Shown one piece after another: positions 1 to 64,000 of a stretch of 64,000 nucleotides of DNA (position 1 is the first letter of the stretch; each line of letters begins with the position of its first letter). This DNA is from Dimorphilus gyrociliatus. Taxonomy: Eukaryota; Animalia; Annelida. A model generated the notes under the pieces. That model was given only the letters and a program-made list of their open reading frames with translations. It had not been told where the DNA came from and did not search any database. A program made the position numbers and the translations under genes. The stretch is taken from NCBI GenBank assembly GCA_904063045.1, contig CAJFCJ010000002.1, positions 496,001 through 560,000 on the forward strand, read 5' to 3'.

Positions 1-3000
1 ATCATTGTATCTATCACTTTTTTTTTATCCATTTGGTAAAGGTAACCTTAGATGAGCGATAATAATCGTTAATAATAAGGGAAAACTAGAGAAAAAAAGT
101 AGAAATAATACTATTACAATTGAAAGGCTTCATTGTTTCAAAATGGTCTAACATAGAAAAAACACTGAGCTGCGTAGAACGCTTACCTAAAAATTAACGT
201 GTTTGCAATATTTAATTTTCCTATTTGCGTATGCTATATGTAGAACTAGCGCACTGTACTATATTCGTTACGTATATATTCCTTAATTGGAGTAAAGTAT
301 ATTGATAAAAAAAAACTGTATAGAAATATTTGAATAATTGCATTTTTTAGATATTATATATAATTTTTTTGTATTCCCAGTTTACAAATATCCGCTATTA
401 CGGATAAATAATATTTAAAAGTATGGCATGTAAACTACAAAGTTTATCCCTTTTAAAATACAATAGGTAAGGCTTAAAAATACTTAACGACTTAATATCG
501 CTGGTAGAACAAGCAAGTTTTGTTCTCACTTTTTTTTATTGATCTTGAAATGACTGTTATTAATGGTTGATATATACTTTTCTATATAAACTCCTTTTCA
601 GCAAAAAGAGGGGTTGTATTCTGAGAAACAACAGTGTTTAGATTTCGTTTTATACGCTTTTCCTTTTAGATTGTATTCTTGGAAAATTTATCCTAATTAA
701 AGTAAGCAAATTAACCAAATACATTTGTTACTCTTCTTTTATTTCTCTTTACTTTCCGGGCTGAATTTTCTTTTTAAAAATTTCTAGAAAGGTAAAATTC
801 CTGTATTCTTCAAAACTGAAGAGAAATATTATAGGTGAAGAAGGAAGTGTAGGATCAGCGCAAAAAAAGGCTAATCAACGCTAATGTATAAGTACGAAAA
901 AAAAAAGATTGTTAGTGGTAATACCTAGCTTGTTCCATATTTTTACTGGGCTGCTCTCTTGCACGACGCTTTTATCTTAAAAAAATTCTCTTTTCTTGTT
1001 AAAATTTAATAAATTGAAAATATTTTAAGACATGATTTAATATAGATTGACGGCTGGGAAGCGGATGAGCAAAAATATATTAACCCATGCTCAAACTATA
1101 GTCCATATATAGATTGTTATCATGCCTTATACCTTTCTCCCTGGTCCTTTCACAACAACATACAATTATGGGTTTAAATATACGATATTAGAAATAGACA
1201 CTCAAAAACACGCAGCCTTAAACGTATAAATAGGAAACAAATCTGTTTCCTCAATATTTTTACAGGAAAATTTTGAAGAAAAAATATTTGGAGGATATAA
1301 AACTTATTTGTCGCCCTGTTGTTCACGATGGTTGAGAATTAAGTTGTTATATTTAATAGTTAATGCACCAAATGACACAGTTAATGAATATTTATCATTG
1401 CAAAGTGAAATAGAAGAGTTATAAACATTATAAAAATGCCCCTCTTTCCAACAGTATTTGCTAATAAAATGTACGAATAAAATTATAAGATACTTACTTT
1501 CGAAAAAGCCAAAATAAAGTAATCCCTATTGTTTTATTGAACGAGCAATCCATAAACGCTCAGCCTCATGACGTAAATGAATATGTTCTCTAAACGCCAT
1601 CTATTGGTTGGCGTAACCAAGGAAAATTAGCGAAATTTTTAAATCAGCAGTTGCAGTATTAAATAATAGTAAAAATTCAAATTATAATAAATTATTAATA
1701 TCTTTACACTTATTATATTTTCTCAATAATTGTGTTAATTATTAGCGAATTCTGAAGGCAAAATAAAAAGGCCGTGTCTTAGAATTTTTTATTAAAATTT
1801 TGAGGGTGCGTAAAATAACACTTTTAGCCTTTGAGTTTTTTACATTTCACTAGTACGTATGCCTCTAATAGTTTAGATATTTTTAATGAATGTAAAATTA
1901 TTAAGTACAATATCCTTCTCCTTGTTATCTCTTCGGAAATTTTTAAAGTTCAATATTGAAGCATAATAAATATAGAATAAATATATTGGGAGAATTTCGA
2001 CTGTGACAGGATGGAAGATAATGATGTTACTCTTAGTATAAGTAGTCAAGGTGATATTGACCTTTTTAAAGACTTAATTGAAATTACTAATTAATAAGTT
2101 CTATTTTATATCCTATTTGTAACAATTTTTCCTTACAAAAATGAAGAAACTTTTAAGGAAAATCATTAAATGGAAGGAGAAAAAGAAAGCAAATTTCTGA
2201 AATACTGACACCAGAGCTATTATGGCCTAAATGTAGAAAATATGAAATTAACGTTCCTTTTCAGACATGGTAATCGACGCATTATTGTGCAAAGCTACAA
2301 ATAATTTTTCTTATGAAGCTTCCATTTACTTGGTAAAAGAAGTACAATTTTTAATATAAATTCTCTTTTAGATGTAAATTCTTGAATAAGCTTTCAAAAG
2401 TAAAGAAAATTTCAAACAGTAGTAGAACAGAATTTGAAAATGACGATTTGAATAATTCTAGAATTAAATGGATAAGTGGGTTTCATTATATTCGAACTAG
2501 CCGCTTACATTAAATGTTCATGTAAGGCAAAAAACTTTGCTGTAATTGGCATTCACAACCGGGTATAGTATTGTACGAAGGAAACCCAATCTTCAACAAC
2601 ATTAAAAAGTTATTTGGGAACGTGCCAGATACTTGAAGATCTAATAATTTACTGTATCAAGAAAAATCGAATTATTCTTATGTTTCATTCTTTCAAATTT
2701 CTCAGATAATGGTCTAAAATGTAATTTTTGGATGAGATAGTTTATTAAGTCAGTTGCTTCTCTTCAAGATGTTTGTCGCTTTTCAGATTGAGACAGTGTC
2801 GAAGATTTTAGGCTTATTGAGTAAACCAGACAGGTTAGAATGAAACTCAAAAAAATCAATGACACGAATATTATTCTGTGTAACGATAATACATACTTTT
2901 AGGAGAACATTAATTGTTTACATAATATAAATAGTGGACAGAATTTTTCTGTCCTTTGTATGTAATATAAGTTCCCATTATTCATATGCAAATTTATTAC

Positions 3001-3408
3001 TCTGTACTGATTTCATCCTTTTTTAACATAAATCGTATGGAAATATTTTTGTTAAATACAGACTGCACTTTTCATGGAGGATTTGAGTATGGCATACAGC
3101 ACTTTGGATTTAAGGAAGCTGAATCTTCCTGCTATTAGATGCTGATATCTGGATTACTAAGAGATCTAGATTGAAAGTATACATGCTATAGAGAGCTATC
3201 AAGTTAGATATACAGATGTTACTTAGATTTTCTGCATCTGCATGAAGAGAGCGTATATTAATAACACGAAACGTTATTAAAAAATAGAACTAAGAAATGC
3301 GACAAAGCTTTTTTATTAATAGCAAGAATATCAAAACACTGCGTGTACATTGGCTACTACACTACATTACATTAAAATCATGTAAATCAAGCAAAATAAG
3401 GCACGTAC

Positions 3409-5186
3409 CTAGGCAGTACTAGGGTTAAGCAAGCATAGGATAATCTTTTCGTAATTTCCACCAAGATCGTCCTTAACGAAGTCCTGCAAACTTTGTTCGT
3501 ACAGCTCCCCGAATTTGTCTTGGATATCAGCCAAATCAATCTATTTTGTAATTTTATACATGTATTATACGTTAATTTTGGAAAAATATCCAAGAAATCT
3601 TACCTCGGATCTTGTTACAATAGTCCTTATGAGCTGATCATCGTCAGTCCCGATACCCTTCATCGATTTGTACAAAAGTTCAGCGTAGTAGGCCTTGGAA
3701 TCTCGCACAAATTTAACTGTTGTTTTCATAAAGAATAAAAATTATTGCTATTGCTACTAATCTCAATAATATTATTGCTATCGATTTTCTCTCAAAGTGT
3801 ATTTTACTAACGAATGGTCAAGTAACCGTCCTGAATTGATCCGGAAGTTTCATTGTTAACCACATCCTCCAGGCTTTCGCCAAACATTTCTTCATATTTA
3901 GATAAAACGAGTTGCAAATGGTCATAACTTCTAAGGCACAATATTCTATTAAACTCAGATTCATCCGTTCCAAATCTAGCTTCGCCGGCCTAAAAATTTC
4001 AGCTGTAATAATAAAGATACCACTAGAATTTATTATATAAAATTACCTCGTGTAGTCTAGTTGCATCTTCAGTAGCGACATCTTCATCTGCTGGAATTTC
4101 TTCTCTATCAGCGTTTAAAAGTGATAAGAGTAAACATTTAAAATCTCCAGACGTCTCATTTTCAACATCAACTTCCAATTTTCTGTCATCCTCTTTGTAT
4201 TCTTCCTCATAGATTGCTTTCAACTCTTTCATTTCTATATTAGCTTTTGTCGCAAGAACTTCAATAAGAACCTTTTCGTCTGTGCCGGCTCCTTTCATAG
4301 CATTTCGCAACAATCGTGCCTCATACAGCCGAGATGGAGTGGTAAGGGCAATCAAAACATCCTCAAAATCACCTCCACACTCATCCTTCAGTTCTTCTTG
4401 CAAATCTTTACCGTAACTCTGCTTAAAAACAGAGGCTATCTCTTGTCTTTGCAAATTGGAATGGCTTGCAAACACTTTTATCAATGCACTTTCGTCAGTA
4501 CCTGCAAAAATTGCAAAAGTGTCACTGATAAGTAAGAAAAAATTGTTCACAAGATAAATTTATCAAGGCTATTTTTACCAAATCCATCAATAGCGTTCTT
4601 TACTTTCTCTGCTGACGATGCAGGATCAAAGTCTTCCTTTGGAAATACCTAAAACAATAATATTATATTTATATTGTAAAGAATCATAAATATAAAATTC
4701 TAGATTTTTTATTATTACAAATGATGTATTATTCACTCTGACCTTACTCAAACAAGAACTGGTTTTATAGTTTGACGAGGATAGTCTTACGCAAATATTA
4801 AAGTTTTTTTAAATTGAACAATATTCATGAAAATCAATAAATTTTTATTTCAATTCAAAAGGAGCATTTAAAATGATCATTTATGACGTTGCTTTTTGTT
4901 TATAGCTTGTTTATAATTTATATTGTATTTTTAGCGCATGCAATCAATGGTTTATAAAATTGTAACAAAAATAGCACAGAAAGGTTACAAGAAAATTAAA
5001 AGTATTCATTACATATATATTAGTATATATATAATGACTAAGATGTAACAAAAATCTGTTTAAGAGATAATATGAAAATTCTAATTAAAAGAATTAAAGA
5101 AATTATTGAATTAGATTTTATAGAGTTAATTAATTTTATTTCACCGTCGGTCTGCCAGTTTGTCCAATAGAAACGGAACCACCCAT
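3409..5186 (-). CDS. Annexin, four-repeat core, 329 aa, 6 exons
   Basis: Exons 5186-5145, 4648-4579, 4501-4047, 3989-3812, 3716-3604 and 3540-3409 join with GT-AG boundaries and consistent phases (990 nt). The annexin repeat signatures GFGTDE, GAGTDE, RFGTDE and GIGTDD are all present, plus ETSGDF and DLGGNY. Confidence 0.96.
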
Positions 5187-5263
5187 GATGCTTTATTAGT
5201 TTTTTGATACAAACAGTAGCTGCTGGCTCTAGTTAGGTGAATCTGTCAGTGAGATATGCTCTG

Positions 5264-5287
5264 GTCATATGACGGCATCACGTGATG
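5264..5287. promoter_or_regulatory. Two adjacent palindromic E-boxes (GTCATATGAC and CATCACGTGATG) in the annexin/PTP divergent intergenic region
   Basis: Perfect 10-bp and 12-bp palindromes about 80-100 nt upstream of the annexin ATG, in a GC/CpG-richer patch. Function is inferred from motif similarity only. Confidence 0.4.
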
Positions 5288-6141
5288 TAAAACATTTATT
5301 TACAATCGTCGCCTTTTACATATACATAAAAACCAATGAAGGTTGAAAGATACACCTAAATAAGAGTAAATATTAACAATTTCAAGAAAGAGGTTCTTCA
5401 AGAATTTCTTTTTTTTTTAGATTAATCCTATAAAATAGGCCTGATACTAAAGTCTAAGTATAGAGTTGAATAGAGAAAATTATACTATTAGATTTATTGT
5501 TTTATTTAATATCATTAATAGCTCTATTTGTAGACAGTCTTAATCATGGAATTAATCTGTATGTTGATGCAACAAAAAATATTTCAAAAAGCGTTACAAT
5601 ATCACTCATCTTTGTTGATAGGGAAATAAGTTCATTGATAGTTGAATCTTTCAGTATAGAAATTAGTTATCGAAAATTTCCTTCCTTCACAGTACATATG
5701 CTTTGAAGGGTTCAACAGAATCGTGACTATTTATTTTAGCCTATAGCGCAGGCCTTTTCAAATCTTTTAGGGTGTTAACCTTCCTCATACATTTTTAAAT
5801 CATTGAATACAATCAGTGTTGAAATAGATCCATTATAAAGCATCTTTTGATAGACCTACAATTGATATCTACTTGATTTTGGGAGGATCTACTAGAACTG
5901 TTGAAATCCAAAGACTTTTATAAAAAGAAAAGAGGAATATTGAATGAAAAAAAACGTATTGAATCACCTTGAATATTGGCCGTCGCTTTAGCTATTGTGG
6001 CTGTAAAACGGGCGTTATTGGTTTGATTTTCAGAGGAGACGAAATGTTACTTTAAATATTTTGTTATTAATTCGTAAGATAATATAATATAAATATATAT
6101 ATTTGTTATTCAATTAAACATCCTTTTATTCTTCTCAGACA

Positions 6142-9100
6142 ATGGATCAAGCAGTAATTGTAATAATAGTTCTCTCAGCAATTTTAAGCATTCTTTTGAT
6201 ATTACTAATAATTATAATATTGAGGTAAGCTACTCTGAAATGTAAACTATATTCTTGGATGTTTAATCTGTAGGAGGTTTAAAAATCATTAACTTTCTGG
6301 TAATATCTAGATTAAAGAAGCAAAGACAGTTATGCTTTCGTAATAATAAGAAAAAAAGAAAGAAAAGTAATAATATTCAGTAATTTTATTCAATCTTTAT
6401 AATATTACATTAATATTCAGGAACTGTGAAACATGTAATTGCTCAAGATAATCCTGTTAAAGAGTATACAGACCCGAATTTAAATGATAACGAACGAGTT
6501 ACACCTGTCAGAGATAATTTAGATCATAGAAGAAATTTATCCGAAAAGGGGAAGAATAAATTACCCACTAGGATAAAAGCTGAGGCTTTATTTCAGTATG
6601 TAAAGGAAAACACTATAGGACTCATTAGACAATTTCAGGTAAAGCTCTCTTGGCATTAGTAAAGTTTATCTGATCGAAACCTTTCGTATAGTTTATAAGT
6701 ATAAATTAATTAATGAAGTTTTATTTTTTCAATCTTGTAGGATATACCCTTTCAGTTCTCTGATTTATCGTCTAAAGCATTCGAAAGAGCAGAAAATAAA
6801 GCTAAAAATAAGTATTTAAATATAAAACCTTGTGAGTATATTAGTTATTTAACAAAATAATTTTAAAACCATTGCTTTTTCAGATGACCAGACAAGAGTA
6901 ATATTAAAAACTAATGAAACAGAGATAGAAAGAATGGATACAAAACCAAATTATAACAATTTAAGCAACTTAAAAACTACTTTACATAACGACTACATAA
7001 ATGCCAATTTCATAACTGTAAATATTTCAAACAAACCATATACTACATATTTGTATTGATGAGGACGTTTTAAAAAACTTCTATTTAGGGTTACAACAAT
7101 AGTTCAAGAGAATACGTGGCTAGCCAAGGAACAAAAGAAAATACGGAGGTAGATTTTTGGAGAATGGTATCAACTCTTAAGTCAAATAGGATAGTAATGC
7201 TAACAAAATGTGTTGAATCTTCTGTAATTGAAATAATATATTGAAAAAAGTTTTTTCTATTCTTTTTATGCATATATCTTTTTGTCCAGCTTAAATGTAC
7301 CCATTATTGGCCCAAAGAATTTAATAAAGCAGAGTCTTATGGCCATATAAACGTCACGTTGGAAAAGGAAGACGAATATGCAGATTTTACCGTAAGAACT
7401 TTCAAACTGCATGAGGATGATAATGAGACTGAAGTGCGTCAATATCATTATACTGCTTGGCCAGACAAGGGAGTTCCTGAATTTCCTACTTCCTTATTAG
7501 AATTTAGGGAATTTATTAGAAAGCAGGATGATATTTATGGAAATGCAAGTCCACTTATCGTACATTGCAGGTAAACGTTTCATTGTATTTTAAATCAATC
7601 GATATATCATTAATAATTATAACTTTAAAGTGCTGGCGTCGGAAGGACAGGAACTTTCATATTAATTGATTCCATGTTGAAGATGCAAAAAAAAGAAAAT
7701 TATGTTGATTTGTTCAAGTTCTTATATCAGATGCGCAGAGAGAGAATGTATCTTATTCAAACAGATGTCAGTAATATATTAATGATTAAACGATACCAGG
7801 AAATAATATTCAATTATTAACAAATAATGCAATTATTAAACAGGAGCAGTATATATTTGCTTATAACTCAATAGTAGAGAAGCTTGAAACAGGAGACACA
7901 GCCATAAAAATGGAAGATTTTAAAAGAGTTTACTCACAATTAGTTAAAAATTTTGATTCTCCTGACCAATCGTCAATTTTGCACGGTCATTTTAATGTAT
8001 AAAATTTGTTATATTGCAACGATGTACATAATTATCACAGGCTATATTTTTCCTTATCGTAGAGTTTGAAAAAATTAAGGCCCGCCAAATACATAGATAT
8101 ACACGAAGCAAAAATGCATTTAGACGGCTTTCGGGAAGAAAATAAAGCAAAAAATCGTCGCCTCTCCCTCCTACCTCAAGATAGATATAGACCTTGTCTT
8201 CAGCCTATGACTGGACGAACAAATTATATCAATGCCATTCGCCTGGATGGCAGTCTTCATAAGTCTATATCTAATACGTTATTAATAAAATAAGTATACG
8301 TATTTTTCCCTTAGAAACACTTTTATTATTACACAAGCTCCCATGAAGGATACAATAATCGATTTCTATAGACTAGTTATCGACTCGGCATCATCGGTGG
8401 TGGTGATGCTCAATGAAATAAATAATGAGGTAAATATATTCCCATAGGCTTCTAAAATGACCTCTTTTTGTTTTCAAGGATTGTCCACAGTATTGGCCAG
8501 AGCAAGAGGGAGATCATATGGAATTTGGACCAATTACTGTAAAACTATTGGAACAAGAAGTTAACTTTAATTCGACGATAATTTTCAGTAAACTAGAAAT
8601 ATCACAGACAGAAAATGAAAGGGTTATTACTGGATTTTATTTCCTAACTAACTAATAAACCAATACATACTATTTTTCAGATATTTACAACGACAGTCGA
8701 TCACTATAGATTTACAAACTGGCCAGGAGATAATAGATCGGATGATTCGGTAGTTGATCTTGCCCGATTAATTAATCTTTCTTTCCTCACCCATGATAAT
8801 AAAAAGAGGATTAAACTATCTCCAATAATTGTTCATTGCTTGTAACTATTTTTTTTAAATTCGCAATGATTATTTTAAGAAATATAAATTAGAAGTAAAT
8901 CATATATTAATTTCCCCAGACACGGAACGATAAGGAGTGGCGTTTTTGCAACCGCTGCCTTAGCTTTAGAGAAAATGAAAGTAAATAGAGAAGTGGATAT
9001 TTTTCATTCTTCAAAGTTGGTGCTCGGAAGTAGACCTCAGACAATAGATTCAGCTGTAAGTTCTAAAACATATTCCATTAGAAAAAGCTAATATATCATG

Positions 9101-9204
9101 TATATTTTTCCTTTCGTTTTTAAAACAAGGATGCCTATCGATTATGTTATGACATTGTATATAGCTACCTCGAACTGTTGACACACAATGAGATCGAATG
9201 GTAA
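6142..9204 (+). CDS. Receptor-like protein tyrosine phosphatase with N-terminal transmembrane anchor and tandem D1/D2 domains
   Basis: First coding exon 6142-6224 encodes MDQAVIVIIVLSAILSILLILLIIIIL. Spliced D1 motifs: KNKYLNIKPYD, DYINANF, DFWRMV, KCTHYWP, WPDKGVP, VHCSAGVGRTG (split by an intron) and IQTDEQY. Degenerate D2 motifs: NYINA, ITQAPMKDT, YWP, WPGD, VHCLHGTIRSG. Stop TAA at 9202-9204. Confidence 0.93.
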
Positions 9205-9580
9205 ACTAGTTAACCCAGAGACATTTGTTTATAAAAATTGCCATGTATACTATTTATACATATCAATGTGTTTATATTAATCGACAATGAATGAGTCTTA
9301 TTTCGTACTCTAATAATAATTTCAATTGTTGGGCAGAAGGTTTTAATTAAAAAAATACACTTGAAACAATCATTACAGAATAAGATATCAGACTGTGCGC
9401 TAACGGTTCACAATTCTTTTCATTATTGAGTTATGTTACTAAACTATTACGCAATCGATAGAAAATTAAATCAATTTCAAAAAAATCTGCATTGCTTGTA
9501 TGACATGTATTAGACTTGATTCATACCAAGCTATTTCAAAACTAATTTATTTTAAATTAGATGTGATATTTTAATTTAGC

Positions 9581-9600
9581 CACTAGCGCCACCTCTGCAG
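9581..9600 (-). promoter_or_regulatory. CTCF-like motif (minus strand GCAGAGGTGGCGCTAGTG)
   Basis: Matches the AGRKGGCGCTA core of the CTCF consensus. It lies between the PTP 3' end and the cadherin start. Motif match only. Confidence 0.3.
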
Positions 9601-9710
9601 CATTCTTGAAACTTTTCCGCTCAGTTATATCATTAAAGAATCGTCTGAACAGAATTGTTTCTTTTTTTATTTGATACTACAACTTCCCGAAAGGGAACAC
9701 CCTTCCTGGT

Positions 9711-12700
9711 ATGAAATACTTAGGTTGTTTGATTGTATTTTTACTGGCTTTCTGTGATGTCAAAGGTAAGGATAAGATCCTCTCTTTATAATTAAAAACA
9801 ACGAAACTAGATAAAATTACGACCAAACGACAAATATTAAAAACTTGCTAGAATTATAACTTTTAATAAATTAAAAAGTTAAAACATTTCCAAAAAGCAT
9901 ATTCTTAAGAAAAAGGATTGTCTTCGAGAGGAAAAAACGCTATAAATATACCGCACTTTCCTATTTGGAGTGATGCTCTTACAGTGCAAATCGAAAGCGC
10001 TGCCCTAATAAAAACCCAATGAATTGAACGGAAGCTATTCTTGTTCGGAAAGTTCTTTTTTCAAAATATTGACAGCTCTAACGCCATTAGCTCTTGATTG
10101 GAAATCAGTTATTTAAACGTAATAATACGCTTGATAATTCTCTTTAACTTTTCTCTTTTTCCTTTTATTTAAGTTAAAATTACCTGATCAGTAAATGTAG
10201 AATGAAGCATAAAGTAATTGAATGAAAAGAGCATATGTTACTTATATATGAATAGATTTAGCGGGTATCCATAGTCAAAAGAAAATAATCTCTATTTTCT
10301 TAAGATTTATTTATATTAATTTGATATAGATGTTAGAATAAGCAAAGTTAAAAACCTAATTAACTGAGTTTTATTCATGACATTTTTAATTTAATTTTGC
10401 ACCAAAAGTGAACCAAACGATTATTGAAAAATCGATTGTTTAAGATTATTCACAAATCACTCTGTTAAAAACCCTTTTTTGAACGAAAATTAATATGAGA
10501 AACAATCGGATTTAGACTATTAAACTAATTAATAATGATTTGTTATACGCAAATTGTTTGAGTAATAAGATGTAGTTTTTTAGTTGTTGTTTGAGCTTTT
10601 CGGGAAACATTAAAATCGATGTTAATTAGAATCAATATTTGGATTTGTTTATAGTGATGCTGGAAGATAGAAATATAGATTTCTAATTGATGTTTATTTG
10701 TTGCCATATAAACCAACCAATTACTTTATGTTGTATGTTACTGTTTTCATGGCAATATACTCACAGTACATATCACTTAATTGCATAAAAGTTTTATAAA
10801 ATCAATACGTAACAATTCTAAAAATTTTCTATTTATATTCAGAATAACCGTTGATAATTTCTTTATCATTAGATTTATCTATTCCTGCATATATATCCAG
10901 CATACAGTATATACAATACTAAAACTTAGTCTATTTTATACATTAAAAAGGCTATACTGTAGAAAAAGTACTATTGATAGCATAATTATTTTATAAAAAT
11001 CTTCTTAGGAACATTATCCTTCACTTCTCCCTCGGCTAACTCGGAGGTTCACTTGACTGAAAACAATAATGGTGACGCCGCATCACCTGTTACCATTTCT
11101 TTCAACCTGGAATCGAATGGAGGCGTAACACCTTATACTTATTCAATAGTAAGTGGGGGTGACAGCAAGTTTGAAATCGATACTTCTCCAGATCCTGATA
11201 TTTTTCGTCAAAAGTCTGGCGCTTTATTTGATTATGAAACAACTTCATCGTACACAATTGAGTTGAAAGTTATTGATAGCACTGGCGGTACCAGCCTTAC
11301 TGCTTCTGTAACTTTCACCGTTATAGTGGATGATTGGAACGACGAAACCCCTCAACTCGGTTCAGCTTCTTATACAGCATCAGTTGATGAATCTCAAGAT
11401 CCTGGTGCTGCTGTAACTCTCTCGCCAACTATATCGTCATCAGATGGCGATGCAATTGACAATGGAAATCTAAGATATAGCTTGACAGGGGCTGACTCTA
11501 CGTATTTTCAAATAAATGCGGTAAATGGAATCTTAAAAACATCATCAATTCTAGATGCTGATCCCTCTGGAAAAACTTACACAAATGTAAAAATCGTAGT
11601 AACTGATTTGGCGGGAAAGACCTCAACTGCTGCAGTCACAGTTACTGTTAATGACTTGAATGATGTCGTTCCCACATGCGATCCTTCAGTGTACTATGCG
11701 TCCATTAACGAAAACACTGCAGGTAAGAAACTTGATTGTACTAAATAATTAAAATATATTTGAAAATAAAAACAGTCAGCACATCACTATTGCAATTCTC
11801 TTGCACGGATACTGACAATACCGCCTCCTTTAAAGCTTTAACATTTTCAATAACTTCTGGGGATGATACGGGATCAGAAAAATTTCAAATAGCAAATACA
11901 AACGAATTACATACAACAACTACATCTTGCGACTATGAGGACTTAACTCAACAAAAATATACATTGGCTGTCACAGTTAAGGATGCAACAACAAACTTTA
12001 ATAGTGTCAATATAACAGCAATAATAAATGTACATATGAAAAAAAAACTGTCATACAAAACTAAAAAATACTAATTTCAGATAAATCCTATTAACGACAA
12101 CACACCCACGTGGTCATCTACGCCCACTGGTGGGTCATTTTATGAGAATCAAACAATCGGCGAGATACTCACTACATTGCAGGCTACTGACACAGACAAG
12201 GGAGCGAATGGAGACAATACCTTATCATATCACATAATTTCAGCAACTACACAAACGTCCGCTGATTCCTCGGCACTATTCAAAATAGATCCAATCACAG
12301 GAAATATTCTGACAGTCGCATCCCTAGATAAGGATACTGGCATAACAGAACACAGACTGGTAGTGAAGGCACAGGATGACGGAACTTCTCCTGGTATAAA
12401 GAGTGTGACGGCTTCCATAACATATACAATACTTGACTACAACGAATTTCAACCAACGTTTGACAAAACAATCTACACTGTCAGTATAAATGAAAATACC
12501 AACGTAGGTACAACAATCCAAACATTAACTGCAACTGACCAAGACGACACAAGTGCCTTTACCTTTAGGTAAGCAAACAATCATTAAATAAAAACAGCAA
12601 ATCATCACAAAATTCATCCGTTTATCAATATTCATGTTAGTAATAATGAAATCTTTATTTATTTAAAAAGTTTTGGAACCGGTAATGAATTGGATCATTT

Positions 12701-15700
12701 TGAAATAACAACTTCCTCTAACAATGGCCATGTGAAAATAAAAAGTACTATTGATCCTGATGGTGGAAGTCCACCTTCTTTCTATACATTGCAGGTAGGG
12801 GGACAGAAGATGATATTTTCTATTTGCTAAAATCTCATACATACAAAATGTACATTTTTATTTATAAAGGTTAAAGTGACTGATGGGTCATCTACACCAG
12901 CAGCACTCACTTCTACAGCCACCATTCAGATTTCAATATTGGATATAAATGATAATAATCCATCATTCTCTCCAGCTCCAGCACCATACAATGTATTAAA
13001 AATCCTATTACAATTATTGCTTTGCAAATTTTCTAATCAAATATTCTAAATAGTTGCCAGAAAATACTCCAGCAGGAACAACAATAATAACCCTTGTGGC
13101 CACTGATGATGACTTTAATAGTGAACTAACATTTTCAGAAGGAAGTATGTCATTTCTTATTTTATTGTAATTTGATTTGAAAATAAGAAATTTGTATTTA
13201 TTCTTTTCAGCTGGTGATACAAATGATAACTTTGCCATTCAAAGTGATGGAAAGATTGTTCTCCTCAAACAAATTGACTATGATACAATGGGAGTTAGCA
13301 AAATAATTAACCTCCAAGCAATTGTTAGTGATGGCTCAAATACAGCAACTGCTACTGCTCAGATTACAGTTACTGATGTGTCTGATTTAACACCAAGCTG
13401 CAACCCAGCTGCTGTATCCGCAAACATCAGTGAGACAGCATCTGTCAATGATGCAGTTGTTCAATTGTCCTGCTCTGATGATGGCAGTTTAACATATTCT
13501 ATTGCTAGTGGAAATACAAACACAGCATTCAAGTTTGTAAGTAATGAAATTCAAGTAAATGATATTGGAGCTGGTTCTACAGGTAATTTTCAATTATATT
13601 CTCAAATATAAAAACAAGGCTAATCAATGGGAAAATTTTCAGCCTTAGACTATGATGCTGGAGTGAAAGTGTACAATTTGATTGTTGATGTTTCTGATGG
13701 AACTAATACAATCAATGTACCAGTAACAATATCAATAAATCCAGTTGATGAAGGAGCACCAACTTTCACTAATACAGCAGTGAATGTCAATGAAAATGAG
13801 GTGGTTGGCTTTAGTGTTGCAACTTTTGCAGCATCTGATGTTGATGCAAGTCCACACAATGTTCAAAAGTACTCAATTACCTCAGGTTTTTGTTCAATTT
13901 TTTTTATCTCATATATATTACTGATGTATATAAATAGTAATAAGTAACTGATATATCTATCATGACTTTATTTTATTTAAAATTCTATTCCAACAGGAAA
14001 TAGCGAAGGAAAGTTTGTTATAAATCCATCTACTGGAGAAGTGTCTTTAAAAGACACTTTAGATTATGAGACAACCACCACATATGCTTTGACTATACAA
14101 GCAGATGATGGCACTGCAACTGGAAGTGGTATCTTGACAGTCAATGTTCAAGATATAAATGATAACACTCCTAGCTGTCCAAAATCTTTATACATTCCTA
14201 CTGCAGTAAATGAAAATGAAGCAAGTGACACTTTGGTTTTGAATTTAACAGAATGTAGTGATCCTGATACTTCATCAAATTTTGGATCAATTACTATGTC
14301 TATAACTGGAGATAATGGTCGATTTGCTGTATCCAACATGTTAATTAAAACTACTTCAACACCACTTGATTATGAAAGTGCAACAACTTATACTTTGATT
14401 ATAACATTGACCGATAATGGAGGTGTCAGTCCATCAAATACTGGAACTGTTACAGCTATAGTCAATGTAATTAGAAATAATGCAATATGTTCTTTTGGAA
14501 ATGTATTTATTTTTTTCTAAATTTCTTTTAAGGTTGCCCAATGAATGATAATACTCCTGCATGGAGCTCAACCCTACTGGATCAACTATTTCAGAGAGTA
14601 CAACAATTGGAACAACATTGTTAACATTGGCTGCCACTGATGCTGATCAGGGGTCCATTGGTGATAGCTCAATTACATATTCAATTGTCAGTGCTGAGGA
14701 TCAAGGTAAGATTAGTCATCTATGAGTTTTTTTTTTTAATTTCATCTATTTAAATTTAACAGCTGCAGTATCAACAATGAATCTATTCAAAGTTGGGCCA
14801 TCATCTGGACATCTACAACTTGTAGCCTCATTGGATAGAGATGCAGGGGTAACAGAACACCGGCTTGTTGTAAAAGCAGCAGATTCTGGTGCATCAGTCC
14901 TGAGTGTGACTGCATCCTTGACACTTACAATATCAGATTATAATGAATTCACACCAACATTTGATCATTTATTATACAATACAAAGTTGCAGAAAGTGCA
15001 GCTGTTGGAACAACTGTTTTGTCATTAACTGCTTCAGATTTGGATGCAACTTCTACTTTTGCTTTCAGGTGAGAATATTTTGTTTATCATTTGTAAGAGT
15101 TTAAGGAATATATATTTCACAACTATTTATTGTCTTAATGACAAAAGCCAGCTTTTTCCTTTTAAAAAAATGCTTATTAATCATTTTTTGTAAATATTTC
15201 TCTATATTGCAGCTATTCAAATAGTTGTAAACTTTTTTTATACCCTAAATAATAAGATTTTCTCTCTATTTATATTGTAAATATTTGCATGTCTTTAAAG
15301 ATTTTCTTTTCACTTCATCAATTAATGATGAAATGACAACAATTGTTTTTTACATCCAAAAATAGAAAGAATATTTCACTGTTTTAAAGATTTTCAAGCA
15401 AAAACTTCTAATTTATCAAAGCTTATCTTACCCATAATAAGATAGTACAACCAAACCCAATTATACTGAACCAATAGCTGTTGTATAAGAGAACAAACAT
15501 TCATAGTTGTTCACCTAAAGTGGGTGAAGTTTAGTGAAAAAGGAAGAATTGAGTTTCAGAAAGGATTCATTAAAATACGACAGGTTTACCCTAAACAGAC
15601 TTAATTGAATTTTATACTAAAATTCAACTGATTTCCAATCAAAATGCACATTTTAATTTATTATTTCTTGACTAAACATCAAAAAAAAGCAACAGCAATA

Positions 15701-18700
15701 GGTTATACCAAGGCAAATAAATGTGAACAAAAATATATGTCCAGTTAAATTTTTCTACAAATATTTATTTGCCTTATTTTAATAGTTTTGGAACTGGTAA
15801 TGAATTGGATCATTTTGAAATAACAACTTCCTCTAACAATGGCCATGTGAAAATAAAAAGTACTATTGATCCTGATGGTGGAAGTCCACCTTCTTTCTAT
15901 ACATTGCAGGTAGGGGGACAGAAGATGATATTTTCTATTTGCTAAAATCTCATACATACAAAATGTACATTTTTATTTATAAAGGTTAAAGTGACTGATG
16001 GGTCATCTACACCAGCAGCACTCACTTCTACAGCCACCATTCAGATTTCAATATTGGATATAAATGATAATAATCCATCATTCTCTCCAGCTCCAGCACC
16101 ATACAATGTATTAAAAATCCTATTACAATTATTGCTTTGCAAATTTTCTAATCAAATATTCTAAATAGTTGCCAGAAAATACTCCAGCAGGAACAACAAT
16201 AATAACCCTTGTGGCCACTGATGATGACTTTAATAGTGAACTAACATTTTCAGAAGGAAGTATGTCATTTCTTATTTTATTGTAATTTGATTTGAAAATA
16301 AGAAATTTGTATTTATTCTTTTCAGCTGGTGATACAAATGATAACTTTGCCATTCAAAGTGATGGAAAGATTGTTCTCCTCAAACAAATTGACTATGATA
16401 CAATGGGAGTTAGCAAAATAATTAACCTCCAAGCAATTGTTAGTGATGGCTCAAATACAGCAACTGCTACTGCTCAGATTACAGTTACTGATGTGTCTGA
16501 TTTAACACCAAGCTGCAACCCAGCTGCTGTATCCGCAAACATCAGTGAGACAGCATCTGTCAATGATGCAGTTGTTCAATTGTCCTGCTCTGATGATGGC
16601 AGTTTAACATATTCTATTGCTAGTGGAAATACAAACACAGCATTCAAGTTTGTAAGTAATGAAATTCAAGTAAATGATATTGGAGCTGGTTCTACAGGTA
16701 ATTTTCAATTATATTCTCAAATATAAAAACAAGGCTAATCAATGGGAAAAATTTTCAGCCTTAGACTATGATGCTGGAGTGAAAGTGTACAATTTGATTG
16801 TTGATGTTTCTGATGGAACTAATACAATCAATGTACCAGTAACAATATCAATAAATCCAGTTGATGAAGGAGCACCAACTTTCACTAATACAGCAGTGAA
16901 TGTCAATGAAAATGAGGTGGTTGGCTTTAGTGTTGCAACTTTTGCAGCATCTGATGTTGATGCAAGTCCACACAATGTTCAAAAGGTACTCAATTACCTC
17001 AGGTTTTTGTTCAATTTTTTTTATCTCATATATATTACTGATGTATATAAATAGTAATAAGTAACTGATATATCTATCATGACTTTATTTTATTTAAAAT
17101 TCTATTCCAACAGGAAATAGCGAAGGAAAGTTTGTTATAAATCCATCTACTGGAGAAGTGTCTTTAAAAGACACTTTAGATTATGAGACAACCACCACAT
17201 ATGCTTTGACTATACAAGCAGATGATGGCACTTGCAACTGGAAGTGGTATCTTGACAGTCAATGTTCAAGATATAAATGATAACACTCCTAGCTGTCCAA
17301 AATCTTTATACATTCCTACTGCAGTAAATGAAAATGAAGCAAGTGACACTTTGGTTTTGAATTTAACAGAATGTAGTGATCCTGATACTTCATCAAATTT
17401 TGGATCAATTACTATGTCTATAACTGGAGATAATGGTCGATTTGCTGTATCCAACATGTTAATTAAAACTACTTCACACCACTTGATTATGAAAGTGCAA
17501 CAACTTATACTTTGATTATAACATTGACCGATAATGGAGGTGTCAGTCCATCAAATACTGGAACTGTTACAGCTATAGTCAATGTAATTAGAAATAATGC
17601 AATATGTTCTTTTGGAAATGTATTTATTTTTTTCTAAATTTCTTTTAAGGTTGCCCCAATGAATGATAATACTCCTGCATGGAGCTCAACCCCTACTGGA
17701 TCAACTATTTCAGAGAGTACAACAATTGGAACAACATTGTTAACATTGGCTGCCACTGATGCTGATCAGGGGTCCATTGGTGATAGCTCAATTACATATT
17801 CAATTGTCAGTGCTGAGGATCAAGGTAAGATTAGTCATCTATGAGTTTTTTTTTTTAATTTCATCTATTTAAATTTAACAGCTGCAGTATCAACAATGAA
17901 TCTATTCAAAGTTGGGCCATCATCTGGACATCTACAACTTGTAGCCTCATTGGATAGAGATGCAGGGGTAACAGAACACCGGCTTGTTGTAAAAGCAGCA
18001 GATTCTGGTGCATCAGTCCTGAGTGTGACTGCATCCTTGACACTTACAATATCAGATTATAATGAATTCACACCAACATTTGATCATTTATTATACAATA
18101 CAACAGTTGCAGAAAGTGCAGCTGTTGGAACAACTGTTTTGTCATTAACTGCTTCAGATTTGGATGCAACTTCTACTTTTGCTTTCAGGTGAGAATATTT
18201 TGTTTATCATTTGTAAGAGTTTAAGGAATATATATTTCACAACTATTTATTGTCTTAATGACAAAAGCCAGCTTTTTCCTTTTAAAAAAATGCTTATTAA
18301 TCATTTTTTGTAAATATTTCTCTATATTGCAGCTATTCAAATAGTTGTAAACTTTTTTTATACCCTAAATAATAAGATTTTCTCTCTATTTATATTGTAA
18401 ATATTTGCATGTCTTTAAAGATTTTCTTTTCACTTCATCAATTAATGATGAAATGACAACAATTGTTTTTTACATCCAAAAATAGAAAGAATATTTCACT
18501 GTTTTAAAGATTTTCAAGCAAAAACTTCTAATTTATCAAAGCTTATCTTACCCATAATAAGATAGTACAACCAAACCCAATTATACTGAACCAATAGCTG
18601 TTGTATAAGAGAACAAACATTCATAGTTGTTCACCTAAAGTGGGTGAAGTTTAGTGAAAAAGGAAGAATTGAGTTTCAGAAAGGATTCATTAAAATACGA

Positions 18701-21700
18701 CAGGTTTACCCTAAACAGACTTAATTGAATTTTATACTAAAATTCAACTGATTTCCAATCAAAATGCACATTTTAATTTATTATTTCTTGACTAAACATC
18801 AAAAAAAAGCAACAGCAATAGGTTATACCAAGGCAAATAAATGTGAACAAAAATATATGTCCAGTTAAATTTTTCTACAAATATTTATTTGCCTTATTTT
18901 AATAGTTTTGGAACTGGTAATGAATTGGATCATTTTGAAATAACAACTTCCTCTAACAATGGCCATGTGAAAATAAAAAGTACTATTGATCCTGATGGTG
19001 GAAGTCCACCTTCTTTCTATACATTGCAGGTAGGGGGACAGAAGATGATATTTTCTATTTGCTAAAATCTCATACATACAAAATGTACATTTTTATTTAT
19101 AAAGGTTAAAGTGACTGATGGGTCATCTACACCAGCAGCACTCACTTCTACAGCCACCATTCAGATTTCAATATTGGATATAAATGATAATAATCCATCA
19201 TTCTCTCCAGCTCCAGCACCATACAATGTATTAAAAATCCTATTACAATTATTGCTTTGCAAATTTTCTAATCAAATATTCTAAATAGTTGCCAGAAAAT
19301 ACTCCAGCAGGAACAACAATAATAACCCTTGTGGCCACTGATGATGACTTTAATAGTGAACTAACATTTTCAGAAGGAAGTATGTCATTTCTTATTTTAT
19401 TGTAATTTGATTTGAAAATAAGAAATTTGTATTTATTCTTTTCAGCTGGTGATACAAATGATAACTTTGCCATTCAAAGTGATGGAAAGATTGTTCTCCT
19501 CAAACAAATTGACTATGATACAATGGGAGTTAGCAAAATAATTAACCTCCAAGCAATTGTTAGTGATGGCTCAAATACAGCAACTGCTACTGCTCAGATT
19601 ACAGTTACTGATGTGTCTGATTTAACACCAAGCTGCAACCCAGCTGCTGTATCCGCAAACATCAGTGAGACAGCATCTGTCAATGATGCAGTTGTTCAAT
19701 TGTCCTGCTCTGATGATGGCAGTTTAACATATTCTATTGCTAGTGGAAATACAAACACAGCATTCAAGTTTGTAAGTAATGAAATTCAAGTAAATGATAT
19801 TGGAGCTGGTTCTACAGGTAATTTTCAATTATATTCTCAAATATAAAAACAAGGCTAATCAATGGGAAAATTTTCAGCCTTAGACTATGATGCTGGAGTG
19901 AAAGTGTACAATTTGATTGTTGATGTTTCTGATGGAACTAATACAATCAATGTACCAGTAACAATATCAATAAATCCAGTTGATGAAGGAGCACCAACTT
20001 TCACTAATACAGCAGTGAATGTCAATGAAAATGAGGTGGTTGGCTTTAGTGTTGCAACTTTTGCAGCATCTGATGTTGATGCAAGTCCACACAATGTTCA
20101 AAAGTACTCAATTACCTCAGGTTTTTGTTCAATTTTTTTTATCTCATATATATTACTGATGTATATAAATAGTAATAAGTAACTGATATATCTATCATGA
20201 CTTTATTTTATTTAAAATTCTATTCCAACAGGAAATAGCGAAGGAAAGTTTGTTATAAATCCATCTACTGGAGAAGTGTCTTTAAAAGACACTTTAGATT
20301 ATGAGACAACCACCACATATGCTTTGACTATACAAGCAGATGATGGCACTGCAACTGGAAGTGGTATCTTGACAGTCAATGTTCAAGATATAAATGATAA
20401 CACTCCTAGCTGTCCAAAATCTTTATACATTCCTACTGCAGTAAATGAAAATGAAGCAAGTGACACTTTGGTTTTGAATTTAACAGAATGTAGTGATCCT
20501 GATACTTCATCAAATTTTGGATCAATTACTATGTCTATAACTGGAGATAATGGTCGATTTGCTGTATCCAACATGTTAATTAAAACTACTTCAACACCAC
20601 TTGATTATGAAAGTGCAACAACTTATACTTTGATTATAACATTGACCGATAATGGAGGTGTCAGTCCATCAAATACTGGAACTGTTACAGCTATAGTCAA
20701 TGTAATTAGAAATAATGCAATATGTTCTTTTGGAAATGTATTTATTTTTTTCTAAATTTCTTTTAAGGTTGCCCCAATGAATGATAATACTCCTGCATGG
20801 AGCTCAACCCCTACTGGATCAACTATTTCAGAGAGTACAACAATTGGAACAACATTGTTAACATTGGCTGCCACTGATGCTGATCAGGGGTCCATTGGTG
20901 ATAGCTCAATTACATATTCAATTGTCAGTGCTGAGGATCAAGGTAAGATTAGTCATCTATGAGTTTTTTTTTTTAATTTCATCTATTTAAATTTAACAGC
21001 TGCAGTATCAACAATGAATCTATTCAAAGTTGGGCCATCATCTGGACATCTACAACTTGTAGCCTCATTGGATAGAGATGCAGGGGTAACAGAACACCGG
21101 CTTGTTGTAAAAGCAGCAGATTCTGGTGCATCAGTCCTGAGTGTGACTGCATCCTTGACACTTACAATATCAGATTATAATGAATTCACACCAACATTTG
21201 ATCATTTATTATACAATACAACAGTTGCAGAAAGTGCAGCTGTTGGAACAACTGTTTTGTCATTAACTGCTTCAGATTTGGATGCAACTTCTACTTTTGC
21301 TTTCAGGTGAGAATATTTTGTTTATCATTTGTAAGAGTTTAAGGAATATATATTTCACAACTATTTATTGTCTTAATGACAAAAGCCAGCTTTTTCCTTT
21401 TAAAAAAATGCTTATTAATCATTTTTTGTAAATATTTCTCTATATTGCAGCTATTCAAATAGTTGTAAACTTTTTTTATACCCTAAATAATAAGATTTTC
21501 TCTCTATTTATATTGTAAATATTTGCATGTCTTTAAAGATTTTCTTTTCACTTCATCAATTAATGATGAAATGACAACAATTGTTTTTTACATCCAAAAA
21601 TAGAAAGAATATTTCACTGTTTTAAAGATTTTCAAGCAAAAACTTCTAATTTATCAAAGCTTATCTTACCCATAATAAGATAGTACAACCAAACCCAATT

Positions 21701-24700
21701 ATACTGAACCAATAGCTGTTGTATAAGAGAACAAACATTCATAGTTGTTCACCTAAAGTGGGTGAAGTTTAGTGAAAAAGGAAGAATTGAGTTTCAGAAA
21801 GGATTCATTAAAATACGACAGGTTTACCCTAAACAGACTTAATTGAATTTTATACTAAAATTCAACTGATTTCCAATCAAAATGCACATTTTAATTTATT
21901 ATTTCTTGACTAAACATCAAAAAAAAGCAACAGCAATAGGTTATACCAAGGCAAATAAATGTGAACAAAAATATATGTCCAGTTAAATTTTTCTACAAAT
22001 ATTTATTTGCCTTATTTTAATAGTTTTGGAACTGGTAATGAATTGGATCATTTTGAAATAACAACTTCCTCTAACAATGGCCATGTGAAAATAAAAAGTA
22101 CTATTGATCCTGATGGTGGAAGTCCACCTTCTTTCTATACATTGCAGGTAGGGGGACAGAAGATGATATTTTCTATTTGCTAAAATCTCATACATACAAA
22201 ATGTACATTTTTATTTATAAAGGTTAAAGTGACTGATGGGTCATCTACACCAGCAGCACTCACTTCTACAGCCACCATTCAGATTTCAATATTGGATATA
22301 AATGATAATAATCCTTCATTTTCACCATCAGTCTTTTCGCATTCTGTTAGTTGTTTTTTCTTTTTTTTTGAGTTTTTAAGTTTTTGTTTCAGATCCCTGA
22401 AAGTTTGAGTGTTGGTAGCACTGTTTTAACAACTGCAACTGCAACTGATGACGATTTTAATGCTAATTTGATTTATGTCAAAGGAGGTATACAGAAATTG
22501 TTTTCTTTTGTTATGATGCCAATTTGTTTTTTTTAGTTGGCGATAGTGACGGATATTTTGATGTTTTATCAAATGGTGATATACTGCTTGTGAAAAAGGT
22601 TGATTATGATACAATGGGTGTTAATAAGGTTGTTGAATTTGAATCAATTGTCAATGATGGTACTTCATCTGCTACGGGAACTGTTAAAATTACCGTTTTG
22701 AATACTCTTGATGTGATATTAAGCTGTAACCCATCATCTTACGCTTTTGCTGTCAATGAAGACGTTGCCGTCGACTCTTTAATTGCTAATATTTCATGTA
22801 CTGATGATGAACCACTTTCTTTTTCGTTCAAGTCGGGTAATATTGGTAATGCTTTCAAACTCGATTCTAATCTCTTAAAAGTTAATGATCCTGGTTCTGG
22901 CTCAGGTATTGTTTTTTGATTGGTTTGCTAGTTAATATCCTTTTTTTATAGTGTTAGATTATGACTCTTTATTGGCAATCTATGATTTAGTAATCAGTGC
23001 GACAGATGGATCAACAGTTTTTGATATCTCAATAAAAATAACATTGTTGCCAGTTAATGAATTTGCTCCTGTGTTTTTTGCAAAATCCATAAGTGTAAGT
23101 GAAGATGTTATTTTGGACTCCATTGTTGGAAATTTCACAGCTGTTGATAATGATTACAGTCCGCATAACGCATATAATTATGCAATTATTAATGGTTAAT
23201 TTTGTATTTATAGTAATTCTTTGGTTATAGACATATTTGATCTCTTTCAGGTGATATCAATCGTCAATTCATTATTAACTCTATTACTGGTGTTATCAAG
23301 GTGGCAAAAGCTCTTGATCGTGAAAGTATACCGTCATACGTATTAACTGTCTCAGCATCTGACGGTACAACGACAGCTGAAGGAAACTTAACAATTACCA
23401 TAGTGGATGCGAATGACAATTTTCCAAAGTGTAGTCAAAGCGTGTTTATACCTCCCCCATTACAAGAAAACTCTGCAAACGGAACTGTTGTTCAGTCTTT
23501 GAGTAGTTGTAGTGACTTGGATGATGGGAATTTCGGAAATTTTGAATTTATTCTGAATAATGGATTTGGAAAATTTGTAATAAATTCTAATGCAGTTACA
23601 GTCAACAATAATATTGATTATGAAACAGATATTTACAAATCATATACTCTCACAATAACTATGACAGATAATATTGCTAGCTCCCCCCAACTAAGTGAAA
23701 ATATTACAGTGATAATAAACGTAAGTTGAGTTGCCTAGAAATTGTTCAAATATTTATACAACATTTTTCGCAAGATTGAACCAATAAACGATAATTTGCC
23801 TGTTTGGGCGTCTAATTATGTTGGAGCGAGTATACAAGAAAATATTTCCATAAACGCAGTTCTCATCGATCTAGACGCTACAGATGCAGATATAGGAAAT
23901 AATGTCGATAGCAGTTTAACTTTTGCACTAATCAATTCTACAACGAATCGTAATTAGGTCTTTTAGTAAGAACCTTAATCTATTATATTTTCTTTCTTTT
24001 CAGTGGGGCAAGATTCTTCACCGCTTTTTAATATAAATCCTTTAACTGGAGAAGTATCTATTGCTCAAACTTTGGATGCTGATTTGGGAGTGACAGAACA
24101 CAGGTTATATATTAAGGTGGAGGATGCTGGAGTTGTTCCAATGAGCTTAAGTGCGACAGTAACGCTAACCTACACCATAGAGGACTTTAACGAGTATACT
24201 CCACAATTTGATAAATCCGTCTATGTTAATACCTCTATGGAGAATGAAGCTGTTGGATCCACAGTTCTCACAGTTACAGTCTCTGATCAGGACGCTACAT
24301 CCAACTTCTTTTTTGCGTCTGTTGATTTAAAATATTTATATTCGATCTAAACTCCTTTTACTTTGACAGAATAACAAGCGGAAATAGTGCTGGACACTTT
24401 GAAATAATTTCTTCAGGAAATCAGGGTTTTATTAAGATCAAAACCCTCATAGACCCTGACTCAGGGGCAACTGCCTCCTCTTATGATTTAACTGTGAGAT
24501 AGTGAGAAACAAGTTGAAAAAACCTTTACATATTCTAAAATTTTCAGATAGAGGTTACGGATGGCCATACCTTTCCAGAAGAAAAGAAAGCTACAACTCA
24601 TGCTAAAATAGATATTATTGGAATAAATGATAATCCTGTAACTTTTAGCAACCCAGCAACTTATAATGTAAGATTCGTTACATAAGAGTATCTTTCTTTA

Positions 24701-27700
24701 TTATCTTTTCTCCTTGTTAAGATGGCCGAAAATACGCCAGCGGGAACAACCCTTTTTTCTGTGGTTGCTGCAGATGTTGACTTTGATAGCACTTTGACTT
24801 ATTCAAAGGGATGTGAGTGATTTTTAGTACTCTATGTGCTCTTTTAATTATACGATATAAATTGTAGCGGGAGATTCAAATAACGAATTTGCAATTGAAA
24901 GCGATGGAAAAGTTGTCCTTTTGAAACATATTGACTATGATACTCTAGCTGATCCAAAGTACATTACTTTTGAAGCGATTGCAAATGATGGAACAAATCA
25001 AGCAACAGCTACTGTTCAAGTGAACGTAACAAACGTATCAGATCTGACACCAAGCTGTAACCCTGCAACACTAGCTCCTAATGTAAGCGAGACTGCCTTG
25101 GTTGGTCATATCGTTGTTCAACTAGACTGCTTAGACGATGGAACTTTATCATATTCAATTACAAGCGGAAATACAAACTCAGCTTTCATGTTGGTTAACA
25201 ATCAAGTACAAGTCAGTGATACTGGGTCTGGTTCAACAGGTAAGTTAAATAGTCTAAAACATAGAACTCAAGCCTATTTGATATATCTTTCTCTCTATAT
25301 ATATATATCCTAGACTTGGATTTTGATTTTGGAACAAGAATCTACGATTTGATTACGGCTGTTTCTGATGGAACCAATACTATAAACGTTCCGATTACCA
25401 TTTCTGTTATGCCTGTCGATGAAGGTCCCCCCGTATTTACCAATGCCTCTATTGACATCTCAGAAGATGCCAAAATTGGAGCGCTTGTTACTACCTTCAT
25501 AGCTACAGATGTCGATAAAGACGTACATGATATTCAAACTTATATCATTTTAGACGGCAATGTGGAAGGAAAATTTATCATAAATTCGAAAACAGGAGAA
25601 ATTACTATAGCAGATTTGTTAGATTATGATGCAGGTACAAAGGCATACGATCTTAAGATCCGAGCATTCGATGGGACAAACTATGGAACTGGATTCCTTA
25701 CTGTTAATGTTCAAGACACAAATGATAATATTCCTACTTGTTCCCAAAGCGTATTTATAAATAATACATTATCCGAGAAGTCTGTTGTAAATACATTTGT
25801 TATGGATTTGACATCCTGTCACGATGTCGATGATGGAGTCAATGGTGAATTTGACTTTTCTATGACTGGTGATAGTGGTAATTTCCAAATCGCAAGTAAA
25901 ACTCTATCAACAAAAACAACGTTGGATTATGAGTCTACATCTATGTATTCTCTGATTATCAAAATGACAGACAGAGCTGCTAGTGCTCCTAAGAAAACTG
26001 GAACAATTACAGTTTTAGTTTATGTAAGTGTGTAAGCTTTCTTTAAACTGCACTGTATAGGTATATTTTCCATTAGCTTATTCCTGAAAATGATAACACT
26101 CCGGTTTTTGAAGCTTTCGTTCCTGTATATAACCCAGCTACACACTATTCAATTGATGAAAGTATAGCAGTTGGAACATCGGTCGCTAGAATTGCTGCTT
26201 CTGATGCAGATTTACCTGCTAATTCAGACGATGCGAAAATTGCATTTAGCATAAAATTAATAACGGCTAGTTTAGTAAATACATCTTCGGTTGCTGACGA
26301 ATCATTTAAAATTGAAACTGAGAGTGGAATAATTAAAACCACAAAAGAAATCGATCGGGATACTTCAACCGGAGTTGAATATTTTGAGCTGGTTGTCATG
26401 GCCTCCGATCAGGGAAATCCTTCAAATTCAATTGAAAGCACAATTAGAATTATAGTTACTGATGTTAATGACAATAATCCAACTTTTCAACAAACTGTTT
26501 ATGAATCGTCTGTAAATGAGGGATCTGGTATCGGAATTTCGGTACAACAACTTGCAGCTGCAGATATTGACCAGAATCCTGTGTTTACTTATAGCATACA
26601 ATCGGGAGATGAGGGATTTTTTACAGTTCATGCTAATTCAGGACTCATATCGACGACAGCGAATGCCATTAACCTTGATCATGGAACAGCTGACAGCGCT
26701 TCGTATACTTTAATTGTTACTGTTTCAGATGGTCAATCTACAGCGAAAACAGCAACCGCGACCGTTTTTATACAAGTATCTCCTACCAATGACGCAACCC
26801 CAGTGTTCAATCCTATTGTCAATCCGTCAATAGCAGAAACAGTTTCTGTTGGAGAAGTTATTGGAGGTGTAACTGCCACTGATGATGACTATTCGATAGA
26901 TGGACAAATTAAATATTTTAAAACCAGTCCAGATAATATGTGGAACGTAGATCAGATATCAGGTGACATAACTCTAGCTAAGCCGATCAATTATGAAAAT
27001 GCCAGTGAGCATGAGATAGTAATAGAAGCAAGAGATCAGGCACTATCTAATGCAAAAACTGCAACTGCGACGGTTACCGTATCCGTGACAGACGTTTCTG
27101 ACGAAGCACCAACTTGTCAACAGTACTCTTTTATTGTCAATCTTTTGGAAAATTCAACAGTTTCTAGCCAAGTAAGTTTATTTTATATAACAAAGTTATT
27201 CAATAATTGACACAAGCAAGTTGACCTTACTTAGAAAATACCTTTTAGTAAAAAAAGTAAGTTGGTGTGAACGTTGAAAGATCAACGATTTTCTATAAAA
27301 GTGTTCCGTTTGGTGTGGCAGTAGGTCTGTGGGATTCCATAAAAACATTAATGTGTTTACCCTAAAAAAGCTGCAATTTTGTCCAGAAATTCATCGCCCT
27401 CTCATGTATTGCCCTTTGCTAAAAACAAACTATACTATAGAGTATAGGTACTGGGCGCTATATGACATGTGACTCTTTTAAGATATAAACATGAAATTCT
27501 CACAAAAAGTACACAATAGAATATACTTTTACTGGCAATTTTATTTTCACTCCGTAAACTATTTTAAAACATTGGACAAACGCATTTTAAATAGCGAAAG
27601 ACTTATACTATATACTTTATAACAGACTGGCATTGACATTAATTGTGAGGATGTTGACCTAATGGATGTTCCTGTGTATAGTTTTGTATCAGCTGTCAAT

Positions 27701-30700
27701 GATTTTTACGTAAATTCTACAACAGGAGTTGTTACAGTTGCTAGAGGTACATATAGTATATAAGATTATTTTTAAAAATACCACATATAATACAACAATT
27801 CCCTTTAATAGAACTTGACTACGATATAATACCAAGAGCATATCAATTTAAAGTTCGAGTTACATCAAATGGAACAATGACTGATATACCTTGTACCATA
27901 AACTTAATACCAGTGAATGAATATGGACCTGCGTTTTCTTCAAATCACACTCTTTCAGTACCAGAATCTTCAACTATTGGTTCAGTCATCTATACGTACA
28001 TTGCTACGGATTTAGACGCTGCACCGCATGATATTAAAAAATATGAAATAGCCTCAGTTTCGAACCAGGGAGATGGAAAATTTCATATACAGCAGTTTAC
28101 AGGAGCTATTAAACTGGCTCAGGAATTAGATTTTGAAATTACAAAAATATATGATATTACTGTCGTTGTTGTAGATGGAGGAGGTCTTTCTGGAACTGGT
28201 ACGGTTACCGTGTCAGTTACAGATATAAATGATAATATGCCTGTGTGTAATCAGGCACGTTTTAATGCTTTTGTAGATGAAAACTCTAACACAGGTTTTA
28301 AAGAGTTTTTGAATTTCTAGTAAAATGTCTAAAATGTGTCTTCTCAAAGGTACAAGTGTTATTGATTTGGGAATGTATTGTTCTGATGGTGACGATAACT
28401 CTGGATCCTATGGGAATATTATATATTCCATTCAAAGCGGCGATGATACATTGCAGAAATTTTCCATAAACTCAGCAAGTGGAGTTATAACAACAACAAG
28501 CCAACCTCTCGACACTGAGGTAAAAGATCGATACGTATTGACAATTCAGGTTTCTGATGGAACATTCCAAAAAACTTACGAACTTTTGATAACAGTTTGT
28601 ATATCTTTTTAGTATTTATTCTTTAAGTTGAAGGTGTATCATGCCACAGATAAATGGTTTAAATGAGCATGTTCCAACTTTTAATCCATTACCTAGTAAT
28701 CAAACTATTAGCGAATTAGTACCCGTTGGAACAGTTGTTACAACGCTCTCAGCGATTGATAATGACAAAATAAATACATCTCATTCTTCTTTAATATATG
28801 GACTTGTTACAGTTCTTGATTGTAAGTATATTAGTTTGTAGAATAACAGAGATTTGATTTAAGCATTGTAATTTTCAGCTAACGGACTTGATGCCAGGTC
28901 ACTGTTTGCTGTTGATTCTGGAACAGGAGAAGTTATTACTATAAATGCACTAGATATTGATAGCGGTATATCTTATTTTGTGTTGAACGTATCTGTGTCC
29001 AATGCCGGCAGTCTGATGTCCACTTCGTCGTTCAGAATCACTCTTACTGATTCAAATGAACATCATCCAAAATTTTCCAAAGACACATTTATTGCGACCG
29101 TCAATGAGACTGATATACCTGGTACATCTATTATAGATCTCGAAGCGTCTGATTCTGACGCAACTCAAGTTGCTTGGATGTTCTCTATTATTAATGGAAA
29201 TAGTGGAGGATTTTTCAACATCACTAATTCAAACAACATAGCAGTGATAAGAGTTAATAAAACATTAACACCCGATATGGATAAAGTTGACAAGTACATC
29301 CTTCAAGTTGCAGTTTATGATGATTCTCCAGGAGGCTTGGAAACGAAAACAGGAACAACTACAGTTATTATAAATATAAATGGCATAAACAATCATTCTC
29401 CCGTATTTGCAAACAACCCTTGGACTCATGTGAGTATATCAAATAAAATAAAAGTTATACTAAATACTTTGATATAGAATATGCCCGAAAACACTGTTCC
29501 GGGAACGAATATTCTTCAAGTTACTGCTACTGACAATGATTTTGGAATGGACGCTTCTTTGTCCTATTCGGAGATTGGTAAAAAATAAAATGCATAATTT
29601 TATCATGTAAGTGATATCATTTATTTGAAGGTGGAGATGTCAATGACACTTTTGGTATAAATCCATCCACTGGCCAAGTATACCTAAAGCACCAGCTGGA
29701 TTATGATAGTTTAACACAAGAGCAAAGAACAGTTGAGCTGGTTGTCAAAGCAACAGATGGCGCTGCCACCCCTCATGCCTTGACGGGAACGACAACTGTT
29801 CAAATAACTATCATGAACGTGAACGACACAGTGCCAAGTTGCACACCAGCAGCTATAAGTGCCCCTGTTCGTGAGTCGACCGATGGAGCAGGTTCACTTA
29901 TTGCAACATTTAACTGTTTTGATGACCAAATTTTGACTTATAACATAAAAATGGGGAATGTTGGGAACGCTTTCGATATAGACCCAAGATCAGGCGATAT
30001 AAAAGTCTTCGATCAAGGTGGAAGCACTAGTGGTACGAATTGGATTATTTTTATTATCTTAAATTTATGAAATTCTTCTGTTCTTTTCAGATATTGATTA
30101 CGATAGTCCTACCAAACCCAAGATTTACAGTCTAATTGTAAATATCACTGACGGTAGTGGTAATACAGTGGATATTCCTGTTACAATAAATGTCGTTGCC
30201 GAAAATGAGCATAATCCTATAGCTTCGAATGCAACTGTGTCTATTGCCGAAGATTCTAGCATTGGCGCTGTAGTACATATGTATAGTGCAAATGATGCAG
30301 ACGCATCTCCTCATGATATTGTAAAGTATGAAATCACACAAACCAATCCTCCGTCAGGTAGTGGAAGTTTTACAATTGACCAACTGAGCGGGAAAATTAC
30401 TTTGAGTAAATCTTTGGACTATGACAACTCTGAAAAATTATTTGAATTAGTCATCCAGGTTACTGATGGAGGAGGTTTACTCTCCTCCGGTACGGTTACT
30501 GTTTCTGTTCTTGATGTGAACGACAATGTCCCATCCTGTGAAGCAAATGTATACCATGGAACAATTGCTGAAAACACGCCTCCTGACACTGATGTTTTAC
30601 ACATTACTGGATGCACAGATATTGATACTTTCGGAAATATGGGGGAAATTGAATTTTCCATTGTTAGTGGAGACGATAATAGTCAATTCAAAATTGTTAA

Positions 30701-33700
30701 TTCAACTGGTATAAAATTACAAACTACTACAACAGAACTTGATTATGAAGTTAAAAGTAATTACGACTTAACTGTGCACGTTCAAGATAACAATGGGGCA
30801 GTACCTCGACTAACTGCCGTTATAAAATTGATTGTTGAGGTTACTGGAGTGAATGACCATAGTCCAATTTGGCAAACGTTTACTCCAGCGTATGTTCCAG
30901 TAGTGAAATATTCAATTTCTGAAGATAAGCCAATAGGAACAAGTGTTTTTAAAGCTCAAGCAATTGACAATGATAAATTTGGAACAAATGATTCTGTTCT
31001 TGCTTATTCTATAATTACCATAAATGCTACTTTTAACGGTAAGACGATAACTTGTACACGAACATGTTAGGAACCTATTTTGCTATTTCAGATAATTCTG
31101 AAGCTATTGATCCAACACCAGCACTATTCACTATTGACTCTGCAACAGGAATCGTAAGATTATCCAGAAAGCTTGAAAGAGATACTATAGATTCTGAGAT
31201 GGGCATGAAAGATTGTTCATTATTGATATCAGTTGCTGATAAGGGTGCAATACCGTCTGTAACAACAACTTCAATAATTGTTCTTATAACTGATATAAAT
31301 GATCGAGTTCCCATTCCTGAGCAAGCTATTTATAATATTACTATTTCCGAATCAACGGTCGTAAATCATAATTTGCTAACACTAAAAGCAACGGACCAGG
31401 ATGTAACAGATGATAGCTCTTTCATATATAACATTGAAAGTGGTAACTCTCTGCAAAAATTTCAAATTAATGCATCTTCTGGTTAGTATTATTTATTATT
31501 GTTGCTCATATTCATTAATTTTAAAACAAATAATATAACATAGGAGCTCTGTCTGTTAAGACAGCCTTTGACTTGGATGCAGATACTAATGACCCATCTA
31601 CCTACAATTTACATATATCCATCTCTGATAATGAAGCAGCGGCTCTTACAGCAACAACATCTGTTGTTATAGTAATTTTACCAACTAACGACTATGATCC
31701 TACTTTCAGTCCAGGAAATTTAGACCCGATATCTGTTAATGAGGGAACGTCTATTTCAACAAGTTTACATCAGATACAGGCCACAGATAAAGATTATGGC
31801 CAAGATGGAATCATAACATATACTATTGTAGATGGAAATTCAGAAAAAATTATAACCTTAGATAGTAGCAACGGAAAAGTGTACCTGGCTAGAAAATTGG
31901 ACTACGATAATCCGTCGTTTATACCGAAACATTATGAATTCACGATTAGGGCGGTTGATTCATCTTTTTCAGTACAGAGGTCGGTCACAGGAACTTTAAC
32001 AATATCTGTGACTGATTTGGGTGATTTGGCTCCTACTTGCGAACAATATGCGTTCAGCGAAACTATTACAGAAAACACAACTGTCGGATACATGGTAGTA
32101 AAATTATTCACTAGAATTTTTATTTACATAAATATAATATTAAACAGATTTTGACTTTAAATTGTACTGATCACGATTCATTTGAAAATGTAACATACTC
32201 AATATTATCTGGGAATGATGCAGGAAAATTTACTATGAGCGGGGCAAACGTACTGCTTCAAGCAGGTAATATACAAAAACAATCTTCAAAATTTAAAACT
32301 TAGTTTTTTATTTCGCTAGATCTCGACTATGAAGAAGAAATACTATATAGTCTTATTATTAATGTGTCATCTCGAGCAGACAGTGTCCTCATTCCAGTTA
32401 CCCTACACGTTACGGGAGTAGAAGATAACAATCCAGTTTTTTATGTAGCCAGTCAAACAGTTACCATTCCTGAAAATGAAAACGTAGGAAACATTATAAC
32501 GAACTGCACTGCTGTTGATGGGGATAGAGGAGTAGAAGGAAAATTAAAATATTCAATCGTAGCTGGTAAATATCGACAACATTTGTTTTTATATCGTAAA
32601 ATATTATATTTTACTCTGTCTTTAAATATTTTCAATGATTTTTCTCAGTTTCTCACAATGGAGGGTCGCTATTTACTCTAGAATCAGCTACTGGAATATT
32701 AATTTTAGCAGGCCCCTTAGATTATGATTCTCAGACAACATATGACATTGTAGTCGAGGCTACTGATCAAACGACATCTATTAATCACACAGTTACAATC
32801 AATATAGAAGACGTAAATGATAATATTCCTAAATGTCCGATGGCGGCCTATTCAGTTCATATAGCCGAAAATTCAGCTCCCTCCCTTCTGGTAAAAGACT
32901 TATCCAACTGTACCGATAGTGATGGAACATCACCATTTCATACCTTTACATTGTCGATAAATAGCGGCGACGATGTTACAAACAAATTTGCAGTCAGTGG
33001 TAAAAGTGTAAGCGATTAAAAATATATGAAATTCTTAAACTACACGAGATGTTTGTCAAAACAGATTTTAACAACATCAAACGTAATAGATTATGAAACG
33101 AAAAATGAATATACTTTAGAAGTGTTTATGATTGACAACAATGCAGGAACTCCAAAACAAACAGGCACGGTGACACTGCTAGTACATGTAAGTTGAAATT
33201 CTTAGGATAGAAAGTATACTAAAGATATTATATTGTATTGCACATTTTGTATTATGGATTTTAATGAAAGATTCTCTGTTGATATTAATTTATTGGCTTG
33301 ATCGAAGTAGCAGAGTTCTATTCGCTAATATGATAACTAGATTCCATGCAAAAGTCTCTCAAAAATAGCTTAAAAAGACTTTAATCATTTAGCTTTAACA
33401 GATTGAAGTATTTTATTAAAGAAATTTGAGACAAATAAACAAAGTATAAAAGTCAATTAGAAAATCATTTGTTATCTGCACTGTATAAATTTATTCACTT
33501 TGTCGCATCATTTATAAAGTCTGTTCAAAAAAAAGGTCTCTCCGGTAAATGAATTCGGGCCCAGTTTCTCTCCAGTCAGTCTTGTTTCTCTTGAAGAAAA
33601 TTCTTCCGTTGGCACATCAGTTGTCACTGTCGTTGCAACAGATGGAGATAGTAATAGTAGTCCTGATGGACAGATATCATATTCGATTGAATCGGCAAAT

Positions 33701-36700
33701 GATAGTAAGAAAAACTATCTCAATACTAAGCACGTGATTTCAGATAACTATTTTTTTCAGGCTCCCTTAACAATGCAATTGAGTTCTTTAGAATAGATCC
33801 AATCGGAGGAAAAATTACTACAACGAAGTTGTTTGATTATGAATCAATAAAATCTTACTCTATATATGTTCAAGCATCTGATGGGAATGTATCACCAATA
33901 ACATCTGTATTACAAGTCGATGTTGCTATAACTGATGTAAATGATAATTCTCCCATTTTCAATCAAAGCACTTACAGCTTTTCAGTCTTGGAAAATGAAA
34001 TAACTAATGCTACAATTCATAAATTTATTGTGACTGATAAAGATTCAGTATCTACGAGCTTTAGTTATGAATTGCAAGCAACAGGGGTAGCAGCAGCTAA
34101 ATTCAGTCTAAAGAATGGTAATACTGATGAGTTGTTACTAAAAGAGCCTATTGAACCTGATGGAAATGCACCAGAGCCTACACAATATCAATTAATTATT
34201 AAATGCAAAGATAATGGAAGCCCTGAAATGACAGCAACAGCAACGATTCATATCACCGTCACTTCTGTAAATGACTACAGTCCTGCCTTTGTTGCTGGTG
34301 TGAGCACTACTATACCTCTACAAGAATCCCAACCTGTTGGAACAAGTTTTCAAACTCTCACAGCCAATGATGATGACTTTGGCCCTGCTGGAGATATAAC
34401 TTACAGTAAAGTAGATGGTACAGATCCTGATGGGTATTTTGTAGTGGACTCAGGCACTGGAAAACTTTTCCTAGCAAGGAAATTAGACTATGAAAACCCT
34501 TTAAATCGTAGTTTGTCTTTTAAAGTACAAGCAATAGACTCGGATTTATCAAGTCCTAGGACAGGTACAATCGAAGTAACTGTTAATGTTGGTGACGATG
34601 ACGATAACCCTCCTGTGTGTCAAGAAAAGTCTGTTACTGTGTCATTTAATGAGACTACTCCAGTTAACACGCTTATTGTTTCGCCCAACCTAAATTGCGA
34701 AGATCCAGATTCAATGGACAACAACCTTATCTACTTGGTAATGGGAAATTTTAATGATGATATAATTGTTGAAAATAATACCGCAGGCGTCATAAAATTT
34801 GCAAATTCTCCAGACTACGAGATTCATAAACAATATAATTTGGAAGTTATTGCAATAAGCAAGGGCAAATCCACAACTGTCTTTGTAACGATAATAATCA
34901 ATCCAATCAATGATAATGATCCGATATTTGCATCGAATATGACTATCAGTAAATCTGAAGATATTCCAGTTGGTGAAATAATTTCAACATATCAAGCCTC
35001 AGACTTGGATTTAGGTGCTGATGGTATAATTACTTACGAAATAAGCAGTGTTACAAATTCTGGCATTATGCACTTCCTGATAAATAGTATCACAGGAGAG
35101 ATAAAACTAAAGAAACAACTGGACTTTGAGCAAAATAAAGATTTTACTATATCTGTTATAGCCACAGATGGCGGAACACCTCCCAGAAAAACTTACGGTT
35201 TCATTAACCTGACGGTAACAGATATAAATGATAATGCTCCAAACTGTTTAATCAAAACAGCAGTCATAGTCCAAGAAGAGGCGACTTCTTTAGGAAATTT
35301 ACCCTTACAACTTATTCCAGATCTTGGCTGTACTGATGCAGATTCTGGTGTAAATGGGGCTTTAAGCTACACCGTCGTTGAAAATTCAGGTGCTAATATT
35401 TTTTCGATAAATCCAGGCTTTTCTGGGAGAGGAGAATTGAATTTGACAAATAGCATGGATTATGAAACGAAGCGTGACTACACTTTGAAAATTACTGTCC
35501 AAGACGGAAGATTAAAATCTGTAGAAATTCCAGTTATCATATCAGTTAAGGCTGTCAATGAAGCCGGCCCTGTGTTATTAAATCAAATAGTCACAGTGAA
35601 AGAGACTGATCCAATCAATACAGATGTAACAGATATGATTGGAACTGATATTGACAGCAATGACCACCCACATGGTACACTAATCTATAGTATTGTTGAC
35701 GGAGACCCAAGTAATAGATTCTTCATTGACCCTCTTAGTGGGAGAGTCAAAATAGCTGGTCCATTAGATAAAGAAATGCAATCAGTATATCATTTAATTA
35801 TAAATGTAATAGAAGTTGCAGAAACAAATTCCATCAATGCAACTCTTACTGTTAACATTGCAAATGAGAACGATAATATACCAAACTGTACTGTCAAATC
35901 TTTCATTGTATCTGTTCCTGAAAATACAATGGTCTCTCCTGTTAATCCTTATGAATTAATCAACCTTGGTTGCTCCGATAGAGACAAAAACAATTTGACT
36001 TATGCTTTAACATTTGGTGATGGCTCCTATTTTGAGGTAAATTCGTCTGGAATAGTCAAGTTGAAGTCTGTTGTTGATTTCGATGGCCCAAGTAACCTTC
36101 GAGAATTCAATCTCGTTATTAGTGTATCAGACACTAATTACACTATCACAATAAGAGGAAAAGTTGTTATTGTCCCTGAGAATGAAGGAACACCAAACTT
36201 CACAGCCAACGTTTTCCTTATAAGTGTTAATGAATCTGCTGGCATAGGTTCAACATTATTAAGAACAGAAGCTACCGATATCGATTCTCCTGACACAAGT
36301 CACGGCAGAATAACTTATTCATTTAGCAATGGGTCACATGAACCATTTATCATTCAACCAGAAACAGCAGATATAATTTTGGCATCAGGTATGTATAATT
36401 TGAAGTATGTTCCCTAAGATTTATAAAGTTTTACATATAGGGCTCGATAGAGAAACTAAAGACTCCTATGAATTTGAGATCAAAGCGTCAGATGGTCAAC
36501 TAAGTTCTTCTGTTTCTGTTACGATCCAAGTGACAGATGTAAATGACAATACACCCAAATTTAATCCCCTAACTTACTTCAAAGCAGTTAGAGAGAACGA
36601 AACAGTTGGTAGCAGCGTGATCACTGTGCATGCTACTGATTTGGATGATCCTTTAACGAATTCTCATGGAAACATATCTTACTCGATCGAATCAGGAAAT

Positions 36701-39700
36701 GTTGGATCAGCTTTTAGCATTAATCCGGTATCTGGCAGAATTGACATCTCAGCATCTCTGGACTATGAAAGTATAAAATCTTATGAGATAGTTACTATAG
36801 CTGTAGATTCTGAAGGATCGGCGGTATCCAAAACAGGAACAACCTTAGTAGTCATAAATATTGAACCATCGAATGATAATATTCCAGTTTTTCAACTAAC
36901 TCCATATTCAACGTCCATACAAGAGAATCTGCCTGTGGGATCGTCAGTATTTCAAGTTAGCGCTACGGATGCCGATGATGACATTGATGGCAGATTGTTT
37001 TTCACAATGAATAATCATCCTAAATTTCATCTAGACTCTGAAACAGGAATCATATCTGTCAAAGCTTTGTCTGATTATGAAATTTTAGACGAGCGATTGT
37101 TCACCTTCACAATTATAGCAACTGATATGGGACAGCCTCCTAATAGTGTTGCTCAAAATCTCACAATAATGATTACAGACGTAAATGATGTAAGTCCTGT
37201 CTGCACGCCTAAGTTATACACTAAAACCTTAAGGGAAGACGCTCCAACTTCAACAATTGTTCTTGCTCCATCTTGCTCAGACGAAGATTCTGGAAGTAAT
37301 GCAGAATTGGAGTATGCAATTTTAACACCTCCAGGCTCATCTGGAGATTTCAACATAAATGCGACAACAGGCGAAGTATCGTTAGGTACAAGCTTAGATG
37401 CTGAAGTTACTCAAAACCACTTGATTTTCATCAGAGTATCAGATCGAGGTACCCCTTCTTTGAGTACAACTGCCAGTATAATGGTTACAGTCACTGATGT
37501 AAATGAACACTTTCCGGACTTTGGTAACTCAACAACAAACATTACTATTAATGAAGATTTATCTGTAGGGTCAACTTTTGCCCAGATAACGGCTACAGAT
37601 GAAGATGTTGAGAAAAAGATATCCTATAGCTTGCATCCCTCATCTGAAACATTTGATATTGATACAAGAACTGGCCAAATTAAACTTTTAAAACAATTAA
37701 ATAGAGAATCGATCAACTTTTACCTATTAACAGTTAGAGCGGTCGACTTTGGTATAATAGACGAAGTTAAATATCTTGACCATAATTTATCAGTAAACAT
37801 TGGAGATATAAATGAGAGGCCAACTTTCTCTCCCACAACATATGTCGTATCATTAGCCGAAAATTTTACAATTGGCAATACTGTTATTGTTGTTTCTGCT
37901 TCCGATGATGACCTTAATGCAGAAGGAACCATAGATTATTCAATATTTTCCGGCAATGCAGAAAATAAATTTTCCATCAGCAAAAACAATGATGGAAATG
38001 GTCAACTTGTTTTATCAGCTGAATTAGATTTTGAAGTTACAAAAGAATATACGTTGACCATTTATGCTGCCGATAACGGAATACCATCTTTAACGTCATC
38101 TGCTATCGTAAATATTAGAGTTACAGGAATAAATGAGGCATCACCAATTTTCAGTCAAAATTTTACAGAATCTATCAGTGAACTAGCTGCAATTGGTCAA
38201 GTCATTCAGACAGAAATTGCAACAGACAGTGATCATGGAATAGATGGTCAAATCATATATTCCCTGCTGGGTAGTGACTCATCGATTGTAACTATTGATG
38301 CAATTACTGCCACAATAAAATTAGTGACTTCTTTAGATAGGGAAGTTAAAGACTCATATACTATGGTTATTCAAGCAATGGATCTAGGGGTTCCTTCTAA
38401 AACTGGAAGCGCTACTTTGGTTTTAACTGTAACAGATAGAAACGATAAAAAACCTGTTTGCTCCCCTGCTTCAATAGTAACTTCATTCCCTGAAGATAAA
38501 ACAGGATCTTTGGTCACATTAAATTGTACGGATCTTGATTCAGCCATTTCTAATTTCAATGTTATTTCATATTCACTATCTGGTAGTGACGCATCTCATT
38601 TCCAGGTTGATTCCAGTACAGGAGAAATAAGTCTTGGAAATGGATTAAACTTCGACTATGAAACAAAAAAATCTTTCAAATTTTCATCCACTGCAATGGA
38701 CGGCGGTGGTAGTCTCTTAAATGTTCCTGTATCCATTCAAATTACTGGAGTAAACGAGCATAGTCCTGCTTTTTCATCGTCTACATTTAATTTAAATATA
38801 TCCGAGAGCACTACTGTTTCTACTTCTGTAGCATCCTACACAGCTGTTGATGATGATCATGGAATAGATGGCGAATTGCGTTATAAGATTTTTTCTGGAA
38901 ATGAGGACAACCACTTCATTTACGACTCAATCAGTGGCGATTTGATAGTAGCTACCGATTTAGATAGAGATATTTTACCCAATAGTTTCTCATTAACATT
39001 GTTCGCTATTGACGCAGGATCTCCGAATAGAACAGGATCAGCAACGCTGCTTATTACCTTGATCGATACAAACGACAACTTCCCAACTTGTAATATCACG
39101 CTATATGGTGGAGTAGTTACAGAAGGAGTTACTTCAAACGGATTCACAATTGTGACTTTATCGCAATTCTGTAGAGACATTGATGAAGGCGTTAATTCTC
39201 AAATAGCTTATACAATAACAAACGGTAACGAAGCAGGTATATTTGAAGTGGATAGCAACACAGGGGAAGTAAGGGTGGCTGACAATACAGCCATTAATGC
39301 AGAAGCGGCTCTAAAACATTACCTAACCGTAAAAGTCGCTGACCAGGGAACACCTGCCAATTATATAGAAGTTTTCATTAGTATCAAAGTTCTTGACACC
39401 AATGAAGCTGCTCCTGTATTCTCTAATGCTCCATATACATCTACTCTAAGAGAAAACTCTGACTTATATGAAAAAGTCTATTTGGCTTCAGCTACAGATA
39501 CTGACAAGGGCATAAACGGAAAGTTTTTCTTCTCAATAGTTGGAGGCAACACCGAGGGAGCATTTCGTATTAACTCGGATACAGGCTTAGTGTACTTAAA
39601 TGGAACACTAGATAGGGAAAGATACGATACTTATAACTTAATTTTAAGAGTAACGGACAAAGGTCCTAATGAACTAAGCAGCGAAACGACTCTTACAGTG

Positions 39701-42700
39701 AAAGTTACCGACTATAATGACAATAACCCAAATTGTTCAACAACGAACTATTTACATGTAATGAACGAAAGCTCTGTAGTTGGAACAAGTATTTTAACAT
39801 TAGATTGTTCTGATATTGATAATGGAAGTAATGCAGACCTACGTTACTCGATATATAGCGGCGATTTAAAGAATCAATTTGAAATTGATGCCGTTACTGG
39901 AGAGCTTACAACAACAGCTGTTTTAGACTACGAAACTGATCAATTTTACAGTTTAGTTATTAAAATAACTGATCAAGCTGTCAATGGACCACCAAGAACA
40001 GGAACATCTACCGTCATAATAAATATTTTACCTGTTAATGAGCATAATCCTGTGATAACAGGAGCTTATGACTTTTCTATTTCTGAGGATGTGGATATTG
40101 GCTATGTTCTAACCACTGTAACAGCCACTGATCAAGATAGTATTACAAATTTACATGGAGTACTTCGTTTTTATATAACAGCTGGGAATGATGAAAATCA
40201 CTTTGTAATAGACGAATTTTCAGGGAAAATAAAGACAGTTTCAAAACTTGACAGAGAAGATGTTCAAAGTTACAATCTCAAAGTGGAAGTTGAGGATAGC
40301 GCTAAGAGTGCTGGAGATGTTAGAACTGCTGCAATGAATATAACAATTACAATTACTGATGTAAATGATAATTATCCAAAGGTAACACCAGCTGCTTATT
40401 CAACGTCTGTATCAGAGTCTAGTTCGATTGGCCAGACGATAATTTCTATAGTTGGTACTGATGATGATATTGGATCCAATGCCCAATTAACGTATTCGTT
40501 TATATCTGGAAACTCAGATTCAGCTTTTGCTCTGACAAATCAACATTTGACAATAGCCAAAAAGTTGGATTATGAAACAAAGAAACATTATGTTTTGCAC
40601 ATAGCAGTATCTGACAGTGGAACACCATCACTTACAACTCAGGCTCTTGTGACAGTTAGCGTCTTATCATTCAACGAATATAGCCCTGTTCTATTTCAAA
40701 CAAGCAATAGTATTCAAATATCAGAAGATATTGCAGTAGGTTCATTGATTTACACAGCCAGGGCATCAGATTCAGATAACGGACAAGCTGGAAATGTGAG
40801 ATTTTCAATAACAAATGGCAATCCTTCGAATTCCCACTTTTTAATTAATCCGATAACGGGAAGTGTAATAGTGGGTACAAAACTTGACTATGATGGGATT
40901 TACAAATCCTATACTTTAGAAATTACAGCAATGGATATGCAGGGACTTTCAATTAATGCCAAATCTCACAAAATGAACTTAACCATCACTCTCACTGATG
41001 TAAATGATAATTGGCCTCTCTTTACCAAAAATACCTACATTAAGCATGTGAAAGAGAATGTCGTGAGTAGTCAATTGATTACAACTGTAACTGCAAATGA
41101 CCCGGATAGTAGTAATTTCGGAGATACGCGTAAGTTTGATTTTGAAATCATATTCTTCCATTACAACTAACTAATTGATCTTTTCGATACAGAATATTAT
41201 TTGATTGGAGGGGATGGAAATGGAAATTTCTTGGTTGAGGCATCTAATGGAGAAGTCAGAGGTGGCGTTACACCTGACATCGACTATGAAAAGAAAAAGG
41301 AATATAACTTAATTATAAAGGCAGTCGATGGAGGAAATCCACCAAAGTCATCCACTTGTCTTGTCAGAATTCTAGTAGATGATGAGAATGATAATGCAGG
41401 AATTTTCCATCCCTCTAATGTTAGAGTAGCTATTGCCGAAAATCAACCAGCCGGAACAATTATAACGAACGTCTTTGTAACGGATGATGATACGGGCTTA
41501 AACGGTCAAACAACAATTTCACTGGATTTCTCTAGTAACCCTAACAATTTCTTTGCTCTAAGGACAACTGGATCAGGAAATGCTGAGATTACAACAGCTA
41601 AAGTTTTAGATAGAGAAAATCATGGTCAACAGCAAGAAATTCGGCTGCATGCTGTTGATGCGGGAACTCCACAGCGAACTGCAACTACTACTGTTTATAT
41701 CGAGATATTGGACGAAAATGATAACGGTCCTATCTTTGATGCAGTACCAAATGATTTACGAGTTTGGGAAAATGCTACAGTTGGCCAAAATATATTAACG
41801 GTGCATGCGACAGATGCTGATATAAATGAAAATGCTAAATTAAGATATTTCATCATTGATGGAGATTACCTTGGAAATTTCTTCATTGATTCAATATCAG
41901 GCCAGATTAGAGTACTTCGAACGCTAAATCGAGAATTATTCTGGAATTATAAACTAACAGTTAAAGCAATAGACAGTGGTGTGCCCCAAAAATCAGCTGA
42001 AACTATAGTTTCAATAATTATTCTCGATGTTAATGACGTAATTCCACAATTTCCAGACGGCTATACTTTCTCTTTAACTGAAAATGCTGCCGTTGGCAGA
42101 CCTGTTGGAACTATTAAAGCAACTGATAAAGATATAGGAGGTAATAGTCTATTGATCTATAGCATTAATAGAGCGCAAGTGGGAAGTGCAAATCATTTCA
42201 AAATTGACTCAAATACTGGTACAATATCAGTTAACATTGCTAGCATAGATCGAGAAACAATTGCCACATATGTCCTATGGTGTAGAGCATCTGATTCGGG
42301 ATCTCCCCCTCTGTATGCTGAAACGAGAGTGACAATTAACGTAAATGATTTGAACGACAACGCTCCGAAATTTACCAAACCCTTGTTTACTGGCACCGTA
42401 ACAGAAACCTCACCATCAGGTCAACAGGTTGCATTAATTCAAGCTGTTGATTTGGATGCCAATGCTAATGGAATAGTTTTCTATTCTTTTAAGAACGCAT
42501 CAATAGGACAATATTTTAGGCTTGATACAAATACCGGTAACTTAACAACCCTTCAAGTCTTTGATAGAGAGAAAACGCCAGAATTCAAATTCCAAATCAG
42601 AGGCTACGATAAGGGCAACCCACAATTAGACTCTTTTGTTCCTGTTCATATAACTATAGCTGATATCAATGATAATCGACCCTTCTTTCCAAGGAGTATG

Positions 42701-44039
42701 ATCAGAAAGCATGAAATGGCTCATGACGAGCCTATTGGAGCAATTTTATTTCAATTTACGGCTATTGATTATGACACTGGAAAAAATGCTGAACTCACCT
42801 ATTCAATATTGGACAGCAACGATATTTTCGAAGTAGATGGAAAAAGTGGTAATGTAAGTTATAAAGCCACAGCTCAAGAAGGAGCAACATATAATTTTGA
42901 CGCAACTGTATCTGATGGTGGAATACCAAAACTCTCAGACACAACAACAGTCACCGTCGTGACTTTTTCAAAAGTAAAAGTTTGTGTAGCTATCAAGTTA
43001 GGCATATCCGAATCAGAATTTAGCACAAAGCAGAATGACTTCACATCAAAATTACAAAATGAGCTTCAAAAGTCTATTCCTGATGCAAAAGTTAAAATGT
43101 GCGGTGATCCTAGTCCGACAGGATCTCCAACTTCTCGACGTCTATTACAAGCATCAACAGTTACCATATATATCTATGCCACAAAAGGAAATGATTCTGT
43201 GTCATCTGACTCATTCATTCAAAAAGATGATTTGCTTAAAGTACTGAACTCTAATAACAATGGCAATGGAGGAATTTTAAACGGACCAGAATTTAACCAA
43301 TATAGTGTTTCTCAAGTTACATCTTATCCAACTGTAACACAAACAAGTAGCACGCCATGGATTGAGACTACAACTGGAATAGCTATTGTTTCATTTGTTG
43401 TAATAGTTTTGCTGTTCCTCATAGTAGTGATTATTTTTCTTACAATTTATGTAATGAAAAATAAATCTAGAAGAGCTGTTTCGCCAATTCTTCCTACGGC
43501 CCATACCGACGCTGAACCTCCTGGATATCAGCCGCCTTCAAAAGTTGTTGTAGCCCAACATAACCAGGTAGAATATATTAGTCTAAGTATTAAAAAATGT
43601 AATGTAACACAATAATCTTACAGCCATCAGATGACAACTGGGGTGCAAGTGTTGAAGAGCCTCAGCCCACTACATCTAGTATAAACACTGGTTTGTATTT
43701 ATTCGAGTTTATTAAAATATATTTAATTTAATTCACATATTGGTGATAAAAGTATTTAAAGTCAAATTCACTATGCTAAAATTAGGATGATTGTTTCACA
43801 GGTTCGAAATCACCTCCTCCATCAACTAATTAATATCACAATTATTATCAAATATCACTTGTAAGTGGCGATATCAAAAATAGGTTATTGTTATTAATAA
43901 TTTTTCTCTTTTAGATTCACGAATTCAATCGGCAAGAGTGGCCTTACGTCCAATGACAGCGAAATCTTTGAGACGTAACCCATCTTCGAAAGTTAAATCA
44001 TCAGAGGATGAACAATCACTGACAGCTGTCGACATATAA
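9711..44039 (+). CDS. Giant non-classical cadherin, about 80 EC repeats, single TM, short cytoplasmic tail (roughly 8,500-9,000 aa)
   Basis: Signal-peptide exon 9711-9765 (MKYLGCLIVFLLAFCDVKG) splices in phase to 11009. Dozens of exons carry PE, LDYE/LDRE, AxDxG and DxNDNxP motifs, and about 80 inter-domain linkers were counted by hand. Large 3' exons lie at 33761-36388, 36441-41129 and 41193-43567. A TM helix (IAIVSFVVIVLLFLIVVIIFLTIYVM) lies near 43380-43455. Tail exons are 43624-43690 and 43915-44039. No EGF or LamG domains were seen. Single-base indels interrupt copies 1 and 2 of the internal repeat as assembled. Confidence 0.92.
12669..22314 (+). repeat. Intragenic tandem repeat, about 3.1 copies of a 3118-bp unit (8 exons, 635 codons, 6 cadherin domains)
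   Basis: The exon starting TTTTGGAAC(C/T)GGTAATGAATTGG recurs at 12671, 15786, 18906 and 22024 (periods 3115, 3120, 3118). Identical ORFs recur in the track (13177/16292/19412). Identity includes introns and ends at 22314. Confidence 0.98.
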
Positions 44040-46449
44040 CTTTAGGTATAAAAAAAAGTAAAAGACAAAAAATATGAAAACCAAAAAAAGAAAATTTTAG
44101 TCTCCCTAAAAACTGCATACCTCAATTCTTGATTCAAAATTGAACTTGAAATTTACTTAATGTCACATCTCACCGCCATTCTGAAAAGATTGATCAAATT
44201 TTGCACAAAATCAATAATAAATATTATCGAAAGAGTATATAAAATGTATTCCTCTTGAAGCTAAAAACTAATGATGATATTTATTCCTAAAATATATATT
44301 TTCGAAGTTTAAATATACAAAAGTTTTCCAAATGACCTTTTTCGAATACTAATATTTTTCTGCAAATATAACTCTGCAATAGAAATTTGCTATGAATACA
44401 GAACAAATCACGTTATTTCTCATAGGAATATAAATTGATCATATATATAGATCATAGCTGTTGACGCCTGACACTATTTTCCTGCAATGTTTCTACTTGT
44501 ATTTTCTATAAAGTAACTTCTAACAAAAAAACGAAAGAAGGAAATTGAACTAGTCTAAGACATCATAAAGAAATTCAATTTATTCAACATGTTATACATC
44601 AATCATGTAGTTAAAATACGAAATAGAAAATATAGCTAAAGTCAAAACCTCACGAAAAAACTTTGCTTTGCTTTAAAAACCTTTTTTATAAGTCTTAGTA
44701 AGTAGGACGAATGCCGAAGCACATAAAAAACAGATCTTTAAAGAGGATTTATTCTTGCATAGAAAACTGAAGGAGCAGATCTGGAAGTGTCTTATGCATG
44801 TTAAATGCTTAGACGTGACTTCCGATGATACAATCAATACAAAAATAAGTAAAGCGTTTACAGTGATATCTATAATTTGCATAGTAGTTATCAGTAGGGG
44901 CTTATAGCGCAATTGGTTGCTATATTTTTAGACGACCAAATTAAAGCAATTTATCGCATACGTATTTACAATGTTTTATATGAGACCAAAATAGGTTTAT
45001 TAAGAGTGATAATAAAATAAATATAACCTAAAAGTTTTTATAATTAGATTACTTTTACGATTAATCGTCAAATCGCTATTCTTGTTCTAGCCGGATCATG
45101 TGATAAGAAATTTCCTCGAGTAGAGAATATTGATATATTTCATTTAATTTCCAATTAAAGGATTCATCAAGAAATTGATTTATTTTACAAAATAGGCTTT
45201 AAGGCATTAACTATTGTTAAAAAACGGTTGACAAATTACATAAAACGAAGCAGAACTATGGTCAATAGAGGATAAAAGTAATTTTATATAAAATATTATT
45301 AGCATCCCATTAGTTTATGTTTAGAGCTCCAGAATATAACCAAGAACAGATACAGTTTGGCATTATTTACAATTTATCAAAATGAGACAAGCCATTTCAG
45401 AACTCAGGCAGGCCGAAAGCAAATTGTGTTTTATATAAAGTTGGTGATTAAATTCTAGTTTAATGTGATATTAAAAAAAGTATGCCTCGCAACTTATCAC
45501 AGCTGTATTAATATCTACAACTATTACATCTCCAGACAACAAATATTTGACTACAGTTTTTAATCAGTCAAATAAGGAGACGGGAATGAGACTAAACAGT
45601 ATTAAGTATCTCTGTTGATAAAGCATGTTTTCATTAAATAAATATCGTGAATTGTTTTTAAATAAGAATAATTGCAAAATTAGCTGTAAATAGCGAATAC
45701 CCCTAACTATAGGAAGAGAAAGAGACTAAAATGTAAACTTTCCTACTTTTTTTGATATGCATTTTTCTAATGAGCATTACTTAAACTCTACTTATTAATT
45801 AAAAAATGACAAGTATAATTATTTTCTCAAAGGTAGTAGCTAGTATGATTTGTTTGTCAGATAGTAGTACCATTTTTTTTATCCTTTACAAAGAACTAAA
45901 AGGAACTAGAATAAGAATAATTACGTTTTTAATGATAAAGTCTTTCTAACTATAAAAAATAACGGCAAAATATCTGATACTGATACTTTAAAATAATAAC
46001 ATTTCAGAGAATATTATTTCCCTGGCGATAACTGAGAGAATTTCCTTGAGAATCCCCGCTAAAATAATAGTGTTACTTCCCTTAAGATTATTTATTTGCG
46101 GATGCAAAAGGTGATATTGGATATCGATCAAAGTAGCAACTTTATATTTCTTTCAACGACCTTATTGAGCCCTTTTAAATTGGGAGGAAATGTAAAAATA
46201 AAACTGATTTTTCCTCCTTTTTAATTTTTTTTTCTTTTAACTCGAACTTGTAAAGAAATAAAATTTATAAATTTAGTTTAGAAACAATAAAGCATCGAAT
46301 CAACTTCATCTGTATTCAAAAGTTTGAGAATAAGAGTAGTTAACTGTATAATAAGCCAAAATTTAACTATTACAGAAATAAATGGAAACATCGTATAAAT
46401 AGCAATAAAACTCTTAAAAAAAACTACGAAATGCTATCATTGATTACTC

Positions 46450-47740
46450 TTAGAGTTTCTTGCAATCCGAACATTTGCTCTTATCTCTCATGTCAATTTC
46501 AGACGCTAAACGGACGATGCTGCGGGTAGATTTTAACCCAATTTTTTTTGAGTTTGGCTTTTTCGCATACTTAGAAAACACTCTTCTAGACACCTTATTT
46601 CGGGTAGATTTGCATTCACACTTTGTACAAGCTTCGCAGTAGCATTTACAAAAGCAATTACTTTGCAAATCGTTTTCAATAACACATTCTGCAGATACAT
46701 AATCAGAGACCTATAAGTGAAAAAAGGCGAAAATTTTGAAGACTAATAAAAAAATAATCAGTTTTATATGATATACAATTTTAGAAAGCAAGTCTTTTAC
46801 TAACGAGTTCTGGATTATTTGCTAGCAGGATATCCTCAGCTAATTTTTTAAATGCCTGACTTATGTTAGATCCAGTTTTGGCACTTACTTCAAAAAATCT
46901 ATCCGCAGCTTGCATATTGCTAAACTGAACACATTATAAAGAAGCATTAAGTTCATGTATGAAATGTAGGAGACGTACCGCTTGTCCACTTTCAGCATCT
47001 ACAACGCGATTTTCAATTAAATCTATTTTATTTCCCATTAGGTAAAAAGGTATTTTGATATTTTTGATATTGTTATCAACCAGATCCTATTAGAGAATCT
47101 TATTCAATTCAATAAATTTAATAATGATAAGATTTTTAGCTTACTTCAACAACAGAATCAATCCACGAATTTAATTTATCAAAACTACTCTTGTTTGTGA
47201 CATCGTAGACCAAAACAACTGCCTTTAGTATTCATAGAAAACCGGTCTAAAGTTGTTAATTAAAAATTCAACGATTTAACTCACTTCTGCTCCTCTATAA
47301 TAGCTCTTTGTTATAGCTCTAAACTGTTCTTGCCCCGCAGTATCCCTTTCATATACATCACAATAGTTAATGAACAACAGGATAAAATTACAGTAATTAC
47401 TTACCATATCTTTAGTAAAATGTTAACCCCTCTAACAGAGAATACTACATTTTCGAAATCAATTCCTAAAATACAACAATATTTGTATTTAATTTTCTAA
47501 ATGTAAAATTATTTTTAAGATTATAACTTGTAATAATTACCAACTGTTGATAATGTTGAAAAATTGAAACCTTTTCCAGACAGGTTACGTAAAATACATG
47601 TTTTTCCAACGGACGTTTCTCCTATAATTAAAACCTATTAGATAAAAAAAATTTTAACGAATTTCTCCAGTTTATTTCCAATTTCAAACCTTATAAGTAA
47701 CATCAACGTCATCATCAATTTTTACATGTTTACGAGACAT
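46450..47740 (-). CDS. Rab-family small GTPase (Rab8/10/13-like motifs) with extended Cys-rich C-terminus, 277 aa, 8 exons
   Basis: Exons 47740-47690, 47634-47541, 47465-47405, 47345-47285, 47222-47145, 47086-46979, 46924-46805 and 46710-46450, all GT-AG and in phase. Motifs: G1 GETSVGKT, switch I STVGIDF, G3 [21 protein letters not shown], G4 GNKID, G5 EVSAK. Confidence 0.93.
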
Positions 47741-50332
47741 AACTTGATGTATAAATAACTGAAAATAATTAAGATAGTATCACTTGAACAAGATTCCTGT
47801 GGCACTTGGAAACAAATTACCGAAAAAAAATATACCGAATAAACTCAATAGGCCTACGCCATTAATGCAATACTGTTTATATAAACACCAGGATTTTTCG
47901 AATGATAAGTGACTAATTAATTTATTTAGTCTAGTTCCTGAAAGTGACCCAGCCGAAGTTTAGTTTGCATATTCAAATGATATAAATATACAATTTAGAC
48001 ATTTCTATAGTTATAGGATTATTAAGATTCAGCTTGTGCAGAATAATGGCATTATAGATACGTATTAATTACATATTCCATGATATCTTCCAACTTCGCT
48101 AAATTTGTTAAGAAAGCTTACTATCAAGTATTAGTTTGAAACTAGTATTTTAGCCATTCATATTTCCTATTTAATTTAATACCATTTACATTTTCTCACA
48201 CATCTCAAAACCCTTACCACCGACTTTCGTTGGGTTACACATACGAAAATAATTATTAAAAACAGAAAATCAAATAAAGGATCATATATAAAGGTAGGAT
48301 ATGCCTGAAATTACTCTACTTAAATGAATAACGTATTATTATTTTATTATCTAGATAAATACAGAACAATAATCTACTAATAGATGAGTATCAAAGAGCA
48401 TTTTTAGGTTTTTACTAAAAATTATAAATAACTAGGCTATGAAAAGAACTCCTGGCAGCTATTCAATCTATTAATTACAGTAAAGAAAGAAAGAAAGAAG
48501 TTAGCACTTGTTTTCTAATCTAACAATCAGGTATATATTACAGAAAAGTATAAATAGTGTACTATTTTCAGTGAAAGAATTACTATTTACCTACTTGTGA
48601 TGGATTGGGAAATTTTAAAAAAGAATGGAATATTTTAACTCAACAGATACCTATAGGCAGCTGCTAATGAAGGTTCAAAAGTTTTAATTAAACTTTTTGT
48701 GCTTTCATAAAGAGCTTAAAATAGGTTAAAAAGGTTAGTTTTACGAACTCGCAAAGGCTCTTTATTATGACGTTATAATATAATAAGGAAGCTATAAAAT
48801 CTAATAGACCTAGCACATGTAAGAGAGAATATAAAATTTGATGAACAAATGACCTTCGGATTAAAATATTTCTATAAATAAGTGATACACAACATAAATG
48901 ATAATAGCAAAGCAAATATTGTACGTTTTATAATTATCTCATTGTGTGAACATTCAGCAAAATGTTGTTACTTCAGTCAAGAGAAAAAAATTTTTTTCAA
49001 ATAATTCTATATTTATGTCACTTAAACAAAGTTTGTAAGGTCTATTTATTTTGTTAACATAATACATTACAGCTTCAGAATTACAAATGAAAACTACACC
49101 TGGAGTTTATTAACTTGCAAAATCTTTAGGACCCTTACCTAAATGCAACATAATTTATTCTAACTCAGAAATAGTATAGACTATTGATCAACAGAATATT
49201 TTAAGTTTATACTAACACTTTCCATTAAGCCATAAAAAAGGTTCTTGGCTACAGGTGCTGAGCTTCTCTTGGAGCTAATAACAATTTATTTCTTTTACAG
49301 AATAGGGTTAAGTATTGATGAGAATTTTAATAGAAATACAGACATACTTTACTAAATAAGCAAACATTTGATGAAAAATATAACTATTGGTACTATATTC
49401 TTAATTTTATGACAAATATTACAGAAACGAAAAATATGAAAATTTGACGAATGAAAAGCTGTCAAGAATAAAGCGACAACTGTGTATTACTTACAAAGAA
49501 AATGAAATTCTATATTCGTTCTTGATTAACAGAGAAAATAGGGTATAAACTATTTAATATTTGTTAGAATTTTAACTGCTTTTGTACTACTGCTTACTTT
49601 TTTCTTTTGGACTACATTGAAATTATATGGACTATATAAGATTATTCCTCGAAAATACAATTTAATAAAATTTTTATTTTGTCTTGTTGGAAAAGATAAC
49701 ATAAAATAAGCTCTGTACCTTTATTGCTAAATTTTAAAGAGTATTCAGTAAACATTAAAAAATATTACACATTTCAAAAGAAATTGCTTCCAGGTCATTG
49801 TATTAATAAGATATGTTCTGACATTCTAAATATTTTCCTTTCTCACACTTAATTCGTGAGAAATAATCAGCTGATTACTGCTTTAATTCTAGCGGATGGA
49901 ATGACCATTTTTTATCCAAAAACTCTTTGATCTGTTGTAATTTGTGGTTTGTTAAGTGTTTACATCCCAGCTCATTAACGTTATTCATCTCAATTTCTTT
50001 CCACACTAAAGAATTTTTAGCATTCGAAGTTGGATTAATTCGTATATAAATGAAAACTCTTAGTATAGGTGAGCATTGAATTTTAAAAAGTCATTGTTTA
50101 AACAGACAAAGTGCTGAAAGAGGGTATGTCTTAGATCAAAACACACTTGCCCTTTTTCATCGCTTGTCTATTTTTGTTTATACTTTTTATACTTTCATTC
50201 GTCAATGTACCATAATTCTTCATATGGAACTCAGAAGAATCACACAAAAAATTGTCTTATTATCGTTTTACGGTCAGGAGATGACTATTTAGTTATATTT
50301 TTCACATTGCTTGAATTCTTTTTACAGATGAT

Positions 50333-52183
50333 ATGCTGAGAAAAATTGTGAAAACAAGACAAAGAAGTATCTCGATAGTTCAGACTAACCAAAATCCGTG
50401 GATTATGTCGCAAAAAGAGGCAGAGAAAAAATTTCGAAATCAGCCGAAGTCTGTTATGGATATTGTTAGATCTTATGCGAATAACTCAACTTCCCATGGT
50501 TTACCTAAAGTTGTACGATCGAAAACTTATTTAGCATCTGCCTTTTGGATTACAGTGTGCCTTGCAACTGTTTCTCTCTTTACGTGGCAATCAGTTGGCT
50601 TGCTGAGAAAGTATAAGAGTTATCCGAAGTCTGTTCGTCTCGAAGTTGCTAATCAGCCTGTTGTTTTCCCTGCCATATCCATTTGCAATTTAAGGCCCAT
50701 AGACGTCTACACCTTTGGTGATGTTGTTTATCACGAAAATGAAACTTTCAGATGGAGTGTAGGAGAGGATTATGACTACACAGGCAGGGGAGAATCAACA
50801 GTCTCTACTTTTGAACGTATGATGATAGACTACGGCAATAAATATTCATCTTATTATACTTATTCAGAAATATTCGCCCAAAATGCGAAGGATTCAAACT
50901 TTCTTTGGGAAGCTGATCGTAATCTCTTTAGTAGAATGACACTGGCTGCAAATTTAAATTCAACGGCGGCTCAACAAGGAGGTATTCGAAAGGAAGAATT
51001 TATTGCAAGTTGTGAATATCATGGTCTTAAGTGTAACTCTTCAGATTTTTCTTGGTTTTTAGATCCGGCATTCTTCAATTGTTATACTCTAAATATCTCC
51101 CAAAGTGGAGGAACAATATTAGAAGGTCCTGAAAATGGACTCTCAGTTATACTATTTAATCCTACAATGTCAATAATGAATTATTCTAATTATGCTGCCT
51201 CCGGTCTAGCAATGTACAATGAATTAACTTTAGGGGGAGAAGGTATACGACTAGTTATTCATTCCATCAATACGGTACCTTATCCACTTACGGAAGGAAT
51301 AGATATACCTCGAGGTGTTTCTGCCAATATTGGAATCAGGGTTCAACAGAATGAAAGACTTGGCCCTCCCCATGGAAATTGTACCAAACAGGATAATTTA
51401 CGAGGTTCAAGCTATAGTTATACGATGGCTTCGTGCAAGAAAGCCTGCTTGCAAGACATTGTAATTGATCGCTGTTCATGTGCAGATGTGAGTTTACCTT
51501 TTGTTGTAAAGGATTCTATTAAGTTTTGTGCTTCGTTTGATGAAATTCCTTTGGATTGTCGAGGAAAGCAGACTATCCATGCTAATTACAAAAAATGTAA
51601 AGCTTACTTTTCAAAATGGTTTGAGAGAGTAGAATGTATGAGGAGTACTCGATCTAATGTGTCTCAAAACCTCTCAGCTTGGCAGTCGTGCGAATGTCTA
51701 CCCCCCTGCACGAATTCTGATTACAGTTCGTATTATTCTTTAGCAGATTGGCCTATTCAAGAGACATCGAAGACGCTAATTGATGATATTCTAAAGAAGA
51801 AAAACTTTCTAAAACATTTTCCTGAAGAAAAGAGACAAAAATATTTTTCTCAATTTCTTGAGGATCCAATAAAAATATCAGCGTATAAAGAGTTTATTCA
51901 GGAAAAAAATTTTCTCCGACTGAATGTATTTATTTCGGATACGACTGTTGTTAAGATTACCGAAACCGACGATTATAATTTTATTCAATTAGTATCTGAT
52001 CTTGGTGGCCAATTGGGTTTATGGATTGGCGTTTCCGTTGTTACGTTAATGGAAATAATAGAACTTATTTATGCAATATTCAGACACATTTTCTTTAAAA
52101 AAACCAAAATAGTAAATTCAAATGTAATTCAAGTTGTGGCAAAAGAGAATATAACAAATGGAAATAACGACCAAAAATTCTGA
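50333..52183 (+). CDS. DEG/ENaC-family channel, FaNaC-like (peptide-gated clade), 616 aa, intronless CDS
   Basis: Pre-TM1 STSHGLP (HG motif), TM1, FPAISICN, FFNCYTLN, PYPLTEGIDIP...RLGPPHGNC, a cysteine-rich thumb, and TM2 SDLGGQLGLWIGVS with the GxS filter. The FaNaC resemblance is from remembered family motifs, not a search. Confidence 0.93.
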   Translation: MLRKIVKTRQRSISIVQTNQNPWIMSQKEAEKKFRNQPKSVMDIVRSYANNSTSHGLPKVVRSKTYLASAFWITVCLATVSLFTWQSVGLLRKYKSYPKSVRLEVANQPVVFPAISICNLRPIDVYTFGDVVYHENETFRWSVGEDYDYTGRGESTVSTFERMMIDYGNKYSSYYTYSEIFAQNAKDSNFLWEADRNLFSRMTLAANLNSTAAQQGGIRKEEFIASCEYHGLKCNSSDFSWFLDPAFFNCYTLNISQSGGTILEGPENGLSVILFNPTMSIMNYSNYAASGLAMYNELTLGGEGIRLVIHSINTVPYPLTEGIDIPRGVSANIGIRVQQNERLGPPHGNCTKQDNLRGSSYSYTMASCKKACLQDIVIDRCSCADVSLPFVVKDSIKFCASFDEIPLDCRGKQTIHANYKKCKAYFSKWFERVECMRSTRSNVSQNLSAWQSCECLPPCTNSDYSSYYSLADWPIQETSKTLIDDILKKKNFLKHFPEEKRQKYFSQFLEDPIKISAYKEFIQEKNFLRLNVFISDTTVVKITETDDYNFIQLVSDLGGQLGLWIGVSVVTLMEIIELIYAIFRHIFFKKTKIVNSNVIQVVAKENITNGNNDQKF

Positions 52184-54254
52184 GCAGAATATGTATAAAA
52201 AACTAAATAATATACCTTGTCTAAAAACTTGATCATCACATTTTTAAGTTTCTTAAAGAATGTAGTAATGTTTGCGTGTAAAAAAGAGCATTAGTATTTT
52301 ATGTATATATCAAATAATCTCTATGTTACAATTAAATATTCAGTCGCCCCTAATTCAAGGATTGTCTCAAAAAAAAAAATTATTTGTGGCAAAGTTAATA
52401 CGTTGTATTTTTATAGAGATTAGAAGCAAAAAATATATTGAATAGTTATATACTCAAAATACACACAGATGGGCGAAGCAAGTGCTATTTTCGTCTATGT
52501 TTTATAAGAAAAAAATAAATTACCTTGTAACAATTAAGACAACTTTTTCCTCTATTTGATATTTAGTCCGTATCGACAGCATTATGGAGAGCCTATCAAG
52601 TACTATATGATTGTTTACTCAATGGTAGAAATAGTCTTAACGATATACAAATAATATGAATTAAAATTTGCATAGTTTATAGACAACTTTATCAATATAT
52701 TTTCGACTATAAGTCAATCTACTATTTAAACACAAGGCTAAAAAACCAATCAACGAGTGAATGTATCAAATTTTGCTGTAAAAAATTAAATGAGATATTA
52801 TGTATCTGGAGTAAAATAAAAAATCTTTAACACTGAGTCTAGAAGAGATTTCTGTTTGAGAAAAATAGCAAAAATTATGTCTGCATTTTAGACTTTAATG
52901 GCTTATATTCAGCTGATGCTTCAAGAAAATCAGTTTTAAGTAATTTCGCTTCTAATTCATCTAGCTTTTACTAAACCAGCAATAAAGAAAACAACTTTAT
53001 TCATCTTTAATAATCGTTAAGGTGACACTCATAGTATACATCATTCTGAAAAGTTTAGGATAATTAAAATTCTGGGATTGGATTTTCTTATTAATAACAA
53101 CTCTTTTTAACTGCCATTTTATTGTAAATTTCTCACAACCTGTGCTTCACCTTTCTGGTTATAAAATAAAACTAATTTAGAGCCATTTTTAAGGTCATAC
53201 ATTCTAAAATGCAGAGCGAATAATTAATATTCCAGCTTATATTTTTGTAATATTCTTGAGTAATATATAAGTCACTTGTCTTATCAGGAATGCAAAGTAG
53301 AAGATTTAACTCGTTCATTCTGATTCTGTTTTTTTAAGATTAATAGAATAAAATAACAAATAAAATTTAAAATCAGCTGCTATAGAGAAAGTCATAATAT
53401 TCAGCATACGTCTTTAAATTGCACAAACTTTCGTAAATAACGAATTTCATTAATCGTATCAGATGTTTATTAGACTCCAGCTGTACGTATTTTGAAGGGA
53501 TTGACCGAAATCCTAGTACTTTAACCGACTGAGAGTTTGTAATTAATTGATTCGAAAGAGAAACTCTATGTAAAGAAGTTGATATGAGATTAGAACACCA
53601 TCTACTTAATTAACAAACTAGAAAATATCATTTGGTAATGTTTTGCTGTGAAAGCAAAACTGACTCGCCGATTGAAAATTGATTCTTGCAAATAAAATAA
53701 TTCGAGCATAAAGGAAAGATTGAGTAATAAAATAAAATTGTTTGCCTTATCTAAATTCCAAATACAAATGAGAAACACTTGACTAATAAATTTTCTTCTA
53801 AGATTTGATAAAGTTATATTGATAAAAAGTATAGCATGATAGAAGATTATAATTGTAATCAATAAAAGATATCAACGAATAATCTACATTAATCTACTTG
53901 AGCTACAGATAACGACATAGTCAAGTTGGTACCCCACAATAATGATAAAAGCATAAATATTTCAAGCTCACGATGCAAATAGTAAATTTGCAAACAAAAT
54001 AGGACATATAAGCAGAAACGTTAGATACTATTTCTGTACATTTGTGAAATTATTTTTGTAAAAAAAAATCACACTTAACACTACAATGCTAACCATTTCC
54101 TGAAATTCAGCAGTTATTGCTATAGATTTCAGTGTTTTCAAGTCTCTAACTGTTATTATTATAAGATTCTGCAGTTGAAGAATGATATCTGTTACATTCT
54201 TAATGACAACTAGCTAAATAATGGTTCGTAACTGAAAGTATTGTTACGTGCTGT

Positions 54255-57200
54255 TTACATATGTCCATCCAGAAACTTCAGATACTTCCGTTCTATTATA
54301 TAAGGAACAATCTTATGCCTAAAAAATATTTCGTTAAATATAGTATACGATAATTTAAGTATATTAATTATTATAAATTAAAATAATAATACCTTATTGG
54401 CAGAAGTAAGAGAATGAGAATGGGAAAACACATTTTCAAGTAAGGAAAAGGGGCAAATCCAAAACCACAAAGAACAGCTAATTGAATCATCTGAGTTAGT
54501 GTAAAAAAATGAATTTTCCTCTGTGGTACTGAGCGAATGTAATGATTTGGTGGATAGGCAGCCTGCTCCGTAATTAGCAGTAATAGTCTATCAAACATCT
54601 GAATGGAACTGAGTGCAGTTACTGCAAGGTAAAGAAATAATCCATAAAGCACGGCTTTTGGAATGTAGTGTAAAGGCGTTGGGACCATAAAAAATGATAT
54701 TCCAATAAAAATATGGGATATAATGCCTGTTAATCTTGTTTCACGAACACGAACAATTTTTGTTGAGATATGACCTTGGTCGACTCTCTCCTCAACGTCT
54801 GCCATAGCTCTAACATGTAGAGGTGAATGAGGTAGAGCTCCATGCACCATGGGCAAACCGCAAAAGGCCAAAGCCCCATTGAGAATACCAATTAACAAAA
54901 GGTCCCAGTGATAAGCCGAGCCTTTTTTCATCCTATTGAATATTCGATTACAAGAAAAAGATTATTTATCAAAAAGGAAAGCTTATACTTACTTATTTGA
55001 TGGGCTATTAACCATAGCCGCTGAGATATTCTGATCCATAAAGAATAATAAACTTAAGCAGAATCCTAATCCCATTGCTCCAAATATCGATCCAGAAGAC
55101 ATTTCTTTGAGAGGTGGTGTCGTAATATTTAAGTCTTGTGATTGAAATTTGTCTACTGTTCTCGGATAAAAATTTTATATTTTTAATAATTATACGAATA
55201 AAGGGAATATATACATTTTATATCCTTGAAGACGTAAGAACCAATGAAAGACATAAAAAGCACCGAAAAAGGCAGAGCATAGTCTGCTAATATTTCGCGT
55301 TTATTTTCATTCAAATATGGTCTGAAACATTTTTACAACTTATTAATAACTTGTGTCGAGATAAAGGGAAAAAATAAGAGAGTACGTTTTTGTAAAGTTG
55401 AATAGGGAAATTCCAAGCCATAACGTGCCTAAGGTCAGTAAGAGATACAGAATACTATTAGCTCTCGGGCATTCGAGGAGAGGAGCCGCTAAGTTTGCTG
55501 TGACATTGTGATGACAGAGAGGATTATCGTAGTTATGATCGAAATCTATTTATAAAAATACGCTGAATCAATTTTAATAAGAAATTAATAAAGTCTCATA
55601 CGTACCTTTTACTATTGCTTTAACTGCATCAACTGTAAAAGCGATCGAAATAAATAAAGCAAATATCTCCTCGGTAGATCTATATATATAATTTTGCAAT
55701 ATAGTTATTTTTTTTTTATTACATTATTTTACCTAGTAGACCATTTCATTAGCCTACTCAAGCCAAATACTGAGTAGATTATCAAGAAAAACATATTCCA
55801 CAAGCCCACAGCGGCATACATTGCAAAAAAGTCTAGATCAAAGTCAGTACATATGTTTGCTACCACTGAAAAAAGCAGTTCAAAAGTTAGCTACATTTGC
55901 ATGTTAAATATTAATAGGTTTTAAAACACAGGCTTGTTTTATCTTAAAACAAGTATAGAAAGACTGTGAAAGATATTTTAGAATAGCAGCTGAATTAAAA
56001 TTTCACGTTACCTTTAGTATAGAGTGCCAATGGAGCTGTTGTTAGAACGATAACCATAGGTTGCCCTCCAAAAATTGCAAATAATAGCCCACCAAATGCT
56101 TGTGAAACTATTACTTTCGTCACATCTGATACAAAACGTTGTATAAGTATGAAGAATTCTTTCTCTTAAAAAAATTAATACCTATTTTGTTATCTGTATT
56201 GCTGGCATTTAATACACCGAAGGCTATTGATGGCAGCAAACAAGAAAAATATAAAAACACTACTGTTGCTGCAGTTTTTTGGAGAGTCTTGTGGCCTATT
56301 ATCCCATCTTTATAATCTGATACATAGTGAGGTAGTCTCCTCTTTATGTCTTCATATAAATCTCTACCAAAAAAGCAACACTTGCTTTTATTTGTCTGAA
56401 ATTATAGTAATGAATAGCAATTAAAATGGTCACATAAAGCGTGAATAATTGATTAAAAAATTTTCCTCACAGTGCTTGCCAAGTTAAAAGCGGCCGGTTC
56501 TCCTTCAGAAAAACGTCTTTCGTGATCTCTTTGTCTTTCAGCCAAAAATTTAGTGCGAGAAGATAAAAGTTTCTTAAATTCATCCTCAGAGTGGCATGTT
56601 AACAGGTTGTGACGTAGTTCAGAGTCTGCGAAAAGTGTTGCAAAAGTTCTTCCTGTTTCTAGAGCATTTTTCGTTCCTTTCTATAAAAGCATTAAAATAT
56701 TTTCCTGCTTTTAATTGAAACTACACGAATCATACCAATTTTGCAGGAGCAACGATTAAAGTAATAAAGAAAACTTCCTGACTAGTCCTCCCCAAGTTGG
56801 CAGGGTGTTTCAATCTAGCTATAGCTACATGTCTTCTCTGAATAGTTGGCAAAGTGCAGCTAACAAAGATTTATGTATTTTATAACACCAACTTGCTAAT
56901 CTAAAAAGAAACTCACAGAATACATATCCAAGATTGATCTAAATCGCATCCACCTTCAAAGGTTGTTGTTCCTTGAATGGTTTTTGCAAGCTTCTTCACT
57001 GCGAATTAAAGAAATATTTAATATCGATTTGGAGATAAGTAGAATAACAATAAAAAATAGATTTTTATATGTTTGGCAGATTTGTCTATCGGAAACTGGA
57101 TGGGAAGCGCTATCACCGATGGTTTTAACTTACTAAAAGACCTACAAAACCTGTATGCCGAGCATTTCCATCATCTAGGTCAATAAAAGTTATAATGCAT

Positions 57201-60200
57201 AAACAAGATAAAATAGATTAATACTGTTTCATTTAGTTATTTGATTCTGTTGAAAAACTAAGATCGATGTAAAAAATATAAAACCTGAATCGGTAGTGAA
57301 AATTGCTTTCTTAGCTTCATCTACGGTGCAGGACTCCTCTTCAAGAAGATTTTTGAGCATGTTTTCCAAAACTCTTTCCGGATTTCCATCAGGAACATCC
57401 AAAAACAGAAGGGTTCTATTTAAAAAATTCTCAACATCCATTGACGCCCTAATCTCTGATCCAAAATCTTTCATAGGTATTTTCTAGCGTAAAATTATCA
57501 TAAATAGTTACATGCATATGTGATAAGTTAAAATTTAATAAAACTGAGAATCACAAAAAAACTAACCTCATGCCTAGAATACATAAGAGTAACTTCTTCT
57601 CCTTCATCTGTGATGTTAATTACAATTAAATTAAATTTACTTATTAAAAATTCATGACCTATGCTGCAAATATGCAAAACATAATTTTATGCTATTTTTA
57701 AAATTGTAGGCAAAATTTAGAAAGAAATTATAAAGAAATGGCAAAGAGACTTAATTTGCGGATATCTATTTTAATTTGAAAAAAATTGTAAAAGTAACTT
57801 GTTAGCCATCATTTTTAATCGAAAATATGTTTACTAACCTTCAAATTTAACAAGAAGCTTTACATTAAATTTACTATAATTTCTTGTTTATCATTATACG
57901 ATATTATTTCCAGTTTTACAACTGCTTGAAAATTTTAAAATAAACACAAGCTATATCTTTTTTCTTTTAAATAATTTCTGTGAAATTAGTATCAAGATAT
58001 ACTTAATAGGACTCCTTTAAATATAATCTATTTAATTTTAAAAGAGATTGCTGCTATTTCAGTCAATTTTCTAAGCATGAACTTTCGATTTCACTATACA
58101 ATTTAGTGCTCTGAAAACGCGATCGATATTATTTATATAGTATTTTTTCTAGACATCTTTGACAGTTTTTTAATTGAATACGTCTAGGAAATTACTAATT
58201 TATTATTGAGCTGCTCATTGACATTGATGCTATTATTTCTTCCTTTCGTATTGATTGTTGATTTTAATTTAGAATATAAATGAGATGTAAAATTTTCAAT
58301 TCTAGTCTAATGTAAATTTATATGATCTATTTTTTTTATCAGTAGCAAATCAATAATGATTATACTTTGAGATAAGAAAATAAGAAATTAATACTTTATT
58401 CCTTTTTGTTATGTAAATATTTAAATCTTTCTGCTAAGACATTACTCTTTTGCATTACTTACTGAAGATAATTTCATGATCTTCGTATGTTAATGAAGCC
58501 TCCTTGTAATTTTCCGTATCTATCTCAGATGATGATCTCATATCGGTTTGATTCTGATCAGGAATTTGTAATAACTGCTTGATATCTGAATCCTTTTTAG
58601 AGTCTATTCCATTAATTGAAATTTCTTCTGAGGCTTGTGAATCAACGCCTAAGGCTATGCCTTTTTTCATCGTAATCATGGTCTACTTTTTCAGTTGAAA
58701 AATTTACAATCTCTCAAAGTGCTTTATGCAACGTGAGAACGACAACTCTATGATACGACTTATCATATGCTGTATATAAACAAAGGCCGAGTGATATAAT
58801 GATATATTCATTCGACCAAGAACGGTGGCCATTTTATAGTAAATTAGATCTTTGGGCCTCTAAAAGCCTTACTTTTTTAAATTCTGTTTCTTTTATCGTT
58901 CCGTCCTCTCAAGCGTTATGTCAACAATGTTAATTAAATCATATCAAGTAATAATTGAGCTCTAGAGAACGAAATAACTATTTTTACCATTATTAATTAA
59001 TTATACATATTCTTATTATCAGTTTAATTGCTCTAATAACGTTGCATAAAATACCATTTCAATTTTCCTTATTTTTACTTTACATTGTCATTAATTTTAA
59101 TGATATTACAAATTATGAAGAAAGTAGGAAGAAGATGATTTTCGAGTAAAATAATCCGCACAGAATAAGTTCTCTTTGTCATGTAAACATTTACAACAGA
59201 TGTTTAAAAACTGAAATACTCTAGTTAAAAGAAAAATATATAAACCAATACCGTATTTGCTACATTTCTAAATATATAATATGATTTGTAATTGGCTAAC
59301 GTATAAGTTTGATGCTTACATTTATGCAGTTGTTATAAAATATTAAAAACATGTTGATATTTTTGATACTAACAAGGAAATCATATGAGGAAGATACAAC
59401 AAATACAAACTTACCCCCTAACAAGCGTACTAATAAAAAGATGAGAAAATGAAAGGTCATTAGCAGGTTAGAGATTAATTAAATAGCAAGAAACAAAATA
59501 TAAAAATCTCTTATATATTTGAAAGTTGTCCTAATAATGGAGTTATATACATTCTTCTGAAATTCTAATTCAACTATTGTGCATTAATAACTTACCAAGA
59601 TCTTCTGATTAATGACAATAAGAAAGAACCAAAGGATGAAAATTTTCAGATTGTTAAATAATTAAAAAACTTAATAATCTAAAGTGTCCTTTCTTAAATG
59701 TACTACAACTGTTTTAGGGCACTAGTCTAGTAATACAATGATAGTCCAAACAAGCAACAAAAAAATGTACCAAAATTGTGAATACCTGGGATATCTGTAT
59801 AATTTACAGTAAGCATGCTTTCGCCCAAACTATGAGCGTTCACTGCCAACGTTGCTACGCTGTTAGTTGAAGCTGCATAACCATTATTAATTACACCACT
59901 CGTTTTTGAAATATAACGCTTTTTCTCCTCCCTGACGTCGCTATCGTCGCTATCTTCATTTTCTTCTTTTTTTGCTTTAGATTCTAAGTGCATAGTGTAA
60001 CAAAAGCTAGAATTTACAACGTGAAGGTGCAATGAAAAAAGAAATTTGGTAAAAATATAAACAACAACACTCCAAAAAAAGTGAAAAGGTGAAGAGTTTA
60101 TAAATATGAATCTTACCTCCACAATCAGGATAATTAACAGTTAATGTGCTTTCCCTCAATTGATAAGGCCTAGCAGGCATCAACGTATCCGCAGGTGTTA

Positions 60201-60482
60201 TCATTGTATCAATTGAAATTTCACCCACCGAGGTGGCACCACGTAACGAATGATTCGCCATCTTTTGGCTAACAGGTGACTGTGGTTGGCTTTGGCTACC
60301 TTCCACCTCATCATACGTAATTGCTGGTAGTGTTAGTGTTTCTGGATGAGCTGAATCTTGGGTAGCTTTACATTATATCGAATTATGTCGATTATTTTAG
60401 CAATAAACAACTCTATTGAAAGTAGCTTACCTCCCGCAGCATTTCCATTCGATTGTGAGTCTTGTCTAACGATACTCGGCAT
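54255..60482 (-). CDS. SLC4A11: SLC4 family transporter, SLC4A11/BTR1-like, multi-exon
   Basis: Diagnostic segments: [11 protein letters not shown]...[33 protein letters not shown] (54371-54931), [18 protein letters not shown] (57483 downward) and TIQG...DQSWICIL. Last exon [21 protein letters not shown] ends at 54255. The 5' exons at 60482-60431, 60350-60117, 59983-59786 and 57608-57568 join in phase, but the true start is less certain. Confidence 0.88.
58464..58679 (-). CDS. Probable alternative first coding exon of the SLC4A11-like gene
   Basis: ATG-initiated 72-codon acidic ORF ([11 protein letters not shown]...EDHEIIF) ends at a perfect A|GTAAGT phase-1 donor compatible with the phase-1 acceptor at 57608. 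A TATA-like element (about 58763-58770) and a YY1-like AAAATGGCC (58827-58835) lie upstream on the minus strand. Confidence 0.55.
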
Positions 60483-63046
60483 TGTATTCTCCTCTTGCCT
60501 GTTTGTCAGATAAGCCGGAAAAATCAATAAGAGATCCGTAAGCTTTTTTATATGCAGGCTTCGCAATTCGGTTAAGGTTTGATTGCAGTTTGTTTCTGCG
60601 TACAATACAGTTGAGACTTAACGAATTGCGTTTATTAGCTCAGACCTTACACTATTATAAATACACTGATTGTTAAATAAAATGAGTTGGGTTCATATAA
60701 AATTCGTGCCTTTGTAAAGAAATTGCTAAATTTCAAGTAAAATCAATGTTATTTAAATACGTTTTGTATCTCTTTTTACTATCACTTATTGAATAACACT
60801 TTTGAATACTTTATCTTTAAAGAAATCTTTAGTCTCCAGCCTCTGGTGGAAAAAGTCAACTGACACAGTTTATTCTATTCAAAGATAAAAATAACTATTT
60901 CACAACAGCTTAATTGTTACCATTAACTTAAGCAAAAGTTTCTTCTGTTAATGTTAATACTAATACTTAATTAAGCAAAGAAAGTAGAAGCTGAATTAGA
61001 CAAACAATTTTCTCCTTAAGTTTATATCAGATGCTATGCCTCAATATTAGTTTTATACATACATCTCTTCTTTCCACTATGGAAGTGAGAAAACCACAAA
61101 CCTGGGAAATTCTTCGTCGTTTTTAGTAAATAAAGTCATATTCGTTTATAGTATATTGGACATCCAAGTTAATATGCTAAACTCTTTTACTATAGAGCGC
61201 GATAGAAGAATTTGAACTATTCTTCTTTTTCTACGCGTTTATAAATAGGTAAAATAGGTTGCTGTGATATAATATTAAAAGCACATATAGCTTATAAATA
61301 ACAATTGGAGTTTACGCTCTTTCAACTACTTGTACATTCCAGATCAATACAATGACATTGGCCGACGAAAGAGACCTTTTGTTCAGCTGCTTTTAGTAGT
61401 TTACAAATCTTTCAATTCTCTCTTAAATCGATAAAATCTAGAAAATTATTTTTTTAATTTTTAAGATATGTCTTTAACAAGATAATTTAAACGTTTCTTT
61501 ACAAATAAATAATACAGAAATAGTGGTGACTATAGGCCTAACAGGTGATATTGTTGGCTCAAGTAAAAGCAAAATATAAAAGTAAAATTTAGTAACTCTG
61601 GCTTATGGAAAAGAAGACATTTAAAATTTGAATAATAATAAAAAATAATGAGCTAAAAATGTGCATATTCCATTTACAAAGATAGCAATGCTATATCTAA
61701 AATTTAATAGTGTACCTGATCATGAGGAATCACTTAATCGGATTAGCTTATATGCGAATTTGTAGTTTGATATTATGCAGTTTGTTAAGCTACAGGTTTT
61801 TGCTTTTTTAGACCATTGGTAATATGATGGCTTATGATTTGAGTTTGACAAAATCAATCAGTATCGCCTTTGGCGCATGATATTAGATGGGACAATACCA
61901 ATGATGGTTCCGTCGAGAGAATAAAACCTTTGAATTAAACGCATATTCTTGTAATTAGCTCATATTCCTTGCACGTCCACTGTTAGCGATTGAAAGCAGA
62001 GGCTTCGACCTAGAAACGTACTTAGTAAATAGGGCTTATATTAGGTATCGATCTCCCCACTTTAAATTCTCTAAAGCTCATCACTGTTTACAGATATAAG
62101 CAATTCTAGGATCCTATAAATATGTTTATAGGTTGAGGCAAAAATCTCCATTTACCTTGATTAGGAGATTCTACAGGCTTTAAAAGTACGGAAAAACCCC
62201 CGAAGAATACCTAGATTTCAAATGTAGTGCAATTATCTTACTCAACGGAATGATGCTTGAAAATCAATTCTATTTCCAGTTATTTCTATTCCTTTTTATT
62301 CCTCTCGTTTCGGAATATAGGAAAAGACTATGCGTACATGTATTGATTTTCTAGATAGAGGAAATCCATGTCATTGTTCATTTGTAAAGTTTGTTCAATA
62401 GCTAAGCTTGTCTTCCCAGATAGAGAGTCATAAATAATATATAACACCTTTAATATATAATCTAAAATTAGAAATGACTGAAAAAACTGCTAATCCTTAG
62501 ATTTTGACCTCCAAAAAATCCATCACTTTAATAAGGGGCTTCATATTCATTCTTTTGGATTATCTTCTCACACTGATGTCAGAGCAAATATAGAATAATA
62601 GGCCTATCAAGAGAGGGTGATTCCTCGCATTCCTTTCATATACCCTTTACTGCTAGTAAAACATAGAGTAATTGAATATAACATTATTAAACTTTTAAAT
62701 CTTCTACAACGATATTTTTATCGTTTTGAGAAATGAAATATCATTTTTAGTCCAATTATATATTTTTGGCATACTTTAAAGCCTAATTATGTATTAATTT
62801 ATCTTAATTACAGATTCCTGTTTTTTGTAATATTTTGTTTAAATACTATAATACAGAAAGTTTCAATATTCACTATATTCAGAAAAAATACAGTATACTA
62901 TTTTAAGCAGTGTATATCCTTGGTATCATATATTAAATACATTATACTTACATACTGCATAACAAAAGAATATATTTAAAAAATATGTTTATTTTGTATG
63001 GTTCACATATGAATTCATGAATTCTAATGAATATTCCATATAATAC

Positions 63047-63080
63047 TATAATATAATATATATATATATACATATATATA
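63047..63080. repeat. Imperfect (TA)n microsatellite
   Basis: Run of TATAATATAATATATATATATATACATATATATA. Confidence 0.7.
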
Positions 63081-63918
63081 AGAAAAGTATGAGCTACTTT
63101 AAAATTACAATGCAAAAATTTTGAAATATTACATATATTGTTTGGATTTACCATAGTATTTTAAAGAATTACGATTTAATGTTAGATATAACTATATAAA
63201 TACTTAAAATAAAATTTAAAATATTTAATACCTTAAATTTTAAAGTATGTTTGATATGAAGTTGTGATGCTGTTTATTATCGATCGAATATCCTACTTGG
63301 TATATTTATCTCTCCAGAACGCCATTTCAGTTGTCTACTGCAAAGTGCTGCAATATACACAGGCGTCGTTAAGTCATTCCACAACTGTCCTGCAGATGGA
63401 GCAAACGACTTTCATTTAGGTGGCGTTAATAGTTGATCGACCATCAAATGCATTTTTTAATTTAGTTGTCACGTTTTTCCCAAAAGAAAAATGTCAACTA
63501 TTCTTAATCTACTTAGAGAGCCAAGAGAAAACCGTTGTTTGAAGTAACTCACCCCAATTAGATGATGATTCTATATCTTAAATATTTTTATAGAAAATAA
63601 AATTGTTAACGCCGGAGGGCAAGCTGTATAAGTCTGCGTCAGTCACAGATTTTACATAATTGACGAAGCCAGTAATACTTTCCTTTTACCACTTAAGAGT
63701 CTTTTAAAAAAAACTTTAGTTTTTTTATGATTATAATTTGGCAATAGAGTATAACGAGCGGGGAGTTTACAGCACGCTCTAAAATAAAGTCTTATCTTTT
63801 ATTTTCTTTTAAAATATAAGAGATGATTCTGAATATTTCCAACACTTTAAAACTTGTTACCGCTTAATTTAAAGGGTTGAAAATATTTGTAGGCGACGCA
63901 GCGAGCGTTATGTAGGTG

Positions 63919-63926
63919 TGACGTCA
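63919..63926. promoter_or_regulatory. Palindromic CRE (TGACGTCA) in a CpG-rich patch, possible promoter of a gene beyond the window
   Basis: Perfect TGACGTCA within a locally CpG-rich stretch (about 63890-63960). Motif match only. Confidence 0.3.
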
Positions 63927-64000
63927 AAATCGAGTGCCCAATCGTAGTTCTTTTTCAACCCACTTCAAATGACGCTTTACTGCATATTCTACGCACTAAA

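What the first reader, a model, noticed from the sequence alone, without database searches (positions are those of the whole stretch)
9711..44039. Giant cadherin of about 80 EC repeats with no EGF/LamG region: candidate ultra-long adhesion or tether filament
Counting linker motifs through the spliced gene gives about 80 EC domains, then one membrane-adjacent domain, one TM helix and a tail of about 100 aa (seen). This far exceeds Fat (34 EC), Dachsous (27) and CDH23 (27). The architecture (ECs, membrane-adjacent domain, TM, short tail, no EGF/LamG) is of the CDH23/PCDH15/Cad99C type that links stereocilia, cilia or microvilli (established). At about 4.5 nm per EC the extended ectodomain would be about 350 nm, enough to bridge cilia, microvilli or cuticle layers (inference). 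Automated pipelines would probably fragment it or label it Fat4-like.
Basis: partly seen in the sequence, partly recalled or inferred. Interest (0 to 1): 0.85.

Follow-up and report, generated by a model that had tools for sequence, protein, structure and literature searches.

The report
Giant 80-repeat cadherin gene
The tiny marine worm Dimorphilus gyrociliatus has one expressed gene for a membrane-anchored adhesion protein with 80 cadherin repeats in a row (about 0.36 µm if straight), built like the hair-cell tip-link cadherins; nobody has studied it, and 18 of its repeats come from a very recent triplication.

Summary
My spliced model runs from 9711 to 44039 on the + strand. It has 62 exons and 26.5 kb of coding sequence, and gives 8,836 aa: signal peptide, 80 gap-free EC repeats, one membrane-adjacent domain (MAD), one TM helix and a 101-aa tail. 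There is no EGF or LamG.

RNA contigs confirm every 5' junction tested. A related species has the same gene as an intact 6,924-aa, 62-EC ORF with the same exon sizes, so this is one conserved gene.

The MAD model matches PCDH15 MAD12 (Z 13.2) and CDH23 MAD28 (Z 11.7), so the CDH23/PCDH15-type chassis is supported. The tether function is still inference.

Caveats:
- The window is Dimorphilus gyrociliatus, and its public annotation already has one 7,694-aa gene here.
- Public databases hold predicted cadherins of 52-67 EC, and earlier notes from this scan report 85-EC cadherins on other contigs of this genome. The size is extreme, not unique.
- 18 ECs lie in three identical 3.1-kb cassettes. The assembly carries six coding indels there. 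Short-read contigs contradict the three that were tested.
- DNA k-mer depth is 7× the flank, so 80 is the assembled count, not a settled one.

Verdict: a new, extreme member of a known kind.

The parts
9711..9765 (+). Exon 1: start codon and 19-aa signal peptide (phase-1 donor GTAAGG)
   Evidence: Sequence read. RNA contigs X2 and X4 carry this exon's sequence as the overhang joined at 11007. The ortholog has a 55-nt exon 1 with a signal peptide.
9766..11008 (+). Intron 1 (1,243 nt, the longest)
   Evidence: One low-depth metatranscriptome piece lies at 10658-10794 and is unexplained.
11009..12568 (+). Exons 2-4 (714, 254 and 488 nt): EC1 to the start of EC5
   Evidence: Junctions 11722|11776, 12029|12081 and 12568|12671 appear as GT..AG joints in RNA contigs. 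The ortholog's matching exons are 714 (after correcting the acceptor), 254 and 488 nt.
12659..22311 (+). Tandem array of 3.1 copies of a 3.12-kb unit (12659-15773, 15774-18893, 18894-22011, plus a partial fourth copy). Each full unit has 8 exons, 1,905 nt of coding sequence and 6 ECs, giving EC6-23.
   Evidence: Found. The copies differ only by 7 single-base indels and no substitutions. Exon junctions are confirmed by RNA contigs, with the exon-5 acceptor at 13643. CpG o/e is 0.08 here against 0.66-0.91 elsewhere.
14536..14984 (+). Three single-base deletions in copy 1 (after 14536, 14571 and 14984) that break the frame as assembled
   Evidence: The missing C is present in every short-read contig that covers each site: DNA at all three, X2/X4 RNA at 14571 and 14984, X6 RNA at 14984. 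These are assembly errors.
16985..17476 (+). Copy 2 indels: extra G at 16985, extra T at 17232, missing A at 17476 (plus an extra A at 16747 in an intron). Net +1 as assembled.
   Evidence: Most are one-base changes in the length of a short run of the same base. They were not tested directly, but the collapsed short-read contig equals the copy-3 sequence.
22024..24316 (+). Older diverged cassette (8 exons of 124, 123, 94, 369, 243, 470, 175 and 313 nt; about EC24-29), the ortholog of the single cassette in the sister species
   Evidence: 52% identity to the ortholog's cassette, against 49% for the triplicated one.
24370..33704 (+). 21 exons encoding about EC29-52
   Evidence: Gene model. EC continuity shown. 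Exon sizes match the ortholog one to one, except 710 vs 704 and 100 vs 109 nt.
33761..43567 (+). Three giant exons (33761-36388, 36441-41129, 41193-43567): EC52-80, MAD, TM and the start of the tail
   Evidence: Pfam finds 28 cadherin stretches. The ortholog's exons are 2,628, 4,683 and 2,375 nt. The in-frame TAA at 41168 lies in the 63-nt intron.
42959..43366 (+). Membrane-adjacent domain (MAD81, aa 8571-8706), ferredoxin-like β-α-β-β-α-β fold, with a conserved RRLLQ motif
   Evidence: AF2 model has pLDDT 73.8. VIA-align gives Z 13.2 to PCDH15 MAD12 and 11.7 to CDH23 MAD28. Foldseek gives E 2.5e-6. Sequence homologs exist in amphioxus and molluscs.
43376..43453 (+). Single transmembrane helix (aa 8710-8735)
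   Evidence: Hydropathy scan.
43454..44039 (+). Cytoplasmic tail of 101 aa over three exons (to 43567, 43624-43690, 43915-44039). It has a PPGY motif and ends in the conserved C-terminal -TAVDI.
   Evidence: The ortholog's tail ends -TSVDV and has LPSY at the same place.
43802..43833 (+). Alternative last exon used by the public annotation (its product ends here)
   Evidence: One search gives the gene end, which maps to window 43833. No conserved counterpart was seen in the ortholog.

Best explanation
Shown: window 9711-44039 (+) is one expressed, conserved gene of the annelid Dimorphilus gyrociliatus. It encodes a type-I membrane protein of about 8,800 aa (about 940 kDa before glycosylation, pI about 4.1). 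The layout is signal peptide, 80 tandem EC repeats as assembled, one ferredoxin-like membrane-adjacent domain, one TM helix and a 101-aa tail. The gene grew by repeated duplication of 2-EC and 6-EC units. The newest step is a tandem amplification of an 8-exon, 6-EC cassette specific to this lineage, and its copies are still identical. Inferred (my odds about 45%): almost every EC-EC junction keeps the core Ca2+ ligands, so in sea water the ectodomain is a stiff rod of about 360 nm. The MAD, by analogy with PCDH15, may pair two chains next to the membrane. The N-terminal ECs bind a partner in trans. The tail would couple to a scaffold through its conserved PPxY/LPxY site and its hydrophobic C-terminal -T-[AS]-V-D-[IV], which looks like a PDZ ligand. 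Together these would make a long tensile tether between apical surface structures (cilia, microvilli, cuticle), as CDH23, PCDH15 and CDHR2 do at shorter range.
For: Gene and architecture: 80 abutting complete ECs in the spliced model, with Pfam agreeing for the large exons. There is a single signal peptide and a single TM helix. All eleven splice junctions in 11.0-15.9 kb, plus the exon 1-2 junction, appear in RNA contigs from two studies (X2, X4) and a coral-tank metatranscriptome (X6). The public annotation has one 7,694-aa gene here. Conservation: the ortholog lies on a 28-kb short-read contig of a related species. It has the same upstream PTP gene, 38 exons of near-identical sizes, an uninterrupted 6,924-aa ORF with 62 ECs, MAD, TM and tail, and 55.5% identity over 6,903 columns. 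MAD: fold matches to PCDH15 MAD12, CDH23 MAD28 and CELSR1 stand well above SEA domains. MADs are described for exactly these cadherins (10.1101/460097). Rod: the XEX Glu is kept in 75/80 ECs, DXD in 79 and 73 of 80, DXE in 72 and 79 of 80, and XDX in 75/80. No junction loses more than 4 of the 10 checked positions. The two-EC model (pLDDT 89) superposes on CDH23 EC22-24 at 1.9 Å. The figure of 4.5 nm per EC comes from PMC8691648. Tail motifs are conserved between the two species. Cassette history.
Against: There is no expression, localisation or binding data for the protein. RNA evidence covers only the 5' 6 kb, so one 26-kb transcript is inferred from ORF continuity, conservation and the annotation. 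The MAD shows no sequence similarity to PCDH15 or CDH23, and the fold also occurs in Fat and CELSR, so the tip-link analogy rests on domain order alone. Every second junction lacks the first Asp of DxNDN (P or G instead) and may bind fewer ions, so the rod may be less stiff than assumed. As assembled the ORF is broken by six coding indels. The three in copy 2 were not checked directly. The EC number is uncertain: 3 cassettes are assembled, against 7× k-mer depth. The PDZ and WW motifs are short and unverified.
Confidence: 0.6

Rival explanations
1. The assembled count of 80 ECs is wrong because the identical-cassette array is mis-assembled. The locus may really hold about 7 cassettes (about 104 ECs, about 11,400 aa). 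Alternatively the extra copies lie in another gene, and this locus may hold a number other than 3.
For: The short-read DNA contig for the cassette has k-mer depth 1650, against 235 for the 19-kb unique flank (7.0×). The 281-nt piece that the assembly holds 4 times has depth 1854 (7.9×), so the difference equals one copy. This internal consistency supports the depth reading. RNA contig depth is 70.5 against 6.7 in X2. Unpolished indels occur only inside the array, as expected for a poorly resolved repeat in a PacBio assembly. An earlier scan note reports another contig of this genome with five or more near-identical six-EC cassettes.
Against: The tool warns that contig depth is not a copy number. 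I could not read the other contig, so I cannot say whether its cassettes are the same sequence. The long-read assembly does place three full copies here between unique flanks.
Confidence: 0.45
2. The locus is a decaying pseudogene. The frameshifts in cassette copies 1 and 2 are real and the long ORF is not translated in full.
For: As assembled, copy 1 has three 1-nt deletions and copy 2 a net +1.
Against: Every short-read DNA and RNA contig covering each of the three copy-1 sites carries the missing base. The indels are mostly one-base changes in short runs of the same base, inside a repeat of a PacBio assembly. The other 24 kb of coding sequence has no defect. The ortholog is an intact 6,924-aa ORF, and the gene is transcribed and correctly spliced.
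Confidence: 0.04
3. It is a Fat/Dachsous-like signalling cadherin for planar polarity or growth control, acting at cell-cell contacts by folding back on itself, and not an extended tether.
For: Automatic names of its relatives are 'protocadherin Fat 4-like'. MAD folds also occur in Fat and CELSR (CELSR1 Z 8.9). The tail has a PPxY-type motif, as used in Hippo-pathway interactions (my inference). Variant junctions could allow bending.
Against: There are no EGF or LamG modules between the ECs and the membrane. The tail is only 101 aa and has no Pfam-recognised domain in the part scanned. The MAD is directly membrane-adjacent, as in CDH23, PCDH15 and CDHR2. No junction lacks most of its Ca2+ ligands.
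Confidence: 0.15
4. It is mainly a surface-coat or matrix component: an acidic, heavily glycosylated brush, or a shed ectodomain that builds the glycocalyx, cuticle or egg envelope. On this reading it is not a specific trans-binding link.
For: It has 98 N-glycosylation sequons, 22% Ser+Thr and pI about 4.1. Its length changes quickly between species (62 vs 80 ECs) by cassette gain, which is easier to tolerate in a spacer than in a precisely matched link. The MAD carries an RRLLQ dibasic site conserved from amphioxus to molluscs, which could be a cleavage site (my inference).
Against: The TM helix, tail motifs and MAD are conserved, which argues for a regulated membrane anchor. All known MAD-TM cadherins form specific links.
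Confidence: 0.15

Closest known systems
Cadherin-23 (CDH23, tip-link upper part; 27 EC + MAD28 + TM + PDZ-binding tail)
   Same: Same order of parts: signal peptide, uninterrupted ECs, MAD directly before one TM helix, and a short tail with a hydrophobic C-terminus. The MAD model aligns to mouse CDH23 MAD28 (8tri) with Z 11.7. The EC-pair model fits CDH23 EC22-24 at 1.9 Å.
   Different: It has 80 ECs rather than 27. There is no detectable sequence similarity in the MAD. The tail is unrelated apart from a possible PDZ-ligand end. The CDH23-specific EC1 features were not examined. Orthology is not shown.
Protocadherin-15 / Drosophila Cad99C (11 EC + MAD12 + TM)
   Same: It is the best structural match of the juxtamembrane domain: 6eet, 6c10 and 6bxz at Z 12.2-13.2, rmsd 3.2-3.4 Å over 110-114 residues. 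It is a MAD-TM cadherin that forms links between actin protrusions.
   Different: This protein has seven times more ECs. MAD sequence identity is only 17-20% in the structural alignment and is not found by profile search. MAD-mediated cis dimerisation is not tested here.
CDHR2 / protocadherin-24 (9 EC + MAD10 + TM; intermicrovillar links)
   Same: Same EC-MAD-TM-tail layout (PMC8691648; 10.1101/460097).
   Different: Very different length.
Amphioxus and mollusc 'protocadherin Fat 4-like' / 'cadherin-23-like' proteins (XP_019645840, XP_035676136, XP_078678319, KAL3853664, WAR26922; 3,486-4,552 aa, 26-39 EC)
   Same: These are the only proteins whose MAD is recognisably homologous by sequence (24-27% identity, BLASTP E 2e-8, conserved RRLLQ-x-VT-V-Y). 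In the four that carry a TM helix (the Mya arenaria entry is partial, without one) the MAD sits directly before it. They are probably the same bilaterian family.
   Different: They are half the size or less. Their tails differ. None is characterised.
Fat / Fat4 (34 EC + MAD + EGF/LamG + TM + long tail)
   Same: A giant cadherin with a MAD-like module after the last EC. Database pipelines give this name to the relatives.
   Different: The defining EGF/LamG region and the long signalling tail are absent.
Other predicted giant cadherins: Nematostella LOC116612238 (7,723 aa, 56 EC by my HMM), Sycon 'Fat 1-like' (6,691 aa, 57), Monosiga A9UQP1 (7,042 aa, 54, with a PTP domain), an unnamed ENA protein (7,250 aa, 67)
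   Same: Very long uninterrupted EC arrays ending in a TM helix.
   Different: Nematostella shows no MAD match to this protein, and none of the others did in the iterative search over all fetched proteins. All have fewer ECs. Monosiga has a cytoplasmic phosphatase. All are uncharacterised predictions.

Membership tests
Cadherin superfamily | Tandem extracellular cadherin (EC) repeats of about 110 aa (Pfam PF00028) | tested here: met
   Pfam E-values are 1e-97 to 1e-240 on the large exons, with 28 stretches. There are 80 complete ECs in the spliced model.
Cadherin superfamily | Ca2+-binding motifs at EC-EC junctions (XEX, DXD, DXE, DXNDN, XDX) | tested here: met
   Core acidic positions are kept in 72-79 of 80 ECs. 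26 of 79 junctions are fully canonical and 26 lack one position. The first Asp of DXNDN alternates with Pro or Gly.
MAD-TM cadherin-related proteins (CDH23 / PCDH15 / CDHR2 type) | Ferredoxin-like membrane-adjacent domain between the last EC and the TM helix | tested here: met
   The AF2 model (pLDDT 73.8) gives Z 13.2 to PCDH15 MAD12 and 11.7 to CDH23 MAD28, with Foldseek E 2.5e-6. The TM helix starts 4 residues after the modelled domain.
MAD-TM cadherin-related proteins (CDH23 / PCDH15 / CDHR2 type) | No EGF/LamG or other modules in the ectodomain; single TM helix; short tail | tested here: met
MAD-TM cadherin-related proteins (CDH23 / PCDH15 / CDHR2 type) | C-terminal PDZ-binding motif that recruits a harmonin-type scaffold | tested here: inconclusive
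   The tail ends -TAVDI (ortholog -TSVDV), a conserved ending with hydrophobic residues at the last and third-from-last positions. Binding was not tested.
CDH23 or PCDH15 orthologue | Sequence-level orthology of the MAD, tail or tip (EC1-2 handshake features) | tested here: not met
   Neither the MAD sequence nor a 7-sequence MAD profile finds any PDB cadherin MAD at E ≤ 10. EC1-2 hits CELSR1, protocadherins and CDH23 alike. The specific tip features were not examined.
Fat / Fat-like cadherins | EGF and laminin-G modules between the ECs and the TM helix; long conserved cytoplasmic domain | tested here: not met
   Residues 28-8572 are all EC, followed by the MAD and the TM helix. No EGF or LamG hit was found. 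The tail is 101 aa.
Classical cadherins | Catenin-binding cytoplasmic domain (Cadherin_C) | tested here: not met
   No such Pfam hit in the MAD-TM-tail segment scanned. The last 63 aa were not scanned, but they are too short to hold the domain.

The most novel reading that the evidence does not exclude
The cadherin's length is set by the copy number of an identical, in-frame 6-EC exon cassette (27 nm per copy). That number may be larger and more variable than the assembly shows: about 7 copies by k-mer depth would give about 104 ECs, about 11,400 aa and about 470 nm, the longest cadherin on record. On this reading, unequal crossing-over (and possibly whole-cassette skipping, which keeps the frame) tunes tether length between haplotypes, individuals or species (62 ECs in the sister species). 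The array also carries a repeat-confined CpG-to-TpG/CpA decay, which points to a methylation or RIP-like process acting on tandem repeats in an annelid germline.
Probability: 0.25. Interest if true: 0.75.

Novelty: new member of a known kind. Interest (0 to 1): 0.55.

Why it matters
All cadherins studied so far stop at 34 ECs (Fat). The mechanics of long cadherin links is known only from the 11- and 27-EC tip-link proteins. Here is a verified, expressed, conserved 62-80+ EC protein with the same MAD-TM anchor, in a small worm that can be kept in culture and has a 74-Mb genome. It offers a concrete case for asking what a link of about 0.3-0.5 µm is used for, and how such a molecule is made, folded and kept straight. 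It also shows repeat-protein growth caught in the act: identical exon-intron cassettes absent from the sister species. Practically, it flags that the public gene model (7,694 aa) is about 1,100 aa short, because of unpolished indels in the repeat.

Tried and rejected
1. My first gene-finder pass fused the upstream PTP gene (8301-9055) to the cadherin and bridged frames with 4-25-nt micro-exons. I rejected this after retraining and after finding the signal-peptide exon at 9711.
2. I rejected in-frame 'introns' inside the big exons (41000-41044 here; four in the ortholog) because they would delete EC linker or MAD residues.
3. I considered a reassigned stop codon, because of single in-frame TAAs between open frames. 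I rejected it: each TAA lies in a short GT..AG intron.
4. Tandem Repeats Finder found nothing because its longest period is 500. The array was found by the repeat finder.
5. Sequence searches of the MAD against the PDB, as a single sequence and as a profile, gave nothing. Only fold comparison worked.
6. PDB sequence searches with EC1-2 and EC78-80 did not discriminate between subfamilies.
7. Literature searches for described giant cadherins, spiralian cadherins, D. gyrociliatus cadherins and the SRA run of the ortholog gave nothing usable.
8. A look-up of earlier scan findings by cassette sequence came back blank, so I could not tell whether the cassettes on the other contig are the same.
9. 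The EC-pair model cannot test the proposed Cys-Cys clamp, because no coordinates are returned.
10. All sequencing runs offered were contigs, so true read depth, transcript ends and the 3' 28 kb of the mRNA could not be examined.


Full report
**What the window is.**
The neighbouring single-exon DEG/ENaC channel gene (50315-52180) is 100% identical to DgyrCDS1033 of Dimorphilus gyrociliatus. It lies on contig CAJFCJ010000002.1 of GCA_904063045.1. Locus L001 starts at window 40224, so the window corresponds to about 496,001-560,000 of that record. This miniature marine annelid has a 73.8-Mb PacBio-assembled genome with a median intron of 66 bp (10.1101/2020.05.07.078311). That fits the 30-36% GC and the 50-75-nt introns seen here. 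Neighbours of the cadherin are:
- an annexin (− strand);
- a tyrosine-phosphatase-domain gene just upstream (8301-9055, + strand);
- a Ras/Arf-like GTPase (− strand);
- the channel gene;
- a bicarbonate transporter.

**Checking the observation.**
Open frames with cadherin motifs fill the + strand from about 11.0 to 43.6 kb. Pfam finds 8, 14 and 6 PF00028 stretches in the three largest exons. I built an EC profile from the window's own repeats and a splice-aware dynamic-programming gene finder trained on the large exons and on the clear introns.

After curation the model has 62 exons from 9711 to 44039, 26,509 coding nt and 8,836 aa. Exon 1 (9711-9765) encodes a 19-aa signal peptide and splices over a 1,243-nt intron to 11009. 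In the spliced protein the profile finds exactly 80 EC domains. Almost every one is aligned over nearly its full length (profile start 1-19, end 105-109; EC80 ends at 94). They abut with gaps of −3 to +20 residues from aa 28 to 8572. This would not happen if the splice sites were wrong. After EC80 come a 136-aa domain, one TM helix (aa 8710-8735) and a 101-aa tail. No EGF, LamG or other module fits anywhere.

**Independent support for the gene model.**
All sequencing runs offered were assembled contigs. Two runs not labelled as RNA (X4 'DNA?', X2 unlabelled) are clearly transcriptomes, because their contigs skip GT..AG introns. They confirm every junction I predicted between 11009 and 15909, with one correction: the cassette's exon-5 acceptor is 13643, not 13649. 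Their overhang at 11007 is the exon-1 sequence, which confirms the first junction. A 2024 coral-tank metatranscriptome (X6) holds pieces at 99% or better identity with three of the same junctions.

The public annotation has one gene here with a 7,694-aa product ending at window 43833. That is a different last exon (43802-43833) from mine.

Comparative evidence is the strongest support. P0065, the only close relative in a search of 1.84 billion proteins, led to a 28,068-nt short-read contig (SRA run SRR23372229, species not identified). I fetched it in three overlapping loci and joined them. It carries the same upstream phosphatase gene. The cadherin there has:
- a 55-nt signal-peptide exon;
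- 38 exons whose sizes match ours almost one to one (for example 254, 488, 1095, 948, 2628, 2375 and 67 nt);
- an uninterrupted 6,924-aa ORF with 62 contiguous ECs, the MAD, a TM helix and a tail.

It aligns collinearly to our C-terminal 6,876 aa at 55.5% identity. Its last exon ends -EEQSFTSVDV against our -DEQSLTAVDI. The 44039 end is therefore the conserved one, and the annotated end is at best an alternative. A 20-26-kb ORF kept intact at 55% identity in two species is a functional gene.

**The repeat array and what it does to the count.**
Positions 12659-22311 hold 3.1 tandem copies of a 3.12-kb unit. Each full unit has 8 exons, 1,905 coding nt and exactly 6 ECs, and it is in frame. The three copies show no substitution at all. 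They differ only by seven single-base indels, mostly one-base changes in the length of a short run of the same base. Six of the seven are in exons.

As assembled, copy 1 loses 3 nt in three places and copy 2 gains a net 1 nt, so the ORF is formally broken. When short-read contigs were laid on copy 1, the missing C was restored in every contig covering each site. The DNA contig covers all three sites, X2 and X4 RNA cover two, and X6 RNA covers one. No contig showed the assembled version. These are polishing failures inside a repeat of a PacBio assembly.

The same experiment raises a second issue. The cassette's DNA contig has k-mer depth 1650, against 235 for the 19-kb unique flank. That is 7.0×, where the assembly predicts 3×. 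The 281-nt piece present four times in the assembly has depth 1854 (7.9×). The two figures differ by about one single-copy depth, so the numbers look quantitative.

Either the array is under-assembled (up to about 7 cassettes, about 104 ECs), or about four more copies lie elsewhere. I could not read it. The figure of 80 ECs is therefore the assembled value and probably a lower bound.

**History of the repeats.**
Identity between ECs peaks at lags 2, 6, 12 and 18 along the whole protein. The first residue of the junction motif alternates D and P/G. The gene was therefore built from 2-EC and 6-EC units.

The sister species has a single cassette where D. gyrociliatus has four. That cassette is closest to the older, diverged fourth cassette (22024-24316): 52% identity against 49%. 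The 18 ECs of the identical triplet are thus a gain in the D. gyrociliatus lineage, with the last amplification too recent to have left a single substitution.

**What the parts are.**
The juxtamembrane domain has no Pfam or PDB sequence match. It is 61% identical in the ortholog and 24-27% identical to the equivalent domain of amphioxus and mollusc proteins of 3,486-4,552 aa. Those proteins are named 'protocadherin Fat 4-like' or 'cadherin-23-like' by pipelines.

An AlphaFold model from that 7-sequence alignment (pLDDT 73.8, β-α-β-β-α-β) matches the following:

| Target | Z | Other measures |
|---|---|---|
| PCDH15 MAD12 | 13.2 | rmsd 3.2 Å over 110 residues; Foldseek E 2.5e-6 |
| CDH23 MAD28 | 11.7 | |
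| Nup54 ferredoxin-like domain | 11.7 | |
| CELSR1 | 8.9 | |
| SEA domains | about 7 | |

This is the membrane-adjacent domain described for PCDH15, CDH23, CDHR2, Fat and CELSR (10.1101/460097). Here it sits directly before the TM helix, as in the first three.

The core Ca2+ ligands are kept in 72-79 of 80 ECs. Of the 79 junctions, 26 are fully canonical, 26 lack one of ten checked positions, and none lacks more than four. A two-EC model (pLDDT 89.4) overlays straight CDH23, CELSR1 and protocadherin pairs (TM 0.83-0.87). At 4.5 nm per EC (PMC8691648), 80 ECs give about 360 nm.

The tail has no known domain. Two short motifs are shared with the ortholog: PPGY/LPSY, and the C-terminal T-[AS]-V-D-[IV].

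**How it most likely works.**
Shown: it is a very large, acidic, glycosylation-rich type-I membrane cadherin with a MAD anchor, expressed and conserved.

Inferred: it forms a Ca2+-stiffened filament of a third of a micrometre or more. The MAD may pair two chains at the membrane, the tip binds a partner, and the tail hooks to PDZ or WW scaffolds. That would make it a long-range version of the tip-link and intermicrovillar links. I give the gene and architecture about 0.9 and the tether function about 0.45.

The rivals are a Fat-like signalling role, a surface-coat or shed-matrix role, and a pseudogene. They are weighed in the Rival explanations section, and the pseudogene reading is essentially excluded.

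**Comparison and novelty.**
The protein belongs to the cadherin superfamily and, by architecture and MAD fold, to the MAD-TM cadherin-related group. Orthology to CDH23 or PCDH15 is not shown. It is not a Fat cadherin or a classical cadherin.

Its size is extreme but not isolated. Among the 150 best public hits, my profile counts:

| Protein | Length (aa) | ECs |
|---|---|---|
| unnamed ENA protein | 7,250 | 67 |
| Sycon 'Fat 1-like' | 6,691 | 57 |
| Nematostella LOC116612238 | 7,723 | 56 |
| Monosiga cadherin-phosphatase | 7,042 | 54 |

Earlier scan notes describe 85-EC cadherins elsewhere in this same genome. I found no paper on any of them, or on D. gyrociliatus cadherins. I therefore class it as a new, extreme member of a known kind. 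Its interest lies in its length, its verified gene model, and the amplification caught while the copies are still identical.

**Limits.**
RNA evidence covers only the 5' 6 kb. No raw reads were available. The other cassette-bearing contig could not be inspected. The ortholog's species is unknown.

Noticed in passing
window 12659-22311: CpG is almost absent from the tandem cassette array: 6-7 CpG per 3.1-kb unit, o/e 0.08, against 0.66-0.91 in the rest of the gene and the flanks. TpG and CpA are in excess (1.43 and 1.44, against about 1.2 and 1.15), and the boundaries coincide sharply with the repeat. This looks like methylation-driven or RIP-like decay confined to the repeated DNA.
   Followed up: partly
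window, 24 of the 80 ECs (e.g. 36890-37534): About every second or third junction of the D-type (DxNDNxP) is followed by Cys, giving PxC. A second Cys lies 24-26 residues later, just before the DXD Ca2+ motif (C-[TS]-D-x-D). Both are invariant in a 14-sequence alignment that includes the ortholog. This suggests a disulfide clamp next to the Ca2+ sites. The geometry could not be checked because no coordinates are returned.
   Followed up: partly
window 8301-9090 (+): A protein-tyrosine-phosphatase-domain gene (active-site HC-x5-R) ends about 650 nt upstream of the cadherin start. The same neighbour is conserved in the related species' contig (L006 431-936). This is a curious parallel to the Monosiga giant cadherin, which carries a PTP domain in its own tail.
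   Followed up: partly
window 43802-43833 vs 43915-44039: The public gene model ends in a short exon (…PPSTN*) that is not visibly conserved. The conserved last exon (…TAVDI*) lies 80 nt further on. These are possible alternative 3' ends with and without the PDZ-ligand-like terminus.
   Followed up: partly
window 10658-10794: A 151-nt contig from a coral-tank metatranscriptome lies inside intron 1 at low depth. It could be unspliced RNA, contaminating DNA or an unannotated exon.
   Followed up: no
window 50315-52180 (+): This is an intron-poor DEG/ENaC channel gene (DgyrCDS1033, 634 aa). Its nearest named relative is an FMRFamide-gated sodium channel-like protein of the annelid Malacoceros (49% identity).
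   Followed up: no
MAD, window about 43130-43150 and homologs: The dibasic motif (R)RRLLQ in a low-confidence loop of the MAD (pLDDT below 50 at residues 56-62) is conserved from annelid to molluscs and amphioxus. It could be a proprotein-convertase site, which would mean ectodomain shedding or a two-chain mature form.
   Followed up: no

Follow-up and report, generated by a model that had tools for sequence, protein, structure and literature searches.

The window, a 64,000-nt stretch of the Dimorphilus gyrociliatus genome (GenBank assembly GCA_904063045.1, contig CAJFCJ010000002.1, positions 496,001 to 560,000), carries a very large cadherin gene in which a block of eight exons and their introns is repeated head to tail (Table 1). 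Exons make up 61% of this 3.1-kb unit, and the intron that joins one copy to the next is 717 nt long, against 57-111 nt for the other seven unit introns. Outside the array, the junction intron was found in the genome only on one further contig of the same assembly, C232. A transposon origin for this intron was considered and rejected, because the intron is confined to array copies. Four minus-strand open reading frames within the unit are without a family match, and an Rfam search of the unit gave only one sub-threshold chance match. Tandem Repeats Finder, with a longest period of 500 nt, below the 3.1-kb unit, did not report the array.

Table 1. Coordinates in the window of the tandem array and of the other parts of the cadherin gene. 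The copy lengths are the three periods of the array.
Feature	Coordinates	Strand	Remarks
Last two exons of upstream hexamer	12081-12568	+	55% and 58% residue identity with their paralogues, unit exons 7 and 8
Whole tandem array with its ragged edges	12659-22327	+	3.1 copies; exactly periodic block 12681-22314 (9634 nt)
Copy 1	12659-15773	+	3115 nt; substitutions 12665, 12668, 12680 at its edge
Copy 1 exons	12671-12794, 12870-12992, 13054-13144, 13211-13582, 13643-13885, 13997-14466, 14533-14705, 14763-15068	+	
Copy 2	15774-18893	+	3120 nt
Copy 2 exons	15786-15909, 15985-16107, 16169-16259, 16326-16697, 16759-17002, 17114-17583, 17650-17824, 17882-18188	+	
Copy 3	18894-22011	+	3118 nt; sole copy with an open 1905-nt (635-codon) cassette
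Copy 3 exons	18906-19029, 19105-19227, 19289-19379, 19446-19817, 19878-20120, 20232-20701, 20768-20942, 21000-21306	+	
Junction intron (intron 8)	15069-15785, 18189-18905, 21307-22023	+	717 nt
Partial fourth copy and hybrid exon 2	22012-22345	+	unit-identical up to 22314; exon 1 22024-22147; hybrid exon 2 22223-22345 (123 nt, donor GTTAGT)
Two downstream hexamers, unit exon layout	22393-26592	+	H+1 22393-24314, 36-49% identity per exon; H+2 24377-26592, 32-63%
Large 3′ exons, same gene	33829-43615	+	27 further cadherin-domain matches; short introns of the ordinary kind (about 36390-36441 and 41130-41192)
Predicted transmembrane helix	43376-43453	+	26-residue hydrophobic stretch

The original prediction of a near-identical, in-frame triplication holds for the repeat itself, with 3.1 copies that are 99.74% identical over 6.5 kb, but in the assembly copy 3 alone has an intact frame. 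There, the proposed exon lengths of 124, 123, 91, 372, 243, 470, 175 and 307 nt, summing to 1905 nt, correspond to the sole open GT-AG chain. The copies had been described as differing by a few single-nucleotide indels and one substitution; the indels number seven, and the substitutions are three, all within the first 22 nt of copy 1. Repeat copies with no substitutions at all between them are also expected of a mis-laid repeat. A partial fourth copy, likewise predicted, is present and unit-identical over 22012-22314. It gives exon 1 and most of exon 2, in frame, to the next, diverged hexamer, with unit identity stopping in the hybrid exon right after the stretch that encodes DINDNNP. This geometry is an obvious substrate for unequal exchange, as had been suggested.

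The unit exons give partial EC matches (Pfam PF00028), exon 6 alone scoring 78.9 bits against a cut-off of 28.8. Direct reading of the copy-3 translation identifies six linkers per unit, two of them canonical (DINDNNP and DINDNTP), one partial (MNDNTP) and three degenerate (DVSDLTP, PVDEGAP and SDYNEFTP). Since three of the six are without a full calcium-binding motif, the length of about 27 nm originally attributed to each unit is an upper bound. The neighbouring hexamers share the exon layout of the unit and are diverged, as anticipated, at 32-63% residue identity; the upstream one ends in AG/GTAAG, its phase equal to that of unit exon 8. Further downstream, the large 3′ exons reach PF00028 scores of 299-778 bits and lead into a membrane-proximal region, the predicted transmembrane helix and a basic tail of about 50 residues before the stop codon. 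The last three exons (3,253 residues) contain no Pfam match to EGF or Laminin_G, and the short tail has no recognised motif. Sequence searches with the C-terminus in the Atlas and the PDB returned generic cadherin matches and no subfamily, the solved structures closest in sequence to the C-terminal exon being those of CELSR1, clustered protocadherins, FAT4 and CDH23. Its EC matches and membrane anchor place the gene in the cadherin superfamily.

The base composition of the array sets it apart from its surroundings. Its observed/expected ratio is 0.08 for CpG, 1.43 for TpG and 1.44 for CpA, whereas the flanks show 0.66-0.91, 1.18-1.22 and 1.08-1.16, respectively. The CpG-poor zone begins at 12680/12681 and ends at 22314-22338, no more than about 25 nt from the ends of the repeat. 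Unit exons contain no NCG codons against 120 NCA codons (Fisher 1e-9 against paralogues), and C followed by G across a codon boundary occurs three times against 137 for T followed by G (Fisher 3e-9 against paralogues). Of the three Arg codons in the unit, two are still CGN, the losses falling at synonymous and intronic sites. The change is symmetric on both strands and lies in CpG context, and APOBEC-type clustered mutation was therefore rejected. Twenty retroelement loci in the same genome, belonging to a few families only, have CpG ratios of 0.03-0.19 and a like excess of TpG and CpA. Because the loss is confined to the array, spares CGN codons and carries this retroelement-like signature, it is probable that the cassette has existed in several homogenised copies over a long period without ceasing to code. 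The genome contains two PF00145 loci. D. gyrociliatus is reported to possess DNMT1, to be without DNMT3 and to have a negligible adult 5mC level of 0.16% (PMC11292947); methylation-driven loss would therefore need germline, early-stage or past methylation.

Contig C232, recovered by a genome search with the junction intron, is 15,552 nt long, with five full units preceded by 161 nt and followed by 37 nt, and is without the flanks. It is of poor quality, each unit having 29-72 deletions (1-2%), and could be an assembler by-product of register-shifted overlaps. Across the eight copies, three on the scaffold and five on C232, there are no substitutions except the three at the edge of copy 1. The array flanks occur once in the genome, and searches with both found no contig of a second haplotype. 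A whole-unit search of the genome gave a 71% paralogue among the matches listed, and a word search with exon 6 brought up no fragment from the same species, its best matches being 39%-identical cadherin pieces from metagenomes. The published assembly (project PRJEB37657; PMC7854359) derives from a pooled culture and was produced with PacBio RSII, PBcR, Quiver, Pilon and HaploMerger2.

As C232 holds five further copies, the count of three is doubtful, and the true number of units probably differs from it. We think it rather unlikely that there are exactly three copies and that C232 is a spurious product of intra-array reads overlapping in shifted register. The scaffold does cross the array without gaps or N, the deletion rate of C232 is that of a thinly covered or unpolished contig, and it brings no sequence variant of its own. 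However, this flankless 15.5-kb contig is longer than the 9.7-kb array that would be its source, and the reads left over after scaffold building would imply more array DNA than the scaffold contains. A duplication made by the assembler, the genome having one unit and a flanking 0.3-kb direct repeat, would account for zero substitutions between copies, and the pipeline did include haplotype merging and long-read scaffolding. Yet the copies show independent error patterns on their two contigs, joins of the N or gap type are absent, and long reads readily bridge a repeat of 0.3 kb. Further, single-copy host DNA would hardly be expected to show transposon-like CpG erasure that stops precisely where the repeat does. 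We consider one true copy very unlikely, because eight copies lie in two contigs and the cassette bears the CpG-decay mark of long-repeated DNA.

The unit is entered in codon phase 1 and left in phase 2, and the flanking hexamers are alike in this respect. Because these phases match and the coding length is divisible by three, the frame is kept with any whole number of units, each predicted to lengthen the ectodomain by six EC domains. As assembled, copies 1 and 2 depart from this rule. Copy 1 lacks a C after 14536 and 14571 (exon 7) and after 14984 (exon 8), giving an exon sum of 1902 nt and 10 in-frame stops. Copy 2 has an extra A at 16747 (intron 4), an extra G at 16985 (exon 5) and, in exon 6, an extra T at 17232 and a missing A after 17475; its exons sum to 1906 nt, and the frame is lost downstream. 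If these changes were real, both copies would be frame-broken, and the gene would be decaying or would have to skip those exons. The stops and frameshifts are as such a gene would have them, and six of the seven indels do fall in exons, which account for 61% of the unit.

Even so, six of the seven are changes in base-run length (the other is a lone missing C), the same kind as hundreds in C232, and every indel is private to one copy. The other 30 kb or so of the gene is open, and the CpG-decay pattern shows that the cassette was under purifying selection in the past. Real frame breakage is, in our judgement, scarcely credible. At six of the seven sites most of the eight copies have the copy-3 state, with a 4:4 division in a CCCC run at the seventh, and alignments of the flanking exons with unit exons are unbroken while the exons of copies 1 and 2 are split at the indels. 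All seven look like PacBio consensus errors, which may have gone uncorrected where short reads could not be placed uniquely, and the true unit would be the copy-3 sequence.

Taking these lines of evidence together, we favour, with a probability of roughly 0.7 for the reading as a whole, a genuine array in which identical units of 3.1 kb follow one another within a giant gene for a single-pass cadherin, the array's indels being consensus errors, its copy number higher than in the scaffold or variable between haplotypes, and its units homogenised, long repeated and CpG-decayed under purifying selection. The real array would probably exceed three units, or vary among the haplotypes present in the pooled culture. 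The units may have been kept uniform by unequal exchange or gene conversion. About 90% of CpGs have been lost by retroelement-like decay to TpG and CpA, probably over a long period of repetition, with purifying selection presumably preserving the protein meanwhile.

We speculate that the cassette is polymorphic in copy number, evolves in concert and determines, six domains at a time, how long the giant cadherin ectodomain is, and that the sharp-edged CpG erasure betrays, in an animal reported to be free of DNA methylation, a present or recent germline system marking any multi-copy DNA, working host exons included. We offer this tentatively, as a candidate that is more doubtful than probable. 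Exon-block arrays in giant modular genes are a known route to changes in protein length (nebulin, titin, apolipoprotein(a)), and the length of a cadherin chain sets its reach from the cell surface. More unusual is host coding DNA that has decayed like retroelements, exactly over the repeat, with CpG-normal paralogues on either side. The locus thus offers a clean natural experiment on whether cytosine methylation or mutation is drawn to repeated DNA as such in D. gyrociliatus. Users of the reference should also take care, since its scaffold understates or misrepresents the array, and apparent consensus errors break the gene model.

Within cadherins, we found no example of an intragenic exon-block array in the literature, and nothing relevant on cadherin-repeat arrays under concerted evolution. 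The gene resembles FAT, Dachsous, CDH23 and PCDH15 in its dozens of EC repeats, single transmembrane helix and mixture of canonical and non-canonical linkers, yet it differs from FAT and CELSR in having no EGF or laminin-G domains in its last 3,253 residues and only a short tail. To our knowledge, no array of identical cassettes occurs in the FAT, Dachsous, CDH23 or PCDH15 families.

Closer parallels to the array itself come from muscle genes. The NEB triplicate region comprises an eight-exon block present three times in tandem, and the segmental-duplication region of TTN a nine-exon block; in both genes the blocks are near 99% identical and in frame, and whole blocks tend to be gained or lost repeatedly (PMC9109913, PMC9142044). 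The present locus likewise has a head-to-tail multi-exon block, introns included, at 99.74% identity, with seven indels and three edge substitutions as the only differences. An open block divisible by three, with matching phases, is seen in copy 3 and at both flanks; the assembled copy 1 (1902 nt, with stops) and copy 2 (1906 nt) depart from it, probably owing to consensus errors. NEB and TTN, however, encode intracellular sarcomere rulers of vertebrates whose copy-number variation has been measured, whereas here an extracellular annelid cadherin has three plus five copies in its assembly and bears a CpG-erasure mark. In kringle IV type 2 of LPA, a multi-exon unit of a few kb is also repeated in frame, and copy number sets protein size; that unit has two exons and tens of copies, belongs to a secreted plasma protein, and is well documented as polymorphic.

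The erasure mark is itself comparable to repeat-targeted methylation and deamination, as in animal transposable elements and fungal MIP and RIP, in its C-to-T change in CpG on both strands of multi-copy DNA, with sharp edges. Neurospora RIP prefers CpA, whereas the mutated context in the array is CpG. The host, for its part, is published as being without 5mC and DNMT3 (PMC11292947). Unlike the targets of MIP, RIP or transposon methylation, the array copies are mutually identical rather than independently mutated, and their coding capacity has been kept.

The repeat forms a single array at 12659-22327 (direct-repeat search and self-BLAST), with start-to-start spacings of 3115, 3120 and 3118 nt, or 3.1 copies of a hexamer, an eight-exon, six-domain block of a giant cadherin gene. 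The exon model comes from copy 3, in which we searched for exon chains with the eight originally predicted lengths as sole input, requiring AG/GT borders and an open frame. Exactly one chain resulted, with an exon sum of 1905 nt. Cadherin-domain pieces fall on the unit exons in Pfam searches (exon 6 by itself scores 78.9 bits), and the translation carries six linkers and therefore six domains, in agreement with the eight-exon, 1905-nt, six-domain unit of the original prediction. Two linkers are canonical (DINDNNP and DINDNTP), one is partial (MNDNTP) and three are degenerate (DVSDLTP, PVDEGAP and SDYNEFTP). Cadherin (EC) domains are ~4.5 nm long, and the earlier estimate of 27 nm per unit (six times ~4.5 nm) stands as an upper bound only, because three of the linkers are degenerate; the segment may be bent or flexible.

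The claim that whole units preserve the reading frame holds for copy 3 and at both flanks. The upstream exon terminates in AG/GTAAG and agrees with unit exon 8 in phase, and exons 1 and 2 of the partial fourth copy read in frame into the next hexamer; therefore, any whole number of units would keep the frame. Successive copies are linked by intron 8 of the unit (the junction intron), which at 717 nt is ten times as long as the other introns of the gene, at 57-111 nt. Neither Rfam nor any protein family matches it, and in the genome it has no match outside the array copies of the scaffold and of C232, an orphan contig of the same assembly.

Coordinates of the array, its neighbouring hexamers and the methyltransferase loci (window positions unless a contig, C5 or C7, is named)
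Feature	Position	Strand	Remarks
End of upstream hexamer, exons 7, 8			55%, 58% identity to unit exons (tblastn)
Copy 3, exons 1-4	18906-19029, 19105-19227, 19289-19379, 19446-19817	+	unique open AG/GT chain
Copy 3, exons 5-8	19878-20120, 20232-20701, 20768-20942, 21000-21306	+	unique open AG/GT chain
Junction intron	15069-15785, 18189-18905, 21307-22023	+	
Partial copy 4, exon 1	22024-22147	+	
Partial copy 4, hybrid exon 2	22223-22345	+	123 nt; donor GTTAGT
H+1, first hexamer downstream	22393-24314	+	36-49% identity per exon (tblastn)
H+2, second hexamer downstream	24377-26592	+	32-63% identity per exon (tblastn)
Cytosine-C5 methyltransferase (PF00145)	C7:3564068-3565135		
Cytosine-C5 methyltransferase (PF00145)	C5:2895345-2896950		

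Searching the spliced cassette one exon at a time (the joined 635-codon reading served for the frame test alone) revealed the same eight-exon layout in the neighbouring hexamers, which are indeed strongly diverged, at 32-63% identity by exon. The gene was previously enlarged through hexamer duplication. The unit is closer to H+2 (exon 4, 63%; exon 3, 60%) than to the adjacent H+1 (43% and 45%), a possible sign of an older duplication that took in two hexamers at once. Downstream, the gene has large exons with 27 further EC matches and ordinary introns of 52-63 nt, and its last part encodes a membrane-proximal region followed by a transmembrane helix (43376-43453) and a short tail. Pfam detected no EGF or laminin-G domains in its 3′ exons, and sequence searches of the C-terminus assigned no cadherin subfamily. 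Short GT-AG introns and ~32% G+C characterise the window as a whole.

Near-identity of the copies, introns included, was also predicted, and holds at 99.74% (6,558 aligned bases), with the qualification that there are three substitutions and that six of the seven indels are exonic. The substitutions (12665, 12668 and 12680) all lie within the first 22 nt of copy 1 and, together with the indels, each of a single base, are the only differences among copies 1-3; periodicity is exact over 12681-22314 (9,634 nt). Neither edge of the array is a clean break. At the left one, which spans the acceptor and the first ten bases of exon 1, 19 of 22 bases agree; on the right, identity dwindles over 13 nt directly after the stretch encoding DINDNNP, the most conserved cadherin linker motif. 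Such edges would be the expected trace of exchange between old paralogues.

How many copies exist is a separate matter. The window (C2:496001-560000) belongs to a 77.9-Mb genome in 349 contigs; the published assembly of Dimorphilus gyrociliatus, ~78 Mb in ~350 scaffolds, is based on PacBio RS II reads processed with PBcR, Quiver, Pilon, HaploMerger2 and SSPACE-LongRead (PMC7854359). In a whole-genome search, the junction intron had three occurrences in the scaffold and six in C232, one of them truncated at the contig start, and each array flank occurred only once. In C232 (15,552 nt), five complete units lie between end pieces of 161 nt and 37 nt; along its whole length, the contig contains neither flanking sequence nor N. 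Its units measure 3047-3089 nt, shortened by 29-72 deletions each (1-2%). Beyond the three edge differences of copy 1, no substitutions separate the eight copies, and the scattered columns with mismatches each involve one copy only and lie next to indels. Since this pure-array contig exceeds the scaffold's whole array, either the scaffold is a collapsed version of an array that in reality, or in one haplotype of the pooled culture, counts at least five to six units, or reads from the array interior were chained by the assembler out of register. We consider a collapsed scaffold roughly three times as likely as such chaining, C232 probably being leftover array interior or a longer allele. Under either reading, a "triplication" is not established.

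In the assembly, copy 3 alone forms a hexamer that stays in frame. Three Cs are missing from copy 1, two in exon 7 and one in exon 8 (exon sum 1902 nt), and its shifted reading runs into 10 stops. Copy 2 gains a G in exon 5, a T in exon 6 and an A in intron 4 and loses an A from exon 6 (exon sum 1906 nt), so that frame is lost for everything downstream. At six of the seven indels, a base run differs in length (A4/A5, G/GG, T/TT, AA/A and, twice, CCCC/CCC), the seventh being a lone missing C. Each is private to one copy; most of the eight copies share the copy-3 state at six sites, with a 4:4 tie at one CCCC run. Flanking exons align unbroken to the unit exons. Given the published pipeline (PMC7854359), the indels are most simply explained as PacBio consensus errors that survived polishing, since 101-base polishing reads would find no unique placement in the array. 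The independence of these error patterns across the eight copies also speaks against a single copy duplicated by the assembler, the outcome named as refuting the original prediction. This is unlikely, as even the minimum real structure would be a unit flanked by a 0.3-kb direct repeat, easily spanned by long reads.

In 1-kb steps, the 64-kb window shows a single CpG desert, the array (12681-22337). The unit retains six CpGs in 3,118 nt, an observed/expected ratio of 0.08, whereas the gene has ratios of 0.91 upstream of the array and 0.66-0.79 downstream of it; TpG and CpA reach 1.43 and 1.44 (flanks 1.18-1.22 and 1.08-1.16). Desert and repeat edges match: CpG density is normal up to 12619, the next CpG, at 12680, is present in copy 1 but reads TpG in every other copy, a difference right at the boundary, and the first CpG past the array is at 22338. 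Unit exons contain no NCG codons versus 120 NCA (17-20% NCG in paralogues; Fisher test, 1e-9), and three cross-codon C-G versus 137 T-G (18-25% C-G in paralogues; 3e-9). CGN is kept in two of three arginine codons (CGA and CGG). The losses therefore fall on synonymous and intronic positions and spared the protein, a pattern indicative of gradual decay under purifying selection rather than a single burst, and of translation of the cassette.

Each of the eight copies retains all six surviving CpGs; the copies therefore share a very recent common ancestor, or are few physical copies seen repeatedly. Because the array consists of host DNA and lies between paralogues of normal CpG content, the decay was not imported with a mobile element, and we infer that it arose in this lineage while the cassette was repeated. 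That all copies are now identical requires continued homogenisation by unequal exchange or recent re-amplification from one decayed unit. Both imply copy-number turnover over evolutionary time, which indirectly favours the idea of a variable array but does not establish variation today.

CpG loss extends beyond the array. The genome is described as almost devoid of transposons. Twenty reverse-transcriptase loci from few families have CpG ratios of 0.03-0.19, with TpG and CpA at 1.3-1.5, against 1.09 and 0.71 at two single-copy methyltransferase loci. One PF00145 locus is an intronless open frame of 393 codons and the other is split over exons. RVT_1 has at least 150 matches in the genome, and many reverse-transcriptase loci lie within uninterrupted open frames of 1,000-2,400 codons and score identically, suggesting a young, possibly active retroelement family. 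The methylome of D. gyrociliatus shows 0.16% 5mC in adults and a genome CpG ratio of 0.9, with DNMT1 present and DNMT3 absent; its authors did not exclude earlier life stages (PMC11292947).

We found no literature report of an exon-block array in a cadherin, a weak negative. Intragenic exon-block arrays are already known as a kind, which the cadherin array joins. The LPA kringle IV-2 array is one analogue. Among the nearest are the nebulin triplicate region, in which eight exons occur three times and copy number changes recurrently, and the titin segmental duplication (PMC9109913, PMC9142044). More surprising than an array of this kind is the erasure of CpGs from working exons in a supposedly unmethylated animal.
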